A stretch of 64,000 nt of DNA. It comes from Candidatus Latescibacterota bacterium (GTDB taxonomy: Bacteria > Latescibacterota > UBA2968 > UBA8231). The notes beneath the pieces are model-generated. The model was not told where the DNA came from, did not search any database, and was given only the letters and a program-made list of their open reading frames with translations. Shown here in pieces: positions 1 to 64,000 of this stretch (positions are counted from its first letter, which is position 1; every line of letters starts with the position of its first letter). The stretch spans positions 6,208,001 to 6,272,000 of the forward strand of contig OZ241867.1 in NCBI GenBank assembly GCA_965203175.1. The letters run 5' to 3'. A program made the position numbers and the translations under genes.

Positions 1-81
1 GCGACCTCGTACGGGGTGTGCTCTACGGTCTGCCAATTGGTCTCGGCGAGGATATAAGGTCGGCCGGGCATGGAGGCTCCT

Positions 82-633
82 TTACGATGTAAGCACCGCT
101 CGGTGCAAGGTCCGATATTCGGCCCCCGTCGGTTTGAGAATGCTTTCGATCAACTCCACCGCCTCCACCGGAACCTGTAATCGAGGTAACTCGCCGCTCT
201 GCTCGCTTCTCGGCGAACGCACCCTCGCCCGCACTCGACCCAGCGTCACGTGCGGGCGAAAGTCCCGTTCCTCCGGCTCCCAACCAGCAGCGCACACCGC
301 TTCTTCAACATCCCGTTGCAACGCCCCCAACCGTCCGTCCGCGTCCGCCACACCAGCCCAAATAACCTTCGGCCGACGGCGATTTGGAAAGCAGCCGCTT
401 TCCTCTATAGTCGCAACAAATCCCTCGTGCCGCGCGGCAACTGCCGTCAACCCTTCCCGCAGCGCAGCGATTTGCGCATCCTCAGCCGCGCCGAGAAAAC
501 GCAGCGTCAGATGGAGATTCTCCGGTCGCACCCAACTCACCCCCTGCGCCGGCCACAACGGCCGCATCGCGTCGCTCAGCTTGCCCAATGCCGCCGGCAC
601 CCGGACGGCGACGAAGGCGCGACTAACGGGCAC
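82..633 (-). CDS. thpR: RNA 2',3'-cyclic phosphodiesterase / 2'-5' RNA ligase (2H phosphoesterase)
   Basis: Two HxT motifs (HLTLRFLG, HVTLGR) and C-terminal ES-L-P-GAEY; 183 aa. Confidence 0.9.
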   Translation of the reverse strand: MPVSRAFVAVRVPAALGKLSDAMRPLWPAQGVSWVRPENLHLTLRFLGAAEDAQIAALREGLTAVAARHEGFVATIEESGCFPNRRRPKVIWAGVADADGRLGALQRDVEEAVCAAGWEPEERDFRPHVTLGRVRARVRSPRSEQSGELPRLQVPVEAVELIESILKPTGAEYRTLHRAVLTS

Positions 634-1423
634 CGCAAGCCCGCAAGCAGGCGTTCAAATACCCCCGGCTCTCTGCCGCAATCGTCGCCACCTGCCCCAA
701 GTCGTACTCCTTAGCGCCAATCACTTCCAAATTAGCCGCCACGTCTAGGCCCGATTCGTGCAGCACCTTGACGTACCCGAATAAATCGATGTTACCCCGC
801 CCACAAGCCTGCAACTCCGGTGCTCCTGGCCCGCCCTCCGCCACGGCACAATCCCGGATATGCACGTGCTTGACTCGCGAGATAACCGCCGCCAGCGCCT
901 CTACCGTATTCTCCCCCGCCCGATGGATGTGGCTCGGATCCATATCCACCCCAAATCCCGGTGAGTCGATCCGCTCCATCGCCCGCAACGTGGTCGGCGT
1001 ATCGTAGATGCACTGCCCCACGTGCGCCTTAGCGCACAGCGTCACGCCGTGTTCGTGCGCCCTATCGGCCATCTTGCCCAGCAGCGCGACCTGCCGGTCG
1101 AAATCTTCCTCCACATCGCTTTTGCCCCCCGGGCCGACGTTGACAACGGGAATGCCAATCTCAGCACCAGCCGCAAACGCCAGCATCAGCCGATCTTCGT
1201 CGAGCGCGGCTTCTTCCATAGCCAGCAATTTTAGCTCGTATTTTTCCGCTAGCTCTTTGATCTGGTTGGCCTGCGCCTGCCAGTTGTCCAACTCCAAGTG
1301 CTCGCACATGCCCTTGATCGCCGAAAGCTCGACGCCATCGTAGCCAGCAAGGTGGATATGGCGCATCGCCATTTCCAAATCGAATCCTGCAAAGAGCACC
1401 GAATTGGCCCCTAAATGAATCAT
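623..1423 (-). CDS. Sugar phosphate isomerase/epimerase (xylose isomerase-like TIM barrel)
   Basis: GYDGVEL, D-DPSH and HVHIRD motifs; 266 aa; RBS GAGGAG upstream. Confidence 0.8.
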   Translation of the reverse strand: MIHLGANSVLFAGFDLEMAMRHIHLAGYDGVELSAIKGMCEHLELDNWQAQANQIKELAEKYELKLLAMEEAALDEDRLMLAFAAGAEIGIPVVNVGPGGKSDVEEDFDRQVALLGKMADRAHEHGVTLCAKAHVGQCIYDTPTTLRAMERIDSPGFGVDMDPSHIHRAGENTVEALAAVISRVKHVHIRDCAVAEGGPGAPELQACGRGNIDLFGYVKVLHESGLDVAANLEVIGAKEYDLGQVATIAAESRGYLNACLRACGAR

Positions 1424-1594
1424 TTTAGCAGCTCCTCTTGAGTGATAAACAATTGATTTTACTGAATTACCGAGCGGTCATTATACACAGACGAAAAGGG
1501 GGCGTCAAGCGGTGGAGCGATTGGCCGGACCGCGTCCTGCCGCCTATATTACGACGTAAAGAGGCCGCACATAGAAAGTACAAGGAAGGGATTC

Positions 1595-2410
1595 ATGGCC
1601 GATGAATTGAAACCTCAAGAAGCCGGAGGCGATACCTATCTGGAGGAAGTCGAAAGGGCGCTTGATGGGGACAGAACACTACTCGGCGAGGTATGGAGAC
1701 TCGATCAAAAAGAGTTGGATGCAAACAAGATCGCGAAAGAGCTAGATGTTGAGACAACGGGATTTGTCTACAACTATCGGCGTTGCGTAAAAGCGATTGT
1801 GGATGTAGAAGGTATTGCGCCAAAGTCCCCATCAATGGCTCGAAAGTGCGTATCGGCACTCCGAGGCTTCGCAAAACGCCACCGAGAGTCCCTCTCCCCT
1901 ACAACCCGCTTGGAACTTCAGGAGAGGGCAGCTAAATACGACTTTAGTGCGGCTGATCCAGCCAAACGGGAAGAGGAAGAACAAAAACTCGAGCACCAAA
2001 CGAGTGCTGCTGAGAAAGAGGCGGTCCCAGGAATATACGTGTACGCGCTGCCACACTATCTCCGCTATCCGATCGAGATTCCCGAGAACGACCAAACGGA
2101 TGACCGGACATACTTGAAAGTGGGCATGTCCGAAAGAGACGCCGTCAAACGTTTCCGACAGCAGCGGGAAAGTACAGTACTACCCGAACCGCCCGTTTTG
2201 CTGCGGATATATGTCGACTCAAACGGCATGGACATAGCGGAAGTTGAAAGGAAAATTCATCTCCATCTCAATGCCGCTGATCACGTCAGGAACTCAGAAC
2301 GCGGTGCCGGGACAGAATGGTTCCTCACTCATCTGAAGTTCCTCGACTCGACTGCCGAACTTCTCGGCCTCAAGACTCGCTTTGCATTCGACGATTCGGA
2401 CGACGATTAG
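1595..2410 (+). CDS. GIY-YIG-like / T5orf172 domain protein
   Basis: C-terminal GIYVY...YLKVGMSER...RF...T-LPE-P...E-KIH...GTEWF pattern; N-terminal helical region. Confidence 0.7.
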   Translation: MADELKPQEAGGDTYLEEVERALDGDRTLLGEVWRLDQKELDANKIAKELDVETTGFVYNYRRCVKAIVDVEGIAPKSPSMARKCVSALRGFAKRHRESLSPTTRLELQERAAKYDFSAADPAKREEEEQKLEHQTSAAEKEAVPGIYVYALPHYLRYPIEIPENDQTDDRTYLKVGMSERDAVKRFRQQRESTVLPEPPVLLRIYVDSNGMDIAEVERKIHLHLNAADHVRNSERGAGTEWFLTHLKFLDSTAELLGLKTRFAFDDSDDD

Positions 2411-2504
2411 AACGTACTAAATCTAACGGGAGTTCGGAGGGTTTTTCTGGGCTGGCGTAGTTCCTTCCATACCTTGGCCAAACGCTGTTGGTCTAGGTAT
2501 GCCG

Positions 2505-2813
2505 CTACGCATTTACATTCTCGAGATCGCGCACCTTGCGTGTAGTGATTTTGAAATCATGTCCCAAGACACCGAGGATATTGAAAAGTACATCGAAGCT
2601 AATTTTTCCGATCTTGGTTCTATTTTCAATCTGGGCAATGCGCGGTTGGGAGACGCCGACCATCTCGGCCAATTGGCCTTGCGTCAAGCCAAATCGCTTT
2701 CTACTCTTCACGATCTTTTCGATGAGCTGTTCTTTCTGGCGTAGTTCGTTAATATTGACGCCGAGTTCCTCCGCCCATTGCTCAATGTTTACCTTTTCCC
2801 AAGGCATTTTCAA
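2505..2813 (-). CDS. XRE-family HTH antitoxin (HigA-like)
   Basis: GLTQGQLAEMVGVSQPRIAQIE helix-turn-helix; start overlaps the stop of the upstream toxin. Confidence 0.8.
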   Translation of the reverse strand: MKMPWEKVNIEQWAEELGVNINELRQKEQLIEKIVKSRKRFGLTQGQLAEMVGVSQPRIAQIENRTKIGKISFDVLFNILGVLGHDFKITTRKVRDLENVNA

Positions 2814-3142
2814 ATCTCCTTCAGTCTTCTGAGAATTAGCCGTTTATCCTTATCGGGAATGGTTTCGGTCTTTTTTTGGAGCACATGAACCAGATAAATT
2901 GCATCCCCGCGCTTGATGAAATAGAAAACTCGATAGATACTGCGCCGTTCTTTGAAGCGCAGTTCGTGTAAACCGAGAGCAATATTGAACAGCGGCTTGC
3001 TCAACGGCATCCCCAAGCTTTCCCCCTGCCTTAACCGATCAAGTGCCAAGAATAAATCCTCCTGTAGGCTTTGAGATAATCCCTCGACAAATTTCTTGAT
3101 CGGCGAATTGCCTGAAGCAGTGGTATAGTAGAGGATTTCCAT
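2810..3142 (-). CDS. RelE/ParE-superfamily toxin (Gp49/HigB-like)
   Basis: YTTASGNSPI..F, MPLSKPL...GLHELR, YRVFY, LVH...KKT motifs; toxin-first order. Confidence 0.8.
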   Translation of the reverse strand: MEILYYTTASGNSPIKKFVEGLSQSLQEDLFLALDRLRQGESLGMPLSKPLFNIALGLHELRFKERRSIYRVFYFIKRGDAIYLVHVLQKKTETIPDKDKRLILRRLKEI

Positions 3143-3177
3143 CCTTGAAATATAATCTGTAGATTATAATCGATCAA
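3143..3177 (-). promoter_or_regulatory. sigma70 promoter of the TA operon with palindromic operator
   Basis: Minus strand TTGATC-17-TATATT, 6 nt before the ATG; palindrome TATAATCT-GT-AGATTATA at 3151-3168. Confidence 0.7.
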
Positions 3178-3296
3178 CGGATCCCGCTAAAGCTGGAAGG
3201 GATCTTCCCATTCTGTAATCCCCCGCTTGCCCGCTGCACATTCGTATAGTATATTTTTGGATTCCTTTTTTCCCGCTCCTCGCGCCTACACGAGTC

Positions 3297-8956
<5,660 letters not shown>

Positions 8957-8960
<4 letters not shown>

Positions 8961-9610
8961 GCGAGTTGCATCTGCCCCAACGCGCCTTTTTCGAGTTCTC
9001 CTTTCGCTGCCCTCGGCGGGAAAAGCCGCCCAAAATCGACGGCAACTTGCGCGATTGGGACGACGCAGCGCGCGTGCCCGACCTGATGGCCGTCGATGGC
9101 CACCAACCCTTTGCCTCGGTCTATATGTCCTACGACGACAGCGGCCTGTACGTTGCCTGCGAGGTCAAGAGCAAGACGACCTATAAGCTCAATCCGCTCC
9201 AACCTGCTGCCGGCGACAGCCTCGAACTCTTCATCGACACCCGCGACGTCAAGGAGCACCGCGCCAACCGCTTCTGCCACCGGTTTTACATCTTGCCCGG
9301 CGGCAGCGGCAAGGACGGCAAGCAACCCATCGCCCGCCAGACCTCCATTGAGGACGCCCGTGAACAAGCGCCGCCCTGCCCGGAAGACGCGATTGAGACG
9401 GGTCTGCGCCGGCTTAAGCGAAGCTATCAGCTTGAAATCAAACTGCCGGCCGCGGGTCTCAACGGTTTTGCGCCGAGGGAATTCAGCCGGGTGGGGTTTG
9501 CGTATCTGTTGCACGACGCGCAGCACGGCACCCAGTCTTGGTCGTCGATATCGGACATGGGCGTAGAGCGCGATCCGAGCACTTGGGGCACGGCCGAGTT
9601 GGTGGACTAG
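8957..9610 (+). CDS. CBM9/DOMON-like sugar-binding domain protein
   Basis: PKIDGNLRDW, YDDSGLY, GDSLELFIDT, YQLEIKLP, W...PSTWG pattern; ATGA overlap with uvrA. Confidence 0.65.
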
Positions 9611-9688
9611 GACAGTCGGCGTCCTTTTACCTATCTTATATTTCTTATATTTAAATAGATCGTCTATCCGCGCATTCATCTAAGATCA

Positions 9689-12265
9689 TTGCCAATGCCT
9701 AATTCCGCTGTAATCCACCGGGTTTTCGGAGTGGGGATTTTCGTGCTGACGCTGGGGATGTACGTGAAGACCCTCGCGCCGACCGTGTCGTTTTGGGACT
9801 GCGGCGAGTTCATCGCCACGTCCTATATCCTCGGCGTACCCCATCCTCCGGGCGCTCCTTTGTACGTGCTGTTGGGGCGCGTCTTCACCTTGTTCCCCTT
9901 CGGCGAAGTCGCCATCCGCGTCAACTTCATGTCCGCACTGACCTCCGCGCTGGCGATTTGGTGCGTCTATCTATCGACCGTCGCGCTGGGACGGCGGGCG
10001 CTGGGCGGCCAGCCCCTGCAACCACTGGGCGACGCCCGCGACATCGGCGTCCTCGCCGGTGGGGCCGTGGCCGCGCTGACGTTGGCGTTTTCCTACACTC
10101 AGTGGTACAACGCCTCCGAAGCCGAGGTGTACGGCTACTCCATTTTATTTACCTGCCTGGGGCTGTGGCTGATTTTCTACTGGGAAGGCAGCGGCGCCGG
10201 GGCGGCCAACGACCGCTGGCTGTTGGCGCTGGCGTATTTATTTGGCCTCGGCGGCGGCGTGCACCTGTTGTGCCTGTTGACGATTCCATCGCTTATGCTG
10301 CTGGCGTGGTTTGCCGACCGCCAGTTGCAACGGCTGATCGTGCTGCTGGTCGGCTGGGGCGTATTCGGCGGGCTAGCGCTGATGGCCTTGGGGCCGGGAG
10401 CGCAGTGGAATGGGGTGATGGGGCTGGGGCTGGTGGGCCTACTAGCGTACCTGTACGGCCGCGACCGACGGCTGTTCTTCCTCCTGCTAGGCGTCCTCGT
10501 GCTGTTCGCGCTGGGCTATTCCACGTATGGCGCACTGTACATCCGCTCCGGCCTGAATCCGGCCATCGACGAGAACGATCCAGAAACCTGGTCGGCGTTC
10601 CTCAAGTTCCTCAACCGCGAGCAATACGGCACCGAGAGCATGCTGACGACCATGCTGACGGCGCGGGCGACCCGCACCTATCAGTTCTGGGATCAGCAGA
10701 TGAAGTACTTCTTTCAGCAGTTTCCCTTTCCGCTTTTCGAGCGGGACGTGGTATTCCGCAAGGCTACCATAAACCTGCCGGATCGAGTATCCATTTCGCT
10801 GGTGCCGTACTTACTGGGGCTGTGGGGGCTGGTGTGGCACTGGCGGCAGGACTGGCGGCGATTCGGGGGCGTGTTGCTGCTGTTTTTGATTATGGGATTT
10901 GGGCTATCACTCTACCTAAATATGCCAGACCCGCAGCCGCGCGAGCGGCACTACGTGTTCGGCGGGATGTACCTGGCGTTCGCGCTGTGGATCGGGTTAG
11001 GCTGGCTGGGCGTGGTCGAAGCAGTGCGGCAGCAGTGGGAGAAGCATCGGGCGGTTGTGATAGCAGTAGCAGCGGCTGGCTTGCTGCTGCCGGCCGGGGT
11101 GGCAGCGCGGCTCTATCACGTGGAAGACCGCACGGGCGACTATATCGCCTATGATTACGCGCACAACATGCTGACGAGCTGCGAGGAAGGCTCCATCCTG
11201 TTCACCAACGGGGACAACGATACGTTCCCGCTGTGGTTCCTGCAGGAAGTAGAAGGGATGCGGCGCGATGTGCGGGTGGTCAACTTGAGCCTGTTGAACA
11301 CCAACTGGTACATCAAGCAACTGCGCGACCGCGAGCCGCGCATCGACATCCGCTACACCGACGACTTCATCGACTCAGTACTCACCGATACGCAGATGGT
11401 TGATTTCTACAAGCGGTACTGGCCCGAGCCCAAGGTGCCGCCGGAGCTAAAGAAACTGGGAATTGACGTAGAAGTGAGCGCTCCTCCCGAGTACCCGATC
11501 CTCCGCGTCCAAGACGTCATGGTCATCAAAATTCTGGCTTGGAACGAGTGGAAAAAACCCATTCACTTTGCCATCACCGTTCCCACCAGCAACCTGCTCA
11601 ACCTCGACCCCTATTTGACCATGGTCGGCATGAGCGTAAAAGTCTCGCCCGAACCTACAGACGGAGTAGATGACGAGGCCCTAGAGCGCAATCTCCTCGA
11701 AAAATATCGCTTCCGCGGCCTCAACGACCCATCCTTGTACAAGGATGAAAACTCCGAGCGCCTCTTGGGCAACTACTGGGCTTGTGTCATGCAATTGGCC
11801 CGCAGCTACGAGGAGCAGGGGCGCAGAGATGAAGTGCCGCAACTCATGCAGTGGGCGCGGGACAACATCTACATAGGTTGGGAAAATCACTATGCGGCGG
11901 CCGATTACTTCAGCACCCTCGGCCAGCACGACATCGCGATTGATCACATCTACGAAGCCGCGCAATTCCTCATCGAGCGCGTGGGCATTGAGCCGGCTGC
12001 CACCTACGACAATATCATCGCGCTGACCGGGGTGCTGATCCAAGAACCTTACTCGGCCTACGACCGCGCCGAGCCCCTCTATTACCAAGCCATCGCCCTC
12101 GCACCGAAACGCTGGGAGGGCTACTACGAGTTGGCCGCCGCCCGACAGGCCAAGGGCGATGTTCCTGGAGCACTGGCCATCCTCCAGCAGTACAAAGAGC
12201 AATACGGCGAGCGGCCGGAGTTGGTCGAGGCCGAGCGCATCCTCCGCCAGTCCGCCTCTCCATGA
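9689..12265 (+). CDS. DUF2723 / TMEM260-family membrane glycosyltransferase with C-terminal TPR-like region
   Basis: APTVSFWDCGEFI...LGVPHPPGAPLY, EAEVY, PRERHY, FTNGDNDTFPLW motifs; many TM helices. Confidence 0.85.
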   Translation: MPMPNSAVIHRVFGVGIFVLTLGMYVKTLAPTVSFWDCGEFIATSYILGVPHPPGAPLYVLLGRVFTLFPFGEVAIRVNFMSALTSALAIWCVYLSTVALGRRALGGQPLQPLGDARDIGVLAGGAVAALTLAFSYTQWYNASEAEVYGYSILFTCLGLWLIFYWEGSGAGAANDRWLLALAYLFGLGGGVHLLCLLTIPSLMLLAWFADRQLQRLIVLLVGWGVFGGLALMALGPGAQWNGVMGLGLVGLLAYLYGRDRRLFFLLLGVLVLFALGYSTYGALYIRSGLNPAIDENDPETWSAFLKFLNREQYGTESMLTTMLTARATRTYQFWDQQMKYFFQQFPFPLFERDVVFRKATINLPDRVSISLVPYLLGLWGLVWHWRQDWRRFGGVLLLFLIMGFGLSLYLNMPDPQPRERHYVFGGMYLAFALWIGLGWLGVVEAVRQQWEKHRAVVIAVAAAGLLLPAGVAARLYHVEDRTGDYIAYDYAHNMLTSCEEGSILFTNGDNDTFPLWFLQEVEGMRRDVRVVNLSLLNTNWYIKQLRDREPRIDIRYTDDFIDSVLTDTQMVDFYKRYWPEPKVPPELKKLGIDVEVSAPPEYPILRVQDVMVIKILAWNEWKKPIHFAITVPTSNLLNLDPYLTMVGMSVKVSPEPTDGVDDEALERNLLEKYRFRGLNDPSLYKDENSERLLGNYWACVMQLARSYEEQGRRDEVPQLMQWARDNIYIGWENHYAAADYFSTLGQHDIAIDHIYEAAQFLIERVGIEPAATYDNIIALTGVLIQEPYSAYDRAEPLYYQAIALAPKRWEGYYELAAARQAKGDVPGALAILQQYKEQYGERPELVEAERILRQSASP

Positions 12266-13290
12266 CCGAGGCCGTCACCGTCGTCATCCCGCACTACCGC
12301 GCGGACGTACTCTACGACTGCGTGGCCTCAGTCTATGCACACAGTGATTATCCCGTCTGCGTACTCGTCGTTGACGACGGCGGCAACGCGCCTAGCTTGC
12401 AGCGGGCCAAAGCCGCCTTTCCCGCGCTAGAGGTCTTGCCCAACGAGCGCAATCTCGGGTTTGCCGCAGCCTGCAACCGCGGCTTGGCGGCCGCCCACAC
12501 CCGCTACGCCGTGCTGCTCAACGACGACACCCGCGTCGAACCGAACTGGCTCGCTCCCCTCGTCGCCATGGCCGACAGCAACCCCCGGATTGCCGCTTGC
12601 CAGCCCAAGCTGCGCTCGGCCAGCGCACCCGACCGCTTCGACTACGGAGGCGGAGCCGGCGGCTATATCGACGCCTTGGGGTACGCCTTTTGCCGGGGGC
12701 GGCTCTTCGACCGCTGCGAGCGCGACGAGGGCCAATACGACGCGTCCGTCCCGCTCTTTTGGGCCTGCGGCGCAGCCCTCTTTCTCCGCGTTGCCGCAGC
12801 CCGCCAAGTCGGGTTTTTCGACCCCGAGTACTTCATGCACTTTGAGGAAATAGACTTGTGCTGGCGTCTCCAGCTCGCTGGCTACCAGATCCGCGCCGTG
12901 CCGCAATCCATGGTCTTTCACCACTCGGGCTTCTCTCAGCCTCCGGCCACCTTCCGCAAGACGTACTTCAACCACCGCAACAGCCTCATCACGCTGTGTA
13001 AAAACGCGGGACTGCGCCGCCTGCTGTGGCTGCTGCCCTTGCGCCTGTGGTTGGAAGTGCTGGCCGTGCTCTACTACCTCCGCCGAGGCCAGTGGTCCAG
13101 CACCCCAGCCCCCTGTGCCGCCTTGCTTTGGTGTCTGGCGCATCCGCGCAACATCTATCGCCGCCGCCGCCAGAGCCAAGCCATCCGCTGCGCATCAGTC
13201 GCGCACGATGGCGTCTATTCGGGCAGCATTCTCTATCAGTACTTTGCTCGCCGCGTCCAGCGCACCTCCGCGCTCGTGCCCGAGCCATGA
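12262..13290 (+). CDS. Family 2 glycosyltransferase
   Basis: VVDDG, NLGFAAACN, LLNDD, FWACGA, FMHFEEIDLCWR. Confidence 0.9.
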   Translation: MTEAVTVVIPHYRADVLYDCVASVYAHSDYPVCVLVVDDGGNAPSLQRAKAAFPALEVLPNERNLGFAAACNRGLAAAHTRYAVLLNDDTRVEPNWLAPLVAMADSNPRIAACQPKLRSASAPDRFDYGGGAGGYIDALGYAFCRGRLFDRCERDEGQYDASVPLFWACGAALFLRVAAARQVGFFDPEYFMHFEEIDLCWRLQLAGYQIRAVPQSMVFHHSGFSQPPATFRKTYFNHRNSLITLCKNAGLRRLLWLLPLRLWLEVLAVLYYLRRGQWSSTPAPCAALLWCLAHPRNIYRRRRQSQAIRCASVAHDGVYSGSILYQYFARRVQRTSALVPEP

Positions 13291-14444
13291 GCCGCGTCGT
13301 CCTTGGCTGCGAACGCCTGCTCGCGGCCGGCGGCCTGATCCGCGACCGGCGCGTCGGCCTGATTACTAATCACTCAGGTGTCGATGCGCACCTACAATCC
13401 ACCGCCGACCGGTTGCACCAATCCGACCTCTGTACGCTCGTCGCCTTGTACGGGCCGGAGCACGGGATCCGCGGCGCAGCGCAAGACGGCGAGCACATCG
13501 CCCATTCTACCGACCACCGCACCGGCGTACCAACCTACAGCCTCTACGGCCAAGTGCGCGCACCGGATGCCGCCATGCTCGCCGGCGTCGAGCTGATGCT
13601 CTTTGACATTCAAGACGTCGGCGCGCGCTTTTACACCTATCTCTACACCATGAGCCTGAGCATGGCCGCCTGCGCCCAAGCGGGCATTCCCTTTCTCGTC
13701 CTCGACCGCCCTAACCCCATTGGCGGCCAAGCCGTCGCCGGAAATTGTCTCGACCCGGCGTTTGCCTCTTTCGTCGGGCAGTACCCAATTCCGGTGCGCT
13801 ACGGCCTGACCATCGGCGAACTCGCCCGGCTCTTCAACGAGGAATACGGAATCGGCGCAGACCTACACATCGTCCCCATGGAGGGCTGGCAACGCTCCTT
13901 TTACTGGGAGGACACCGGCCTGCCGTGGGTGCCGCCGTCGCCCAATATGCCTAGCCCGGAGACGGCGGTGATCTATCCGGGAACCTGTTTCTTCGAAGGG
14001 ACCAACGTGTCTGAAGGACGGGGGACGGCCAAACCTTTTGAGCAGTTTGGCGCGCCGTTTATCGACGGGGCGCGCCTAGCCGACGCGCTCAACAGCCGAG
14101 CGCTGCCCGGGGTGGGCTTCCGCCCGGTGTTTTTCCAGCCGACGGCCAGCAAGTACGCAGACGAAATTTGCGAAGGGGTTCAAGTTCACGTCCTCGACCG
14201 CGCAGCCTTCGAGCCTGTCGTCGTTGGCTTTGAGGCGGTCGCGGTCGTGCGTCGGCTCTATCCAGGCGAATTCGCCTGGCGCGTGCCCGCCGGCGGCATC
14301 CACAACTTCGATCGCCTCGCGGGCACCGACCAGATCCGCCGCGCCCTCGACGCGGGATTAGCTGTCGCCGAGCTACAGACCGCTTGGGACGAGGCGTGCC
14401 AAGCCTTTGACGCTGTTCGCCGCCGCTACTTGACGTACTCTTGA
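13287..14444 (+). CDS. namZ: Exo-beta-N-acetylmuramidase NamZ family (DUF1343)
   Basis: GLITNHSG, GPEHGIRG, FDIQDVGARFYTY, LDRPNP, SEGRGT; true start taken as ATG 13287 (ATGA overlap). Confidence 0.88.
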   Translation: MSRVVLGCERLLAAGGLIRDRRVGLITNHSGVDAHLQSTADRLHQSDLCTLVALYGPEHGIRGAAQDGEHIAHSTDHRTGVPTYSLYGQVRAPDAAMLAGVELMLFDIQDVGARFYTYLYTMSLSMAACAQAGIPFLVLDRPNPIGGQAVAGNCLDPAFASFVGQYPIPVRYGLTIGELARLFNEEYGIGADLHIVPMEGWQRSFYWEDTGLPWVPPSPNMPSPETAVIYPGTCFFEGTNVSEGRGTAKPFEQFGAPFIDGARLADALNSRALPGVGFRPVFFQPTASKYADEICEGVQVHVLDRAAFEPVVVGFEAVAVVRRLYPGEFAWRVPAGGIHNFDRLAGTDQIRRALDAGLAVAELQTAWDEACQAFDAVRRRYLTYS

Positions 14445-14512
14445 ACGAGGTTGTCCCGCCGCGCGATCTTTGTTATCGTTCACATTAGTACTCGCTACAC
14501 CTGATACCTGTC

Positions 14513-15103
14513 ATGCCCGCACCGCTCCAAACTGGCACCCTGTTGGTCGCCACTCCCACGCTCGAATCGCCCGCCTTCGACCGCGCAGTCGTGCTCATTA
14601 CCCACTATAGCGAAACAGACCTCACCATGGGTCTGGTGATCAACCGGCCCCTCGGCGAGCGAGTCCGGCGCTATGCGACTGATTCCCTACAGCAGCTCGC
14701 AGGCGGCGAAGATGCGTGTGCAGAGTTGGGACGAATATTCTACCAAGGAGGGCCAGTACACCAGCGCTATCTTTTCTTTTTGCACCGGCTCGATGGCCTA
14801 GTCGAAGGGGGCACAAAAATCCTCGACGGCCTCTATCTAGGTGGCAACCTCGATACCAAGTACGCCGAGGCCGAGGTGCTCCGGGTCGACGCGCCGCGGT
14901 TGCGGTTCTACTTGGGTTACGCCGGCTGGGAGCCGGGCCAACTCGAAGCCGAGATTAACGCCGGCACTTGGTTTTTGGCCCCAGGTGACCCCGAGATGGT
15001 CCTAGCGCCCACCCCCGAAACCATGTGGCAAGCAGTGACCTATTCCATGGGGGGCAAATATCGCCCCATCTCCGTATTTCCCGAAGATCCAGCCGTCAAT
15101 TAA
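14513..15103 (+). CDS. YqgE/AlgH family protein (DUF179)
   Basis: LLVATP, GLVINRP, GGPV, YLGYAGWEPGQLEAE, P-DP--N C-terminus. Confidence 0.88.
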   Translation: MPAPLQTGTLLVATPTLESPAFDRAVVLITHYSETDLTMGLVINRPLGERVRRYATDSLQQLAGGEDACAELGRIFYQGGPVHQRYLFFLHRLDGLVEGGTKILDGLYLGGNLDTKYAEAEVLRVDAPRLRFYLGYAGWEPGQLEAEINAGTWFLAPGDPEMVLAPTPETMWQAVTYSMGGKYRPISVFPEDPAVN

Positions 15104-16087
15104 TCAGCACACCATGCCCCGCTTGGCGCGGATGCCGTGCGCGGGCGGGTCGTCGCCGATCCAGCGGTCGTCTATTGGCTCGTGTGAACGCTGGTAGCGC
15201 GTATCGGAAGAGAGGCGGATGCGGTCCGTCTGGTTGTCTGAGCTAGCGTGCAACAGATACATGCAGAAGACCAGCAAATCTCCCATCTGGTACTCGGCCG
15301 TCAGCCAGCGGCCCCGCAACTCTTCGCGCACGGCAATCGCGTCGTGCGAGTAGGACCCGGACGAGTTCCAGCGAATTTGCTCGCGTTCTTCTCGTGTCAA
15401 CTCGCGGCCCTGTTCTTGAGCTGCCGCGACGATTTGGCGCGCGGTGGGGCCGTCGTTTTCGCAAAACGCATCCACATCAGTCTGGCCGTAGCCTTGTTTC
15501 AAGGCTTCGTTCTTGTGCGACCCCTCCAACACCATCAGCCCCCCCATCTCGTAAGGCACGTCGCTGAAGGGCGTCCACGACGTATAGAGCGCCTTGGTTC
15601 CTCTCCCCATATAGACGATGTCGCAATGCGGGGTCGTCGCCGTGTTGGTGCCCGGCTGCTTGGCGCGGAACCAAGTGTAGTCGTAATGCCGGACGGGCCC
15701 GCCTAAGAAAAATTCGTAAAAATCCATCATCGGGCCGTCGTGGAGGACCTTGTCCAGCGGCGGGTTGTTGCGCGCCAAGACGGGCATAAACGGGCCCGTG
15801 GCCGCCGGATTGACCGTCTTACCCGTGGCCACTACGCCTTCCATGGGCGGCCGCGCTGGGTCTAGCACCCCGGCCTTGAAGAGGCGATCGCACAATTCGG
15901 CCCGCGCCGCCAACACTTCGCGCCGATCCAAATACCCAGGCAAAAACAAATACCCGTCTTCCTCCATCCGCTCCCAGAGCGCTTCCCGATCGCCGATTAC
16001 ATCATCCGAGCGGCGGAGTTCGCCCACCTGCTCCATGGCGATCAGCTTGCCGCTGTACGTGAGTTGAGGTATAGTTGCCGTAGTCAT
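15104..16087 (-). CDS. Phytanoyl-CoA dioxygenase family (Fe/2OG) protein
   Basis: EDGYLFL, TPHCD (HxD), GGLMVLEGSH, GDLLVF...LH...R-SSDTRY. Confidence 0.85.
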   Translation of the reverse strand: MTTATIPQLTYSGKLIAMEQVGELRRSDDVIGDREALWERMEEDGYLFLPGYLDRREVLAARAELCDRLFKAGVLDPARPPMEGVVATGKTVNPAATGPFMPVLARNNPPLDKVLHDGPMMDFYEFFLGGPVRHYDYTWFRAKQPGTNTATTPHCDIVYMGRGTKALYTSWTPFSDVPYEMGGLMVLEGSHKNEALKQGYGQTDVDAFCENDGPTARQIVAAAQEQGRELTREEREQIRWNSSGSYSHDAIAVREELRGRWLTAEYQMGDLLVFCMYLLHASSDNQTDRIRLSSDTRYQRSHEPIDDRWIGDDPPAHGIRAKRGMVC

Positions 16088-16192
16088 AGGTCGTCCTTTC
16101 TGAATCTAAAATTACGCTGCTGGCCCTCGGAAGCAAATGCCCGCCGACCAAACGGGCGGAGTGTCGTCCAAACGGGTGGAGCAATATCCTGA

Positions 16193-16221
16193 TTGACCTA
16201 ACGTGCCTTAATTATTACATT
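16193..16221 (+). promoter_or_regulatory. Putative sigma70 promoter of dacA
   Basis: TTGACC-17-TACATT. Confidence 0.5.
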
Positions 16222-16270
16222 TAGGCCCATCCCCAGTAACCCCTTATTGGCTTTTTGAGCGAGAAAAATA

Positions 16271-17398
16271 ATGTACATTCGTTCGCTGTGTGTCGCTGTA
16301 TGTTTGTTCTGGGTACCGCTTCAAGCCGCCGACTTCAACCCAGGCTCGAAGCCGCCGTATGCCGCCGCCATTTTGCTCGAAGCCGAAAGCGGCACCATCC
16401 TTTTTGCCCATCACCCAGATAGAAAGCGCTCGCCGGCCAGCACCCAAAAGCTGGTGCTCAAACTCGTGGTTTTAGAAATGGTCAAAGCAGGCAAGATCTC
16501 GTTAGAGGACTCGGTCTTGGTCTCCCGTCGTGCGGCGCGCACCGGCGGCTCTCAGGTTTTCTTGAAGCAAGGCGAGGTCTTTACACTGCGGGAACTGATG
16601 GAGGCTGCGGCTATTGCCTCGGCTAACGATGCTTGCGTTGCCATTGCCGAGCACATCAGCGGCTCGACCCCCGGCTTTGTCAGACTGATGAACGATCGCG
16701 CCCAAAGCCTCGGAATGCGCGACACGCGTGTTGTCAATGTCCACGGCCTCGACAACACCCCACGCGGTAAAGGCAACCTAAGCACGGCCCGCGACCTCTC
16801 CAAAATCGCCCGCGAGCTCTTGGGCCACCCAGAGGCACTGCAATGGTCATCTACCCGCCGCAAACCCTTCCGCAACGGCAAGTTCACGCTTCGCGCCACC
16901 AACAAGCTGCTGGGGCAGTTCCAAGGGCTTGACGGGCTAAAAACTGGTTATACGCGACGCGCTGGCTCCTGTCTCGTTTCTACGGCCATGCGCCACGACA
17001 TGCGTCTAATCTCTGTGATCTTGGGAGCCTCCTCCACGCGCGTCCGCAACCGGGAGACTCGCCGCCTGCTAACCTGGGGCTTTGATAACTTCTCGCGCGT
17101 GCCCATCGTCGAAACCGGCGAGCTAATGGGCAAGGTCGCGCTCAACTGGGGAATAGAGCCAGAGGTGCGCGTCTTGGCCCAAGACACCATAGTCGCCGTG
17201 CTCACCCCCGAACAGAAGCAGCAGATAGTCCGCCACCTAGAGCTACCCGAGGAATTTCCAGCACCGGTCGCTGCCGGAACTGAAATGGGCAAGCTGCGAG
17301 TCTCGCTGGGCGATAGCCTCCTGGCCGTGGTGCCCATCCACGCTGAAAAGAGCATCGGCCGCATGGGGCTGTGGGACAAGCTAATGACGTACTTTTAA
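16271..17398 (+). CDS. dacA: D-alanyl-D-alanine carboxypeptidase (peptidase S11, PBP5/6-like)
   Basis: Signal peptide; PASTQK (SxxK), SAN, KTG motifs; PBP5 C-terminal domain. Confidence 0.88.
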   Translation: MYIRSLCVAVCLFWVPLQAADFNPGSKPPYAAAILLEAESGTILFAHHPDRKRSPASTQKLVLKLVVLEMVKAGKISLEDSVLVSRRAARTGGSQVFLKQGEVFTLRELMEAAAIASANDACVAIAEHISGSTPGFVRLMNDRAQSLGMRDTRVVNVHGLDNTPRGKGNLSTARDLSKIARELLGHPEALQWSSTRRKPFRNGKFTLRATNKLLGQFQGLDGLKTGYTRRAGSCLVSTAMRHDMRLISVILGASSTRVRNRETRRLLTWGFDNFSRVPIVETGELMGKVALNWGIEPEVRVLAQDTIVAVLTPEQKQQIVRHLELPEEFPAPVAAGTEMGKLRVSLGDSLLAVVPIHAEKSIGRMGLWDKLMTYF

Positions 17399-17404
17399 GC
17401 GCGG

Positions 17405-17827
17405 CTACTTGTGGTACCGCCCACCGCTTAAAATATCAAAGGACCGATACAAAGCCTCCAACAACAGCAGGCGCGCTAGCTGGTGGGAAAAAGTCAGCGG
17501 CGACAGCGACCACCGCTCTCGTATTTGAGACTCCACCCCCGCCGGCATTCCCTCGGCTCCTCCTATTACCAACACTAGATGCGAGTGGCCTTGGTTCATG
17601 AGCCGCTGGACCCGTTGCGCCAACTGTTCAGAAGTGAACGGCTCTCCTTCCACGTATAGACCGACGACATAGGTCCCTTTCAACAGCCGGTCCGGCAGAC
17701 CGCCCTGCGCCTTGCCTGGGCACAACGCAACCCGCGCCTGCCGCGAGAGCCGCTTGATATACTCCTGCTCGGCGGCTTCTAGTGCTGGGTTGCGGTGTTT
17801 CTCGTAGGAGACAATGCTGATCTGCAT
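17405..17827 (-). CDS. rlmH: 23S rRNA (pseudouridine1915-N3)-methyltransferase
   Basis: IGGAEG, SLSPLTFSHQLARLLLLEALYR...G.YHK. Confidence 0.92.
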   Translation of the reverse strand: MQISIVSYEKHRNPALEAAEQEYIKRLSRQARVALCPGKAQGGLPDRLLKGTYVVGLYVEGEPFTSEQLAQRVQRLMNQGHSHLVLVIGGAEGMPAGVESQIRERWSLSPLTFSHQLARLLLLEALYRSFDILSGGRYHK

Positions 17828-17832
17828 TGGCG

Positions 17833-18885
17833 TTAGTAGTGATCTGGCGCAATCGACAAGGCCCGGTTCTCCAGCGGCAAGGCCACTCGCGCCCCACCCT
17901 GCCGATGCGACTCGACGATTGCGAAAATTAGCTCTTGGCTGCGACAGGCGAGCGTTAGATTGCCTTGGGTATCGCCGTCCTCGTCGATTGCCCGGACGAT
18001 ATCCTCCATCCCGCGCAATGTGCCGCTCTCAATGACAGCTTCGGGCGCATCCACCGGGCGCAACTCGCCGTGCTCGTCTTTCTTGCGCAGACTATAGCCC
18101 ATCCCATTGCTCAAGGTGCGTAGCATGCCCTCGGTGCCGCTGATTTCAAATTCCCAGCCGGGCGTGCCCACTAAGTACGAGTGAATTCCGTTTTTGAACT
18201 GCACGTATCCATTGCTGATCCTCGGATCTATAGTCAGCCGGTCGCCCTCCCAATCCGCGGCCTCTGCCTGTACCGTCCCCTGCGCGAATTCCGCCTCCGA
18301 GTCCAGCGCAAAAAAGAGCATCATGTCGGCCGCGTGCGTATGCCCCCATTGCGCCACGCTGATCCCGCAGTTTGCCACGACCGCCTGCACCTCGCCGATG
18401 TCGCCGCGCTCGATCATGGCGCGCGCATCGCGGTAGAGCGCGGCATAACGCCGCTGCGTGCCGTAGTTGAATTTGACACCCCGCGGTGTGCAGGCTTGCA
18501 GCATGGCGTCCATCTCGTGCACGGCGTTGCACAGCGACTTCTCGCAGTAGATGCCTTTGATGCCAGCTTCGGCCGCGAAAATTACCTGCTCGGCGTGCGG
18601 GCCCGGCCGGGTGGCAATGCTGACCACGTCGAGGTTTTCGCGCTCGATCATTTCCCTGTAATCGGCATAGGATCGCTGGGCACCGTAGCGGTCGCGGATC
18701 CTTTCGGCCTTCTCCTCGATTGGGTCGCAGACGGCAACCAGTTCCATCCGCTCGCAGGCGACGATTGCCGCGGCGTGCGAATACGGCAGAAAGAGCTGGG
18801 CATTGGGGCCGCTTTTGACTTCGTCGTCAATGGTGGCACCCATGCGTCCGCAGCCGATGAGTCCAACTCGATAGGTAGTGGGCAT
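17833..18885 (-). CDS. Gfo/Idh/MocA family oxidoreductase
   Basis: GLIGCGRMG, CEKS, R; start chosen at ATG 18885 after AAGGAG. Confidence 0.85.
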   Translation of the reverse strand: MPTTYRVGLIGCGRMGATIDDEVKSGPNAQLFLPYSHAAAIVACERMELVAVCDPIEEKAERIRDRYGAQRSYADYREMIERENLDVVSIATRPGPHAEQVIFAAEAGIKGIYCEKSLCNAVHEMDAMLQACTPRGVKFNYGTQRRYAALYRDARAMIERGDIGEVQAVVANCGISVAQWGHTHAADMMLFFALDSEAEFAQGTVQAEAADWEGDRLTIDPRISNGYVQFKNGIHSYLVGTPGWEFEISGTEGMLRTLSNGMGYSLRKKDEHGELRPVDAPEAVIESGTLRGMEDIVRAIDEDGDTQGNLTLACRSQELIFAIVESHRQGGARVALPLENRALSIAPDHY

Positions 18886-18908
18886 TTTGCTCTCCTTTTC
18901 GCGCAATC

Positions 18909-18937
18909 TTGACGCAGTTAGTATGCTGGGATATATT
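18909..18937 (+). promoter_or_regulatory. sigma70 promoter of tRNA-Val
   Basis: TTGACG-17-TATATT. Confidence 0.6.
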
Positions 18938-18966
18938 ATTGACCCGTCTGCAATTAGACAACACGA

Positions 18967-19043
18967 GGGCGATTAGCTCAGCTGGCTAGAGCGCCTGCTT
19001 GACATGCAGGAGGTCACTAGTTCAAGTCTAGTATCGCCCACCA
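18967..19043 (+). tRNA. tRNA-Val(GAC)
   Basis: GGGCGAT/ATCGCCC acceptor stem, anticodon arm CCTGC-TTGACAT-GCAGG, GTTCAA T-loop, CCA end. Confidence 0.97.
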
Positions 19044-19049
19044 TCTTCT

Positions 19050-19080
19050 AAGCCCCTGACTTTTCAGGGGCTTTCTTTTT
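19050..19080 (+). terminator. Intrinsic terminator after tRNA-Val
   Basis: AAGCCCCTGA-cttt-TCAGGGGCTT followed by T-tract. Confidence 0.85.
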
Positions 19081-19172
19081 ATCCCCTTGTTTTTGTTTCT
19101 CAGCGCACAGATAATCAGTAGTTTGGCCCGGAGCACTTGAGTCACCTAAGTCTTCAGGACAGAAAAGGAAAG

Positions 19173-20183
19173 ATGACAGGCATTGGAATTATAGGTGCGG
19201 GAGGAATTGCCGAGCACCATTTGAGGGCGATCTCTCGACATCGTCAGGCCAAGGTTCTTTGCCTGGCCGACACTGACTTGAACAGAGCACAGAGCTTGGC
19301 GGACAGATACGGAATCAGTCGGGTTACAGTTGACCCGAATAGGATCCTTCTGAACGCGGAGGTCAATACGGTCATTATTGCTCTGCCCACATTTCTTCAT
19401 TATGAATGGCTGTTGCGATGTGCGAGAGCCGGCAAAGATATCCTCACCGAAAAACCTCTGTGCCGAACTGTGTCGGAAGGCAAACGCGTTCTTCGCACAT
19501 GTACCAAGCACAACGTTCGTCTTGCGGTAGGATACATGAGACGCTTCTCGCCGGCGCGGTTGAAAGTACAGTCGTTGGTGCAAGCCGGAGCGTTGGGCAG
19601 ACCCGTGACTTGGCAGATCTCGTCATTCGGGCCGCGCTCAGACTTCTATCGCGGGCCCGGAAATTGGATGTGGGACAGACGCAAAGGCGGTGGTCTTGTC
19701 ATGGATGGCTCCATTCACGATTTCGACTTCGCGTGCTGGATCCTAGGACAACCGACAAAAATGTTCGCACAGTCCTCCCGGATATCAGATGTCGCGACAG
19801 CGCCGACGCAGGCACACGCTCTTGTCACTTTTGCAGACAGCGATCGTCTTGCGTACAGCGCTGCATGGCAAGAGGGTGATTTCAGCCCGAGTCAGCGCTC
19901 GTCGTGTATCATCGGATCTGAGGGGACCATCACTTTGGATTCTGATTTTGAATTCACTTGGCATTGTGTCGGCAAAAAAGAGCGACATTTCAAGTGGAGT
20001 CCTGACAGACTCCGCCCGTCAGGTATGGGGGCTTCCTGGCTCTTCTACCGACAACTGGACAGTTTTGTGAGGAAGCAGAACGATGTGAGCCTGGCAACTG
20101 GCCAAGAATCTCTCGCCAGCCTGTGGATAGCAGAAAAGATCATTGACGCGGGCCCAGACGGCAGGCTCTGCTACTACAGATGA
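19173..20183 (+). CDS. Gfo/Idh/MocA family oxidoreductase
   Basis: GIIGAGGIA, TEKP, GYMRRF, GGG-MDGSIH-FD. Confidence 0.85.
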   Translation: MTGIGIIGAGGIAEHHLRAISRHRQAKVLCLADTDLNRAQSLADRYGISRVTVDPNRILLNAEVNTVIIALPTFLHYEWLLRCARAGKDILTEKPLCRTVSEGKRVLRTCTKHNVRLAVGYMRRFSPARLKVQSLVQAGALGRPVTWQISSFGPRSDFYRGPGNWMWDRRKGGGLVMDGSIHDFDFACWILGQPTKMFAQSSRISDVATAPTQAHALVTFADSDRLAYSAAWQEGDFSPSQRSSCIIGSEGTITLDSDFEFTWHCVGKKERHFKWSPDRLRPSGMGASWLFYRQLDSFVRKQNDVSLATGQESLASLWIAEKIIDAGPDGRLCYYR

Positions 20184-21208
20184 CTATGATAACTGAGAGG
20201 AAAGGCCGAACCAATCCACTCTTCCTAATAATGGATCTGAGAGAAAAATCAGAGCGGTGGCGACAGGTTGTCAAAGAAGAAGATATATGGCGACCAGCTA
20301 TTCAGCAGATATGCGATCGCGCCGGTATAGTCTATAGATCGATACGGACGGATTTTCATTCTAACAACGCTGTTTTTCTACTCGATCATCACTACGTCGT
20401 AAAATTGTACGCCCCGGATCAACAAGGCTCTTTCCGCGCTGAAGAAGGGGCTTTACGCATTTTAGCGACGACCCCGGTCCTGCCAATCCCCCCCTTGTTA
20501 GCCGTCGGCGATCTTAACGGTTTGCTCTCTTGTCCTTATATAGTTATGGGTATGGTATCGGGCATGCCTTTAGACGAGCTTCGAGGAAGATTTGGCTCTG
20601 GCGATCTCGTCAATATTGCAACACAGTTAGGCACGGTTATGGCTCGTTTTCACGGTAGTTATTTTTCCGGCAAATCTCAGATTGGACAAGCATATGGGGC
20701 CTGGAATACGCTTTGTGAAAATCGGCGGCACCAATTCATTGAAAATCTTGGACAGACCGTTTCTTTCCCCTCTTGCCTTAAATCAGAACTGCGTGCATTT
20801 GTTTGTTCTACTGAGGTGGATACGTATCTGAATACTCCCCATATTTTGGTGCACGGCGACTTGACGTGTTACCATATTTATGTGGAAGAGCAGGCTGGTC
20901 ATTGGCGAGTTTCGGGAATCATTGATATGGGCAATGCGCTGGCAGCCCCACCTGAATACGATTGGACAGACCTGTGGTTTCAGACACTCGAACGAGATGT
21001 CCAAGCATTGATCGCTTTTCTAACTTCGTACCAATCAGCCCTCAAAATAGACGAAAATTACCGTCGCCGACTGATGGCCTTTTTCCTACACAGTTGGGAA
21101 GCAGCCCCTAAGTTGGCTGCGCTCCTTGAATCAGAGAATGCCCCAGACATTAAGGATATTGGAGCATTGCTGGATTGGCTTTGGCCAAGAGAATTGGAAA
21201 CTTCATGA
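20180..21208 (+). CDS. Aminoglycoside phosphotransferase (APH)-family kinase
   Basis: VVKLY, LVHGDL...HI, GIID-G, YD. Confidence 0.8.
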   Translation: MTMITERKGRTNPLFLIMDLREKSERWRQVVKEEDIWRPAIQQICDRAGIVYRSIRTDFHSNNAVFLLDHHYVVKLYAPDQQGSFRAEEGALRILATTPVLPIPPLLAVGDLNGLLSCPYIVMGMVSGMPLDELRGRFGSGDLVNIATQLGTVMARFHGSYFSGKSQIGQAYGAWNTLCENRRHQFIENLGQTVSFPSCLKSELRAFVCSTEVDTYLNTPHILVHGDLTCYHIYVEEQAGHWRVSGIIDMGNALAAPPEYDWTDLWFQTLERDVQALIAFLTSYQSALKIDENYRRRLMAFFLHSWEAAPKLAALLESENAPDIKDIGALLDWLWPRELETS

Positions 21209-21229
21209 ACATGGAACAGTTTTCACTTC

Positions 21230-21305
21230 GGCTAACATCAAACCCACGGCTCCGCTTCGCTCCGCCAAACCCCTTCGGGGTTCGTGGGTTTGAAAAACGT
21301 TAGCC
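21230..21305 (+). repeat. attC-like site 1
   Basis: GGCTAAC ... TCAAACCCACG/CGTGGGTTTGA stem ... GTTAGCC. Confidence 0.85.
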
Positions 21306-21323
21306 GAAAATACCCAAGGAAAA

Positions 21324-22109
21324 GTGACTTCATCGATGAATCAAATTCTCTCTCAAGAGGACATTGAACGCTTCCATCTAAACGGGTACGTCCGCCTCGA
21401 ATCGGCTTTTGATCGCACACTTACGCATCGCGTGATGACGTACATATGGGAAATACTTGAGCAGAGATACGGCTTCGATCGCGAAGATCCCTCAACCTGG
21501 AATCGCCCGACAAAAGGACTCAGCAAGATACTGCAAGCGAACCGAGACCTTTGGAATATTGGCGACCAGAAGATCACCTATGCGATCACCCAGCTCCTAG
21601 GTCCTAGCTGGAAATCACCCCCCCACTGGGGCACCTTGCTCCACACGATGCCTGAATCCCCCGATATGTGGAATATTCCGACGGGATGGCACTGGGACTC
21701 AGATCCGTTGGAAATCATAAATGGGAAAGAAGGTCTGTTCATCTTTATTTTTATGTCCCACGTCTTACCGCAGGGGGGTGGAACGCTTATTCTGGAGGGA
21801 GCCCATAAGCTCCTCTTGCGATATCATTGCCGGAGTGTAGAGGCTAAGGGGGGCCACAGTACATTCTTCAAAGCGCACCCATGGCTGGTGGATCTACGGA
21901 ACAACACAGGACCGATGAACGAACGAGTTGCTCGTCTGATGGAGCAGAATGCAGAGATTGAGAATATAAAGGTTAGGGTTGTTGAACTTACGGGAGAGCC
22001 AGGCGATGCCGTGCTCTGCCATCCGCTGATCGTACACGCTCGGTCTCAGAACGCTTCAAAAGTGCCTAGGTTCATGTTGGCCAAGCGAATATGGCGCGAA
22101 CAAGCCTAG
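21324..22109 (+). CDS. Phytanoyl-CoA dioxygenase family protein (cassette gene)
   Basis: F..NGYV-L, WHWD (HxD), GGGTL-LEG-H, GEPGDAVLCHP--VH; start may be ATG 21336. Confidence 0.8.
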   Translation: MTSSMNQILSQEDIERFHLNGYVRLESAFDRTLTHRVMTYIWEILEQRYGFDREDPSTWNRPTKGLSKILQANRDLWNIGDQKITYAITQLLGPSWKSPPHWGTLLHTMPESPDMWNIPTGWHWDSDPLEIINGKEGLFIFIFMSHVLPQGGGTLILEGAHKLLLRYHCRSVEAKGGHSTFFKAHPWLVDLRNNTGPMNERVARLMEQNAEIENIKVRVVELTGEPGDAVLCHPLIVHARSQNASKVPRFMLAKRIWREQA

Positions 22110-22142
22110 GCTGGCAGCCTCGACTTGTATGATGATATCTTC

Positions 22143-22229
22143 GACTAACAGCAGCACTTGTGGCTCGGGCCTGACGCCCCTCGACCTAACTTGCTTGCAG
22201 CAAGTTCACAAGTGCACCAACCGTTACGC
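22143..22229 (+). repeat. attC-like site 2
   Basis: GACTAAC agca GCACTTGTG ... CACAAGTGC accaacc GTTACGC. Confidence 0.85.
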
Positions 22230-22246
22230 GAAAAATGTCATTCTTC

Positions 22247-22336
22247 GCGTAACAAGCAGTTACCACTGCGCCGCATACGCGGCTTGGCCCTGTGGGCAAC
22301 CTCCTTCGCAGGTTCAGTAACTGTAAAACGTTATCT
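22247..22336 (+). repeat. attC-like site 3 (closes a gene-less cassette)
   Basis: GCGTAAC aag CAGTTAC ... GTAACTG taaaac GTTATCT. Confidence 0.85.
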
Positions 22337-22376
22337 GCCATGCGTTTTCGCCTGATTGGTCGAAGGGGTTACAGCT

Positions 22377-23195
22377 ATGGAAACTTCCAAAATCGCCTTT
22401 GTGAGAGACCGGAATGGACTCTTTGATATCTTTACTATGAATGAGGACGGAACAGATCAGACCAACATCACGCGCACCCCGGATTACGAGAAAGACCACG
22501 TAAACTGGTCTCCCGATGGCACGCGTATCGCCTACTGCGACCGACGCCATGGCAAGGGCGAAATTTACGTAATCAACGCCGATGGAAGCGAACCAAGGCG
22601 ACTGACCCACAATTCGGCCCCTGACCTTCGTTCTCACTGGTCGCCCGACGGCCAGACGATCATTTTTTGCACGGATCGTCACGACAACGTCGAGATCTAT
22701 GCCATGAACAGCGACGGTTCTAACCAGAGGAATTTGACCAATCATCCGGCGTATGAGTTGGAATCAACTTTTTCCCCAGATGGCTCTAAGATTGCCTTCA
22801 CGACCGACCGCGATGGTAAGACACAAATTTATGTGATGAAACCGGATGGAAGCGAGCAAAAACGGTTGCACGTTTCTCAGGGCAACGATGAAGATCCTGC
22901 CTGGTCACCGGACGGCAAGTGGATCGCCTTTAAGTCGGACCGCGATGGAAAAAGATCGCAACTCTACGTCATGAGAGCGGATGGGTCGGATCCTAGACGC
23001 CTCACCAACGTTGAGGGCGGCGGCGCTATGGAACCCTCATGGTCACCAGATGGCTCGGCGATCAGCTTCACGGGCGACTGGGAAGGCCGCCAGCAAATCT
23101 ACCGGATAGATATCGACGGAAAGAATTTGACTAATCTCTCTAATAGCTCGACGAAGGATTTTGCTGGTGATTGGGGACCAACGATCGAGATTTGA
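22377..23195 (+). CDS. TolB-like PD40/WD40 beta-propeller repeat protein
   Basis: Five WSPDG/FSPDG..IAF-SDRDG..IYVM--DGS repeats. Confidence 0.88.
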   Translation: METSKIAFVRDRNGLFDIFTMNEDGTDQTNITRTPDYEKDHVNWSPDGTRIAYCDRRHGKGEIYVINADGSEPRRLTHNSAPDLRSHWSPDGQTIIFCTDRHDNVEIYAMNSDGSNQRNLTNHPAYELESTFSPDGSKIAFTTDRDGKTQIYVMKPDGSEQKRLHVSQGNDEDPAWSPDGKWIAFKSDRDGKRSQLYVMRADGSDPRRLTNVEGGGAMEPSWSPDGSAISFTGDWEGRQQIYRIDIDGKNLTNLSNSSTKDFAGDWGPTIEI

Positions 23196-23205
23196 GCTTC
23201 GGCAA

Positions 23206-23430
23206 ATGACAGAATCGTTTGTTGATATTGGAAATCTCCGTCTGTGGACAATCGTGTATGGCAGACAGGATATCAGGCCGAGTTGGCCAGTCGAGCAACT
23301 TGCTCAACTGTTGCCGAACGCGCATTTGGAGTTTCTTGAGAATGCCCATCACCAAATTTGGCTTGGGCATGAAGAATTGCTCCAAGGTTTCTTGAGGGAA
23401 TTTGTAAAGAAATTTGCCCACAGCACATAA
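23206..23430 (+). pseudogene. Internally deleted alpha/beta-hydrolase remnant, copy 1
   Basis: Short N-terminus fused to a hydrolase-like C-terminus (IVYGRQD-RP...LA-LLPNA-L-FLENA-H-IWL); no nucleophile elbow; 74 aa. Confidence 0.55.
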
Positions 23431-23507
23431 CACGTCCGTGCCCGGCTTCGGCGCTGGCGCGCCTTTGCCCAACCGCTACGCGGTTCGGCACGGCGGAAAC
23501 GTTGCAC
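23425..23507 (+). repeat. attC-like site 4
   Basis: ACATAAC acgt CCGTGCC ... GGCACGG cggaaac GTTGCAC. Confidence 0.85.
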
Positions 23508-23539
23508 GCCATCCGGATGAAGATGGAAAGGACGAGAAC

Positions 23540-24022
23540 GTGGCGAAATCCTGTCCTGAATGCTTAAGTGATGTTCCTGAGAGCGCATTTGTATGTCACG
23601 CTTGCGGCCGAAGGATCGTGGGCAAGGAGTGCCCCGAGTGTTGTGAAGTTTCGAAAGAGACTGCAAAACGGTGCGCCTATTGCGGCCACAACTTTGAGCG
23701 CAAGGAGAAGATTGCCAAAATTGAACCATTTAGTGCAAAGGCCTCATTGCTGGCCACGCTCTTCCTCCGGATGCGTTTGATCCCACAGGAGATTTTGCTA
23801 ACTCCAGAGAAGATCATCATCCAAACGTGGGGATTCTTTTGGCTTAGCAGGTCGGACGAAGACATCCCTTGGGAGAAAATCGCCGGCTATCACTACCACG
23901 CAGGATGGTTCTGGGACAGTCTTGAAATCCAGACACGCGGCCAGACAGCCAATAGAATACGATGCCTTCAGAAACCAGACGGTCTAAGAATCAAGGAAAT
24001 ACTCGAGCAAATGAAAGAGTAA
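23540..24022 (+). CDS. Double zinc-ribbon protein with putative bacterial PH-like C-terminal domain, copy 1
   Basis: Four CxxC pairs, then IP-EKI...G-F...LEIQT-G pattern; GTG start after AAGGA. Confidence 0.7.
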   Translation: MAKSCPECLSDVPESAFVCHACGRRIVGKECPECCEVSKETAKRCAYCGHNFERKEKIAKIEPFSAKASLLATLFLRMRLIPQEILLTPEKIIIQTWGFFWLSRSDEDIPWEKIAGYHYHAGWFWDSLEIQTRGQTANRIRCLQKPDGLRIKEILEQMKE

Positions 24023-24058
24023 TTAGCGTTATTAATACAGCCAACAGTGGAGGTCTAA

Positions 24059-24544
24059 ATGCCTGAGGAAAAAACCGAAGTCACCGCTACCGCCAACATA
24101 AGCTTACGCGAAGTTAATGCCGACACTGTAGGGGCAGTCTGCCGCCTGAGCAACACCCTCACGGAGCCCAAGAAGAACTTTGTTGCCAACAATGCCTTCT
24201 CCATCGCCCAAGCATACTTCGAGCCCAAGGCCTGGTTTCGCGCCATATACGCTGATGAAGAGCCAGTTGGATTTGTGATGCTCGTCGACGATGCCGAGAA
24301 ATCTGAGTATTTCCTCTGGCGCTTCATGGTCGCCGAGCCTTATCACGGCCTGGGTTTCGGCCGCCGCGCCATCGAGCTGTTGGTGACATACGTCAAAACC
24401 CGTCCCCAGGCCAAGGAACTGCTTGTAAGTTGTGGGCTCGGCGAAGGGACTCCTGTCGGTTTCTACGAAAAATGCGGTTTTGTCCGTAATGGCAAGACCT
24501 ATGGTGAGGAAATCGGCCTGACGATGCGACTAGTCACTAGCTAG
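24059..24544 (+). CDS. GNAT family N-acetyltransferase
   Basis: FVA-NA-SIAQA, RFMVA--YHG-GFG, FYEKCGF; GGAGG RBS. Confidence 0.88.
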   Translation: MPEEKTEVTATANISLREVNADTVGAVCRLSNTLTEPKKNFVANNAFSIAQAYFEPKAWFRAIYADEEPVGFVMLVDDAEKSEYFLWRFMVAEPYHGLGFGRRAIELLVTYVKTRPQAKELLVSCGLGEGTPVGFYEKCGFVRNGKTYGEEIGLTMRLVTS

Positions 24545-24559
24545 CTTTGGAGGCATATT

Positions 24560-25180
24560 ATAGACTCAGAAGTCACCCTCGTCAGTGTCCACATTCCCAA
24601 AACGGGAGGGATGACGCTGTTGAGTATTTTACAGCAAGTGTATGTTGGTCACCTACAACTCGCCTACGAGGATGAGCGTGATACGATAGTCGAAAAACCA
24701 CTCTGCTATCACGGACATGCTGTGCTGGATAAGTTTGCCAACAATTTGGCCGCATTGCCCAATGCGAAATGGATGACGTTTCTGCGCGACCCCCTTCGAT
24801 CTGCGGTCTCGCTTTACCACTACGGTGTTAAACATGGGACCATTCGCGAAATGGGGCTGGACCAGTGGCTCACAGGAACGGAGATGTTCTGCTGGCCCGA
24901 TCCTCCCGCATACAACCACAACCGCTTCTCGAAATGGATCGGGCGTGCGAGAACCTCATGGGATCAGTTTGACCTCATCGGACTCACAGAGTACTTCGAC
25001 GAATCGATCCAACTCGCTTCGGAAGTGCTTGGATGGCCTGATGTCGAATACACATCGCAGAACGTGGGGACGTACGGCGATCCCAATTTGAATGAATCGA
25101 CTATCAATGTTTTTCGTCGGTTGAATTCAGATGACTACATAGTGTATGATAAAGCGATAAGGCGATTGCAGGGCCAATAA
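24560..25180 (+). CDS. Sulfotransferase family 2 protein (non-canonical or mutated ATA start)
   Basis: HIPKTGG PAPS motif lies in frame upstream of ATG 24611; FLRDP--SAVS-Y; G-TE-FDES; N--D--Y. Confidence 0.75.
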   Translation: MDSEVTLVSVHIPKTGGMTLLSILQQVYVGHLQLAYEDERDTIVEKPLCYHGHAVLDKFANNLAALPNAKWMTFLRDPLRSAVSLYHYGVKHGTIREMGLDQWLTGTEMFCWPDPPAYNHNRFSKWIGRARTSWDQFDLIGLTEYFDESIQLASEVLGWPDVEYTSQNVGTYGDPNLNESTINVFRRLNSDDYIVYDKAIRRLQGQ

Positions 25181-25244
25181 GATGCTGCACTGGACGAGGA
25201 ATCCGCTGCGCTTCTATCCCCGCCGGTGAGTTTGAACGGTAGAT
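25172..25244 (+). repeat. attC-like site 5 (canonical type, degenerate cores)
   Basis: GGCCAAT aagat GCTGCAC ... GTGAGT ttgaac GGTAGAT. Confidence 0.7.
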
Positions 25245-25278
25245 CCTACTTCATCAAGAGAGTTGAGTAGCCTTTGCC

Positions 25279-26328
25279 ATGAACGAAGTCCTGAGGGCCC
25301 TGGATCGCGAACAGCTCAAGCGTGCTTTCAGCAATCACTTCGGATGCTCGATCGCAGAGATCAAAGTCCGAGAGTCGAGGCCGTTGCCCCCAAATCCTGG
25401 ATTGTCTGGGGACAAACTGATCTGCGAAGTCTCGATGCGGTCAGGAGGAAGAACCTTGGCTCCAGTGGAGTGCTGTATCAAGCGGATGGTAACGCCCGAC
25501 GACCGCGAAGCCCATCTGTATCGATCGCTGCACGACTTGCAGTTCCCGTTGCCCGAGTTCTATGGGCACTATCTGGATGAGAAGGGCCGGGAGGTGCTGA
25601 TCCTGGAGTACATCCCGCGTGTAGGGTACTCCTTTCGATCAGATGAGGAGACAACGGAGTGGCTTTCGCTCATGGCTCGATTCAACGCCATGCCACTGAG
25701 TGCCTGCGATGTTGATTCACTAAGGCAGCAGGATTGGGGAGTTTGGCTCATCGATGGGAAGGTTGAGACCGAGTTTGAAGAAGTGATATGGTGCGCGGCT
25801 GAATCCTTGATCGGCGACGAGTTGGCCGCGTTCTGCCAAGCTCAGGCGTCCAAGATCCGATCTCTTAGTGGCTTCGCCAGAAGACTTCACGCCGTGGTAA
25901 TGGACATGCCTAAGGCGCTTTGCAACGAGGAGCTTCATCCGGGATGGCGATCAGACGGAACACTTGTGGCATTCGATCTGCACAGTACAAGACCGAGTCC
26001 TCGGTTCATGGACATCTCGAACTACATCGGCGCACCCGAGTCGGGATCATGGCTAGGGGCCCTGTCACCTCGGATGAAGTGGGCCCGCGTCTACGGCGAA
26101 GCGTTGGCAGTTGCGGGCGGCCCATCCGTCGACGCGGCGACCATTCTACACGAGTCACGTCTTGTTTGGATGGCATTCGCATTCCAACTCGCATGGTGCC
26201 TTCAGGTCGCTATCGACGGCAAGATCAACTGGTCGGAGGATCTAGAGAAGAACAAGCTGGGGGCGCGCAGAGGGATCCTGATGCGGCTTGCCTATTTAAC
26301 AGAGGCTCAAGAATGGGCCCTGGTGTGA
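25279..26328 (+). CDS. Putative phosphotransferase/kinase-fold protein
   Basis: IKR...REAHLY, P-PEFYG, LILEYIP, L-AFD; Brenner motif divergent. Confidence 0.55.
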   Translation: MNEVLRALDREQLKRAFSNHFGCSIAEIKVRESRPLPPNPGLSGDKLICEVSMRSGGRTLAPVECCIKRMVTPDDREAHLYRSLHDLQFPLPEFYGHYLDEKGREVLILEYIPRVGYSFRSDEETTEWLSLMARFNAMPLSACDVDSLRQQDWGVWLIDGKVETEFEEVIWCAAESLIGDELAAFCQAQASKIRSLSGFARRLHAVVMDMPKALCNEELHPGWRSDGTLVAFDLHSTRPSPRFMDISNYIGAPESGSWLGALSPRMKWARVYGEALAVAGGPSVDAATILHESRLVWMAFAFQLAWCLQVAIDGKINWSEDLEKNKLGARRGILMRLAYLTEAQEWALV

Positions 26329-26372
26329 AGAGCCTCAGTGGAACATCTTCTGAGATCCAACGGAGGCGAACT

Positions 26373-26495
26373 GTATAACATGTGTTGGAGCAACGCTAAA
26401 GCTCAGTGGCTCTGAGTCGTTAGCTGTCCACCTTTCCCGTTCGGAGATTCACAGTCGGGTGTGCATCGTGTCAGCGGCTCAACACTACGTTAATG
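26373..26495 (+). repeat. attC-like site 6 (canonical type)
   Basis: GTATAAC at GTGTTGGAGC ... GCTCAACAC tac GTTAATG with an extra G in the left arm. Confidence 0.8.
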
Positions 26496-26505
26496 GATGT
26501 GAATC

Positions 26506-26650
26506 CTCTAACGCCCCATTTACGCTGCGGGGCATTCGCCCCTTGGCCCTAACGGGCACATCCTCTCTCTGTCACGGCGCTTGCCTTCGGCAACCTCCTC
26601 GCCAGCCCTATGCGGGACGAGAGGCGTCATAAATGGTTGAAACGTTAGCC
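26506..26650 (+). repeat. attC-like site 7 (long; closes a gene-less cassette)
   Basis: CTCTAAC gcc CCATTTA ... TAAATGG ttgaaac GTTAGCC. Confidence 0.8.
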
Positions 26651-26669
26651 GACACTCAATGATTTGCTT

Positions 26670-27257
26670 ATGACTCAAGATCTTGTCCAGCGTGATCGAA
26701 TAATTCGCCAAGAAGCGGATGAACTCCTTGGACCAAAGGGATTGAGAAGCCTACTCGAAAAATACGGGACTCCTCACGTTTCAGGCAGTTACGCTCTGCA
26801 CCTCATGACCTGGAGAGATCTAGATATTTATCTGGAACAGCAACATCTATCAGAGGAATCGTTCTTTCGTTTGGGAGGTAGGATCGCCTCCTCCCTGGCT
26901 CCAGTAAGAATGAGCTTCCGAAATGAACGTATTAACCAGACACCGAGTCTACCGTTAGGTCTTTATTGGGGTATCTACCTTGGCGACGAGAGGAAAGGTG
27001 CCTGGAAGATAGATATTTGGGCAATTGATTCCCAAGATTGCGAGAAGCAACTTCAGTTTACCGAACGGATCGCAGCGGATCTGACTCCTTTACTGCGTTG
27101 TAAGATTCTCTCCATCAAAGATGCCTGTTGGCAGGATCCTGGCTATCGAAAGACCTATACAAGTCAGGACATTTACCGTGCTGTGATTGAGGAGGGCATT
27201 GAGAACATTGATAGCTTTAAGCAACACATGAAGGACAAGGGAGTGAGCGTCGGCTAA
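26670..27257 (+). CDS. Hypothetical cassette protein, nucleotidyltransferase-like fold
   Basis: GSYALHLMTWRDLDIY (GS..DxD) and WKIDIW; stop codon lies in the attC R'' core. Confidence 0.6.
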   Translation: MTQDLVQRDRIIRQEADELLGPKGLRSLLEKYGTPHVSGSYALHLMTWRDLDIYLEQQHLSEESFFRLGGRIASSLAPVRMSFRNERINQTPSLPLGLYWGIYLGDERKGAWKIDIWAIDSQDCEKQLQFTERIAADLTPLLRCKILSIKDACWQDPGYRKTYTSQDIYRAVIEEGIENIDSFKQHMKDKGVSVG

Positions 27258-27342
27258 TACAGCAATTCACGCTGCGCGCCGTGAGGCGCTGGGCCTTCGG
27301 CAAGCTGCATTCGCGGCTTCGTGAATTGTGGGCCCGTTAGGC
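27252..27342 (+). repeat. attC-like site 8
   Basis: GGCTAAT acag CAATTCACG ... CGTGAATTG tgggccc GTTAGGC. Confidence 0.85.
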
Positions 27343-27378
27343 GAAATCCTATCACTCTTTTAAAGAGTGGATTGAACC

Positions 27379-27816
27379 ATGTTCACAATCGGAGTTTTTG
27401 GGATCATTACTGACGAGAACGACCGCGTCCTGCTTTGCCACCGGCGTGACTTCGATCTGTGGAATCTGCCCGGTGGCCGAGTTGAAGCGGGCGAGAGCCC
27501 GTGGTCTGCACTGGTGCGAGAAATAGAGGAAGAAACGTGTTTGAGAGTAGTACCCGCCCACCTCAGCGGAGTATACAGCAAGCCAGATAAGAATGAAATC
27601 GTACTCTCTTTCTCCTGCCTGGTTACCGGTGGCAGTATCCACCTCACCGATGAGGCCGACCAGATCGAGTACTTTGAGTTAGAGCGTATCCCGAGCAACA
27701 CCTCCCCAAAACAGATCGAACGCATCAAGGACTATTTCGCAGACAGGGGAAAGACATATTACAGAGTGCAAACCGGTCCTTCTTCAGTCGATTTTATCAA
27801 CGAAGGACAGATGTGA
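27379..27816 (+). CDS. NUDIX hydrolase
   Basis: PGGRVEAGESPWSALVREIEEET Nudix box. Confidence 0.92.
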   Translation: MFTIGVFGIITDENDRVLLCHRRDFDLWNLPGGRVEAGESPWSALVREIEEETCLRVVPAHLSGVYSKPDKNEIVLSFSCLVTGGSIHLTDEADQIEYFELERIPSNTSPKQIERIKDYFADRGKTYYRVQTGPSSVDFINEGQM

Positions 27817-27830
27817 GAGATAGGTACATC

Positions 27831-27905
27831 GCCTAATAGCACGGTATTGCGCTGCGGCACCTTTGGCAACCGCTTCGCGATTCGCAAACCGGCAAAACGT
27901 CATGC
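27831..27905 (+). repeat. attC-like site 9 (R' mutated to GTC)
   Basis: GCCTAAT agca CGGTATTGCG ... CGCAAACCG gcaaaac GTCATGC. Confidence 0.8.
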
Positions 27906-27909
27906 GAAA

Positions 27910-28965
27910 GTGAGTTCGATTTTGTTTAGAACGGATCTCTTCCAAGCGCACTTGGAAAACTGGGAACTCATTCTACAGGAGCGAACCGTTGAAGCCATCG
28001 AACGGATCGCATCTGTTCCTGGCGTTGCGGGTGTGATTCTAGGGGGTAGCGTTGGGCGAGGAATGGCGTGGCCTATATCAGATATAGACCTCATCTACAC
28101 TACTACCAAGGGGGCGGACAACAGTCTTGCAAAAAGAGTGGACGAGCTTGCGTTGTCCATCACAAGGGAGTGGGCGCGAGACACGTGGCCGACGTCTGTT
28201 GACGCAGGGCGACTCCATTTTACCGCTGACGAGGCAGACGACTTGCTCAAAGGCAAGCGTCACTTAGATGAGCTGATGGCCAATGAGAGGACTTTCCATG
28301 CGACCGACAAGAGCCACCTCGGTCGATCAGTTCACGCGTCTGAGGATTGCGATACTCCTGCATTTGTCGTGCTACTTTCCGATGGTCGATTTGACCCATC
28401 GGTTGTCCAGGCACGCCAAATCGAGCGAGTCAGACGTGTAACCAGTCTCGCTCAGCGAGTTCAGTCTCATCTGGAGGCCGGTAGTCTGATTGAGGCAGGG
28501 ATCTCTATACAGGAACTCGCGCGTGTGATAATCCCATATCTGATGGAAAGGTGGGGGCATGGAGATCGGTCCTTTGGAAGGGCTTTCACTCGTTTTTGCG
28601 TTCTAGCGCACGAGCACCAGGAAGAAGGCATTGCGAATCGCCTCATTCGACTGTTCTCTCTTACGGCGGATGAGGTAGAAGCAAGATACGCCAAGGCTCC
28701 CGCTAATGTTGTGGAGCGACACATCACATCGTATCCATCCCGCCTGGCCGTGGGCGAAAAGATCACGGAGCTCGATGACAAACGCGATGTCCTGTATGCC
28801 TACACGTGGTATGCAGTTCGCACTGGTGAAACTGGTTCGTGGCTCCTCAATGAGGATCTACACAAGTCTCAACTCAAGTTGTCACTGGATCAAACAGCAT
28901 CTATATGGACCGAGGTGGTCTCGAAGGAGCCGGATTGCATATCTAGCGAACTCACCCTCGCATAA
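27910..28965 (+). CDS. Nucleotidyltransferase domain protein
   Basis: GVILGGSVGRG-AWPISDIDL; start uncertain (the ORF-track start lies inside attC). Confidence 0.7.
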   Translation: MSSILFRTDLFQAHLENWELILQERTVEAIERIASVPGVAGVILGGSVGRGMAWPISDIDLIYTTTKGADNSLAKRVDELALSITREWARDTWPTSVDAGRLHFTADEADDLLKGKRHLDELMANERTFHATDKSHLGRSVHASEDCDTPAFVVLLSDGRFDPSVVQARQIERVRRVTSLAQRVQSHLEAGSLIEAGISIQELARVIIPYLMERWGHGDRSFGRAFTRFCVLAHEHQEEGIANRLIRLFSLTADEVEARYAKAPANVVERHITSYPSRLAVGEKITELDDKRDVLYAYTWYAVRTGETGSWLLNEDLHKSQLKLSLDQTASIWTEVVSKEPDCISSELTLA

Positions 28966-29044
28966 AACAAGCATCTACGGCTCAGGCCATCCGGCCTCCG
29001 CCCAACCTAGCTTCGCCAGGTTCGTGAGTGCCGGACCGTTACAC
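28960..29044 (+). repeat. attC-like site 10
   Basis: GCATAAA acaa GCATCTACG ... CGTGAGTGC cggacc GTTACAC. Confidence 0.75.
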
Positions 29045-29062
29045 GCAATTTAAGGAGGCATT

Positions 29063-31507
29063 ATGTTCAGGAACTATATCACTGTTGCTGTTCGGAATAT
29101 ATTCAGACATAAAGTCTATTCAGTGATCAACATTCTCGGACTGACAGTCGGTCTCACTGCGGTCGTACTTTTGATCGCCTACGTCGAGAACGAAACAGGC
29201 TACGACCGTTTTCACTCCAATCGGGAACAACTGTATCGCGTCGTGCGCAGGACTGTAGCGAACGAGCAAGAGATTGTCAGCACTAGCGTCTCAGGAGCAG
29301 TTCGAAACGCTGCTCTGGAGACCATCCCTCAAGTCAAGGCTGCTGCACGAGTTTGGGATGGGAGAGGAGCAGGTCCCCGTTGGATGCGTTATGGTGATAC
29401 CTCTCTGTCAGTGGATTTTTGGCTTGTTGAAGATAACTTCCTGGAGGTCTTTGATTTCCCTCTTCAACAGGGAGAAATATCAACACTCTTTGAAAAGCCA
29501 TACTCTGTGGCTATCACCGAAAAAGTAGCGCGAAAATTCTTCAAGGACGAAGACCCCATTGGGAAGATTGTCACCTTGGAGCATGTGTGGTTTGCTGGCA
29601 ATTACACCGTCACAGGCATTCTTGCCGATCCACCAGTACAATCCAGTCTGCAATTTGAAGTCATCTCATCGACTGTCCCAACATCTGGTACTCCACATTA
29701 TGCTTGGGAAAAGTGGAATAGAAGTTTCTCTTGGATTCCAGTCCAAACCTGGCTATTGCTTGAGCCCAACGCGAAGGTCGAATTTGCGGAACAAAACCTC
29801 AATGAACTTATGGTCAAACACCTGGGATCTAACGTTGCTGCCACCGATTCATATCAGTTACAAAAATTAACGCGAATTCATTTGTATCATCGCATCGACT
29901 TTGGATCGCGGATAGAAGATGGTGACGCTTCCGGTGGAACCGACATTCGCAGACTGCAAGTGGCAATAGGCATCGTGTTGCTGTTAATGCTGATCGCTTC
30001 AGTGAACTTCACGAATCTTGCTACTGCCCGTTCTTTGACACGCGCCGGAGAAGCAGGAGTAAGAAAAGTAGTAGGGGCGAGTAAACAAGACCTCATCATA
30101 CAATACCTAACCGAGTCCATCGTACTGGCATTCGCATCTCTTGTTGTTTCGATTGGCGTTGCGCAGTTGGTGTTCCCAATATTTGCCGATATGCTTGAAA
30201 CGAGCCTTCAGTTCACCCCTGGCGTCCTATTCTCTCTTATGCCCTTACTATGCCTCATTGCGCTCTTTTTCGGTGTGCTCGCTGGCCTGTATCCGGCCCT
30301 TTTTTTGTCCTATCTCTCGCCAGTCGAGGCTATTCAACCTGGTTACGTTCCTGGCTCAACCAAAGCATCGCTCCGAATGGGCCTCCTGACTTTCCAGTTT
30401 GCCTCGTCAATCCTGCTCGTTATCGCGGCAAGTGCGATGTCAACACAGATGGATTTCATTCGAAACAAGGAACTCGGTTTTCAGAAAGAACACGTCATTC
30501 TATTGCCCCTATTTGCCGATGGCAGGGGAGCGGATGTAGAAGGGAATGTTCCATTCACGGACCGTTATGAAACAGTAAAGCGAGCCTTCTTAAGAAATCC
30601 CAACATTCTGGCGGCCAGTGCAATACACACGAAAACTGGACTTGGAGGTCCAGCAGAGCTTATCCAACCAGCAGGGTATCCTGATGGCGTGCGAATGCGC
30701 CTTCTGGGAGTAGATGAAGACTTTCTGGGAACTTACGGGATTCATCTCGTAGAGGGCAGAAATTTCGATACGGGCAGAGCATCTGACAGAACTGCGGCCT
30801 TTATTCTCAATGAAACGGCAGTACGCCAATTGGGATGGGATAAGCCTATTGGCATGCAGGTCACATGGGGTTCTCGCAAAGGTCAAGTCATTGGAGTCGT
30901 CCGAGATTTCCACAATCGAAGCCTACATGAAGAGATTGGCCCTGTGGTCTTAGCTATCCGCCAGGATGTTTTCAACACCCTGGCACTTCGACTGGCGAAC
31001 GGAGATTTGATAGCTACAATCAATGACCTTGAGCGGATTTGGCATAAGTTTCTGCCCACCCGGCCTTTTCGCTACTCGTTCCTTGATGAGAGCTTGAGTA
31101 GCATGTACCTCGAAACCCAACGCTTCACAGATATTTGTACGCTGTTTGCTCGTTTGGCCACCCTTGTAGCCTGCTTGGGCATGTTTGGCCTCATCTCGTA
31201 TATCATAGAGAGAAGACGAAAGGAGGTTGCCATTCGCAAAGTCCTTGGAGCCTCGGACAGAAGCGTCGTGCAGATGCTCATAGGTGCTCAGATCCGTCCC
31301 ATTCTGTATGGAAATCTGATTGCGTTGCCTGGTGCTCTGTATTTCATTGATCGATGGATATCTGATTTTGTGTATCGCGTGGACATAGAATGGACGATTT
31401 ATGCAAGTGGGAGCATGGCCATTCTTGTTCTGGCAATTGCAACAGTACTTTTTCAGATCATCCGAGCGACTCGTAAAAATCCTGTTGAAGCCCTCAGGCA
31501 CGAATGA
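29063..31507 (+). CDS. ABC transporter permease, duplicated MacB/FtsX type
   Basis: MFRNY...INILGL, NF-NLATARS--RA-E-GVRKVVGA, RRKEVAIRKVLGAS, NPVEALRHE; AAGGAGG RBS. Confidence 0.92.
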   Translation: MFRNYITVAVRNIFRHKVYSVINILGLTVGLTAVVLLIAYVENETGYDRFHSNREQLYRVVRRTVANEQEIVSTSVSGAVRNAALETIPQVKAAARVWDGRGAGPRWMRYGDTSLSVDFWLVEDNFLEVFDFPLQQGEISTLFEKPYSVAITEKVARKFFKDEDPIGKIVTLEHVWFAGNYTVTGILADPPVQSSLQFEVISSTVPTSGTPHYAWEKWNRSFSWIPVQTWLLLEPNAKVEFAEQNLNELMVKHLGSNVAATDSYQLQKLTRIHLYHRIDFGSRIEDGDASGGTDIRRLQVAIGIVLLLMLIASVNFTNLATARSLTRAGEAGVRKVVGASKQDLIIQYLTESIVLAFASLVVSIGVAQLVFPIFADMLETSLQFTPGVLFSLMPLLCLIALFFGVLAGLYPALFLSYLSPVEAIQPGYVPGSTKASLRMGLLTFQFASSILLVIAASAMSTQMDFIRNKELGFQKEHVILLPLFADGRGADVEGNVPFTDRYETVKRAFLRNPNILAASAIHTKTGLGGPAELIQPAGYPDGVRMRLLGVDEDFLGTYGIHLVEGRNFDTGRASDRTAAFILNETAVRQLGWDKPIGMQVTWGSRKGQVIGVVRDFHNRSLHEEIGPVVLAIRQDVFNTLALRLANGDLIATINDLERIWHKFLPTRPFRYSFLDESLSSMYLETQRFTDICTLFARLATLVACLGMFGLISYIIERRRKEVAIRKVLGASDRSVVQMLIGAQIRPILYGNLIALPGALYFIDRWISDFVYRVDIEWTIYASGSMAILVLAIATVLFQIIRATRKNPVEALRHE

Positions 31508-31550
31508 CAGGTCTCACATCAAGAAAGTTACAGTATATCAGAGTGTAGAT

Positions 31551-32546
31551 TTGGCGATCAGCAAGCAAGCATATATAGAAGCCTCCAAGGCAAAGCCGAC
31601 CTTTACTGCTGAGCAGGGAGCAGTGGCTTTTGCTAGACAGGGGCTAGGCTCGGTTATCGAATGGACTGAACTTGCAGCAAATCCAACCAATTGTGTCTAC
31701 AAGGCAGTGTGTTGCGACGGCAGCTATATAATCAAGATCAAGTATCGAAAAGCCTTCTCGCTAGCGGTCGATTTCAATATTACCGCATTGTTACGCGATA
31801 CAACCACTCTGCCCGTCCCGGAGATCAGTGTATTATGCGAGGACCCCGATGTGTTCGGATATCCTTATCTGATTTCTAGTCTGCTCCCCGGTACTCAAGG
31901 ACGAGACTTTTTCGAGAGGCCCAGTACTAGCGATGATAGGCGGTGTCGCCTGCTCAAAGAATTTGGCTCAGCGGTCGCTGCCATCAATGAACAGAGCGTA
32001 TCCGACGGTCTTCTGCCCGTGCAGGATGTGACCCAATGGCGAGAAGACATACGGAGAAAGCTCCTTTACAATCAGGACTTGGTAGCCGACCTGCCAGAAG
32101 ATTGTCAAGCCAAGTTGCCCATTATCGAAGATCTTCTGGACAAGATTGATGTCGTGCCGAATCCGAGTCCTCAAGGGCTTCTATGGGGAGATGCAACTAT
32201 ACACAATCTTTTGGTTGATGATGATGGCCATATCGTCGGCATTTACGATTTTGAGAACGGAGCGACTGGCGACCTTCTACATGACCAACTGCATGTCGCA
32301 GCAGAGTTTACCCGAAAACCCCAAGAAATTTATGGTCGCGATCACTATCCGCAGGAGTTTTGGTCTGGGTATGCGGAGGCAGGTGGAGTGCGGATAGAAC
32401 CAGATGAGACGTACCTTAAAGTCAGACAAGCCACCATGGGTGCTGGTTTGTGCTGGTTCTGGGAAGTGCTGGGAGCCTTTCATCCCAAAACGCCGCAATG
32501 GCTGGATGACTTGGAAAGTGGATTAAAAAGCCTTGTGGATTCCTGA
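31551..32546 (+). CDS. APH-family phosphotransferase
   Basis: YIIK, LPVPE, LLWGD---HNLLV, GIYDFE--GD; start uncertain. Confidence 0.75.
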   Translation: MAISKQAYIEASKAKPTFTAEQGAVAFARQGLGSVIEWTELAANPTNCVYKAVCCDGSYIIKIKYRKAFSLAVDFNITALLRDTTTLPVPEISVLCEDPDVFGYPYLISSLLPGTQGRDFFERPSTSDDRRCRLLKEFGSAVAAINEQSVSDGLLPVQDVTQWREDIRRKLLYNQDLVADLPEDCQAKLPIIEDLLDKIDVVPNPSPQGLLWGDATIHNLLVDDDGHIVGIYDFENGATGDLLHDQLHVAAEFTRKPQEIYGRDHYPQEFWSGYAEAGGVRIEPDETYLKVRQATMGAGLCWFWEVLGAFHPKTPQWLDDLESGLKSLVDS

Positions 32547-32610
32547 GGTTCGGGTGCGCATAAACGTGGAACTCCGTCCCAAACTGACTTCTAAATTTGA
32601 GCTTCGGCAA

Positions 32611-32835
32611 ATGACAGAGTCGTTTGTTGATATTGGAAATCTCCGTCTGTGGACAATCGTGTATGGCAGACAGGATATCAGGCCGAGTTGGCCAGTCGAG
32701 CAACTTGCTCAACTGTTGCCGAACGCGCGTTTGGAGTTTCTTGAGAATGCCCATCACCAAATTTGGCTTGAGCATGAAGAATTGCTCCAAGGTTTCTTGA
32801 GGGAATTTGTAAAGAAATTTGCCCACAGCACATAA
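32611..32835 (+). pseudogene. alpha/beta-hydrolase remnant, copy 2
   Basis: As 23206-23430 with two amino-acid differences. Confidence 0.55.
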
Positions 32836-32893
32836 CACGTCCGTGCCCAGCTTCGGCGCTGGCGCGCCTTTGCCCAACCGCTACGCGGTTCGG
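32830..32893 (+). repeat. Truncated attC (left part only)
   Basis: Copy of site 4 lacking CACGGCGGAAACGTT. Confidence 0.8.
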
Positions 32894-32929
32894 ATACGCC
32901 ATCCGGATGAAGATGGAAAGGACGAGAAC

Positions 32930-33412
32930 GTGGCGAAATCCTGTCCTGAATGCTTAAGTGATGTTCCTGAGAGCGCATTTGTATGTCACGCTTGCGGCCG
33001 AAGGATCGTGGGCAAGGAGTGCCCCGAGTGTTGTGAAGTTTCGAAAGAGACTGCAAAACGGTGCGCCTATTGCGGCCACAACTTTGAGCGCAAGGAGAAG
33101 ATTGCCAAAATTGAACCATTTAGTGCAAAGGCCTCATTGCTGGCCACGCTCTTCCTCCGGATGCGTTTGATCCCACAGGAGATTTTGCTAACTCCAGAGA
33201 AGATCATCATCCAAACGTGGGGATTCTTTTGGCTTAGCAGGTCGGACGAAGACATCCCTTGGGAGAAAATCGCCGGCTATCACTACCACGCAGGATGGTT
33301 CTGGGACAGTCTTGAAATCCAGACACGCGGCCAGACAGCCAATAGAATACGATGCCTTCAGAAACCAGACGGTCTAAGAATCAAGGAAATACTCGAGCAA
33401 ATGAAAGAGTAG
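32930..33412 (+). CDS. Double zinc-ribbon protein, copy 2
   Basis: Same protein as 23540-24022. Confidence 0.7.
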   Translation: MAKSCPECLSDVPESAFVCHACGRRIVGKECPECCEVSKETAKRCAYCGHNFERKEKIAKIEPFSAKASLLATLFLRMRLIPQEILLTPEKIIIQTWGFFWLSRSDEDIPWEKIAGYHYHAGWFWDSLEIQTRGQTANRIRCLQKPDGLRIKEILEQMKE

Positions 33413-33422
33413 AAACGAAGAG

Positions 33423-33443
33423 GGCACGGCGGGAACGTTATAG
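33423..33443 (+). repeat. Orphan right half of attC
   Basis: GGCACGG cgggaac GTTATAG, matching the right arm of site 4. Confidence 0.7.
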
Positions 33444-33487
33444 GAAATTCCAGCCCAAGGAATTTTGCTCTTCAAGGATTGCCGAGG

Positions 33488-34399
33488 ATGGCGACGGATA
33501 AATTGCCCACATGGTTGGAGTTGTTTGCGGACGCTCTCAAACCCGCCCAAGTTGTGGGTATAGATCCTCTTCGCAAATGGTCATTGTCGCAAGTGTTTCG
33601 GCTGACCTTGGATGAAGGTCGCACTCTAATCGCCAAGCGAGGCATTCCCACAAAGGGGCCCACGGAGTTGGAAATATACCAAGAATGCCTGATCCCTCTC
33701 GAAATAGACGCGCCGACCGTTGTTGCAAGCTTCTCAAGTGAAACCGAGTATGCTTTCCTGATGGAGGATTTTCAAGGCGCAGACCTTGAACAACGGCCTT
33801 CCAATTCAGATTTCTTTGATACGGCCCGCCGACTTGCTGAAATTCGGACATCTGCAGAGAAGATCGCAGAATTCAACACTTCAAAGATCGAAAAGCACCT
33901 GCTGACCAAAGAGCAACTTCTTCTCGACCTTGAATATGTACTTGAGCACGCGGGTCGGGAGCATCAGGAGATGATCAGTTCCGTAGCGAGGCAGGCGAGA
34001 TCGGTTGCACAACACCTGGACCGTTTATACGAAGAGACGCCACCCACACTGAACCACAACGACTACCACGCAAAGAACTTACTCAATGTCGGGGGACGTG
34101 TTGTGCCCATCGACTGGGCAAATGCTAGAATCAGCCCACACCTTGGAGATCTTTGCTGCCTCATTGCTGAAGGAAGGGATCAAGGAATTCCCCAGCAAGC
34201 ATTTGTTGATACCTACACATCCACTGGGACTCAGGAGGAAGTCACAGATTGGCACCTTGATGTGGGCTCTCTTTGCTGGCATGTCCACAGTCTACAGTGG
34301 ATTCTTGAATTCGGACTGGACGCCATTCCTTCATCGAAGAATTGGGTGGCAAACTACCTAGCGGACATATCGGCCACCGTCGCTCGACTGGAACCGTAG
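33488..34399 (+). CDS. APH-family phosphotransferase
   Basis: IAKR, FLMED, TLNHNDYHAKNLL, IDWANA, DL. Confidence 0.8.
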   Translation: MATDKLPTWLELFADALKPAQVVGIDPLRKWSLSQVFRLTLDEGRTLIAKRGIPTKGPTELEIYQECLIPLEIDAPTVVASFSSETEYAFLMEDFQGADLEQRPSNSDFFDTARRLAEIRTSAEKIAEFNTSKIEKHLLTKEQLLLDLEYVLEHAGREHQEMISSVARQARSVAQHLDRLYEETPPTLNHNDYHAKNLLNVGGRVVPIDWANARISPHLGDLCCLIAEGRDQGIPQQAFVDTYTSTGTQEEVTDWHLDVGSLCWHVHSLQWILEFGLDAIPSSKNWVANYLADISATVARLEP

Positions 34400-34550
34400 G
34401 CTGACTCAGCCTTTGAGGGCTTCACTGCCTTGCAGCATGTCCACGCCCAATTCGCTGCCAGCAACTCCCCTTGGGCCGAGAAGATTGAAGACGTACCTGA
34501 TTTGCTCCAGTTAGGCTGAGACTATTTCTTACCCGCTAAGAAACAGTCTG

Positions 34551-36713
34551 ATGAAGCAGAAACAACATGAGCCTAAGAAAGTGGCGATTTTGGCCTTTGC
34601 CGTGCTGGGTGGGATTGCAGGGTTTTGCAGCCATGGGGCGGCCCAAGAAAATTGGTGGCGGCTCGGAGGAGAGGGCGGCGTTTCCTGGACGGAAGTAGCG
34701 GATTTCGGCCTGATGACGGACGACTCGACCGCCGCCGGGGCGCTCCAGCCTTTCGAACTCAAGCCGGACGAGAACCTCTTGCCTCGGTTGGGACCCTGGC
34801 AGCCCTTCAGGTTCACCTTCGACCCGGTTTACCACCCGGGTCATCCGCGTTTGTGGCTGGGACACGGCAACTTTCTATTGAAGAGCCGCGACGAGAACCT
34901 GGGGAATTATGGCATTTTGTACCAGGCCAACCTCCTCGTCTTCGTCGACGGCAATCCCGCCACCTACGTCGAGCGCAGGGACGAGGTCGCCGACCCGCGC
35001 AGCCGCCCACCATTGGGGTCGTCTTTCTATTACACGATAGATATGGGCGCGCAGGTGCCGGTGGAGCGCTTCGTGTTCTACCCTCCCGAGGGGATAAGCT
35101 CCGACAGCGACCAGCCCTTTCGTCCCAACTATGTCCTCAAATCATTCAGCCTGACAGCCCGCCAGGACGGGGGAGGTATAATGGAAGAGGAGATGAAGCA
35201 GGGCTTCAGATGGCGCGGGGCGGGCTTCTGCTGCCCGCTGGAAAATCAGCTGGCCTACCGCGAAGCCAACCGCGACAGCGTCACCGAGGTCCGCTTCCCG
35301 CTACAGAATTTGCGCTATTTGCGCCTGCTGGAAGTCCCCGACGGACTCACTTTGGACGGTCAGCCGATCGTCGTCCAGTCGGCTTATGCGGAGATGGAGG
35401 TCTACGGCCGGGGTTTTGCGCCTACGGCGACCTGGGAGTCGCAGATAGTGGACCTGGAGCGGGAGGTCAACTTCGGGCGAGTGGTCTTTCAGGTGAGCAA
35501 GTGGCGCAAGGACGGGGAGCAGTTGGTCGCCCTCGGGGACGGTCCGGTTCGCGTCCAAGTGGAGATCAGGACGGGTCGCGACGACACGCCGATGGCCTAC
35601 TTCGGCTTTGACGATCTGGGAGCCCACGTGGAGGTGACCCAGAAACAGTGGGAACGGCTGACTTCCTCCGTGCCGAGGGCGACCTTGATCAGTTCCATAT
35701 CTAGACTGGAGGCGCGCGGCGCCACGGTGCCGACGGTGGGATTCCGCGGTCCGGTAGTCGAGGATCTGAAAAACTGGAGTTCCTGGTCGGTGCCACTTGA
35801 GGAGTCGGGGCAGCACCCGCGCCTGCCGTGGGGGCGCTACTTTCAGCTGCGGGTGCAACTGGAGACGGATGCGTTCTTTGACTTTGCCCGGCTGGATTCG
35901 CTGCAGATCGAGATTGCGCCGCTGTTGGCGGATCGGGTCGTCGGCGAGGTGGTCCTAGAGGAAGATCACCAGCCGCAGGGCGGGCGAGTGCGCGTGCCAA
36001 CGGGCGAGAAAAAGTCCTTTGTATACGATATTGGCGTTGAATTTTCCAGCGCGGATCGCACCGGCTTCGACGTCGTGCGGATCATGACGCCGGCGGAAGC
36101 GGAGTTCGGCTGGCTGGAGATAGGTGAGCCCCTAAGCACCGTGGAACCGGACAGCATCGTGAACGAGGAAAGCGGTTTTGTTGTATTTTTGCCCCGCCGC
36201 CTGAGTCCAGAGGGCGATCAGCGGCTGCGCATTGGGCTGGAAACGGTGCTCTACGACGAGGCCGGCGAGTTCGGAGGGGAGGTCTTCAACCGCGGGGAAC
36301 AGAGCTTGTTGCAGCGGGTCGAAGGCGGTGATGTCAGCGAGGAGCTTGGTTCCAACCAGTTGGTGGTGGTGGCGGCGGCCTCCTCGGCAAGGGGAGTTCT
36401 GGGGGATCTCGAGGTGGGGAGCCACGCTTTTACCCCTCAGGGGGACGGCGTCAACGACCAGTTATCCATCCAGTATACCTTGTTCCGGGTGCAGCAGGCG
36501 TCCGCAGTAAAGGTCGGCATCTATGCCCTGGACGGACGGCGGGTATGGCAGGCGCAGCCAGAGGCTCAGGCCGCGGGGCGCCATACGGCCCGCTGGGACG
36601 GTCGGGATGGGGCCGGACAGCTAGTCGGCCCAGGCATCTATCTGACGCGGGTGGAAGTAGAGACGGATAAGGGCAGTGAGATCCGCCTGCAGCCCGTCGC
36701 TGTAGCATACTGA
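34551..36713 (+). CDS. Secreted protein with C-terminal FlgD Ig-like domain
   Basis: Signal peptide; FTPQGDGVND, IYALDGRRV, WDGRD--G-LV-PGIY; host-like high GC. Confidence 0.8.
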   Translation: MKQKQHEPKKVAILAFAVLGGIAGFCSHGAAQENWWRLGGEGGVSWTEVADFGLMTDDSTAAGALQPFELKPDENLLPRLGPWQPFRFTFDPVYHPGHPRLWLGHGNFLLKSRDENLGNYGILYQANLLVFVDGNPATYVERRDEVADPRSRPPLGSSFYYTIDMGAQVPVERFVFYPPEGISSDSDQPFRPNYVLKSFSLTARQDGGGIMEEEMKQGFRWRGAGFCCPLENQLAYREANRDSVTEVRFPLQNLRYLRLLEVPDGLTLDGQPIVVQSAYAEMEVYGRGFAPTATWESQIVDLEREVNFGRVVFQVSKWRKDGEQLVALGDGPVRVQVEIRTGRDDTPMAYFGFDDLGAHVEVTQKQWERLTSSVPRATLISSISRLEARGATVPTVGFRGPVVEDLKNWSSWSVPLEESGQHPRLPWGRYFQLRVQLETDAFFDFARLDSLQIEIAPLLADRVVGEVVLEEDHQPQGGRVRVPTGEKKSFVYDIGVEFSSADRTGFDVVRIMTPAEAEFGWLEIGEPLSTVEPDSIVNEESGFVVFLPRRLSPEGDQRLRIGLETVLYDEAGEFGGEVFNRGEQSLLQRVEGGDVSEELGSNQLVVVAAASSARGVLGDLEVGSHAFTPQGDGVNDQLSIQYTLFRVQQASAVKVGIYALDGRRVWQAQPEAQAAGRHTARWDGRDGAGQLVGPGIYLTRVEVETDKGSEIRLQPVAVAY

Positions 36714-36781
36714 ACGGGGAATATCAGACCAGTCACCCTCCCCTCGCCGACTTTCCTATTCCCGACAAAAACGACTGGGTT

Positions 36782-37612
36782 ATGAAAGCCATGATACTCG
36801 AAAACGATATGATAGCAAATCATCCATTTCCCCTGACAAGGCCCGATGTCACAATACTCGAGAGTTCTGAGAAGATAGACGAAATCGATTGCCCAGAGCT
36901 GCAGTGGTGGTTCGCCATCCCGAGACTGGGCGAACACTGCCTTTGGGCACTCTATGAGTCCGACACGTTGGAGTTAACCGGGGTAGTCGAGATTGTGTCC
37001 ACTGCTCCTGCAACGATCCAAGGCACCGACTGCGTCGAACTCCGATTGAGAGAATGGTCGGCTCGGGACGATTGGCCGATGGATTTTAACCCTGGGCTCA
37101 TGTACGCACTGCTGGACGAACAGCAGGCCAAATGGCTTTCCGTCGTCAAGACACTAGATGGAAGACGGGTTTTCGAAACCGTGGGTGACAAATGGTTTGA
37201 GCACAACTGGGGGGGAAGGATGAGGCGCCGAATCGTTGATGATGGTCGCTACCAACGCCAACCCGATGGCTCGTATAAAACTGCCAATGGTACAGGGCTG
37301 GGTGCAGGCACCTACGATGTAACGATCGGCGATAATACTTTCTGTTGTCTCCGTGTTTTGGACGCCATTCCCGGCCTTTCTACACCGAATGGCGGCGAAC
37401 TTGTGGAAGCTTTCATTGAACGCGGAGGGCGGACCGTTTTCTTTAGACGATACGATGGGAGGTTTTTCCGCGACCGGGACTTGGTCGTCAAGTATCCAGA
37501 CAATCGCCGAATCGTCATCAACGACACGGTGTATGTGCATCACGACTGCACCGGGCGAGCTCACGACACAATCACGCAATTTGCACTGCAACCTGCTTCA
37601 CAGGTTCAGTAA
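36782..37612 (+). CDS. Hypothetical protein
   Basis: 276 aa ORF co-oriented with the array; 3' end runs into an attC remnant. Confidence 0.7.
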   Translation: MKAMILENDMIANHPFPLTRPDVTILESSEKIDEIDCPELQWWFAIPRLGEHCLWALYESDTLELTGVVEIVSTAPATIQGTDCVELRLREWSARDDWPMDFNPGLMYALLDEQQAKWLSVVKTLDGRRVFETVGDKWFEHNWGGRMRRRIVDDGRYQRQPDGSYKTANGTGLGAGTYDVTIGDNTFCCLRVLDAIPGLSTPNGGELVEAFIERGGRTVFFRRYDGRFFRDRDLVVKYPDNRRIVINDTVYVHHDCTGRAHDTITQFALQPASQVQ

Positions 37613-37628
37613 CTGCAAGACGTTGGCC
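37588..37628 (+). repeat. Orphan right half of attC (site-3 type)
   Basis: GCAACCTGCTTCACAGGTTCAGTAACTGCAAGACGTTGGCC versus site 3 GCAACCTCCTTCGCAGGTTCAGTAACTGTAAAACGTTATCT. Confidence 0.8.
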
Positions 37629-37809
37629 GCAAGCACCCCGTAATGGACACTGCCCATTACGATAGAATTTCACACTACAAAAAACTTGACTGGGTTGCAT
37701 CTATCTCCTTGCTTGGCGTTAAAACGCCAGAAATTCCCGAGGATTCAAAGCTCCCCCGCCGCAGGTGCGGATATGAGTTCGCTGGACATCCAACCCCAAA
37801 GGAGTAGAA

Positions 37810-38823
37810 ATGACAGCAGAAGCAAGACCGGACGAGAGCACCCATGGAAAGGTAATGCATGCGGCTATTCAAAGCGGTGAGCGCGAGGCAATTGCGCGTT
37901 ACCGTAACGCGTTCCCGATTCTCGAGCCCTTCAGCGATGCGGCTATCCAAGAAGGTGCGACGCCACACAACTGTTCCATCGCCCTTGCCCGGGAACGTGG
38001 TTTTGAGGGTCCGTATCATCTTAATCGATGCTTTTCAGAGAACATCTCTGTCGCACCCCGCGAGACGTTTGCAGCGCTTAAAGAAGCGGTAAAGGCGTTG
38101 GATCTCAGCACGGCCGCCGAGATCCTCGATGCGTTTCCCTATCTCGCGAGGGCACGGGTCTACAACAAGGATCTTGGCGTCGAGCGTGGGGCGTCACTTC
38201 TCCATCTGGCGATGCCACGATGGGCAAAGGACGGCGGTGATCAGACGACCGACCAGCACATTGCGATGGCGTCACTCCTGATCGATCGCGGCACCCCAAT
38301 AAACACGATTGGGGATGGCGGCGAGACACCGCTCGGTTACGTCGGCTGGTTGGGCATGAAACGATTCGCCCGGTATCTGTTCGAACGCGGCGCAGACCCC
38401 ACCGTGACTACTGAGTGGGGTTTCGACGCGCTCGGCACCATCGCCGACCACGGTCACGTCGATCTCATGGAGATCTTCGCAGAGGCGGGCGTCTCGTTGA
38501 CGCCCAGGCATCTCGTTCAAGCGCAGATGACCGAACGCCTAGATGCGCTGGAGGACGCGGATCTACATGCGAGATGCGATATCGGCCATTTTGATGGCGA
38601 GCGGGGCACGTTGATGCACGTTGCGGCAAACGAGAACCTCCCGGCGATGATCGAGTACCTGCACAAGCGGGGCGTTTCGCTTGACGACCTGGACAACTTC
38701 GGTCGCTCACCAGCGCAGTTCGCCGTCGAACGAGGCAGGCTCGAAGCCCTACGCGCGTTAGCGGACTGTGGTGCGACGCTCGATGCCGAGGCAACCCAGT
38801 TCCTTGATGATCGACGGTCTTGA
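37810..38823 (+). CDS. Ankyrin repeat protein
   Basis: GASLLHLA, GETPLG, GADP, GTLMHVAA, GRSPAQFA. Confidence 0.85.
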   Translation: MTAEARPDESTHGKVMHAAIQSGEREAIARYRNAFPILEPFSDAAIQEGATPHNCSIALARERGFEGPYHLNRCFSENISVAPRETFAALKEAVKALDLSTAAEILDAFPYLARARVYNKDLGVERGASLLHLAMPRWAKDGGDQTTDQHIAMASLLIDRGTPINTIGDGGETPLGYVGWLGMKRFARYLFERGADPTVTTEWGFDALGTIADHGHVDLMEIFAEAGVSLTPRHLVQAQMTERLDALEDADLHARCDIGHFDGERGTLMHVAANENLPAMIEYLHKRGVSLDDLDNFGRSPAQFAVERGRLEALRALADCGATLDAEATQFLDDRRS

Positions 38824-38906
38824 GTTTGGTACAAGATTGACAATCGAAACTGCTCCCTAACCGGTGTGTCCGGCAACACCCGTGCAGCTTGAGCCGATAT
38901 GTAGTT

Positions 38907-41003
38907 ATGAACGCACTGAAACCAGCTAAGATCCAAGCCGCGCTCGAAGCCGTCGAAGCCGGTGACGCCAAGAGGCTCGAGCCACTTCTGAAAACGAACC
39001 CGGCACTCGTCCATCAGATCCTTGAGCACGACGACCACAGCGTAATGCTCAGGCCGACACTGTTGCACCGGACCAACGCCAAGGCCGATCGGGAGCGACG
39101 GCCCCGCAGAAGGAACAAGGGTGACCTGGACTGCGCCCAACTGCTCATCGACTACGGTGCCGACATCAACAGCCGGGTCCTGGACTCTCCGCCGCCACTG
39201 GAGATGGCAGCGTGGACGCGCCATCACGATCTCTTCGAGCTGCTGCTGGCCAACGGGGCCGACGTAGAATGCTACACCGAACTGCCCCCGATCGAGGCTG
39301 CGGTCGCCACGGCTTACGGCAGGGACATGTTCAAAAGCCTAGTGTCCACTGGCGCGCAGTACGACATCTCTCATACGCTTCGACTCGGACTGCTTCGGGA
39401 GACGCGGACACTCCTCGAGGCCGACCCTAGTCTCGCTAACATCGAGACGGACCACGGTCTCCCGCTCAATCTGGCGGTCAGCAAGCCGGGCAGCTACAAG
39501 CCAAGTCCGGGATTATTCAAGCTGCTGATCCGGTTTGGCGCCGACATCCACGCCGAGGATCGGTTCGGCCTGACGCCGCTGAAGGCAGCCCGCCTGCCCG
39601 GCAACGACAAAATCGTGCTGGCTTTACTCGACATGGGCGTAGAGGACGACATTTACGGCGCCCTCCTGGCGCGCGACGAGGATAGGGCCAGGGCAATCCT
39701 GCGGGCTGATCCCTCACAGGCACACCCGGTCGCCACTTGGCCCGATCGGGGGCCAACGCCCCCCATCGTCTGGGCGGTCTGGTCCGGCTCGACGCGCCTC
39801 GTGGAGATGATTCTCGAGCACGATGTCGTCCTGAACTTGTCGGGGAATCCGCTCGGGATCGCCATCGAATACGGTTACGACGAGATCGTCCGTCTCCTGC
39901 TCGATCACGGCGCTTCGCCCGAATGCGTCGACTGCAGCGGCTGGGCGGGCGTTCGCACCGGCAAGTTCTGGGACCGGGTCCCGGGGGGCGGTCCTGCACC
40001 CGATGACGATCCGCCGGTCTCCGTGCCGCTCTACACGGCGCTACGCAACGGCACGACCGCCGCCGTGGAGATGCTGCTGGAGGCGGGCGCCGATCCGAAC
40101 TCCACGCTGACCATGTGGTCGGGCCTGCAATGGCCGGCGCGCTCCGGCGACCTGGACAGGGTCCGGTTGCTGCTGAAGCGGGGAGGAAATCCGGCGAGCC
40201 ACTGCGCTCGGCGGGCGCTTCGACTCGCCACTCGACTCAGCCAGGGAGCTATGGTGGAGCTGCTCGTCACGCATGGTGTCGACGTCGAGGCGGCGACGGA
40301 CTCGGAACTCGACGAGGAGAAGATCCAGCGGACAGCGAACGAGTCGACGCGTGGCCTCCTGGAGGAGCTCCGCGGGATCCTCGGTCTACCCAAGCGGGAA
40401 CGCGCCCGCATCCTGCGGCTGCGGGCACAGCTCATCAATGCGGTCATCGACGGAGACGCGCGAAGCCTGCGCGACGTGCAACAGCAGGCACCTGAGCTCC
40501 TTGAGCGACCTATGGTCAAGCACGACCTGCTGCGCCACGCCGCCATGGCGGGTCACGGCGACATCGTCGACGTCCTGGTCGAGCACGGGGCGCCCATGAC
40601 GATCCAGACCGCCTCGGCCCTCGGACGCCTCGATCTCGTCGCATCGATGCTCGACTCAGACCCGACACTCGCCAACGACGACCCGCCGGCACTCAAGATC
40701 GCCGCGCAAAAAAACCACCGGGCCGTCGCTGAGCTGCTTCTAGACAGAGGTGCGGACATCGACCGAGTGTCGAGTAACTATCAGCCTACTGCCCTTCATG
40801 TGGCGGTCCGCAGTCGTTCGATCGATGTGCTCAAACTGCTTCTGTCGCGGGGTGCGGACGTGACCATCCGCGAGACGGGCGACCACCACCACACGCCGCT
40901 TGGCGTGAACTGGCCCCTCACGGTACCGGAGGGCGAAGAGATTCGCGATCTTCTGATCGCGCATGGGGCGAAACCCGAGGAGCAGCACTCCTATGACGCT
41001 TGA
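38907..41003 (+). CDS. Large ankyrin repeat protein
   Basis: Many LL--GAD and TPL/TALH repeats over about 700 aa. Confidence 0.88.
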   Translation: MNALKPAKIQAALEAVEAGDAKRLEPLLKTNPALVHQILEHDDHSVMLRPTLLHRTNAKADRERRPRRRNKGDLDCAQLLIDYGADINSRVLDSPPPLEMAAWTRHHDLFELLLANGADVECYTELPPIEAAVATAYGRDMFKSLVSTGAQYDISHTLRLGLLRETRTLLEADPSLANIETDHGLPLNLAVSKPGSYKPSPGLFKLLIRFGADIHAEDRFGLTPLKAARLPGNDKIVLALLDMGVEDDIYGALLARDEDRARAILRADPSQAHPVATWPDRGPTPPIVWAVWSGSTRLVEMILEHDVVLNLSGNPLGIAIEYGYDEIVRLLLDHGASPECVDCSGWAGVRTGKFWDRVPGGGPAPDDDPPVSVPLYTALRNGTTAAVEMLLEAGADPNSTLTMWSGLQWPARSGDLDRVRLLLKRGGNPASHCARRALRLATRLSQGAMVELLVTHGVDVEAATDSELDEEKIQRTANESTRGLLEELRGILGLPKRERARILRLRAQLINAVIDGDARSLRDVQQQAPELLERPMVKHDLLRHAAMAGHGDIVDVLVEHGAPMTIQTASALGRLDLVASMLDSDPTLANDDPPALKIAAQKNHRAVAELLLDRGADIDRVSSNYQPTALHVAVRSRSIDVLKLLLSRGADVTIRETGDHHHTPLGVNWPLTVPEGEEIRDLLIAHGAKPEEQHSYDA

Positions 41004-41007
41004 TGGA

Positions 41008-41066
41008 TGGATCTGTGGCTTCCCCTCCGCTTCGCTCCGGGCTCACAAACCGGCGAACCGTTAGCA
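41008..41066 (+). repeat. Partial attC (R'' lost)
   Basis: GGATCTGTG ... CTCCGCTTCGCTCCG (as in site 1) ... CACAAACC ggcgaacc GTTAGCA. Confidence 0.65.
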
Positions 41067-41100
41067 GACATAAATAACGGCTATAAAAGGAACAAAGACG

Positions 41101-41781
41101 ATGAGTACGCCGCCGGACGACCACGGATAGGGCCCTGAAGTTAAGCCTCGCTCAGGACACAGCGGCCGCCCCCGTATCGACAAGATCCTGAAAGAGGCAC
41201 GACGCGGAGATTTAGAGTCCGTTAAACGACACCTGAACCAGGATCCGACGCTGCTGCTGGCCAAGAGTGGCGGGCACAACAGGACGTTTCTGTGGGAAGC
41301 AACACGCGGCAATCGGGTTGAAGTCGTGCAGTTTTTATTACAAGCGGGAGCCGATCCCAATGTCCCGGGGCGGACCCGGTCGGAGATACCGGTGCTCCTA
41401 AAGCCCTACTGTATTGCACGACGCTATCGCCGATTAGAAATTGCCGAGCTGTTAGTAAAAGCAGGTTCCGTACTGGATATCTACTCGGCGTGCTTTCTGG
41501 GTGACACTGACTGCGTGCAACATAGCCTTAAGAGTGAGCCATGCTTGTTGACCAAGGAACAGGAAGACGACTCCGTCTGGCGTGTGACCCCCTTACACTA
41601 CGCCGTGGCGGGAGGCCACGAGCAACTCGCCCGATGGCTGATCAGGGAAGGCGCACTAGTGAAGCCCTATACCCGGCTGTTATGTAATACGGCCGTGCGA
41701 ATGAAACACGCGGACCTGATACCCGTGCTGGTACAGGGGGGTGCGGACCGAGATTTGGTCAAAAGCTGGGGCAAGATTTGA
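41101..41781 (+). pseudogene. Ankyrin repeat gene interrupted by in-frame TAG at codon 10
   Basis: ATG 41101 after AAGGAA; TAG 41128-41130; frame continues as ankyrin (ARRGDLESVK...RTFLWEATRGNRVEVVQFLLQAGADPN). Confidence 0.7.
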
Positions 41782-41858
41782 CGCAGTTCCTACCCCAGCA
41801 ATCCATTTACAGTGCATACTGGACAGCTTGTAGAACTCTCCTCATGGGAAGAGTCGCC

Positions 41859-42665
41859 ATGTCTGAAGAAGATATCAAACAGCTATCCTCAATGATCGAG
41901 GCGAGAAGGAAAAACGACACTAATTCAAGCTTTTTTTATCACGCATGGGTAGTGCCAGAATACAAGTGCCTGTGCATGACGATACCAAAGGTAGCCTGTA
42001 CGACGGTCAAGACCGTGCTTTATCACTTAGCAGGAAATCCCGTTCCGACGGATGGGAGCGATATACACGATCACGATATCGGGATGTTTTTAGGTCAGTA
42101 CAGCGTTGCTGATATCGTAGAGATCATCTCGTCGCCTGATTGGGTAAGATTCTGTTTTGTGCGCAATCCGTATCATCGGTTGTTTTCGGCTTACAAGTCG
42201 AAGATTGGAAACACGTGGGATACCCAATATGATTGGCTACGAGATGCGATACGAAAGAAGTATGACTACCCCATCCGGGACGGACGTCGGTCAGGTATGG
42301 TAGCCTTCGCTGATTTCGTTCGGTTTCTAGTGGATTCAGATGCAAACGTGCGTTACGAGCTACATCCAGATGCTGTTTTTGACGGTCACTACAATGTTCA
42401 GTCCCGCATTCTGATGCAAGACTTGATTCCGTACGACTTTGTCGGCCGCTTTGAAAAGCTGGAAGGTGGATTACGACAGATCTTGACACACCTAGGTGCA
42501 CCCGAGGAAACCATCGCGCTTTCCTCTGAAGTTCGCAACCCAACGATCAAAGTACCACTTGCTACGGCCTATAGTAGTGAGTTAGCAGATCTTGCCTATG
42601 AACTCTACAGAGAAGACTTCGAGGCTTTTAGCTATGATAGGGATAGCTGGCTGTTTGATTCATGA
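41859..42665 (+). CDS. Sulfotransferase family 2 protein
   Basis: IPKVACTT, FVRNPY-RL-SAY, YDFVGRFE, Y--DFEAF-Y. Confidence 0.88.
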   Translation: MSEEDIKQLSSMIEARRKNDTNSSFFYHAWVVPEYKCLCMTIPKVACTTVKTVLYHLAGNPVPTDGSDIHDHDIGMFLGQYSVADIVEIISSPDWVRFCFVRNPYHRLFSAYKSKIGNTWDTQYDWLRDAIRKKYDYPIRDGRRSGMVAFADFVRFLVDSDANVRYELHPDAVFDGHYNVQSRILMQDLIPYDFVGRFEKLEGGLRQILTHLGAPEETIALSSEVRNPTIKVPLATAYSSELADLAYELYREDFEAFSYDRDSWLFDS

Positions 42666-42733
42666 AGCCATACAACTGACGAACAGCAGGAGAATCGGAT
42701 TCTGACTTCTTGCGTGGATCAGAGCGCAACGCC

Positions 42734-42820
42734 ACATAACAGCAGCACTTGTGGCCTGGGGCCGACGCCCTTCGACCGAACTTGCCTCCGGCAAATTCAC
42801 AAGTGCGCGACCCGTTATAT
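42734..42820 (+). repeat. attC-like site 11 (close relative of site 2)
   Basis: ACATAAC agca GCACTTGTG ... CACAAGTGC gcgaccc GTTATAT. Confidence 0.85.
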
Positions 42821-42857
42821 GCAATTATTTTGGTAATCCTATATAGCGAGACTCGAA

Positions 42858-43469
42858 ATGATCTGTTCAAATTGCGGTTATTCATCGCGCCACCAAGAGA
42901 TTGTTGGAGAGAATTCCACAGTAGTCTGCCCCTCATGCAAGCTAGAGAATGGGGTATTTCACCTCCCTCTCTTTGTAGTGACAGGAGGCGGTGGATCTGG
43001 AAAATCCACCGTGGCGTGTGGGCTGAGAGGTCGGCTTGATACGTGTTTGGTGCTTGAAGCAGATCTTTTCTACCCAATTCAAGAGAGCACCAAGTCCAAT
43101 GATGACTATTGGAGCTACTTGATCTTTCTCTGCCGAGAGCTCATGCAGAACGGAAAGCCGGTGGTTCTTTTTGGCTGGGTGAATCCACGGCAGTGCGAAG
43201 CAAGTGAAGACATCGGCTACTTTTCATCTGTACACTACTTGGTGCTCGTCTCTGACAAGCACACACAAGAGGCTCGAATTCGAGGTCGATATCCCACATC
43301 AAGAGAGGAACCTCCAACAGACGAATTCATCGCGATGGCACTAGAGGCTACTCAAATCCTGAGAGATGAGGCTGACGAGAGGAGCCGAGTGACTATATTG
43401 GATACTACCGGTATGAGCGTCGATGACACGCTGGCAGAGACCGCTTCTTGGATCTCAGCCAGCCTCTAA
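42858..43469 (+). CDS. P-loop kinase (AAA family) with N-terminal zinc ribbon
   Basis: CxxC...CxxC, then VTGGGGSGKST, LDTTGMS. Confidence 0.75.
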   Translation: MICSNCGYSSRHQEIVGENSTVVCPSCKLENGVFHLPLFVVTGGGGSGKSTVACGLRGRLDTCLVLEADLFYPIQESTKSNDDYWSYLIFLCRELMQNGKPVVLFGWVNPRQCEASEDIGYFSSVHYLVLVSDKHTQEARIRGRYPTSREEPPTDEFIAMALEATQILRDEADERSRVTILDTTGMSVDDTLAETASWISASL

Positions 43470-43568
43470 TCTGCGCAAATTCCTTTCATTCTGGATATAT
43501 CGCGTTTCCGCTATTCAATTATTGATTGGATTAGCGACAAGGTGACGTCTGAATTGGAACTCCCCTAG

Positions 43569-44477
43569 ATGCAGTATGAGATCTACTTCCGCACCAGCCG
43601 TGGAGGAATTGGCATTCCGTACGAGCTGGCGAAGACGGAGTTCTTGGCCGTCTACCACCGGTTTGGTCTAGAACTCAAGAAGGACCTGCGGGCACGGCAT
43701 CGGATGTCGATCGAACTGCCACTCATTCCCGATCAAGTCGCAGCACTCGCAGGCGACCTCGGGTTTACTGAAGCAATCGTCGGCCAACACTACGAGCCCT
43801 TCCGTGGAGAGGAGATCTCTGCCGTTCGGAGTGGACGGTGGCTTCTTGGTTGGATTCGCCTTGGTGACTACAAGGTGCACCAGACAGAGGTTTACGTTCA
43901 AGACAAGCAAGCGCTACTGGAGGATGCCCCGAGCAACCGCCAGTTCGAGATCGTCCAGAATGGAGACAGGCGTGTTGTGTCAGGACAGAACTGGCATCGA
44001 GCCGTGTCTATTCTAGATGCCCGGTTTCTGTACAACATTGCTGATCCAAAACCAACGGATGTCGTCTTGGATCCATTTGCCGGATTTGGCGGGCTCGCCC
44101 TTGAAGGGAGACGTCGGGGACTCACAGTCTTCGCATCCGACATCGATGATAGCCTGTCTCCAGGTCTCTCAGTGAACTTTCCGAACTCGTATGTAGTTGC
44201 CGATGCCAGCCATCTGCCAATACGAACCGACCACTTCGATCTGATCGTCACAGAACCGCCCTTCCGGAGTTCCTGCCGTCAGGCCGTCATGGACTCGTTG
44301 CCTGAGCTGTTGCGCGTCGTGAAGCACACGGGACAACTCATTCTACTAATTGCCATGGATATGTGCGATAGGATTCATGGGCAGTTCGAGCAGATGGGAG
44401 CGAAAGTCGATGTCGTCGGTATCATGCCCCGCGGAGCTCGACGGAAGTGTCCAGTATTGAAGATCACTCTCGGCTGA
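43569..44477 (+). CDS. SAM-dependent methyltransferase (Trm11/UPF0020-like amino-MTase)
   Basis: VLDPFAGFGG, SDID, ADA--LP, IVTEPPF. Confidence 0.75.
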   Translation: MQYEIYFRTSRGGIGIPYELAKTEFLAVYHRFGLELKKDLRARHRMSIELPLIPDQVAALAGDLGFTEAIVGQHYEPFRGEEISAVRSGRWLLGWIRLGDYKVHQTEVYVQDKQALLEDAPSNRQFEIVQNGDRRVVSGQNWHRAVSILDARFLYNIADPKPTDVVLDPFAGFGGLALEGRRRGLTVFASDIDDSLSPGLSVNFPNSYVVADASHLPIRTDHFDLIVTEPPFRSSCRQAVMDSLPELLRVVKHTGQLILLIAMDMCDRIHGQFEQMGAKVDVVGIMPRGARRKCPVLKITLG

Positions 44478-44700
44478 ATGATCCCGTTGCGGGTGGGATC
44501 GCGATGAGTAAACCAACCTAAAGTGAAGGGAAACATCAGATGCCTACACGCCACATCGAAGCAGTTACGATCAACCAAGACACATCTTGTTTCGTTGAGC
44601 TTTTGCGGAGGCGGAAAAGTGTACGACACGATGGGGCTGGCGACCCAAGTCATGAAGACTCATGGTCTCTAATTGGTACCAAGATTGGAACTGACACACC

Positions 44701-45675
44701 ATGGAACAGACCAGAATCGGCCTGATCGGAGTGGGACGTTTCTGTCCTAATTATCACATTCCGAATCTCATCCAGCGGAGGGACGTGGAGATCACAGCAG
44801 TCTGTGACATCTCGCAGGATCGTCTGGACAACCTGCCGGAGAGTCTGTGCGCAAGCCAGACCAGTCGGGATTACCGCGACCTGCTTGACCCCAATCTCGT
44901 GGACGGTGTCGTCGTCAGCACCCCAAATCAATATCACTATGAACAATGTAAGCTCGCGCTGGAAAGGCGCATACCCGTTCTCGTCGACAAGCCGACGACA
45001 GTCACAGTAGCACACGCCAAAGAATTGACCACTCTCAGCCAGTCACAAGAATGTCTATTAATGACAGCTTTCACGCGGCGTTTCATGGCGAGCACAGAGT
45101 ATGTACGCAGCCAGTTAGCCTCTAGTTCCGATGATATTCAGTACATGACGGCGGTTCAGCGCAGAGCCGGCGGTAACCTAGCAGACGGCGGTATGCTGCA
45201 TACGCGGACGGTACATATCCTTGATGTACTGCCCTGGCTCGTCGGACAGCGTATCGTGGCCGTCGCTGGGACCGTCGCCTATGAAGAGGCAGGTGGAGTT
45301 GAGGATTTTGTCGACGTGCGGCTGGATTTTTCTGGCGGATTGTGCGCGCACCTGCTGTGTATCAAAAACTGTGACGAATACGAGGATGAGGTCACGGTTT
45401 ACAGCGCACGAAAGAGCTTCCGCCTTGAACGCGACCTGCTTTTCACAATGGCGCAGCCCTCTGGATGGGAACCTGTCGACCCCCCCCCTCACCAAGGATC
45501 GTTGACGGGTTACTTCGTCGATGTGATCCAGGGGGAGAAGGTCATCGAGAGCGCGCCCGGTGTGGACCCGCACAGCCGCGACGGACTACAGGCTCTAAGA
45601 GTGGTCGAGGCGATTCACGAGGCAGGAAGGACCGGCAGGTTGGTTGCCGTACCTCTGTCGGAGAGCTCGAAATGA
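44701..45675 (+). CDS. Gfo/Idh/MocA family oxidoreductase
   Basis: GLIGVG, STPN--H, VDKP, RRF. Confidence 0.85.
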   Translation: MEQTRIGLIGVGRFCPNYHIPNLIQRRDVEITAVCDISQDRLDNLPESLCASQTSRDYRDLLDPNLVDGVVVSTPNQYHYEQCKLALERRIPVLVDKPTTVTVAHAKELTTLSQSQECLLMTAFTRRFMASTEYVRSQLASSSDDIQYMTAVQRRAGGNLADGGMLHTRTVHILDVLPWLVGQRIVAVAGTVAYEEAGGVEDFVDVRLDFSGGLCAHLLCIKNCDEYEDEVTVYSARKSFRLERDLLFTMAQPSGWEPVDPPPHQGSLTGYFVDVIQGEKVIESAPGVDPHSRDGLQALRVVEAIHEAGRTGRLVAVPLSESSK

Positions 45676-45797
45676 ATAAAACAGCCCAAAGATCGCGTTA
45701 AGGTGAGGGGGCTGCGTTGCGGCCGATTTCTGGTTTTGGGCGGTTTAAAGAGACCCTACATCCCCAGACAAGGTTTACAAAGCCGCGAGACATTAAT

Positions 45798-46847
45798 TCA
45801 GACGAGCGTCAAGTCGGCCCGATGGCCCTCTTCGAGAAAGGCGGTCAGCAGATCCACGGCTGCTTGCAAGTCGCCTTTGTCAACCAGCTCGACCGAAGTG
45901 TGAATGTAGCGCGTCGGCACTGAAATCGTCGCCACCGGCACACCGGACCGCACCCTTTGCATGGCCCCAGCGTCCGTGCCGCCGAGAGGGAGGATTTCCA
46001 ATTGGCACTTGATTTTTCTCTTCTTCGCCAGCCCTCTGAGTTGGGCCACCAAGCCCGGATGCGAGATCGCCGACGAGTCCAGCAGTTTGATCGCCGCACC
46101 CTGTCCCAGGCGCGTTACCTGCTCGTGCTCGGCTATCCCCGGAATATCGGCCGCCAGCGTCACGTCGAGAGCCACCCCTAGGTCTGGCTCAACTCCAAAC
46201 GCGCTTACTTGCGCACCCCGCAAGCCGACCTCCTCCTGCACGGTGGCCACCGCATAGGTCTCGCAACCAAAGGTCTTGGCCTGCTGCATGGCGCGGATCA
46301 TCACGTAGAGTGCGACGCGGTCGTCCATGGCCTTGCAAGAAACCCCGTCGCCGATCTCAGCGAAATCCCGCTGCAACGTCACCATCGCGCCAAGCTCGAC
46401 CTCGCGCCTGACTTTGGCTGGCGACAGGTAGAGATCGACGATAAAGTCGCTGATGGCCAGCTTGGCGTTGCGGTCGGCCTCCGTCTGGATGTGCGGCGGT
46501 TTGATACCTGGGTAGAGCAGGCCCGGCAGATCGCGCTTCTTGCCCCTGACGACGACCCTTTGGGCCACCATATTGCGCGGGTCGTGCCCGCCTAGGGGCA
46601 CTAGGCGCAAAAGGCCCCGCTCGTCGATGTGCGAAACCACGAAACCGATCTCGTCCATGTGCGCGGCGATCATCAGCTTCTTGGCCTTTTTTCCCTTGCT
46701 CGCCTTCTTCACGGCGATCAGATTGCCCAAGGCATCCACCCGCATCTCGTCGGTCAGGGGCGCAAGCTCCCGCCGCACGATCTCGCGCAGCCGATCCTCC
46801 CGGCCGGGAACCCCCGCGCTTTCACATAGCTCTTTGAGCAGCTTCAC
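45798..46847 (-). CDS. M42 family metallopeptidase
   Basis: AAHMDEIG, KAMDDR, QEEVGLRGA, GGTDAG, RYIH; GTG start after AAGGAG. Confidence 0.92.
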   Translation of the reverse strand: MKLLKELCESAGVPGREDRLREIVRRELAPLTDEMRVDALGNLIAVKKASKGKKAKKLMIAAHMDEIGFVVSHIDERGLLRLVPLGGHDPRNMVAQRVVVRGKKRDLPGLLYPGIKPPHIQTEADRNAKLAISDFIVDLYLSPAKVRREVELGAMVTLQRDFAEIGDGVSCKAMDDRVALYVMIRAMQQAKTFGCETYAVATVQEEVGLRGAQVSAFGVEPDLGVALDVTLAADIPGIAEHEQVTRLGQGAAIKLLDSSAISHPGLVAQLRGLAKKRKIKCQLEILPLGGTDAGAMQRVRSGVPVATISVPTRYIHTSVELVDKGDLQAAVDLLTAFLEEGHRADLTLV

Positions 46848-46863
46848 TTGGTACTCCTTATAA

Positions 46864-47415
46864 TCAGGGCTTGACGAGTCTGAAGGACGAAAAAAATCGC
46901 TCGATATCCGAGGTGTCGTCAAACGCGTAGGGTGCTCCGACCGCCATCAAGCTGTAGAGCCGCTGGCCCACCTGTAGGCTCTGCAACCGCAACAGGCTTT
47001 CGTCGGCAGCTTGTATCTGCGTCTGCCGTGTGGGATGCCCGTCCATCTCAACGGCGGTCTCTGACAGGATTGTTCCCTCCACCTTCTGCAAGATGGCATC
47101 TCGACGCGCAGCAATCGCACTATCAGCTTGGACGGCCTCGGGCACATCCCCGTAGGCAATGGCGTATTGCACGTCGGCGCGCTCAAACATCAGGTATTGG
47201 AACTCTACCTCGCCAAAGGACAACGGCTCGCGCAGCTTGCGCAGATTGGGCCGGCCGGCCGTCTGCACTGTGAAGGCCCCCGGCTCATAGGTTCGCTCCT
47301 CCCATTCCGGCGCGCCGCGCACCCAATTGACGACATTGTAGGCGGCAATAGCCCCTAGGACGACGAAGAAGAGCTTGACGGACAATAGGTCCGTTTTTTT
47401 AGGCGCTTGGCCCAT
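46864..47415 (-). CDS. Hypothetical membrane-anchored protein
   Basis: N-terminal TM helix; C-terminal RFFSSFRL (PsbP/Mog1-like fold possible). Confidence 0.65.
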   Translation of the reverse strand: MGQAPKKTDLLSVKLFFVVLGAIAAYNVVNWVRGAPEWEERTYEPGAFTVQTAGRPNLRKLREPLSFGEVEFQYLMFERADVQYAIAYGDVPEAVQADSAIAARRDAILQKVEGTILSETAVEMDGHPTRQTQIQAADESLLRLQSLQVGQRLYSLMAVGAPYAFDDTSDIERFFSSFRLVKP

Positions 47416-47419
47416 TAGC

Positions 47420-48238
47420 TCAGGCCAGCCCCAACTTCTCTTCGGCGCTGTCTACGGGGATATAGCCCAAGACCTGGCGCGGATGGTCGATATCGACCCA
47501 GCGCCAGCGATTGTTGGACACTCCGTAAAAAATATCAAAGCGCAAGTCCGCGGGAGCTTCTATTGCGCGCTGCACGAGTTGCACTACGTCGCGCTGGCTG
47601 CACCAGATGGGGGCCCCCCGCTCGTCGCGCGGGTGGTCCTCGGCATTGACCCAGCCGATGCGCAGGCAGGGCACCGACATATTGTGTACGTCGGCGTAGT
47701 AGCGCGCTAGTGCTTCGCCCCAAATCTTGGTCGCCGGATAGAGGCCGGTCGGCCGATGCGGCCATTCGTGCGTCACGATCTGTACCTGACCGGTATCGAT
47801 CGCGTCAAAGCGCCCTTCGGAGATGGCCTTGTACGGGTCCTCCTGCTGGTAGCCCCAAGACACCATGATCGAGCTGGCGAAGACCACGCGCCCGACGCCA
47901 GCACGGCGCGCAGTCTCCAGCACATTGCGCGGCCCGACGATATTGCTGCCAAGCAGGCTCTCCCAACTAGCATCCGGCCGCGGGTCGGCCGCCAGTTGCA
48001 CGACCACGTCCATACCCTCGACGGCCTTTGCTATCGCGTTGTAGTCGGTCAGGTCTGCGAGGATGAATTTCTCTTCGGAAATTCCCAAATCTGCGTCTTT
48101 GGGTGTCCGCTCCGAAAGCTGGGACCGCCGCGCCAAGCCATAGAGGTCATAGCGATCAGGTTGGGTGCGCAAATGCCGATACACAGCTCCGGCGATCAAT
48201 CCGCAAACGCCGGTAATTAAGACTTTCTTGGGGGCCAT
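47420..48238 (-). CDS. NAD-dependent epimerase/dehydratase (uronate dehydrogenase-like SDR)
   Basis: ITGVCGLIA, FASS, YPATK (YxxxK), LRIG. Confidence 0.85.
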   Translation of the reverse strand: MAPKKVLITGVCGLIAGAVYRHLRTQPDRYDLYGLARRSQLSERTPKDADLGISEEKFILADLTDYNAIAKAVEGMDVVVQLAADPRPDASWESLLGSNIVGPRNVLETARRAGVGRVVFASSIMVSWGYQQEDPYKAISEGRFDAIDTGQVQIVTHEWPHRPTGLYPATKIWGEALARYYADVHNMSVPCLRIGWVNAEDHPRDERGAPIWCSQRDVVQLVQRAIEAPADLRFDIFYGVSNNRWRWVDIDHPRQVLGYIPVDSAEEKLGLA

Positions 48239-48258
48239 GGCTCCTCTTCTCCTCTATA

Positions 48259-48804
48259 TCATCCAATGGCGGCGATGTGGCGCAGGGCGCGGTAGCGCTG
48301 GTCGCAATCCATGCCGTAGCCAACGACGAACGTGTCTGCAATTTCAAAACCACAGTAATCTATCGGCACTGGAAACTCCCTGCGGGCAGATTTGTTGAGC
48401 AACGTACACGCTCTGAGCGAAAGAGGTCGCCGCGACTCTATCATGGTCATCACAAAATCTAGAGATCGGCCGGTATCGACAATGCCATCGACGACGAGTA
48501 CGTCCCGTCCGGTCACGGCGACAACGAGGTCTTTGGTCAGCTCGATCCGACCGGTGTTTTCCGTGCCCTGATAGCTCGAAACACCGACGAAGTCGTAGTC
48601 CAACCGCGCCAACAGCTCCTCAGGCAAGCGGTCCATCAGGGCCATCATAAACTGTACGGCTCCGTTGAGGAGGCCGATAAATAAGGGGGCTGACCCAGCG
48701 TAGTCATCGGCTATCATCCGAGCCAACTCGCCGATGCGCTGCTCCACTTGCTGGCGCTCAATTAGCACTCTTAAGGCGGGAGTGTCCAACGGACTGCGAG
48801 GCAT
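48259..48804 (-). CDS. hpt: Hypoxanthine phosphoribosyltransferase
   Basis: GLLNGA, VSSY, VLVVDGIVDTG, FVVGYGMD--YR-L. Confidence 0.9.
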   Translation of the reverse strand: MPRSPLDTPALRVLIERQQVEQRIGELARMIADDYAGSAPLFIGLLNGAVQFMMALMDRLPEELLARLDYDFVGVSSYQGTENTGRIELTKDLVVAVTGRDVLVVDGIVDTGRSLDFVMTMIESRRPLSLRACTLLNKSARREFPVPIDYCGFEIADTFVVGYGMDCDQRYRALRHIAAIG

Positions 48805-48840
48805 GCCCTTGATTATACGGCTTATGGGCTATTCTTTGCA

Positions 48841-48873
48841 AACGAAAGGCGCCGGAGCAAAAACTCCGACGCC
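48841..48873 (-). terminator. Possible intrinsic terminator
   Basis: GGCG-CGGAG / CTCCG-CGCC hairpin with a short T-run on the minus strand. Confidence 0.45.
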
Positions 48874-48914
48874 CATGTTGGCCCACCCTAAAGGCGGGCT
48901 GTGTCGCGGCTTGG

Positions 48915-49178
48915 TCAGGCAGCTTGACGGGTGTTGTGCAGCACTTCCCGTTTCCGGTCTAAGAGCGCCTCGGCGGGGATGCTGGGTTGCTCGGGCACCT
49001 TCAGGGCTGCCGCCGCAGCCAAGGCACTCAGTTCGTCGACGCTGGACAGGTCGAGCTCGCCGCGCTGATAGGCGGCATCGATGTGCTCGCACAACAACTC
49101 TAAGTCGGCCCAAGATCGGGCTTGCCCAATACGCGCCTGCAAGGGGATGGCCGCGGGGCTTAGTCTGGCAGTCTGCAT
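48915..49178 (-). CDS. Small hypothetical protein downstream of recA
   Basis: 87 aa ORF with strong AAGGAGGT RBS. Confidence 0.65.
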   Translation of the reverse strand: MQTARLSPAAIPLQARIGQARSWADLELLCEHIDAAYQRGELDLSSVDELSALAAAAALKVPEQPSIPAEALLDRKREVLHNTRQAA

Positions 49179-49290
49179 AATTACCTCCTTGGGGGAGTTA
49201 AGGAGTACGCGCGGGTGCGAGGCGCTCCGGCCGCCTTGGCGTGGGGGCTCCAGAGCAGCCTTGGCACCTCGACCCGCGAGAGCGCAGAGG

Positions 49291-50373
49291 CTAAGCCAGT
49301 TCGGCCTCTGCTTCTTCGTGTTCAGGCACTTCTGCGACCTGCATGTTGAGGGCTTGGCGCACCTCGGTCTCTAGGCGCGTGCGGACCTCGTAGTTGTCGC
49401 GGAGGAAGATGCGCGCGTTCTCGCGCCCCTGACCCAGCCGCTCGTCGCCGTAGGAAAACCAAGTGCCGCTTTTGGCGACGAAACCGCTGTCAACGCCCAA
49501 GTCGAGCAGATCACCCTCGTGCGATATGCCTACGTCGTCGCCGCGGAACATGATGTCGAACTCGGCCTCGCGGAAGGGCGGGGCGACCTTGTTCTTGACG
49601 ACCTTGACGCGGGTGCGCCGGCCGATGATCTCGTCGCCGTCCTTGATCGCGCCAATGCCGCGGATGTCGAGGCGAACCGAGGAATAGAAGTTTAGGGCGC
49701 GACCGCCGGTGGTGGTCTCGGGGCTGCCAAACATCACGCCGATTTTCATCCGCAACTGGTTGATAAAAATCACCGTGGTCCCGGACTTCTGCGACGATCC
49801 GGTGAGCTTGCGCAGGGCTTGGGACATCAGCCGCGCTTGCAAGCCTACATGGGAGTCTCCCATATCGCCTTCGAGCTCGGCCTTGGGCACGAGCGCAGCT
49901 ACCGAATCGATCACCACGAGGTCGAGGGCACCGCTGCGCACCAGCGTATCCGTGATCTCTAGGGCTTCTTCGCCCGAATCCGGCTGCGAGACGAGCAAAT
50001 TGTCGATATCAACGCCCAGCCGACGGGCAAAATTCACGTCGAGCGCGTGTTCGGCGTCGATGAAAGCCGCGGTGCCGGTCTTTTGCGCCTGGGAGACGAT
50101 GTGCAATGCCAGCATGGTCTTACCCGCGGCTTCAGGCCCGAAAAGCTCGATGACTCGACCCCTGGGCACCCCGCCGACCCCAAGGGCCGCGTCTAGTGAA
50201 ATGGCACCCGTGGAAATGACGTCGACGTCCATTGCAGCTGACTCACCTAACCGCATGATGGCCCCTTTGCCAAACTGCCGTTCGATCTGAGCGAGCGCCA
50301 AGCCGATCGCCTTGTCCTTGTCCTCGCCCAAGGGCTTGCCGTTAGCACTGGCCCTGTCTTTGCCTGCTATCAT
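49291..50373 (-). CDS. recA: Recombinase RecA
   Basis: [39 protein letters not shown]. Confidence 0.98.
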
Positions 50374-50417
50374 GATTTCCTCCTCGCGCGTTCTATAGAG
50401 ACGTTCATTAACACCGC

Positions 50418-50458
50418 CACCTGAACAAAAAAATAGTGAATCAATGTTCAGGTGTCAA
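50418..50458 (-). promoter_or_regulatory. recA promoter with candidate operator
   Basis: TTGACA-17-TATTTT; GAAC-N4-ATTC between the boxes; inverted repeat CACCTGAACA-N17-TGTTCAGGTG. Confidence 0.65.
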
Positions 50459-50630
50459 GCATTTTTTAATTGAAGCGGATTAAGCTGCCTTACCCGTTTA
50501 TAACAAATGCCGTGCCAAGCGGAAAGAATCTGCACAATTTATTGTTTAATAATAGGTTAGAAGAGCGAAAGGGATACTGCGAAAAGCAGAAATTGGCAAC
50601 TGCGGGAAACAGCTCTGTGAAGAAAAGGGG

Positions 50631-52004
50631 CTAGCCTGAGCCAAGTGCGAGGGCTTCGACCGCCTCCATCCCCCCTACCCCGACCACCTCCATCCCCTCC
50701 GGCCGCTTCCACCCCTGCAGGTTGCTCCGCGCCACCAAACACCGTTCAAACCCCAAACTCCGCGCCTCGGCCACCCGCCGGTCAATCTGGTTCACCGGCC
50801 GGATCTCTCCCCCCAACCCGATCTCGCCAATGGCCACGGTCTGCGCTTCGATGGGCTTGTTGCGGAAGCTCGAGACAATCGCCATCCCCACCCCCATATC
50901 CACCGCCGGCTCGTCGAGGCGAATGCCCCCTACGACATTGACGAAAATATCCTCGCTCGACAGGTCGTGGCCGCAGCGCTTTTCGAGCACCGCGATAATA
51001 ATCGAGAGCCGCTTGGCGTCGATGCCGGTGGCAACCCGCTGCGGATAACCAAAACTGGAGCGCGAGACGAGAGCCTGAATTTCGATCAGGAGCGGCCGCG
51101 TACCCTCCATGCTACAGACAATGGCCGAACCCGACACGCCCTCGGCGCGCTCGGCCAACAGAATTTTGGAGGGGTTGGCGACCTCGATCAGCCCTTGGTC
51201 CCGCATCTCAAAAATCCCAATCTCGTTGGTCGAACCAAAGCGATTTTTGGCGGCGCGCAGGATGCGGAAGTGGTGGTGCCGCTCACCCTCTAAATAGAGC
51301 ACGGTATCGACCAAGTGCTCCAGTACCCGCGGCCCAGCGACCGTGCCCTCTTTCGTCACATGCCCCACCAAAAACGTGGGAATGCCGCTCTCTTTGGCCA
51401 GATAGACGAGCCGCGCCGCGCATTCGCGCACTTGGGTCACGCTGCCGGGCGCGCTCTCCAGCTCGGGCATGTAAATGGTCTGGATCGAGTCGATAATGAT
51501 GGCCAGCGGGCTAGCAGATTGCAGCTGGTCGAGAATAGCTGTAAGGCTGGTCTCGGCCATCACGTGCAGGCTTTCGCACAACGCGCCTAAGCGCCCGGCG
51601 CGCAGGCGAATCTGCGCGGCCGATTCCTCGGCGGAAATGTACGCGATGCGAAAATCAGAGGCCGCTAGCTGTCCGGCCATCTGCAACAGGAGCGTCGATT
51701 TGCCAATGCCGGGATCGCCGCCGACTAAGACGACTGAACCGGGCATGATGCCACCGCCCAAAACCCGGTCAAACTCGGAGGTGCCGATTTGCAGCCGCTC
51801 GTGGTCTTGGTCATCAACTTGCGTAATGGGCTGCAATTGGGAGCGGGGCGATACCGTTAGATGTTCGCGCCGGCTGTCGGTTGCTTGGGGCCGTTCTTCG
51901 ACGCAGGTGTTCCACTCGCCGCAGGCCACGCAGCGCCCAAACCAGCGCGCAGCACTGTGGCCGCAGGACTGACAGACGTAAGCGGAACGATTCTTTTTGG
52001 CCAT
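50631..52004 (-). CDS. radA: DNA repair protein RadA/Sms
   Basis: N-terminal C4 zinc finger, GDPGIGKST, KNRFG. Confidence 0.97.
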   Translation of the reverse strand: MAKKNRSAYVCQSCGHSAARWFGRCVACGEWNTCVEERPQATDSRREHLTVSPRSQLQPITQVDDQDHERLQIGTSEFDRVLGGGIMPGSVVLVGGDPGIGKSTLLLQMAGQLAASDFRIAYISAEESAAQIRLRAGRLGALCESLHVMAETSLTAILDQLQSASPLAIIIDSIQTIYMPELESAPGSVTQVRECAARLVYLAKESGIPTFLVGHVTKEGTVAGPRVLEHLVDTVLYLEGERHHHFRILRAAKNRFGSTNEIGIFEMRDQGLIEVANPSKILLAERAEGVSGSAIVCSMEGTRPLLIEIQALVSRSSFGYPQRVATGIDAKRLSIIIAVLEKRCGHDLSSEDIFVNVVGGIRLDEPAVDMGVGMAIVSSFRNKPIEAQTVAIGEIGLGGEIRPVNQIDRRVAEARSLGFERCLVARSNLQGWKRPEGMEVVGVGGMEAVEALALGSG

Positions 52005-52007
52005 GCC

Positions 52008-52880
52008 TCAATTCGTCTGAGTAGTCGCACGTGCGACAACGACTCGGGGAATCTGGTTTAAGTCCGATCTTATCTGAACCTCAGTCAAGCGTGCAGACCG
52101 CGCAAGTAGGCCCTCCACGGCCGCGCTTTGGCCCTCTCCTACTTCTAGTAGTAGATAGCCTCCAGGGCGAATAAAGTCCGCTGCCTCCTGCGCGATGCGG
52201 CGGTAATACGCCAAACCGTCTTCGCCCCCATCTAGCGCGAGATGAGGCTCGTAATCGCGTACTTCCGGTGCCAGTTGCGCCAAGTCGCTGCGGCGCACAT
52301 ACGGCGGGTTGGCCGCGACGAGGTCAAAAGGCTCGGTGCCGCGGAGAGGCGTAAACAGATCGCCGCAGTGCCACTCGACGCGCTCGGCTAGTCCGCAGCA
52401 CTGGCCGTTAGCCTTCGCTACTTCTAACGCTGCGGCCGATACGTCGGCCGCCACCACTTCGGCCGCAGCCGCCTCTTGGGCCAGCGACAGGGCGACCGCA
52501 CCTGAGCCGCAACACAGGTCGAGAATTCGGCCACCTGCGGGCAAAAGCTCCAAGGCCACATCGACGAGTACTTCGGTCTCAGGGCGCGGGATCAACACCG
52601 CAGGCGTCACGGTCAACTCTAGATGACGAAAGGCGGCCACGCCCGTAATGTACTGCACGGGCACGCGCTGCAATCGCTGACGCACGTATTCCCGATAGCG
52701 GTCCACTTCACTGCTGTGCAAGGGGCGTTCAAATTGCAGGTAGAGATCGAGGCGTTTGACGCCGAGCACTGCGGCTAGCAGCAACTCTGCTTGCAGGCGG
52801 GCGTTTTCCAACCCCTTTGACGCGAAGAAACGGCTCGTGTTTTCGAGGATATCGAGCAGCCGCCAAGAGCGTCCGCTCAT
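52008..52880 (-). CDS. prmC: Release factor glutamine methyltransferase
   Basis: LIPRPETE, DLCCGSG, NPPY, ALDGGEDGL. Confidence 0.95.
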   Translation of the reverse strand: MSGRSWRLLDILENTSRFFASKGLENARLQAELLLAAVLGVKRLDLYLQFERPLHSSEVDRYREYVRQRLQRVPVQYITGVAAFRHLELTVTPAVLIPRPETEVLVDVALELLPAGGRILDLCCGSGAVALSLAQEAAAAEVVAADVSAAALEVAKANGQCCGLAERVEWHCGDLFTPLRGTEPFDLVAANPPYVRRSDLAQLAPEVRDYEPHLALDGGEDGLAYYRRIAQEAADFIRPGGYLLLEVGEGQSAAVEGLLARSARLTEVQIRSDLNQIPRVVVARATTQTN

Positions 52881-53944
52881 AGGTCTGCCGCCAGCGCGTC
52901 CTGCTGCGATGCAAGAGCCAATTGCTCTATGAATTTCTCAAAATCGCCGTCGAGAATCTCTTCCAAGCGATAGAGGGACAATCCTATGCGGTGATCGGTA
53001 ACCCGGCCCTGAGGGAAGTTGTAGGTGCGAATTTTCGCGCTGCGGTCGCCGGAGCCGATCTGGCCGGCGCGGGCGGCGTCGCGCTCGGCCTTTTGCTCGG
53101 CCTGCAATTTGTCGTAGAGCCGAGCGCGCAGGACCTTCAATGCTTTGTTCTTGTTTTTTAGCTGCGACTTCTCGTCTTGGCAGGAGACGACAATGCCCGT
53201 TGGGACATGGGTGATTTTCACGGCCGAATCCGTGGTATTGACGCTCTGGCCGCCAGGCCCGCTAGAGCGGTACACTTCGATTTTCAAATCCTCGGAGGCG
53301 ATTTCCACCTCCACTTCCTCGGCTTCGGGCAAAACCGCTACTGAAGCCGCCGATGTGTGAATCCGGCCCGACGCCTCGGTTTTAGGAACCCGCTGCACGC
53401 GGTGCACCCCGCTCTCGAACTTGAGCTGACCAAAGGCGTCCGCGCCTGAAACCACAAACACCACTTCCTTAAAGCCACCGGCTGGATTCTGACTGGAGGA
53501 AAGCTCCTCGGTCTTCAAGCCCTTGCGCTCGGCGAAGCGGTGGTACATGCGGTATAGATCGCTGGCGAAAAGCCCGGCTTCGTCGCCGCCCGTGCCGGCG
53601 CGGATCTCGACGATGGCGTTGCGGCCGTCGTTGGGGTCCTTGGGAATCAGCAGCACTTTGAGTGTTTCTTCCAGCTGCGCCACTTTTTCCCGTAGTTGGT
53701 CGCGTTCGGCCGCGGCCAACTCGACTAGCTCTGCATCGCTGCCATCGGCGATAATCTCCTCGGCCTCTGCGAACTGTTCCAGCGCGGCGCGGTACTGGCC
53801 CGCTAAATCCACCACTTCCTGCAAGTCGCCCATTTCCCGCGCCAGCTTCTGGTACTGAGTCGGGTTTTGGCTGGTGGCCAGATCGGCCATAAGCGCGCTT
53901 AGCTCCTCGTAGCGCTGCTCGTATTCGTTCAACTTATCTAACAC
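52877..53944 (-). CDS. prfA: Peptide chain release factor 1
   Basis: PKT (PxT) motif, GGQ, RTYNFPQGRVTDHRI. Confidence 0.97.
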   Translation of the reverse strand: MLDKLNEYEQRYEELSALMADLATSQNPTQYQKLAREMGDLQEVVDLAGQYRAALEQFAEAEEIIADGSDAELVELAAAERDQLREKVAQLEETLKVLLIPKDPNDGRNAIVEIRAGTGGDEAGLFASDLYRMYHRFAERKGLKTEELSSSQNPAGGFKEVVFVVSGADAFGQLKFESGVHRVQRVPKTEASGRIHTSAASVAVLPEAEEVEVEIASEDLKIEVYRSSGPGGQSVNTTDSAVKITHVPTGIVVSCQDEKSQLKNKNKALKVLRARLYDKLQAEQKAERDAARAGQIGSGDRSAKIRTYNFPQGRVTDHRIGLSLYRLEEILDGDFEKFIEQLALASQQDALAADL

Positions 53945-54885
53945 GATGGGTTGGCCTCGACTTTTTCATCTAGGGCGCGGCGCAGTGCGTATAGGGCGAC
54001 CTCTAATTGGTCGTCATCCGGCTCACGGGTCGTAATGCGCTGCAACCACAGCCCCGGGGCACTCAGCAACCGGACCAGCGGGGCATTGCGCTTCTTGCCC
54101 GACAACTTGAGCAATTCAAAGCTCGTCCCCGCGATAAAAGGCAGAACCGCAAAATGGGTGGCAAAGCGCTCAAAAAGGCTCTGCGTGTGCCCAAAAACGA
54201 GCGGGAACAGCGAATCCACACAGGCGAAGATCAAGATCGCAAAAAGCACTACGATCAGCATGAAGCTGGTTCCACAGCGCGGATGCAGCCGACCGAAGCC
54301 CCGCGCGGTTGCCACCGTTAGCTCGGCACCGGCCTCTAAGGTGAAGATGCTTTTGTGCTCGGCACCGTGATATTGAAAGACTCGCTGGATTTCGCGCCAC
54401 TGACTTATCGCCCAAAGATAGAGGATCAAAAGCGTCGCCCGCACGGTACCGGCCACTAGGTTGAATTCGAGGGCATTCTCCTGCAAGCCGACAAGCTGGG
54501 CAGCTAACAGTGGTAAAAAAAAGAACAGTCCCACGCCCAGCCCCACGGAAAAAATCATCGTCGCCCACAAGGCCAATTGCTCCCGCCAACTCTCCTCCCG
54601 CTGCTCGACCTGCCCCTCTTCCTGGCTGGCGACGTCGGCCGAGAAATTGAGGGCCTTCAGCCCGATGAGCATCATTTCAAAAAAAGAGAGGGCACCGCGC
54701 AGTACGGGCAGACCCAACAGGCGATAGCGCTGCGCCAGAGGATCGTACGCTTCCTCGCGCACCACGATTTGGTGGTCAGCCGCTCGCACTGCGGTGACGA
54801 TTTTGCCGGGCACGCGCATCATGACCCCTTCGATGACGGCTTGGCCGCCGACGGGTAGATCTTGCGTGAGTTGTTCTCTGTCCAT
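53938..54885 (-). CDS. DUF1385 domain membrane protein
   Basis: GGQAVIEGVMMR, YHGAEHK, HPRCGTSF, LQRITTREP. Confidence 0.92.
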   Translation of the reverse strand: MDREQLTQDLPVGGQAVIEGVMMRVPGKIVTAVRAADHQIVVREEAYDPLAQRYRLLGLPVLRGALSFFEMMLIGLKALNFSADVASQEEGQVEQREESWREQLALWATMIFSVGLGVGLFFFLPLLAAQLVGLQENALEFNLVAGTVRATLLILYLWAISQWREIQRVFQYHGAEHKSIFTLEAGAELTVATARGFGRLHPRCGTSFMLIVVLFAILIFACVDSLFPLVFGHTQSLFERFATHFAVLPFIAGTSFELLKLSGKKRNAPLVRLLSAPGLWLQRITTREPDDDQLEVALYALRRALDEKVEANPSC

Positions 54886-54962
54886 GGACTTGCGTACACG
54901 AAAAAGGCGATACGATCGCCCTCAGGAGGGCGTCCTACCACCTCTTCGCGCGGAACGGATTG

Positions 54963-55223
54963 CTAGGCTTGCTGTTCGCTTGTGCCGTAGCGGCGATTGA
55001 ACTGGTCGATGCGCCCACCGCGATCCATGATCTGCTGGCGCTTGCCCGTGTAGAAAGGATGCGAAGCCGAGCTGATTTCGACCCGAATCACCGGATAGGA
55101 ATTCCCGTCTTCCCACTCCATCGTCTCTTCGGACTTCATCGTCGAACGCGACAGTATCTTGTAGTCACAGCTAGTGTCGAGAAAGATAACCGTTTGGTAC
55201 GGGGGATGCATGTCTTTTTGCAC
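54963..55223 (-). CDS. rpmE2: 50S ribosomal protein L31 type B
   Basis: [24 protein letters not shown]; 86 aa, no CxxC. Confidence 0.93.
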
Positions 55224-55307
55224 CTTTGCACTCCTCTGTTTTCTTGGCGGTGAAATTCGCTACCGAATCAATAAAAATAGAGGCTTGACGCTCAAAAAAC
55301 AAGGAAC

Positions 55308-56582
55308 CTAGTCGTTCATGGCCTTGAGGAATTCCTCGTTGGATTCCGTGCCCTGCATGCGTTCTTGGAGGAACTCCATGCCCTCAATGACTCCCATCTG
55401 ATTGAGTATGCGGCGCAGTACCCACGAGCGGTTCAATTCAAACTCCGTGAGCAGTAGCTCTTCTTTGCGGGTGCTCGTCGCCGTCACGTCAACGGCCGGA
55501 TAGACACGGCGGTTGCTCAGCCGGCGGTCTAGCTGCACCTGCATGTTGCCCGTGCCTTTGAACTCTTCAAAGATCACTTCGTCCATGCGGCTCCCAGTCT
55601 CAACCAAGGCCGTGGCGATAATCGTCAGGCTGCCGCCCTCTTCGAGGTTGCGGGCAGCGGCAAAAAAGCGGCGCGGCCACTGCAAAGCTGTTGAGTCAAC
55701 ACCGCCGGTGAGGATCCGGCCCGAGTGCGGCGTCACCGTATTGTAGGCCCGCGCCAAGCGCGTGATGCTGTCGAGCAACACGACCACATCTCGCTTGTGC
55801 TCGACTAGACGCCGGGCCTTTTCGATCACCATATCCGCTACCTGCACGTGCCGCGTAGCAGACTCGTCAAAGGTCGAACTGACGACTTCGCCCTGGACCG
55901 AACGCAGCATATCGGTGACTTCCTCAGGGCGCTCGTCGATGAGCAAGACGATGAGAATCGCTTCGGGATGGTTGGTGGTAATGGCGTTGGCGACCTTTTG
56001 CAGGAGCATAGTTTTGCCGGTGAAGGGCGGCGCTACGATTAGGCCGCGCTGTCCCTTGCCGATAGGCGAGAGCAAGTCGAGAATCCGCGTCGTCATGTCC
56101 TTGGGATTGTGCTCCAATCTGAAGCGATCCGTGGGATGTAAGGCCGTCAGGTTTTCGAAGATCGTCTTGTTTTTGGTGACTTCTGGATCGTCGAAGTTGA
56201 TCGCCTCGACTCGCAGCAACGCAAAGTATTTCTCGTCATTTTTGGGCGGGCGGATCTGACCAGAGATCGTGTCGCCCGTGCGCAGGCTAAACCGCTTAAT
56301 CTGCGAGTGGGAAACGTAAATATCGTCGGGGCCAGGCAAGTAGTTATAGCTTGGCGAGCGGAGGAAGCCGAACCCCTCTTCCAGCACCTCTAAAGTGCCT
56401 TGGGCAAAAATCAGCCCACTGCGCTCAGTCTGATGCTTGAGGATGGAAAAGATCAACTCCTGCTTGCGCAGAGAAGTGCTATCTACAACTTCCAATTTCT
56501 TGGCCAGCTCTTGGAGATCCAAGATATTCATGCGCTGGAGTTCGACAATATTCATTTTCTGCGTTCTATTGACAGGCGGCAT
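55308..56582 (-). CDS. rho: Transcription termination factor Rho
   Basis: [38 protein letters not shown]. Confidence 0.98.
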
Positions 56583-56864
56583 CTCTTCCTTGCGACCTTT
56601 CTTGCGGTTAAAGTGCAGGAACTCGGAGCAGATATTTAGAATGCGCTGGGGCGCTAGAAGCGCCTAGTTATTGCGAGGATTGGATTGTTAAAAGCGGTAG
56701 TACCGCTAAGACACTAAAACCTGGGGTATGCCGAACCTTGACAAAATTCTTTAATCGCTACAGGAGGTCTATTGCGAGAGAATATCTAAAGGGAGAGTGG
56801 AAGTTCAAGCGGAATAAACCGCTGAGGTATTTACTTGGAAAAGGAGAGGTGCGAAAGAGACTAA

Positions 56865-56893
56865 AGAATACAGAGAACTTCTTTGTTTGTCAA
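56865..56893 (-). promoter_or_regulatory. Putative rho promoter
   Basis: TTGACA-17-TATTCT about 280 nt upstream of the ATG. Confidence 0.6.
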
Positions 56894-56901
56894 GGAGTAC
56901 T

Positions 56902-56951
56902 AAAAAAAAAACAAAAAATAGGACGCTCGCTCGTCGAGTGAGCGTCCTATT
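56902..56951 (-). terminator. Intrinsic terminator
   Basis: AATAGGACGCTC...GAGCGTCCTATT hairpin with a long T-tract on the minus strand. Confidence 0.85.
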
Positions 56952-56991
56952 CTCTGCGGCTTCGCGTTCCCTTATTGATCGACACCGACGG

Positions 56992-57669
56992 TCATCGCCG
57001 TCCGACCGTCCGGGCTAGATCTTCATTGGAAGCAAAAGGTGCGACAACACCTGTTTCGTTATCTCCGTCAAAGGCTCTTACGTCATAGACATAGGAAGCT
57101 CCACTGGCACTGGCAACGTCACCGTCGACGAATTCGGAGACACCCGACCCCAGCGTGGCGATCAGCTCTTCAGTGCCGTGTTCCTGAGTTGCGGTCTTGC
57201 CGAAATCATCGGCGAAACGGAGAAAATCATCGACGTCAATTTGGCCATTGGGCACTATGTCGAAGAACAACTCAAAATTCGCATCGGCATCGGAAGAGCC
57301 GTAGCGATCGGCTAAGAGAAAGAAGTCGTCGAAGTCAACCCTGTTCCCCTCGCGCGTAAACCAGCCGAGCACCACCTCGCCGCTATCGTCCACTGGCGGA
57401 AAGAAATCCGTGCGGTACACGCGATAGCCTTGTACATCACCTGTGGGCACCACCTGGCCACCAAAGGTCGTAAACGAACGAGCGTCATCTGTTGATAGCG
57501 CCCAAGAGAGCGACACGGATGAATCATCGCCGGCTGTGGCTTGTAGATTGGTCACAGGTGCAGGAGGAATATTATCGACGGAAGCTACGGGCCCGGTGGT
57601 GGTTAACTGAGCGGCCGCGGGAACAGCGCAAAAAGCGGCTAGCGCGACGATGCGGATATACTCTTTCAT
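56992..57669 (-). CDS. Secreted FN3-like protein with inserted dockerin/EF-hand-like repeats
   Basis: Signal peptide; PPAPVTNL, W-LS-DD, GYRVYR; VDFDDFFLLAD-YG and NGQIDVDDFLRFADDFG. Confidence 0.65.
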   Translation of the reverse strand: MKEYIRIVALAAFCAVPAAAQLTTTGPVASVDNIPPAPVTNLQATAGDDSSVSLSWALSTDDARSFTTFGGQVVPTGDVQGYRVYRTDFFPPVDDSGEVVLGWFTREGNRVDFDDFFLLADRYGSSDADANFELFFDIVPNGQIDVDDFLRFADDFGKTATQEHGTEELIATLGSGVSEFVDGDVASASGASYVYDVRAFDGDNETGVVAPFASNEDLARTVGRR

Positions 57670-57723
57670 CGAACTATACTCCTTGTGAAAAGATGAAATA
57701 CACAGCCATATTGCGGCCGGTAC

Positions 57724-58389
57724 TTACTCGTACAAATCGGCACCGAGATTATCGGCCCACAGGAAAAAATCCTCAAGATCGACCATGCCATTGCCATCCA
57801 TATCTGTAGCTGGATAGAAGTCGGCCTTGCCGAAGTTGGCTTGGAAAATGCTGTAGTCTAAAAGGTCCACATCGCCATCGTAGTCGAAGTCGCCAAGGAG
57901 CAACATGTTCTTGACTTCGGCGGACTCGATGGGAGCGCTCTCGTTGCCGCTTTCATCGACGACCGAAACCATATAAACATATCGCCTGCTCCCCGCGCTC
58001 ACGTCGATCGAGGCATCAACTAAGGACGTCACGCCGGTACCAACGGTGCCGACTATTGCCAAGCTGCCGGAGCCATCGGCGAAACGACGCCATATATTGT
58101 AACCAGCCACATCGTTGACTTCTCTAAAGGTGCCGCCCGTCGTAAAGTCGCTACTCGTCGGGACCTGGCGCACGCCATCGTCGTCGGACAAGGGCCAAGT
58201 GACGGTGATGCTCCTTCCACCTTCGTTGAATTCAGCCTGTACTGCGCCGACAGGACTAGGTGCAAGATCGTCTGTATCCGCCGTAGACCCAGAGACCGCC
58301 AACTGCGCTGCAGCCGGACTCGCGCACAGAAAAACGCCGAGTCCCAACAAGGCCAAACTCGCGATAGCTCCCTTTATGCCTTTCGACAT
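57724..58389 (-). CDS. Secreted FN3-like protein with C-terminal dockerin-like repeats
   Basis: Signal peptide; W-LS-DD, GYNIWR, DESGNES; GDFDYDGDVDLLD and DMDGNGMVDLEDFF. Confidence 0.65.
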   Translation of the reverse strand: MSKGIKGAIASLALLGLGVFLCASPAAAQLAVSGSTADTDDLAPSPVGAVQAEFNEGGRSITVTWPLSDDDGVRQVPTSSDFTTGGTFREVNDVAGYNIWRRFADGSGSLAIVGTVGTGVTSLVDASIDVSAGSRRYVYMVSVVDESGNESAPIESAEVKNMLLLGDFDYDGDVDLLDYSIFQANFGKADFYPATDMDGNGMVDLEDFFLWADNLGADLYE

Positions 58390-58537
58390 ATCTGATCTCC
58401 TCCTCTTAACTCAATGGGTCAAAATTCTGATTTGGCCCCAGTATAGGCCATAAATAAGCGTTTAACTTATCAATAATACCAACAGTTTGCTGTAAACTCA
58501 AGGAATTAACGCAAATTAGCGTCGCTAATTGACTTTC

Positions 58538-58566
58538 TTGACCCGGTTAATGGGCCGCCATATCTT
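58538..58566 (+). promoter_or_regulatory. Putative dnaG promoter
   Basis: TTGACC-17-TATCTT. Confidence 0.5.
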
Positions 58567-58610
58567 GCTCAATAGCGCTGTGAATATAGAGAAAAAGCCC
58601 CCTGCTAGCA

Positions 58611-60437
58611 ATGCCACGCATCCCCGAAGACATCCTCCAACGCATCCGCGACGCCACCGACATCGTCGACTTGATCTCCGAACACGTCCAGCTCGTCAAG
58701 AAGGGCCGCAACTACTCCGGCCTCTGCCCTTTTCACGACGAAAAAACCCCCTCTTTCAGCGTTGATCCCGACCGCCAATTCTACCACTGCTTCGGCTGTG
58801 GTGTCGGGGGCAATGTATTCAAGTTCGTCCAAGAGATCGACCGCGTCACTTTTGTCGAAGCAGTCAAATTCCTCGCCGAGCGCGCTGGCGTCGCTCTGCC
58901 CGAGCGTTCGGGGCCATCGCGCGAGGAGGCTGCAGCCGACGACGAACTCTACCGGGCCAACGACCTAGCGCAAAAGTACTTTCACCATCTGCTGCTTAAC
59001 GACGATGCCGGCGCTACTGCCCGCACGTATCTACAGACCCGTGGCCTCACAGGCGAAACCATCGCGCGCTTCGGCTTGGGCTACGCGCCGCCAGAGTGGG
59101 ACGCCTTGCTCAAAGTGGCCGGTCGCCGAGGCTTGAGTCCCCAGATCTTGGAGCGGGCGGGGTTGGCTCTGCCGCGCTCCACAGGCAGCGGCCACTACGA
59201 CCGCTTTCGCGACCGAGTCACCTTTCCCATTGCCAATCTCTCCGATCGAACCATCGCCTTCGGCGCCCGTGCCCTCCAGCCCGACCAAGAGCCTAAATAC
59301 CTGAACTCGCCCGAAACGCCCATCTACCACAAGGGCCGGGTGCTCTATGGGCTATCTATCACCCGCGACGCCATCCGCCGCCAGGATGCCGTACTAGTCG
59401 TCGAGGGCTACATGGATCTCATCAGCCTAGCACAGGCTGGTATCCAGCACGTAGTCGCCACCTCCGGCACGGCCCTGACCGAGGACCACGGCCGCCTGTT
59501 GGCCCGCTTTGCCCGCCAAGTAGTGCTGCTGTTCGACGGCGACGCAGCCGGTTCCACGGCCGCTATGCGAGCCTGCGAAGCTCTCTTAGGTACTGGCCTA
59601 GACGCCCGCGTCGTTTCGCTGCCCGCGGAGCACGATCCCGATACCTTCGTCCAAGAGCACGGCGCGGACGTGCTGCTCAAACGAGCCGAAAATGCCCAGT
59701 CAGTTCTCGATTTCTACCTCGAACAACTCGCCCAGCAGCACGATCTTTCCAGCGTCGAAGGCAAAGCGCGCGCCGTCGAAAGGCTCAAACCGCTCCTAGC
59801 TAAGCCCCGCGATGCGGTCCGCCGCGACCTGCTGCTGCGCGAAGTCGCAGAGCGTCTCTCGGTTGACGAGCAATCCCTGCGCCACGACCTGCAAGCCTCC
59901 ATGCGCCGCCCCCAACGACCGCACATGGCCGTTGCCGACGGACAGACGACCTCCTTGACCCTTACGGCCAGCCGAGCAGAAGGCCAGACGACGGCCTCGC
60001 CCGACCCGCCGCGTCACGAACTTGAATTCATGGGGCTGTTGCTCAACTTCCCGCAGCTCATACCCGAAACTGTCCGCGAATTCGCCCCCGATTCGCTAAG
60101 CGACGCCCGCATTCAGGCCCTGTGCCGCGCGCTCTTCGACCACCATGCCCACGGCAAAGCCATCGACCTTGGCATGATCATCAGCGAGCTAGAGGACGAC
60201 GCACTCGCACGCCTAGCCGCCCAATGCGCGGCCCAAGGTTTCGACGAGGAACAAGTCGAGCGGCAATGGCGTGACTATCTGCTTTACTTTCAGAAAAATG
60301 CGCTGCAAAAGCGCATCGACAATGCGCGGCAAGCCCTTGCAACGGCATCCGACGACAGCGAAATTGCCCGCATCAGCACCGAACTCGTCGCGCTCAACCA
60401 AGAGCGCCAAGCGGTCGCGGCCCAACAAAGCTCTTGA
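58611..60437 (+). CDS. dnaG: DNA primase
   Basis: CPFH-EKTPSF, CFGC, KYLNSPET, EGYMD, FDGDAAG, DPD. Confidence 0.97.
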   Translation: MPRIPEDILQRIRDATDIVDLISEHVQLVKKGRNYSGLCPFHDEKTPSFSVDPDRQFYHCFGCGVGGNVFKFVQEIDRVTFVEAVKFLAERAGVALPERSGPSREEAAADDELYRANDLAQKYFHHLLLNDDAGATARTYLQTRGLTGETIARFGLGYAPPEWDALLKVAGRRGLSPQILERAGLALPRSTGSGHYDRFRDRVTFPIANLSDRTIAFGARALQPDQEPKYLNSPETPIYHKGRVLYGLSITRDAIRRQDAVLVVEGYMDLISLAQAGIQHVVATSGTALTEDHGRLLARFARQVVLLFDGDAAGSTAAMRACEALLGTGLDARVVSLPAEHDPDTFVQEHGADVLLKRAENAQSVLDFYLEQLAQQHDLSSVEGKARAVERLKPLLAKPRDAVRRDLLLREVAERLSVDEQSLRHDLQASMRRPQRPHMAVADGQTTSLTLTASRAEGQTTASPDPPRHELEFMGLLLNFPQLIPETVREFAPDSLSDARIQALCRALFDHHAHGKAIDLGMIISELEDDALARLAAQCAAQGFDEEQVERQWRDYLLYFQKNALQKRIDNARQALATASDDSEIARISTELVALNQERQAVAAQQSS

Positions 60438-60476
60438 CCTACTTGGGAAAAATCCTAGGTTTTTAACTACTTTACG

Positions 60477-60553
<77 letters not shown>

Positions 60554-60619
60554 TTATTTTTTCACATGTGCGGTTACGAGGATTGGGCAGCCAATTTTTG
60601 TAGCCGTTTTTTATTTCTC

Positions 60620-62815
60620 ATGCAGAGCATTATAGCCGTCCTTCTATGGGCCACAGCCGCCTTGGGGCAAGAAGACGCCGACGTTGATCGCGCAGATTCG
60701 CGTTTTATGGCGACGGTGCTGGCGCGCCTCGCCCAGCGGGCCGATCCCATTGCCAACATCTATCTGAACCAAGCCCGCGTCGAGGGCCTCAGTTCCCTGC
60801 TGGGGCAACCGATGAGCGCGGTCAAGCGGCTGAACATGCGCCTGCGGATTGCCCAAGAGCGGGTGAGAGCCGGGGATTTGCGCGCGGGCATCGAAGAGAT
60901 GCAAGGCGTTCTGGTGGCCGTAGAGGCTGGGCAGGTACCGGCGACCGAGGGCTTCGTCTACATGCTGCACGACCAGCTCGCCATCGCCTATCTGCGCCTC
61001 GGAGAGCAGGAGAACTGCCTGCGCAACCACACCACGAATTCCTGCTTGCTGCCGATCCGCGACGACGGCGTCCACACCTTGCAGGAAGGCTCCCGCCGCG
61101 CCATCGAGCACTACACCATAAACCTGAACAAGCGCCCAAGTGACTTGGGGACGCGCTGGCTGTTGAACTTGGCGTATATGACCTTGGGCGAATACCCAGA
61201 AGGGGTGCCAAAGCCCTGGCGCATTCCCCCGCGTGTATTCGACGGCGACAGCGGCGGGATCCAGCGCTTCCGCGACGTGGCACCGGCGGCTGGAGTCGCG
61301 GCCGTTGGCCTAGCGGGCGGTAGCGCGGTCGAGGACTTCGACGGCGACGGTCTGCTCGATATCGCGGTCTCCTCGTGGGGACTGCGCGATCCGCTGCGCT
61401 ACTTCCACAACGAGGGCGACGGCACATTTACCGAAGCCACGACAGCGGCCGGGCTAGACGGTCAGATAGGGGGGATCAATCTCGAACAGGCCGACTACGA
61501 CAACGACGGCGACGTCGATCTGTTCGTTTTGCGCGGTGCCTGGATGGGGGAAGAGGGCCGCATGCCCAACTCTCTGTTGCGCAACAACGGCGACGGCAGC
61601 TTTGCGGACGTGACGCGGCGCGCTGGCTTGTTTTCCTTGCACCCGACCCACGCCGCGGCCTTTGCCGACTACGACAACGACGGCTGGTTGGATCTGTTCG
61701 TCGGCAATGAGTCCGGCAAGCAGCCCCACCCATGCCAGTTGTTTCGCAACCAAGGGGACGGCCGTTTTGTCGATGTGGCCCCCGCAGTCGGCGTCAATCA
61801 CGTGGGCTTTGTCAAGGGCGTTGCCTGGGGCGATATAGACAACGACGGTTTGATCGACCTATACGTATCTCAGTTTTACCGAGAAAACGTTCTCTACCGC
61901 AACCTCGGCGACACACCAGAGGGCTGGCGCTTTGCGGCAACGGTCGTCGCACCGGGGCCGAACGAGAGCTTTCCCACTTGGTTTTGGGACTACGACAACG
62001 ACGGCTGGCTCGACTTGTTTACCGGCGGCTACAACATGAACGACCTCGGCGATATGGCGCGCGCGTACCTCGGCGAGGAATTTGCCGCCGATCGCGCACA
62101 CGTGTATCGCAACGACGGCGACGGCACCTTCACCGAGGTCACCGAATCGCTGGGAAGCTTTGGGCAAGTCATACTAGCTATGGGTGCTAACTACGGCGAC
62201 TTGGACAACGATGGGTTTCCCGACTGCTACGTGGGCACCGGGATTCCCGATCTGCGCTCCCTCACGCCCAATCGCATGTTGCGCAACGACGGTGGCGCGC
62301 GGTTTTTGGACGTCACCACAACAGGCGGTTTTGGCAACGTACAGAAAGGGCACGGCGTATCCTTTGCAGACCTCGACAACGATGGAGACCAAGACGTCTT
62401 TGAGGTCATGGGCGGAGCCTTTGCAGGCGACCTCTACCAGAACGTGCTCTACGAAAATCCCGGACACGGCAATCGCTGGCTGCGGCTGTTTCCCCAAGGC
62501 GTGCAGTCGAACCGAGGTGCTATTGGCGGCCGCGTGCGCGTGCGCGTGCGGCAACCAGACGGCAGTACCCGCGACATCCACCACCTCATCGGCTCGGGCG
62601 GCAGCTTTGGGGCCAACCCGCTCGCGCCGCACCTCGGGCTGGGGGACGCCACGGAATTGGTCTTCGTGGAAATCACTTGGCCGGCGACCCATCAGGCGCA
62701 GCGCTGGCAGGGACTGAAGCTCGACCGAGCGTACCGCTTGCGCGAGGGCCACCCGTCGGCAACTGAAGTAGCCCTGACTAAATTCCACTTTGCCGCCGAG
62801 CACAACGGACATTGA
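60620..62815 (+). CDS. CRTAC1-family FG-GAP/VCBS repeat protein with ASPIC/UnbV domain
   Basis: Seven D-DNDG--DL repeats, NNGDG-F-DVT, SNRGAIGG-V-V, HLGLG, ITWP. Confidence 0.88.
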   Translation: MQSIIAVLLWATAALGQEDADVDRADSRFMATVLARLAQRADPIANIYLNQARVEGLSSLLGQPMSAVKRLNMRLRIAQERVRAGDLRAGIEEMQGVLVAVEAGQVPATEGFVYMLHDQLAIAYLRLGEQENCLRNHTTNSCLLPIRDDGVHTLQEGSRRAIEHYTINLNKRPSDLGTRWLLNLAYMTLGEYPEGVPKPWRIPPRVFDGDSGGIQRFRDVAPAAGVAAVGLAGGSAVEDFDGDGLLDIAVSSWGLRDPLRYFHNEGDGTFTEATTAAGLDGQIGGINLEQADYDNDGDVDLFVLRGAWMGEEGRMPNSLLRNNGDGSFADVTRRAGLFSLHPTHAAAFADYDNDGWLDLFVGNESGKQPHPCQLFRNQGDGRFVDVAPAVGVNHVGFVKGVAWGDIDNDGLIDLYVSQFYRENVLYRNLGDTPEGWRFAATVVAPGPNESFPTWFWDYDNDGWLDLFTGGYNMNDLGDMARAYLGEEFAADRAHVYRNDGDGTFTEVTESLGSFGQVILAMGANYGDLDNDGFPDCYVGTGIPDLRSLTPNRMLRNDGGARFLDVTTTGGFGNVQKGHGVSFADLDNDGDQDVFEVMGGAFAGDLYQNVLYENPGHGNRWLRLFPQGVQSNRGAIGGRVRVRVRQPDGSTRDIHHLIGSGGSFGANPLAPHLGLGDATELVFVEITWPATHQAQRWQGLKLDRAYRLREGHPSATEVALTKFHFAAEHNGH

Positions 62816-62852
62816 CTCCGTAGCCGTTGGAGGCTAATTTAAAAATGCTCTT

Positions 62853-62929
62853 GGGCGATTAGCTCAGTTGGTTAGAGCGCCGGTCTCACATACCGGAGGT
62901 CCGCAGTTCAAATCTGCGATTGCCCACCA
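62853..62929 (+). tRNA. tRNA-Val(CAC)
   Basis: GGGCGAT/ATTGCCC stem, CCGGT-CTCACAT-ACCGG arm, CCA end; upstream TTGACT-17-TAATTT. Confidence 0.96.
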
Positions 62930-62934
62930 TAAAT

Positions 62935-62980
62935 AAAGGCTGTGCAAAGCGCATCTCAGCTTCGCACAGCCTTTTTCTTT
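62935..62980 (+). terminator. Intrinsic terminator after tRNA-Val(CAC)
   Basis: AAAGGCTGTGC...GCACAGCCTTT followed by T-tract. Confidence 0.85.
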
Positions 62981-63046
62981 ATTCATATAAAAGGCACCTA
63001 TAAAAGACACCTACCCGAAGTAGGCACCTTTGTTCTCTAATCCGCG

Positions 63047-63721
63047 CTATGGATATAGACGCTCTTTTACTGAGGCCCAAGGCATCAGTGAAATGTTCGT
63101 TCCCAAGACGGGTTCGGGCGCTTCTCCCCCTTCCGAGAGCAGATACGCGGGAATGGACCCTGGCGTACCCAACTCGCTGGCACCCGCATCCCAGCCGCTT
63201 TGTTCGGTTGCCGTCGCCCAGCTTTCAGGCTGGTCACCGGGCTGGTCGAAAGCAATGCGCACCATGGCGCTTTTGCTGGTTGAATCCCCGGCAAAAGGGG
63301 CTCCGCGACCATCGTCGGCCACATCGATGAGTTGGCCTCCAGCTTGCGGGTCGCCATCGTATAGATGTAAGAGCAGCTTGGTGTTGGGCAGCGAAACGGC
63401 AGAGTCAACGCGCTGAGGCTCGACGGCGAGGAGGGAGTTTTTGTGATCGGCGGCGTAGTTGGCGATGAGAAAGGTCTGTCTGGCGGGGATCGCAGCAGCG
63501 TCGAGGACGAGCATTACCTTGTCCTCGAAGCCACTGCGGTAAGTCAAAGTCCAGCCGGCTATATCAACCGTTGCGTCGCTGGAGTTATAGAGTTCGATCC
63601 ACTCGTCGGCAGTAGATGCCGTACTACCCGGCCACATCAGTTCGGAGATGATGATCGGGCCAGGTTGGGCCGAGAGGGAAGTAGCGAGGGCGAAAAAGAC
63701 AAGGGCGATAAAAGGGCGCAT
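63047..63721 (-). CDS. Secreted lamin tail domain (LTD) protein
   Basis: Signal peptide; IIISELMW, DEWIELYN, VDIAGWTL, GTPG; C-terminal PWASVK. Confidence 0.8.
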   Translation of the reverse strand: MRPFIALVFFALATSLSAQPGPIIISELMWPGSTASTADEWIELYNSSDATVDIAGWTLTYRSGFEDKVMLVLDAAAIPARQTFLIANYAADHKNSLLAVEPQRVDSAVSLPNTKLLLHLYDGDPQAGGQLIDVADDGRGAPFAGDSTSKSAMVRIAFDQPGDQPESWATATEQSGWDAGASELGTPGSIPAYLLSEGGEAPEPVLGTNISLMPWASVKERLYP

Positions 63722-63766
63722 GGCAGCCTCCAGGTTGGGGTAAAATGGCGATTGCCATGCGTTTAA

Positions 63767-63783
63767 TGCAATATGCGTGCCTA
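63767..63783 (-). promoter_or_regulatory. Putative sigma54 -24/-12 promoter
   Basis: Minus strand TAGGCACG-cata-TTGCA upstream of the LTD gene, with an AT-rich tract further upstream. Confidence 0.55.
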
Positions 63784-63885
63784 GGATTTTATTTTTTGTA
63801 ACATATTGTAAAATATATAAATATAGAATTCATACTGCGCGTCTTATCCGCGCTCAGCGCATCTATTCGACAACAGTTCTGACAC

Positions 63886-64000
63886 CTAGTCGATACAGGG
63901 CGCGCGGGCTGTGAGTGCCGCGCACAGCTTCTGTTGCAGGCCGCCGAAACCGCCATTACTCATAAAAACTACCAAATCGCCTGGGCGTGCTTCCGCAGCC
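63886..64000 (-). CDS. mpl: 3' end of murein peptide ligase (partial)
   Basis: Manual translation ...ARPGDLVVFMSNGGFGGLQQKL...*. Confidence 0.75.
   Translation of the reverse strand, partial: AAEARPGDLVVFMSNGGFGGLQQKLCAALTARAPCID

Follow-up and report, generated by a model that had tools for sequence, protein, structure and literature searches.

Integron attC sites have spacers of 5-6 nt on each arm (PMC5027507), and integron integrases (IntI) share a conserved, IntI-specific insertion of ~25 residues that includes helix I2 (PMC2095811). Some integrons are termed 'reverse' (10.1101/2020.05.09.085589). For the Latescibacterota, a lineage the initial annotation of this DNA had rightly called poorly studied, a literature search found no paper on the integrons of this phylum. 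The window analyzed here, a 64,000-nt stretch of Candidatus Latescibacterota bacterium (GCA_965203175.1, contig OZ241867.1), probably holds between 19.1 and 45.8 kb a chromosomal integron cassette array that has lost the recombinase gene and the greater part of attI. The relatives of this array suggest an apparently undescribed integron branch, with an integrase that lacks the hallmark integron-integrase domain.

A cassette array behind tRNA-Val

Between 19137 and 45675 the window has 24 full open reading frames and two gene fragments, every one on the + strand, in agreement with the earlier count of about 25 co-oriented genes (Table 1). The cargo is accessory, comprising APH-type kinases, GNAT and NUDIX proteins, a sulfotransferase, ankyrin proteins and a MacB/FtsX-type permease, and the G+C content of the region is ~0.50-0.54 versus 0.60-0.65 in the flanks. 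The tRNA-Val is the conserved left neighbor of the array in all ten genus genomes compared, and the hairpin directly 3' of it, also kept in relatives, may function as a terminator. As first reported, the tRNA 3' end is not repeated at the right border, the last 24 nt of tRNA-Val occurring once with up to three mismatches allowed. At E ≤ 1e-60, 20 of 30 genus genomes gave no match to the M42 aminopeptidase of the right flank; the distal oxidoreductase gene of the array (44701-45675) adjoins the M42 gene in three relatives (G013, G002, G011).

Table 1. Features of the cassette array and its borders (positions in the window; R1 and R2 are covariance models described in the text).
Feature	Position	Strand	Evidence
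tRNA-Val (anticodon GAC)	18967-19043	+	ARAGORN; Rfam; same tRNA in relatives
G+C-rich hairpin then T run, terminator-like	19050-19073	+	read in sequence; aligned in relatives
attI-like site remnant, putative crossover between G19121 and T19122	19110-19124	+	relatives; analogues behind intact recombinase genes
First cassette, two genes	19122-21299	+	Pfam; blastn against relatives
GFO_IDH_MocA oxidoreductase, in first cassette	19137-20183	+	Pfam
APH-family kinase, in first cassette	20180-21208	+	Pfam
attC site 1	21227-21308	+	R1 E 6e-11; R2 E 2e-15
Cassette with PhyH-like dioxygenase (21324-22109)	21300-22223	+	Pfam; relatives
attC site 2	22140-22232	+	seed of R1
ORF-less cassette, 107 nt, closed by attC site 3	22224-22330	+	
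attC site 3	22244-22339	+	R2 E 0.0016
Composite cassette: PD40 beta-propeller protein (22356-23195) and gene fragment (23161-23430)	22331-23501	+	
attC site 4	23422-23510	+	R2 E 1.4e-4; nhmmer E 5e-10
Block of at least four units, no attC between	23511-26502	+	sequence; Pfam; relatives
Double zinc-ribbon protein, in block	to 24022	+	
GNAT, in block	24059-24544	+	
189-aa ORF, in block	24611-25180	+	
349-aa ORF, in block	25279-26328	+	
attC site 5, long form, 151 nt	26503-26653	+	cmsearch E 6e-4; nhmmer E 4e-9
Cassette with 197-aa ORF, no Pfam match	26645-27336	+	
attC site 6	27249-27345	+	R1 E 1e-5
NUDIX hydrolase cassette (gene 27379-27816)	27337-27899	+	Pfam
attC site 7, R' GTC not GTT	27828-27908	+	R1 E 1e-3; R2 E 4e-12
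Cassette, ORF ending 28965, no Pfam match; also in G012	27900-29038	+	
attC site 8	28957-29047	+	R1 E 4e-8
MacB/FtsX-type permease cassette (29063-31507), without terminal attC here	29039-31514	+	Pfam; relatives
APH-family kinase unit, common to 7 of 10 relatives compared	31515-32577	+	
Second copy of 23185-24022, 98-100% identical, attC truncated	32590-33412	+	
Truncated duplicate attC	32829-32898	+	nhmmer E 4e-7
Partial attC candidate	~33425-33450		by eye only
Units without intact attC	33479-41003	+	Pfam; relatives
APH-like protein, in these units	33479-34399	+	
FlgD_ig/CHU_C protein, G+C 0.63, in these units	34551-36713	+	
276-aa ORF, in these units		+	
Partial attC candidate	~37575-37620		by eye only
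Two ankyrin proteins, in these units	37810-38823 and 38889-41003	+	
attC 3'-half remnant, weak	41036-41068	+	nhmmer E 0.04, profile positions 57-92
Ankyrin protein (41326-41781) and sulfotransferase (41778-42665)	41326-42665	+	Pfam
attC site 9, 84% identical to site 2	42731-42823	+	seed of R1
Distal genes without attC: AAA-type kinase-like protein, methyltransferase, GFO_IDH_MocA oxidoreductase	42858-45675	+	
Right border of variable region, where homology of relatives restarts	45765-45797	none	comparison with relatives
M42 aminopeptidase, right flank	45798-46922	-	

Eleven complete and four partial palindromes had been counted. Nine of the complete ones are supported, all on the + strand, and the remaining two are not; two of the partial ones have nhmmer matches, the others having been read by eye only. 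A covariance model built from two sites only (22140 and 42731; R1) retrieved four other window sites at E-values from 6e-11 to 1e-3, and a second-round model (R2) retrieved those at 23422 and 22244 in a search of the window and that at 26503 in genome and multi-locus searches, while a tenth short palindrome (26370-26428, in the block 23511-26502) was seen by eye and is unsupported by any model. The repeats are not scattered in both orientations like REP elements: nhmmer at E ≤ 0.01 gave 20 matches in the 6.58-Mb genome, nine in a 21.6-kb stretch of the window, all on the + strand, and eleven in small clusters, each on a single strand. The five decamer pairs quoted in the initial annotation are all present where it placed them. 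When the six intervals that hold a single cassette are taken together, the distal 6 nt at the cassette start are complementary to the cassette's own R'' at 31 of 36 positions, versus 22 of 36 for the R'' of the current site.

Pairing holds in 87.4% of cells over 49 distinct genus sites, a level that none of 500 shuffles reached, and covariation is 0.444 versus 0.162 for shuffles, with compensatory changes in eight of the nine L-stem pairs. Breaks in the three outer R pairs affect 20-31 of 48 sites, which is what chimeric integrated sites should show. In alignments fitted to a model that already has this geometry, the L stem is without extrahelical bases in 45 of 50 sites and the spacers are asymmetric, one arm having 3-4 nt and the other 6-7 nt, with the L'-R' arm 2-4 nt longer; as read from these alignments, the geometry of the attC sites is non-canonical.

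Shuffled cassettes in relatives

The same site family lies behind the same tRNA, on the strand of the tRNA, in 8 of the 10 genus genomes fetched there. The cassettes of these relatives are 96-99% identical to those of the window and differently ordered, while the flanks are only 86-95% identical, a disparity that homologous recombination, and not the integrase, could have produced. Across the interval from tRNA-Val to the M42 gene, where cassette shuffling had been anticipated, both order and distance vary; from the left flanking gene, which adjoins tRNA-Val, to M42 measures 3, 13, 27 and 33 kb in G013, G023, this genome (G000) and G005, respectively. Shared blocks end at the R' GTT, with homology lost at the G|TT crossover, which supports the site-specific recombination proposed for an integron-type array.

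Individual units behave accordingly. The first cassette was not found by blastn in the 10 relatives compared, the cassette with the PhyH-like dioxygenase stands at other positions in four genomes (G022, G011, G012 and G001), the two parts of the composite cassette are separate units in G012, and in contigs from public runs of other studies these units are connected in other ways (e.g., 22332>32894, 26345>21295, 32577/32594>22233). Boundaries at ~24022, 24545, 25240, 31515, 32577 and 34545 have no attC, yet the units they delimit move independently in relatives, so other processes, for instance deletion or homologous exchange, have also reshaped the array.

A recombinase gene probably lost between tRNA-Val and attI

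The initial annotation had found no recognizable attI. Comparison across the genus, however, reveals a conserved attI-like junction behind the tRNA: in six relatives the conserved sequence ends in ..CAGTAG and divergence begins after TTA (..CAGTAG|TTA). The window keeps ~12 nt of it (19110-19121) abutting the first cassette, a match so short that this remnant is the part we infer. Homologues of window cassettes occur first behind attI elsewhere, that starting at 26645 in G002 and that starting at 29039 in G011, and equivalent sequence lies behind intact recombinase genes of three other Latescibacterota, as ..ATAG|TTA (L092) and as ..CGTAG|TTA (L078 and L086, which diverge only after it).

Between the tRNA and attI, sister genomes retain decayed pieces of a recombinase on the + strand (residues 274-309 at 62-67% identity in G012 and G022; residues 194-235 at 43% identity in G011), which argues that the integrase was lost in place. 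An integrase acting in trans, offered earlier as an equal alternative, sits poorly with remnants found exactly between tRNA-Val and attI, and from the sequences compared deletion in place seems the better reading. Among the points against the overall interpretation, three different deletions have a common left end (19109/19110). As first noted there is no intI in the window, nor did a search for IntI-type recombinases find one in the whole genome, which has only four tyrosine recombinases, those closest to the array-linked family being Xer-like at 32-39% identity. With no integrase for the array in the genome, the term CALIN is operationally apt.

The ancestral layout in the genus would have been tRNA-Val, a tyrosine recombinase gene in the orientation of the tRNA, ~200-250 nt ending in the attI-type ..CAGTAG|TTA, and a series of co-oriented cassettes without promoters, each ending in a folded attC-type site. 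If it worked as integrons do, the recombinase would have integrated circular cassettes at attI and removed or rearranged them between attC sites, the crossover falling at G|TT. In this genome, a deletion would have taken the recombinase gene together with attI, save ~12 nt, and several of the attC sites would have decayed, leaving the array as a frozen store of accessory genes.

The array-linked recombinase family

In Latescibacterota, Gemmatimonadales and Paenibacillus, intact homologues of the recombinase adjoin arrays of this site family. Sites occur at 34 of the 79 loci obtained with the recombinase query (128 matches, E ≤ 0.01), at least two of them in 29; all matches at a given site-bearing locus are on one strand, and the sites are either downstream of and co-oriented with the recombinase or upstream and divergent, except for three matches in L059. 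No site at E ≤ 0.01 was found in the other 45 of 79, many of which are short contigs, but the family may also serve other elements. Nor are there sites near the intact recombinase of the same genus (G017, L058), although its 3' side runs off the contig end, or at a further locus (G042, L055). Its members are mostly named 'XerD' or 'tyrosine-type recombinase/integrase' in public records, with scores of 240.9 bits for IntI (TIGR02249), 215 for XerA (NF040815), 184 for XerC and 178 for XerD. Judging from the remnants and the array-linked intact homologues, the cognate recombinase would be related to IntI and without the IntI-specific insertion, to which sites without extrahelical bases and with an asymmetric spacer would correspond.

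Alternative explanations

It is unlikely that this is an ordinary CALIN, with cassettes supplied by a canonical IntI (that of the remnant at 1.294 Mb, or one in trans) and the insertion-less recombinase a bystander. The genome did once have a canonical intI, of which 64 N-terminal residues remain (75.7 bits, TIGR02249 positions 1-64) beside classical attC sites in a separate degraded integron at 1.294 Mb, the same-genus G015 has a split canonical intI, and CALINs are common and mostly without a nearby intI pseudogene, as stated in PMC4889954. The window-derived model, however, matches none of the classical sites at 1.294 Mb at E ≤ 5, so that two site types coexist in the genome; moreover, the gene pieces left between tRNA-Val and attI match the insertion-less family and not canonical IntI, and the site-bearing loci with intact members of that family span several phyla.

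Continued activity of the array here, via the genome's own Xer-like or another tyrosine recombinase, appears quite improbable. The genome offers its four tyrosine recombinase genes, the scores of the array-linked family on Xer models approach its IntI score, and metagenome contigs contain alternative junctions; these junctions, however, belong to other populations and may have no counterpart in this genome, which has lost most of attI and in which many attC sites are decayed. The two best candidates, besides their low identity to the array-linked family, look like conserved housekeeping XerC/XerD, and an XerD-like match (~80-87 bits on model positions 243-300) is present in all 30 genus genomes. 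A genomic island or prophage remnant targeted to the tRNA, with the palindromes as terminators or REP-like repeats, would suit a region of lowered G+C that begins 79 nt after a tRNA; in G005 this tRNA is occupied by a 31-kb island that encodes a phage-type integrase and repeats 86 nt of the tRNA end. This reading is nevertheless very improbable and largely refuted by the reordered units, attI junctions and clustered repeats. In addition, the right border has no tRNA repeat, the 26 ORFs include no phage genes, the repeats are not dispersed, and the units they bound move independently with breakpoints at G|TT, which terminators or REPs do not explain.

Comparison with known systems

Read as a cassette array whose insertion-less recombinase gene was probably deleted in place, the locus resembles integrons and CALINs, as described in PMC4889954, in its co-oriented, mostly promoterless cassettes with the RYYYAAC...GTTRRRY imperfect palindrome, in the G|TT crossover and a cassette content that differs among close relatives, in sites more similar within a lineage than between lineages, and in the absence of a nearby integrase in this genome. 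It departs from integrons in its asymmetric spacers, which are not 5-6 nt per arm (PMC5027507), in an L stem mostly without extrahelical bases, in a lost gene that lay upstream of attI in the same direction as the cassettes, and in the family of that gene.

The array-linked recombinase has its best curated family match in IntI and its best solved-structure match in VchIntIA (PDB 2a3v, E 2e-43), shares the PF13495 and PF00589 domains with IntI, and keeps the conserved catalytic-domain motifs in alignment. Its score nevertheless falls below the 265-bit cut-off of TIGR02249, the match is split with positions ~179-234 unmatched, and gaps of ~31 and 10 residues stand where the true IntI of G038 has the insertion. 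That insertion is reportedly necessary for IntI activity, going by the title of a 2001 paper by Messier and Roy.

The Treponema IntI carries the IntI domain. In the 'reverse' integron of Treponema denticola the integrase has the direction of the cassettes, as in the genus remnants, L078, L086, L092 and the Paenibacillus loci, whereas other array-linked members of the family (L060-L064) are divergent from their arrays. XerA, XerC and XerD are similar to the array-linked recombinase in length and domains and score close behind IntI, but all Xer scores are below cut-off (NF040815, 215 versus 220 bits), and while Xer acts on 28-nt dif-type duplex sites, the partner sites of the array-linked recombinase are folded palindromes of 81-172 nt that close gene cassettes.

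A low-G+C gene array behind tRNA-Val

The stretch behind tRNA-Val (~19.1-45.8 kb of the window) has a G+C content of ~0.50-0.54, compared with 0.60-0.65 in its flanks, and contains two G+C-richer blocks (34.5-36.7 and 38.9-41.0 kb). It carries 24 full ORFs and two fragments, + strand throughout, consistent with the initial annotation, which had counted about 25 genes, all on the + strand. The Pfam families encoded include four APH-family kinases, a GNAT protein, a NUDIX hydrolase, a PhyH-like dioxygenase, a PD40 propeller, a sulfotransferase, three ankyrin proteins, a MacB/FtsX-type permease, a methyltransferase, and two GFO_IDH_MocA oxidoreductases; six array ORFs have no Pfam family and none matches a recombinase family. 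One cassette pair, 23185-24022, is duplicated at 32590-33412 with 98-100% identity, the attC of the second copy being short of 15 nt. Two more low-G+C stretches (0.49-0.57) lie outside the array, at 1001-4000 and 56001-58000.

A family of attC sites

Two routes to the sites were abandoned: a plain scan for AAC..GTT combined with folding returned 79 candidates on both strands across the window and was too noisy, and MAFFT alignments of the sites disagreed with the structure, RNAalifold recovering only a 5-pair inner hairpin from them. Because these alignments were unusable, a covariance model was seeded from two near-identical sites and then iterated. The seed held only the most similar pair (22140 and 42731), and in a search of the whole window with filters off it recovered four independent + strand sites, at 21227 (E = 6e-11), 28957 (4e-8), 27249 (1e-5), and 27828 (1e-3); a second-round model of six sites added 23422 and 22244, and later 26503. 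Together these matches support nine complete sites. Of the 11 complete and 4 partial palindromes claimed initially, nine complete and two partial ones, the second of these weakly, were recovered by profile searches; a palindrome at 26370-26428, sighted by eye as a tenth site, is backed by no model. The five decamer pairs quoted in the initial annotation are all present in place, and its observation as a whole was correct in substance. Rfam at gathering threshold detected three tRNAs in the window and nothing else.

A genome-wide cmsearch scored 150 of 2104 first-look candidates and was backed by nhmmer over the full 6.58-Mb genome (G000), where a 50-site profile gave 20 matches at E ≤ 0.01, nine in the array, all +. 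The other eleven sites are either single or grouped in small clusters, and none adjoins a tyrosine recombinase gene. These numbers do not fit a REP/BIME-type dispersed repeat, the matches beyond the array forming small single-strand clusters, and the REP-like genome-wide scatter in both orientations against which the initial annotation had set its reading was not seen by nhmmer at this E-value.

Features of the window and its genome, and numbers of sites behind tRNA-Val in genus genomes
Feature	Sequence	Position	Sites	Method
tRNA-Val(GAC)	window	18967-19043		
Partial attC	window	32829-32898		nhmmer
Partial attC, weak	window	41036-41068		nhmmer
Cluster of matches outside array	G000:C1	3.547-3.565 Mb		
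Cluster of matches outside array	G000:C1	2.002-2.004 Mb		
Cluster of matches outside array	G000:C1	1.801-1.806 Mb		
Single match outside array	G000:C1	3.139 Mb		
Single match outside array	G000:C1	1.431 Mb		
Single match outside array	G000:C1	0.742 Mb		
Sites behind tRNA-Val	G012		10	
Sites behind tRNA-Val	G023		7	
Sites behind tRNA-Val	G022		6	
Sites behind tRNA-Val	G011, G001, G002		3 each	
Sites behind tRNA-Val	G028		2	
Sites behind tRNA-Val	G010		1 (weak)	

For the structural analysis, the window and nine genus genomes supplied 49 distinct sites. Standard pairs occupy 87.4% of cells, compared with a shuffle mean of 69.5% (0 of 500 shuffles as high), a count flattered by fitting the alignment to the model, and covariation scores 0.444, with shuffles at 0.162. 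All nine window sites carry R'' (RYYYAAC) at one end and R' (GTTRRRY) at the other, as attC sites do. Across the genus, the four inner R pairs are intact in 43-47 of 48 sites, with the inner TAAC/GTTA pairs nearly invariant, and the three outer R pairs are broken in 20-31 of 48, as expected if R' beyond the crossover comes from the next cassette. Pairing in the L''/L' stem reaches 92.7%, and 8 of its 9 pairs show compensatory changes in this model-fitted alignment, structure being kept over sequence in the manner of attC, and two small inner hairpins covary in 4/4 and 6/6 pairs. Predicted folding favours the bottom strand in 44-45 of the 50 genus sites and in 79-87 of the other 114, in keeping with the bottom-strand folding preference described for attC sites (PMC5027507).

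An attI-like site and rearranged cassettes

Alignment of the region behind the tRNA reveals a stretch conserved in six relatives up to ..CAGTAG, with divergence after the next TTA. Relatives keep this attI-like site in full and the window retains ~12 nt of it (19110-19121) ahead of the first cassette, which overturns the initial statement that no attI is recognizable. In three other Latescibacterota with an intact recombinase gene, the corresponding sequence behind that gene ends in ..ATAG|TTA (locus L092) or ..CGTAG|TTA (L078 and L086), the latter two being similar up to the TAG|TTA point and different beyond. At 19109/19110, 66 nt past the tRNA, three alternative continuations (attI remnant, mid-gene recombinase remnant, or C-terminal recombinase remnant) occur in different genomes of the genus and where metagenome contigs break off, so that the deletions have a left end in common.

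The cassette starting at 26645 in the window has a homologue directly behind the attI-like point in relative G002, as does the permease cassette starting at 29039 in G011, and in the window both lie behind an attC, with homology starting at the same G|TT. Two cassettes thus occur behind both kinds of site and break at G|TT, which points to a crossover there. Common blocks likewise terminate at the R' GTT (e.g., 21298-22227). In six single-cassette intervals, 31 of 36 distal positions pair when a cassette start is set against its own R'', compared with 22 of 36 against the R'' of the present site.

Across the genus, both the tRNA and the gene on the left flank are conserved, and the distance from this gene to the M42 aminopeptidase gene varies: 3 kb (G013), 13 kb (G023), 27 kb (G000), and 33 kb (G005). 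A gap of ~450-500 kb separates the array flanks in G011 and G001. Of the 10 genus genomes fetched at tRNA-Val, eight have sites behind it on the tRNA strand (Table), and the model found none there in G013 and G005; detached arrays on the M42 side hold 8 more sites in G011 and 3 more in G001. Blocks of the window recur in relatives at 96-99% identity in changed order, between flanks that are 86-95% identical; in G012, for example, the window blocks follow one another in the order 24.6, 21.7, 31.5, 22.3, 23.3, 25.3, 27.9, and 34.5 kb. The comparison of the tRNA-Val to M42 interval that the initial annotation had proposed yielded variable lengths and reordered cassettes, not one gene order common to all relatives. 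Further unit junctions (e.g., 22332>32894, 26345>21295, and 32577 or 32594>22233) are present in metagenome contigs from four public runs of four studies, uncovered stretches and joints with a short side of <30 letters being excluded as evidence, and near-identical cassettes occur in public runs from 11 studies labelled sponge or marine metagenomes. Some unit boundaries are without an attC, so deletions and fusions have also happened.

The M42 gene (45798-46922) has no match at E ≤ 1e-60 in 20 of 30 genus genomes, and a deletion in G022 removes most of it, indicating that the right border of the hotspot is itself unstable.

Probable loss of the recombinase gene

In G000, the TIGR02249 profile has no match above cut-off, and tblastn with two intact members of the array-linked recombinase family found no copy, the best matches being Xer-like genes at 32-39% identity. 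Four PF00589 genes are present, all outside the array, two of them XerC/XerD-like. The initial report of no intI was borne out by the window ORFs and, at the profile cut-off, by the genome-wide search that it had suggested. With nine sites and no tyrosine recombinase among the window ORFs, the array is a CALIN by the usual definition (≥2 attC sites and no integrase gene near), and it is not a complete integron, as it has no recombinase gene and only ~12 nt of attI.

The relatives retain traces of the gene. Between tRNA and attI, a + strand remnant in G012 and G022 matches residues 274-309 (62-67% identity) of a recombinase that is intact in relatives, and one in G011 matches residues 194-235 (43% identity); at the DNA level, identity between the remnant and the 3' ends of intact genes is 71-74%. 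Given these recombinase-gene remnants next to a full attI-like site, the array is, on comparative sequence evidence, most probably what is left of an integron that lost its recombinase gene by deletion in place. This integron appears to belong to a lineage whose integrase is non-canonical and whose sites are non-canonical to match.

The array does not qualify as a tRNA-integrated genomic island, there being no integrase by the tRNA and, as also noted initially, no tRNA 3'-end repeat on the right border. At the same tRNA-Val, G005 (loci L042 and L043) has a 31-kb island with a phage-type integrase by the tRNA, an 86-nt tRNA-end repeat at the far side, and no attC matches; this island and the arrays make tRNA-Val a target for two kinds of element in the genus.

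A degraded classical integron, distinct from the tRNA-Val array, is located at G000:C1:1293742-1298320 (L022 9742-14320). An N-terminal intI remnant of 64 residues survives there on the - strand, scoring 75.7 bits against positions 1-64 of TIGR02249, and an IS3-like element (L022 10975-12107) sits inside a cassette gene. Three classical attC sites plus one half site, identified by eye and of canonical shape, are not matched by the window-derived model.

A recombinase family linked to the sites

On TIGR02249, the array-linked recombinases reach 240.9 and 206 bits, in two stretches, which is below the 265-bit cut-off for IntI, and the canonical IntI of G038 scores 464.8 bits. TIGR02249 is their best curated match, followed by archaeal XerA (215 bits, cut-off 220), XerC (184 bits), and XerD (178 bits), and among solved structures VchIntIA is nearest (2a3v; E = 2e-43 over two stretches), with Xer proteins ranking behind. 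The family has both PF00589 and the N-terminal SAM-like domain PF13495, with catalytic-domain motifs invariant in an alignment of four members with the G038 IntI. In that alignment, all four are without ~31 + 10 residues where the G038 IntI has its specific insertion, and matched DNA lengths equal the query span in 79 loci, so an extra ~35-residue stretch is absent. Helix I2 reportedly contacts the extrahelical bases in the structure published in 2006. The IntI insertion comprises ~25 residues with helix I2 and is conserved within IntI (PMC2095811), and IntegronFinder defines IntI by a profile of the additional-domain region together with PF00589 (PMC4889954).

The family was used as query against one genome per species, yielding 79 loci with flanks of ≤10 kb. 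In 34 of these the window-derived model gave 128 matches at E ≤ 0.01 (≥2 matches in 29 loci), and all matches of any one locus are on one strand. The matches are downstream of, and co-oriented with, the recombinase gene in Paenibacillus, Gemmatimonadales, and the Latescibacterota loci L078, L086, and L092, and upstream and divergent in loci L060-L064, three matches in L059 being the exception. In one Paenibacillus locus (L093), ten sites, each after an ORF, nine of them co-oriented with the gene, stand directly behind a 379-residue recombinase. The remaining 45 recombinase loci, many of them short contigs, have no site match at E ≤ 0.01; G017 (L058, same genus) and G042 (L055) have none at E ≤ 0.1, the expected side in G017 running off the contig.

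An extra ~70-residue N-terminal region lies within or precedes the recombinase at L058:154-1278 (G017), L055:14302-15351 (G042), and L056:15595-16134 (G052), with a conserved GRRW..W.IP-type motif and no Pfam match. A single Holophagales MAG has three recombinase copies on three contigs (L129, L130, and L131) with identical match statistics and no attC matches. In some hosts, the family may be part of a multicopy mobile element and not of an integron.

Implications and comparison with canonical integrons

We tentatively propose, as a possibility that falls somewhat short of probable, that these recombinases and sites represent an unrecognized, widespread branch of integrons in Latescibacterota, Gemmatimonadales, and Paenibacillus, whose integrase is without the "additional domain" and is hence labelled XerD-like, and its arrays CALIN, and whose attC sites have co-varied with this loss, having no extrahelical bases and a spacer ~3 nt longer on the arm of the cleaved triplet. 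No account of attC arrays with an integrase without the additional domain was found in searches of open-access papers and bioRxiv preprints. The extra domain is the defining mark of integron integrases in literature and software, and surveys rest on that definition; these report no integrase trace for most CALINs, and almost no complete integrons but some CALINs in Firmicutes (PMC4889954; PMC9024848). If the proposal is true, Paenibacillus would have complete, array-bearing integrons in Firmicutes, and integron strand choice and site recognition would be possible without the I2 helix. Should the family service arrays, part of the CALIN puzzle would be an artefact of definition, the host range of integrons would exceed the reported one, and the family would offer a natural experiment in which a folded single strand is read without I2 helix or extrahelical bases. 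For G000, the reading of the array as an integron relic accounts for the 26.6-kb low-G+C region as a frozen stock of accessory genes, reshuffled among closely related strains.

The geometry of the sites sets them apart from canonical attC, which, according to PMC5027507, has 2-3 extrahelical bases near L'' and unpaired spacers of 5-6 nt per arm. Such extrahelical bases are lacking here: the two L arms match in length in 45 of the 50 genus sites and in 74 of 114 sites from other phyla, where one extra base lies on the L'' arm in 7 and on the L' arm in 33, all of the latter from Paenibacillus. In the genus, the R''-L'' spacer is 3-4 nt in 49 of 50 sites and the L'-R' spacer 6-7 nt in 50 of 50, and the 3' spacer exceeds the 5' spacer by 2-4 nt in all but one of the 50 genus sites and in 112 of the 114 from other genomes. 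Whereas the unpaired extras on the bottom strand of canonical attC are described in the same paper as lying opposite the AAC triplet, the extra spacer bases of these sites lie on the triplet's own arm.
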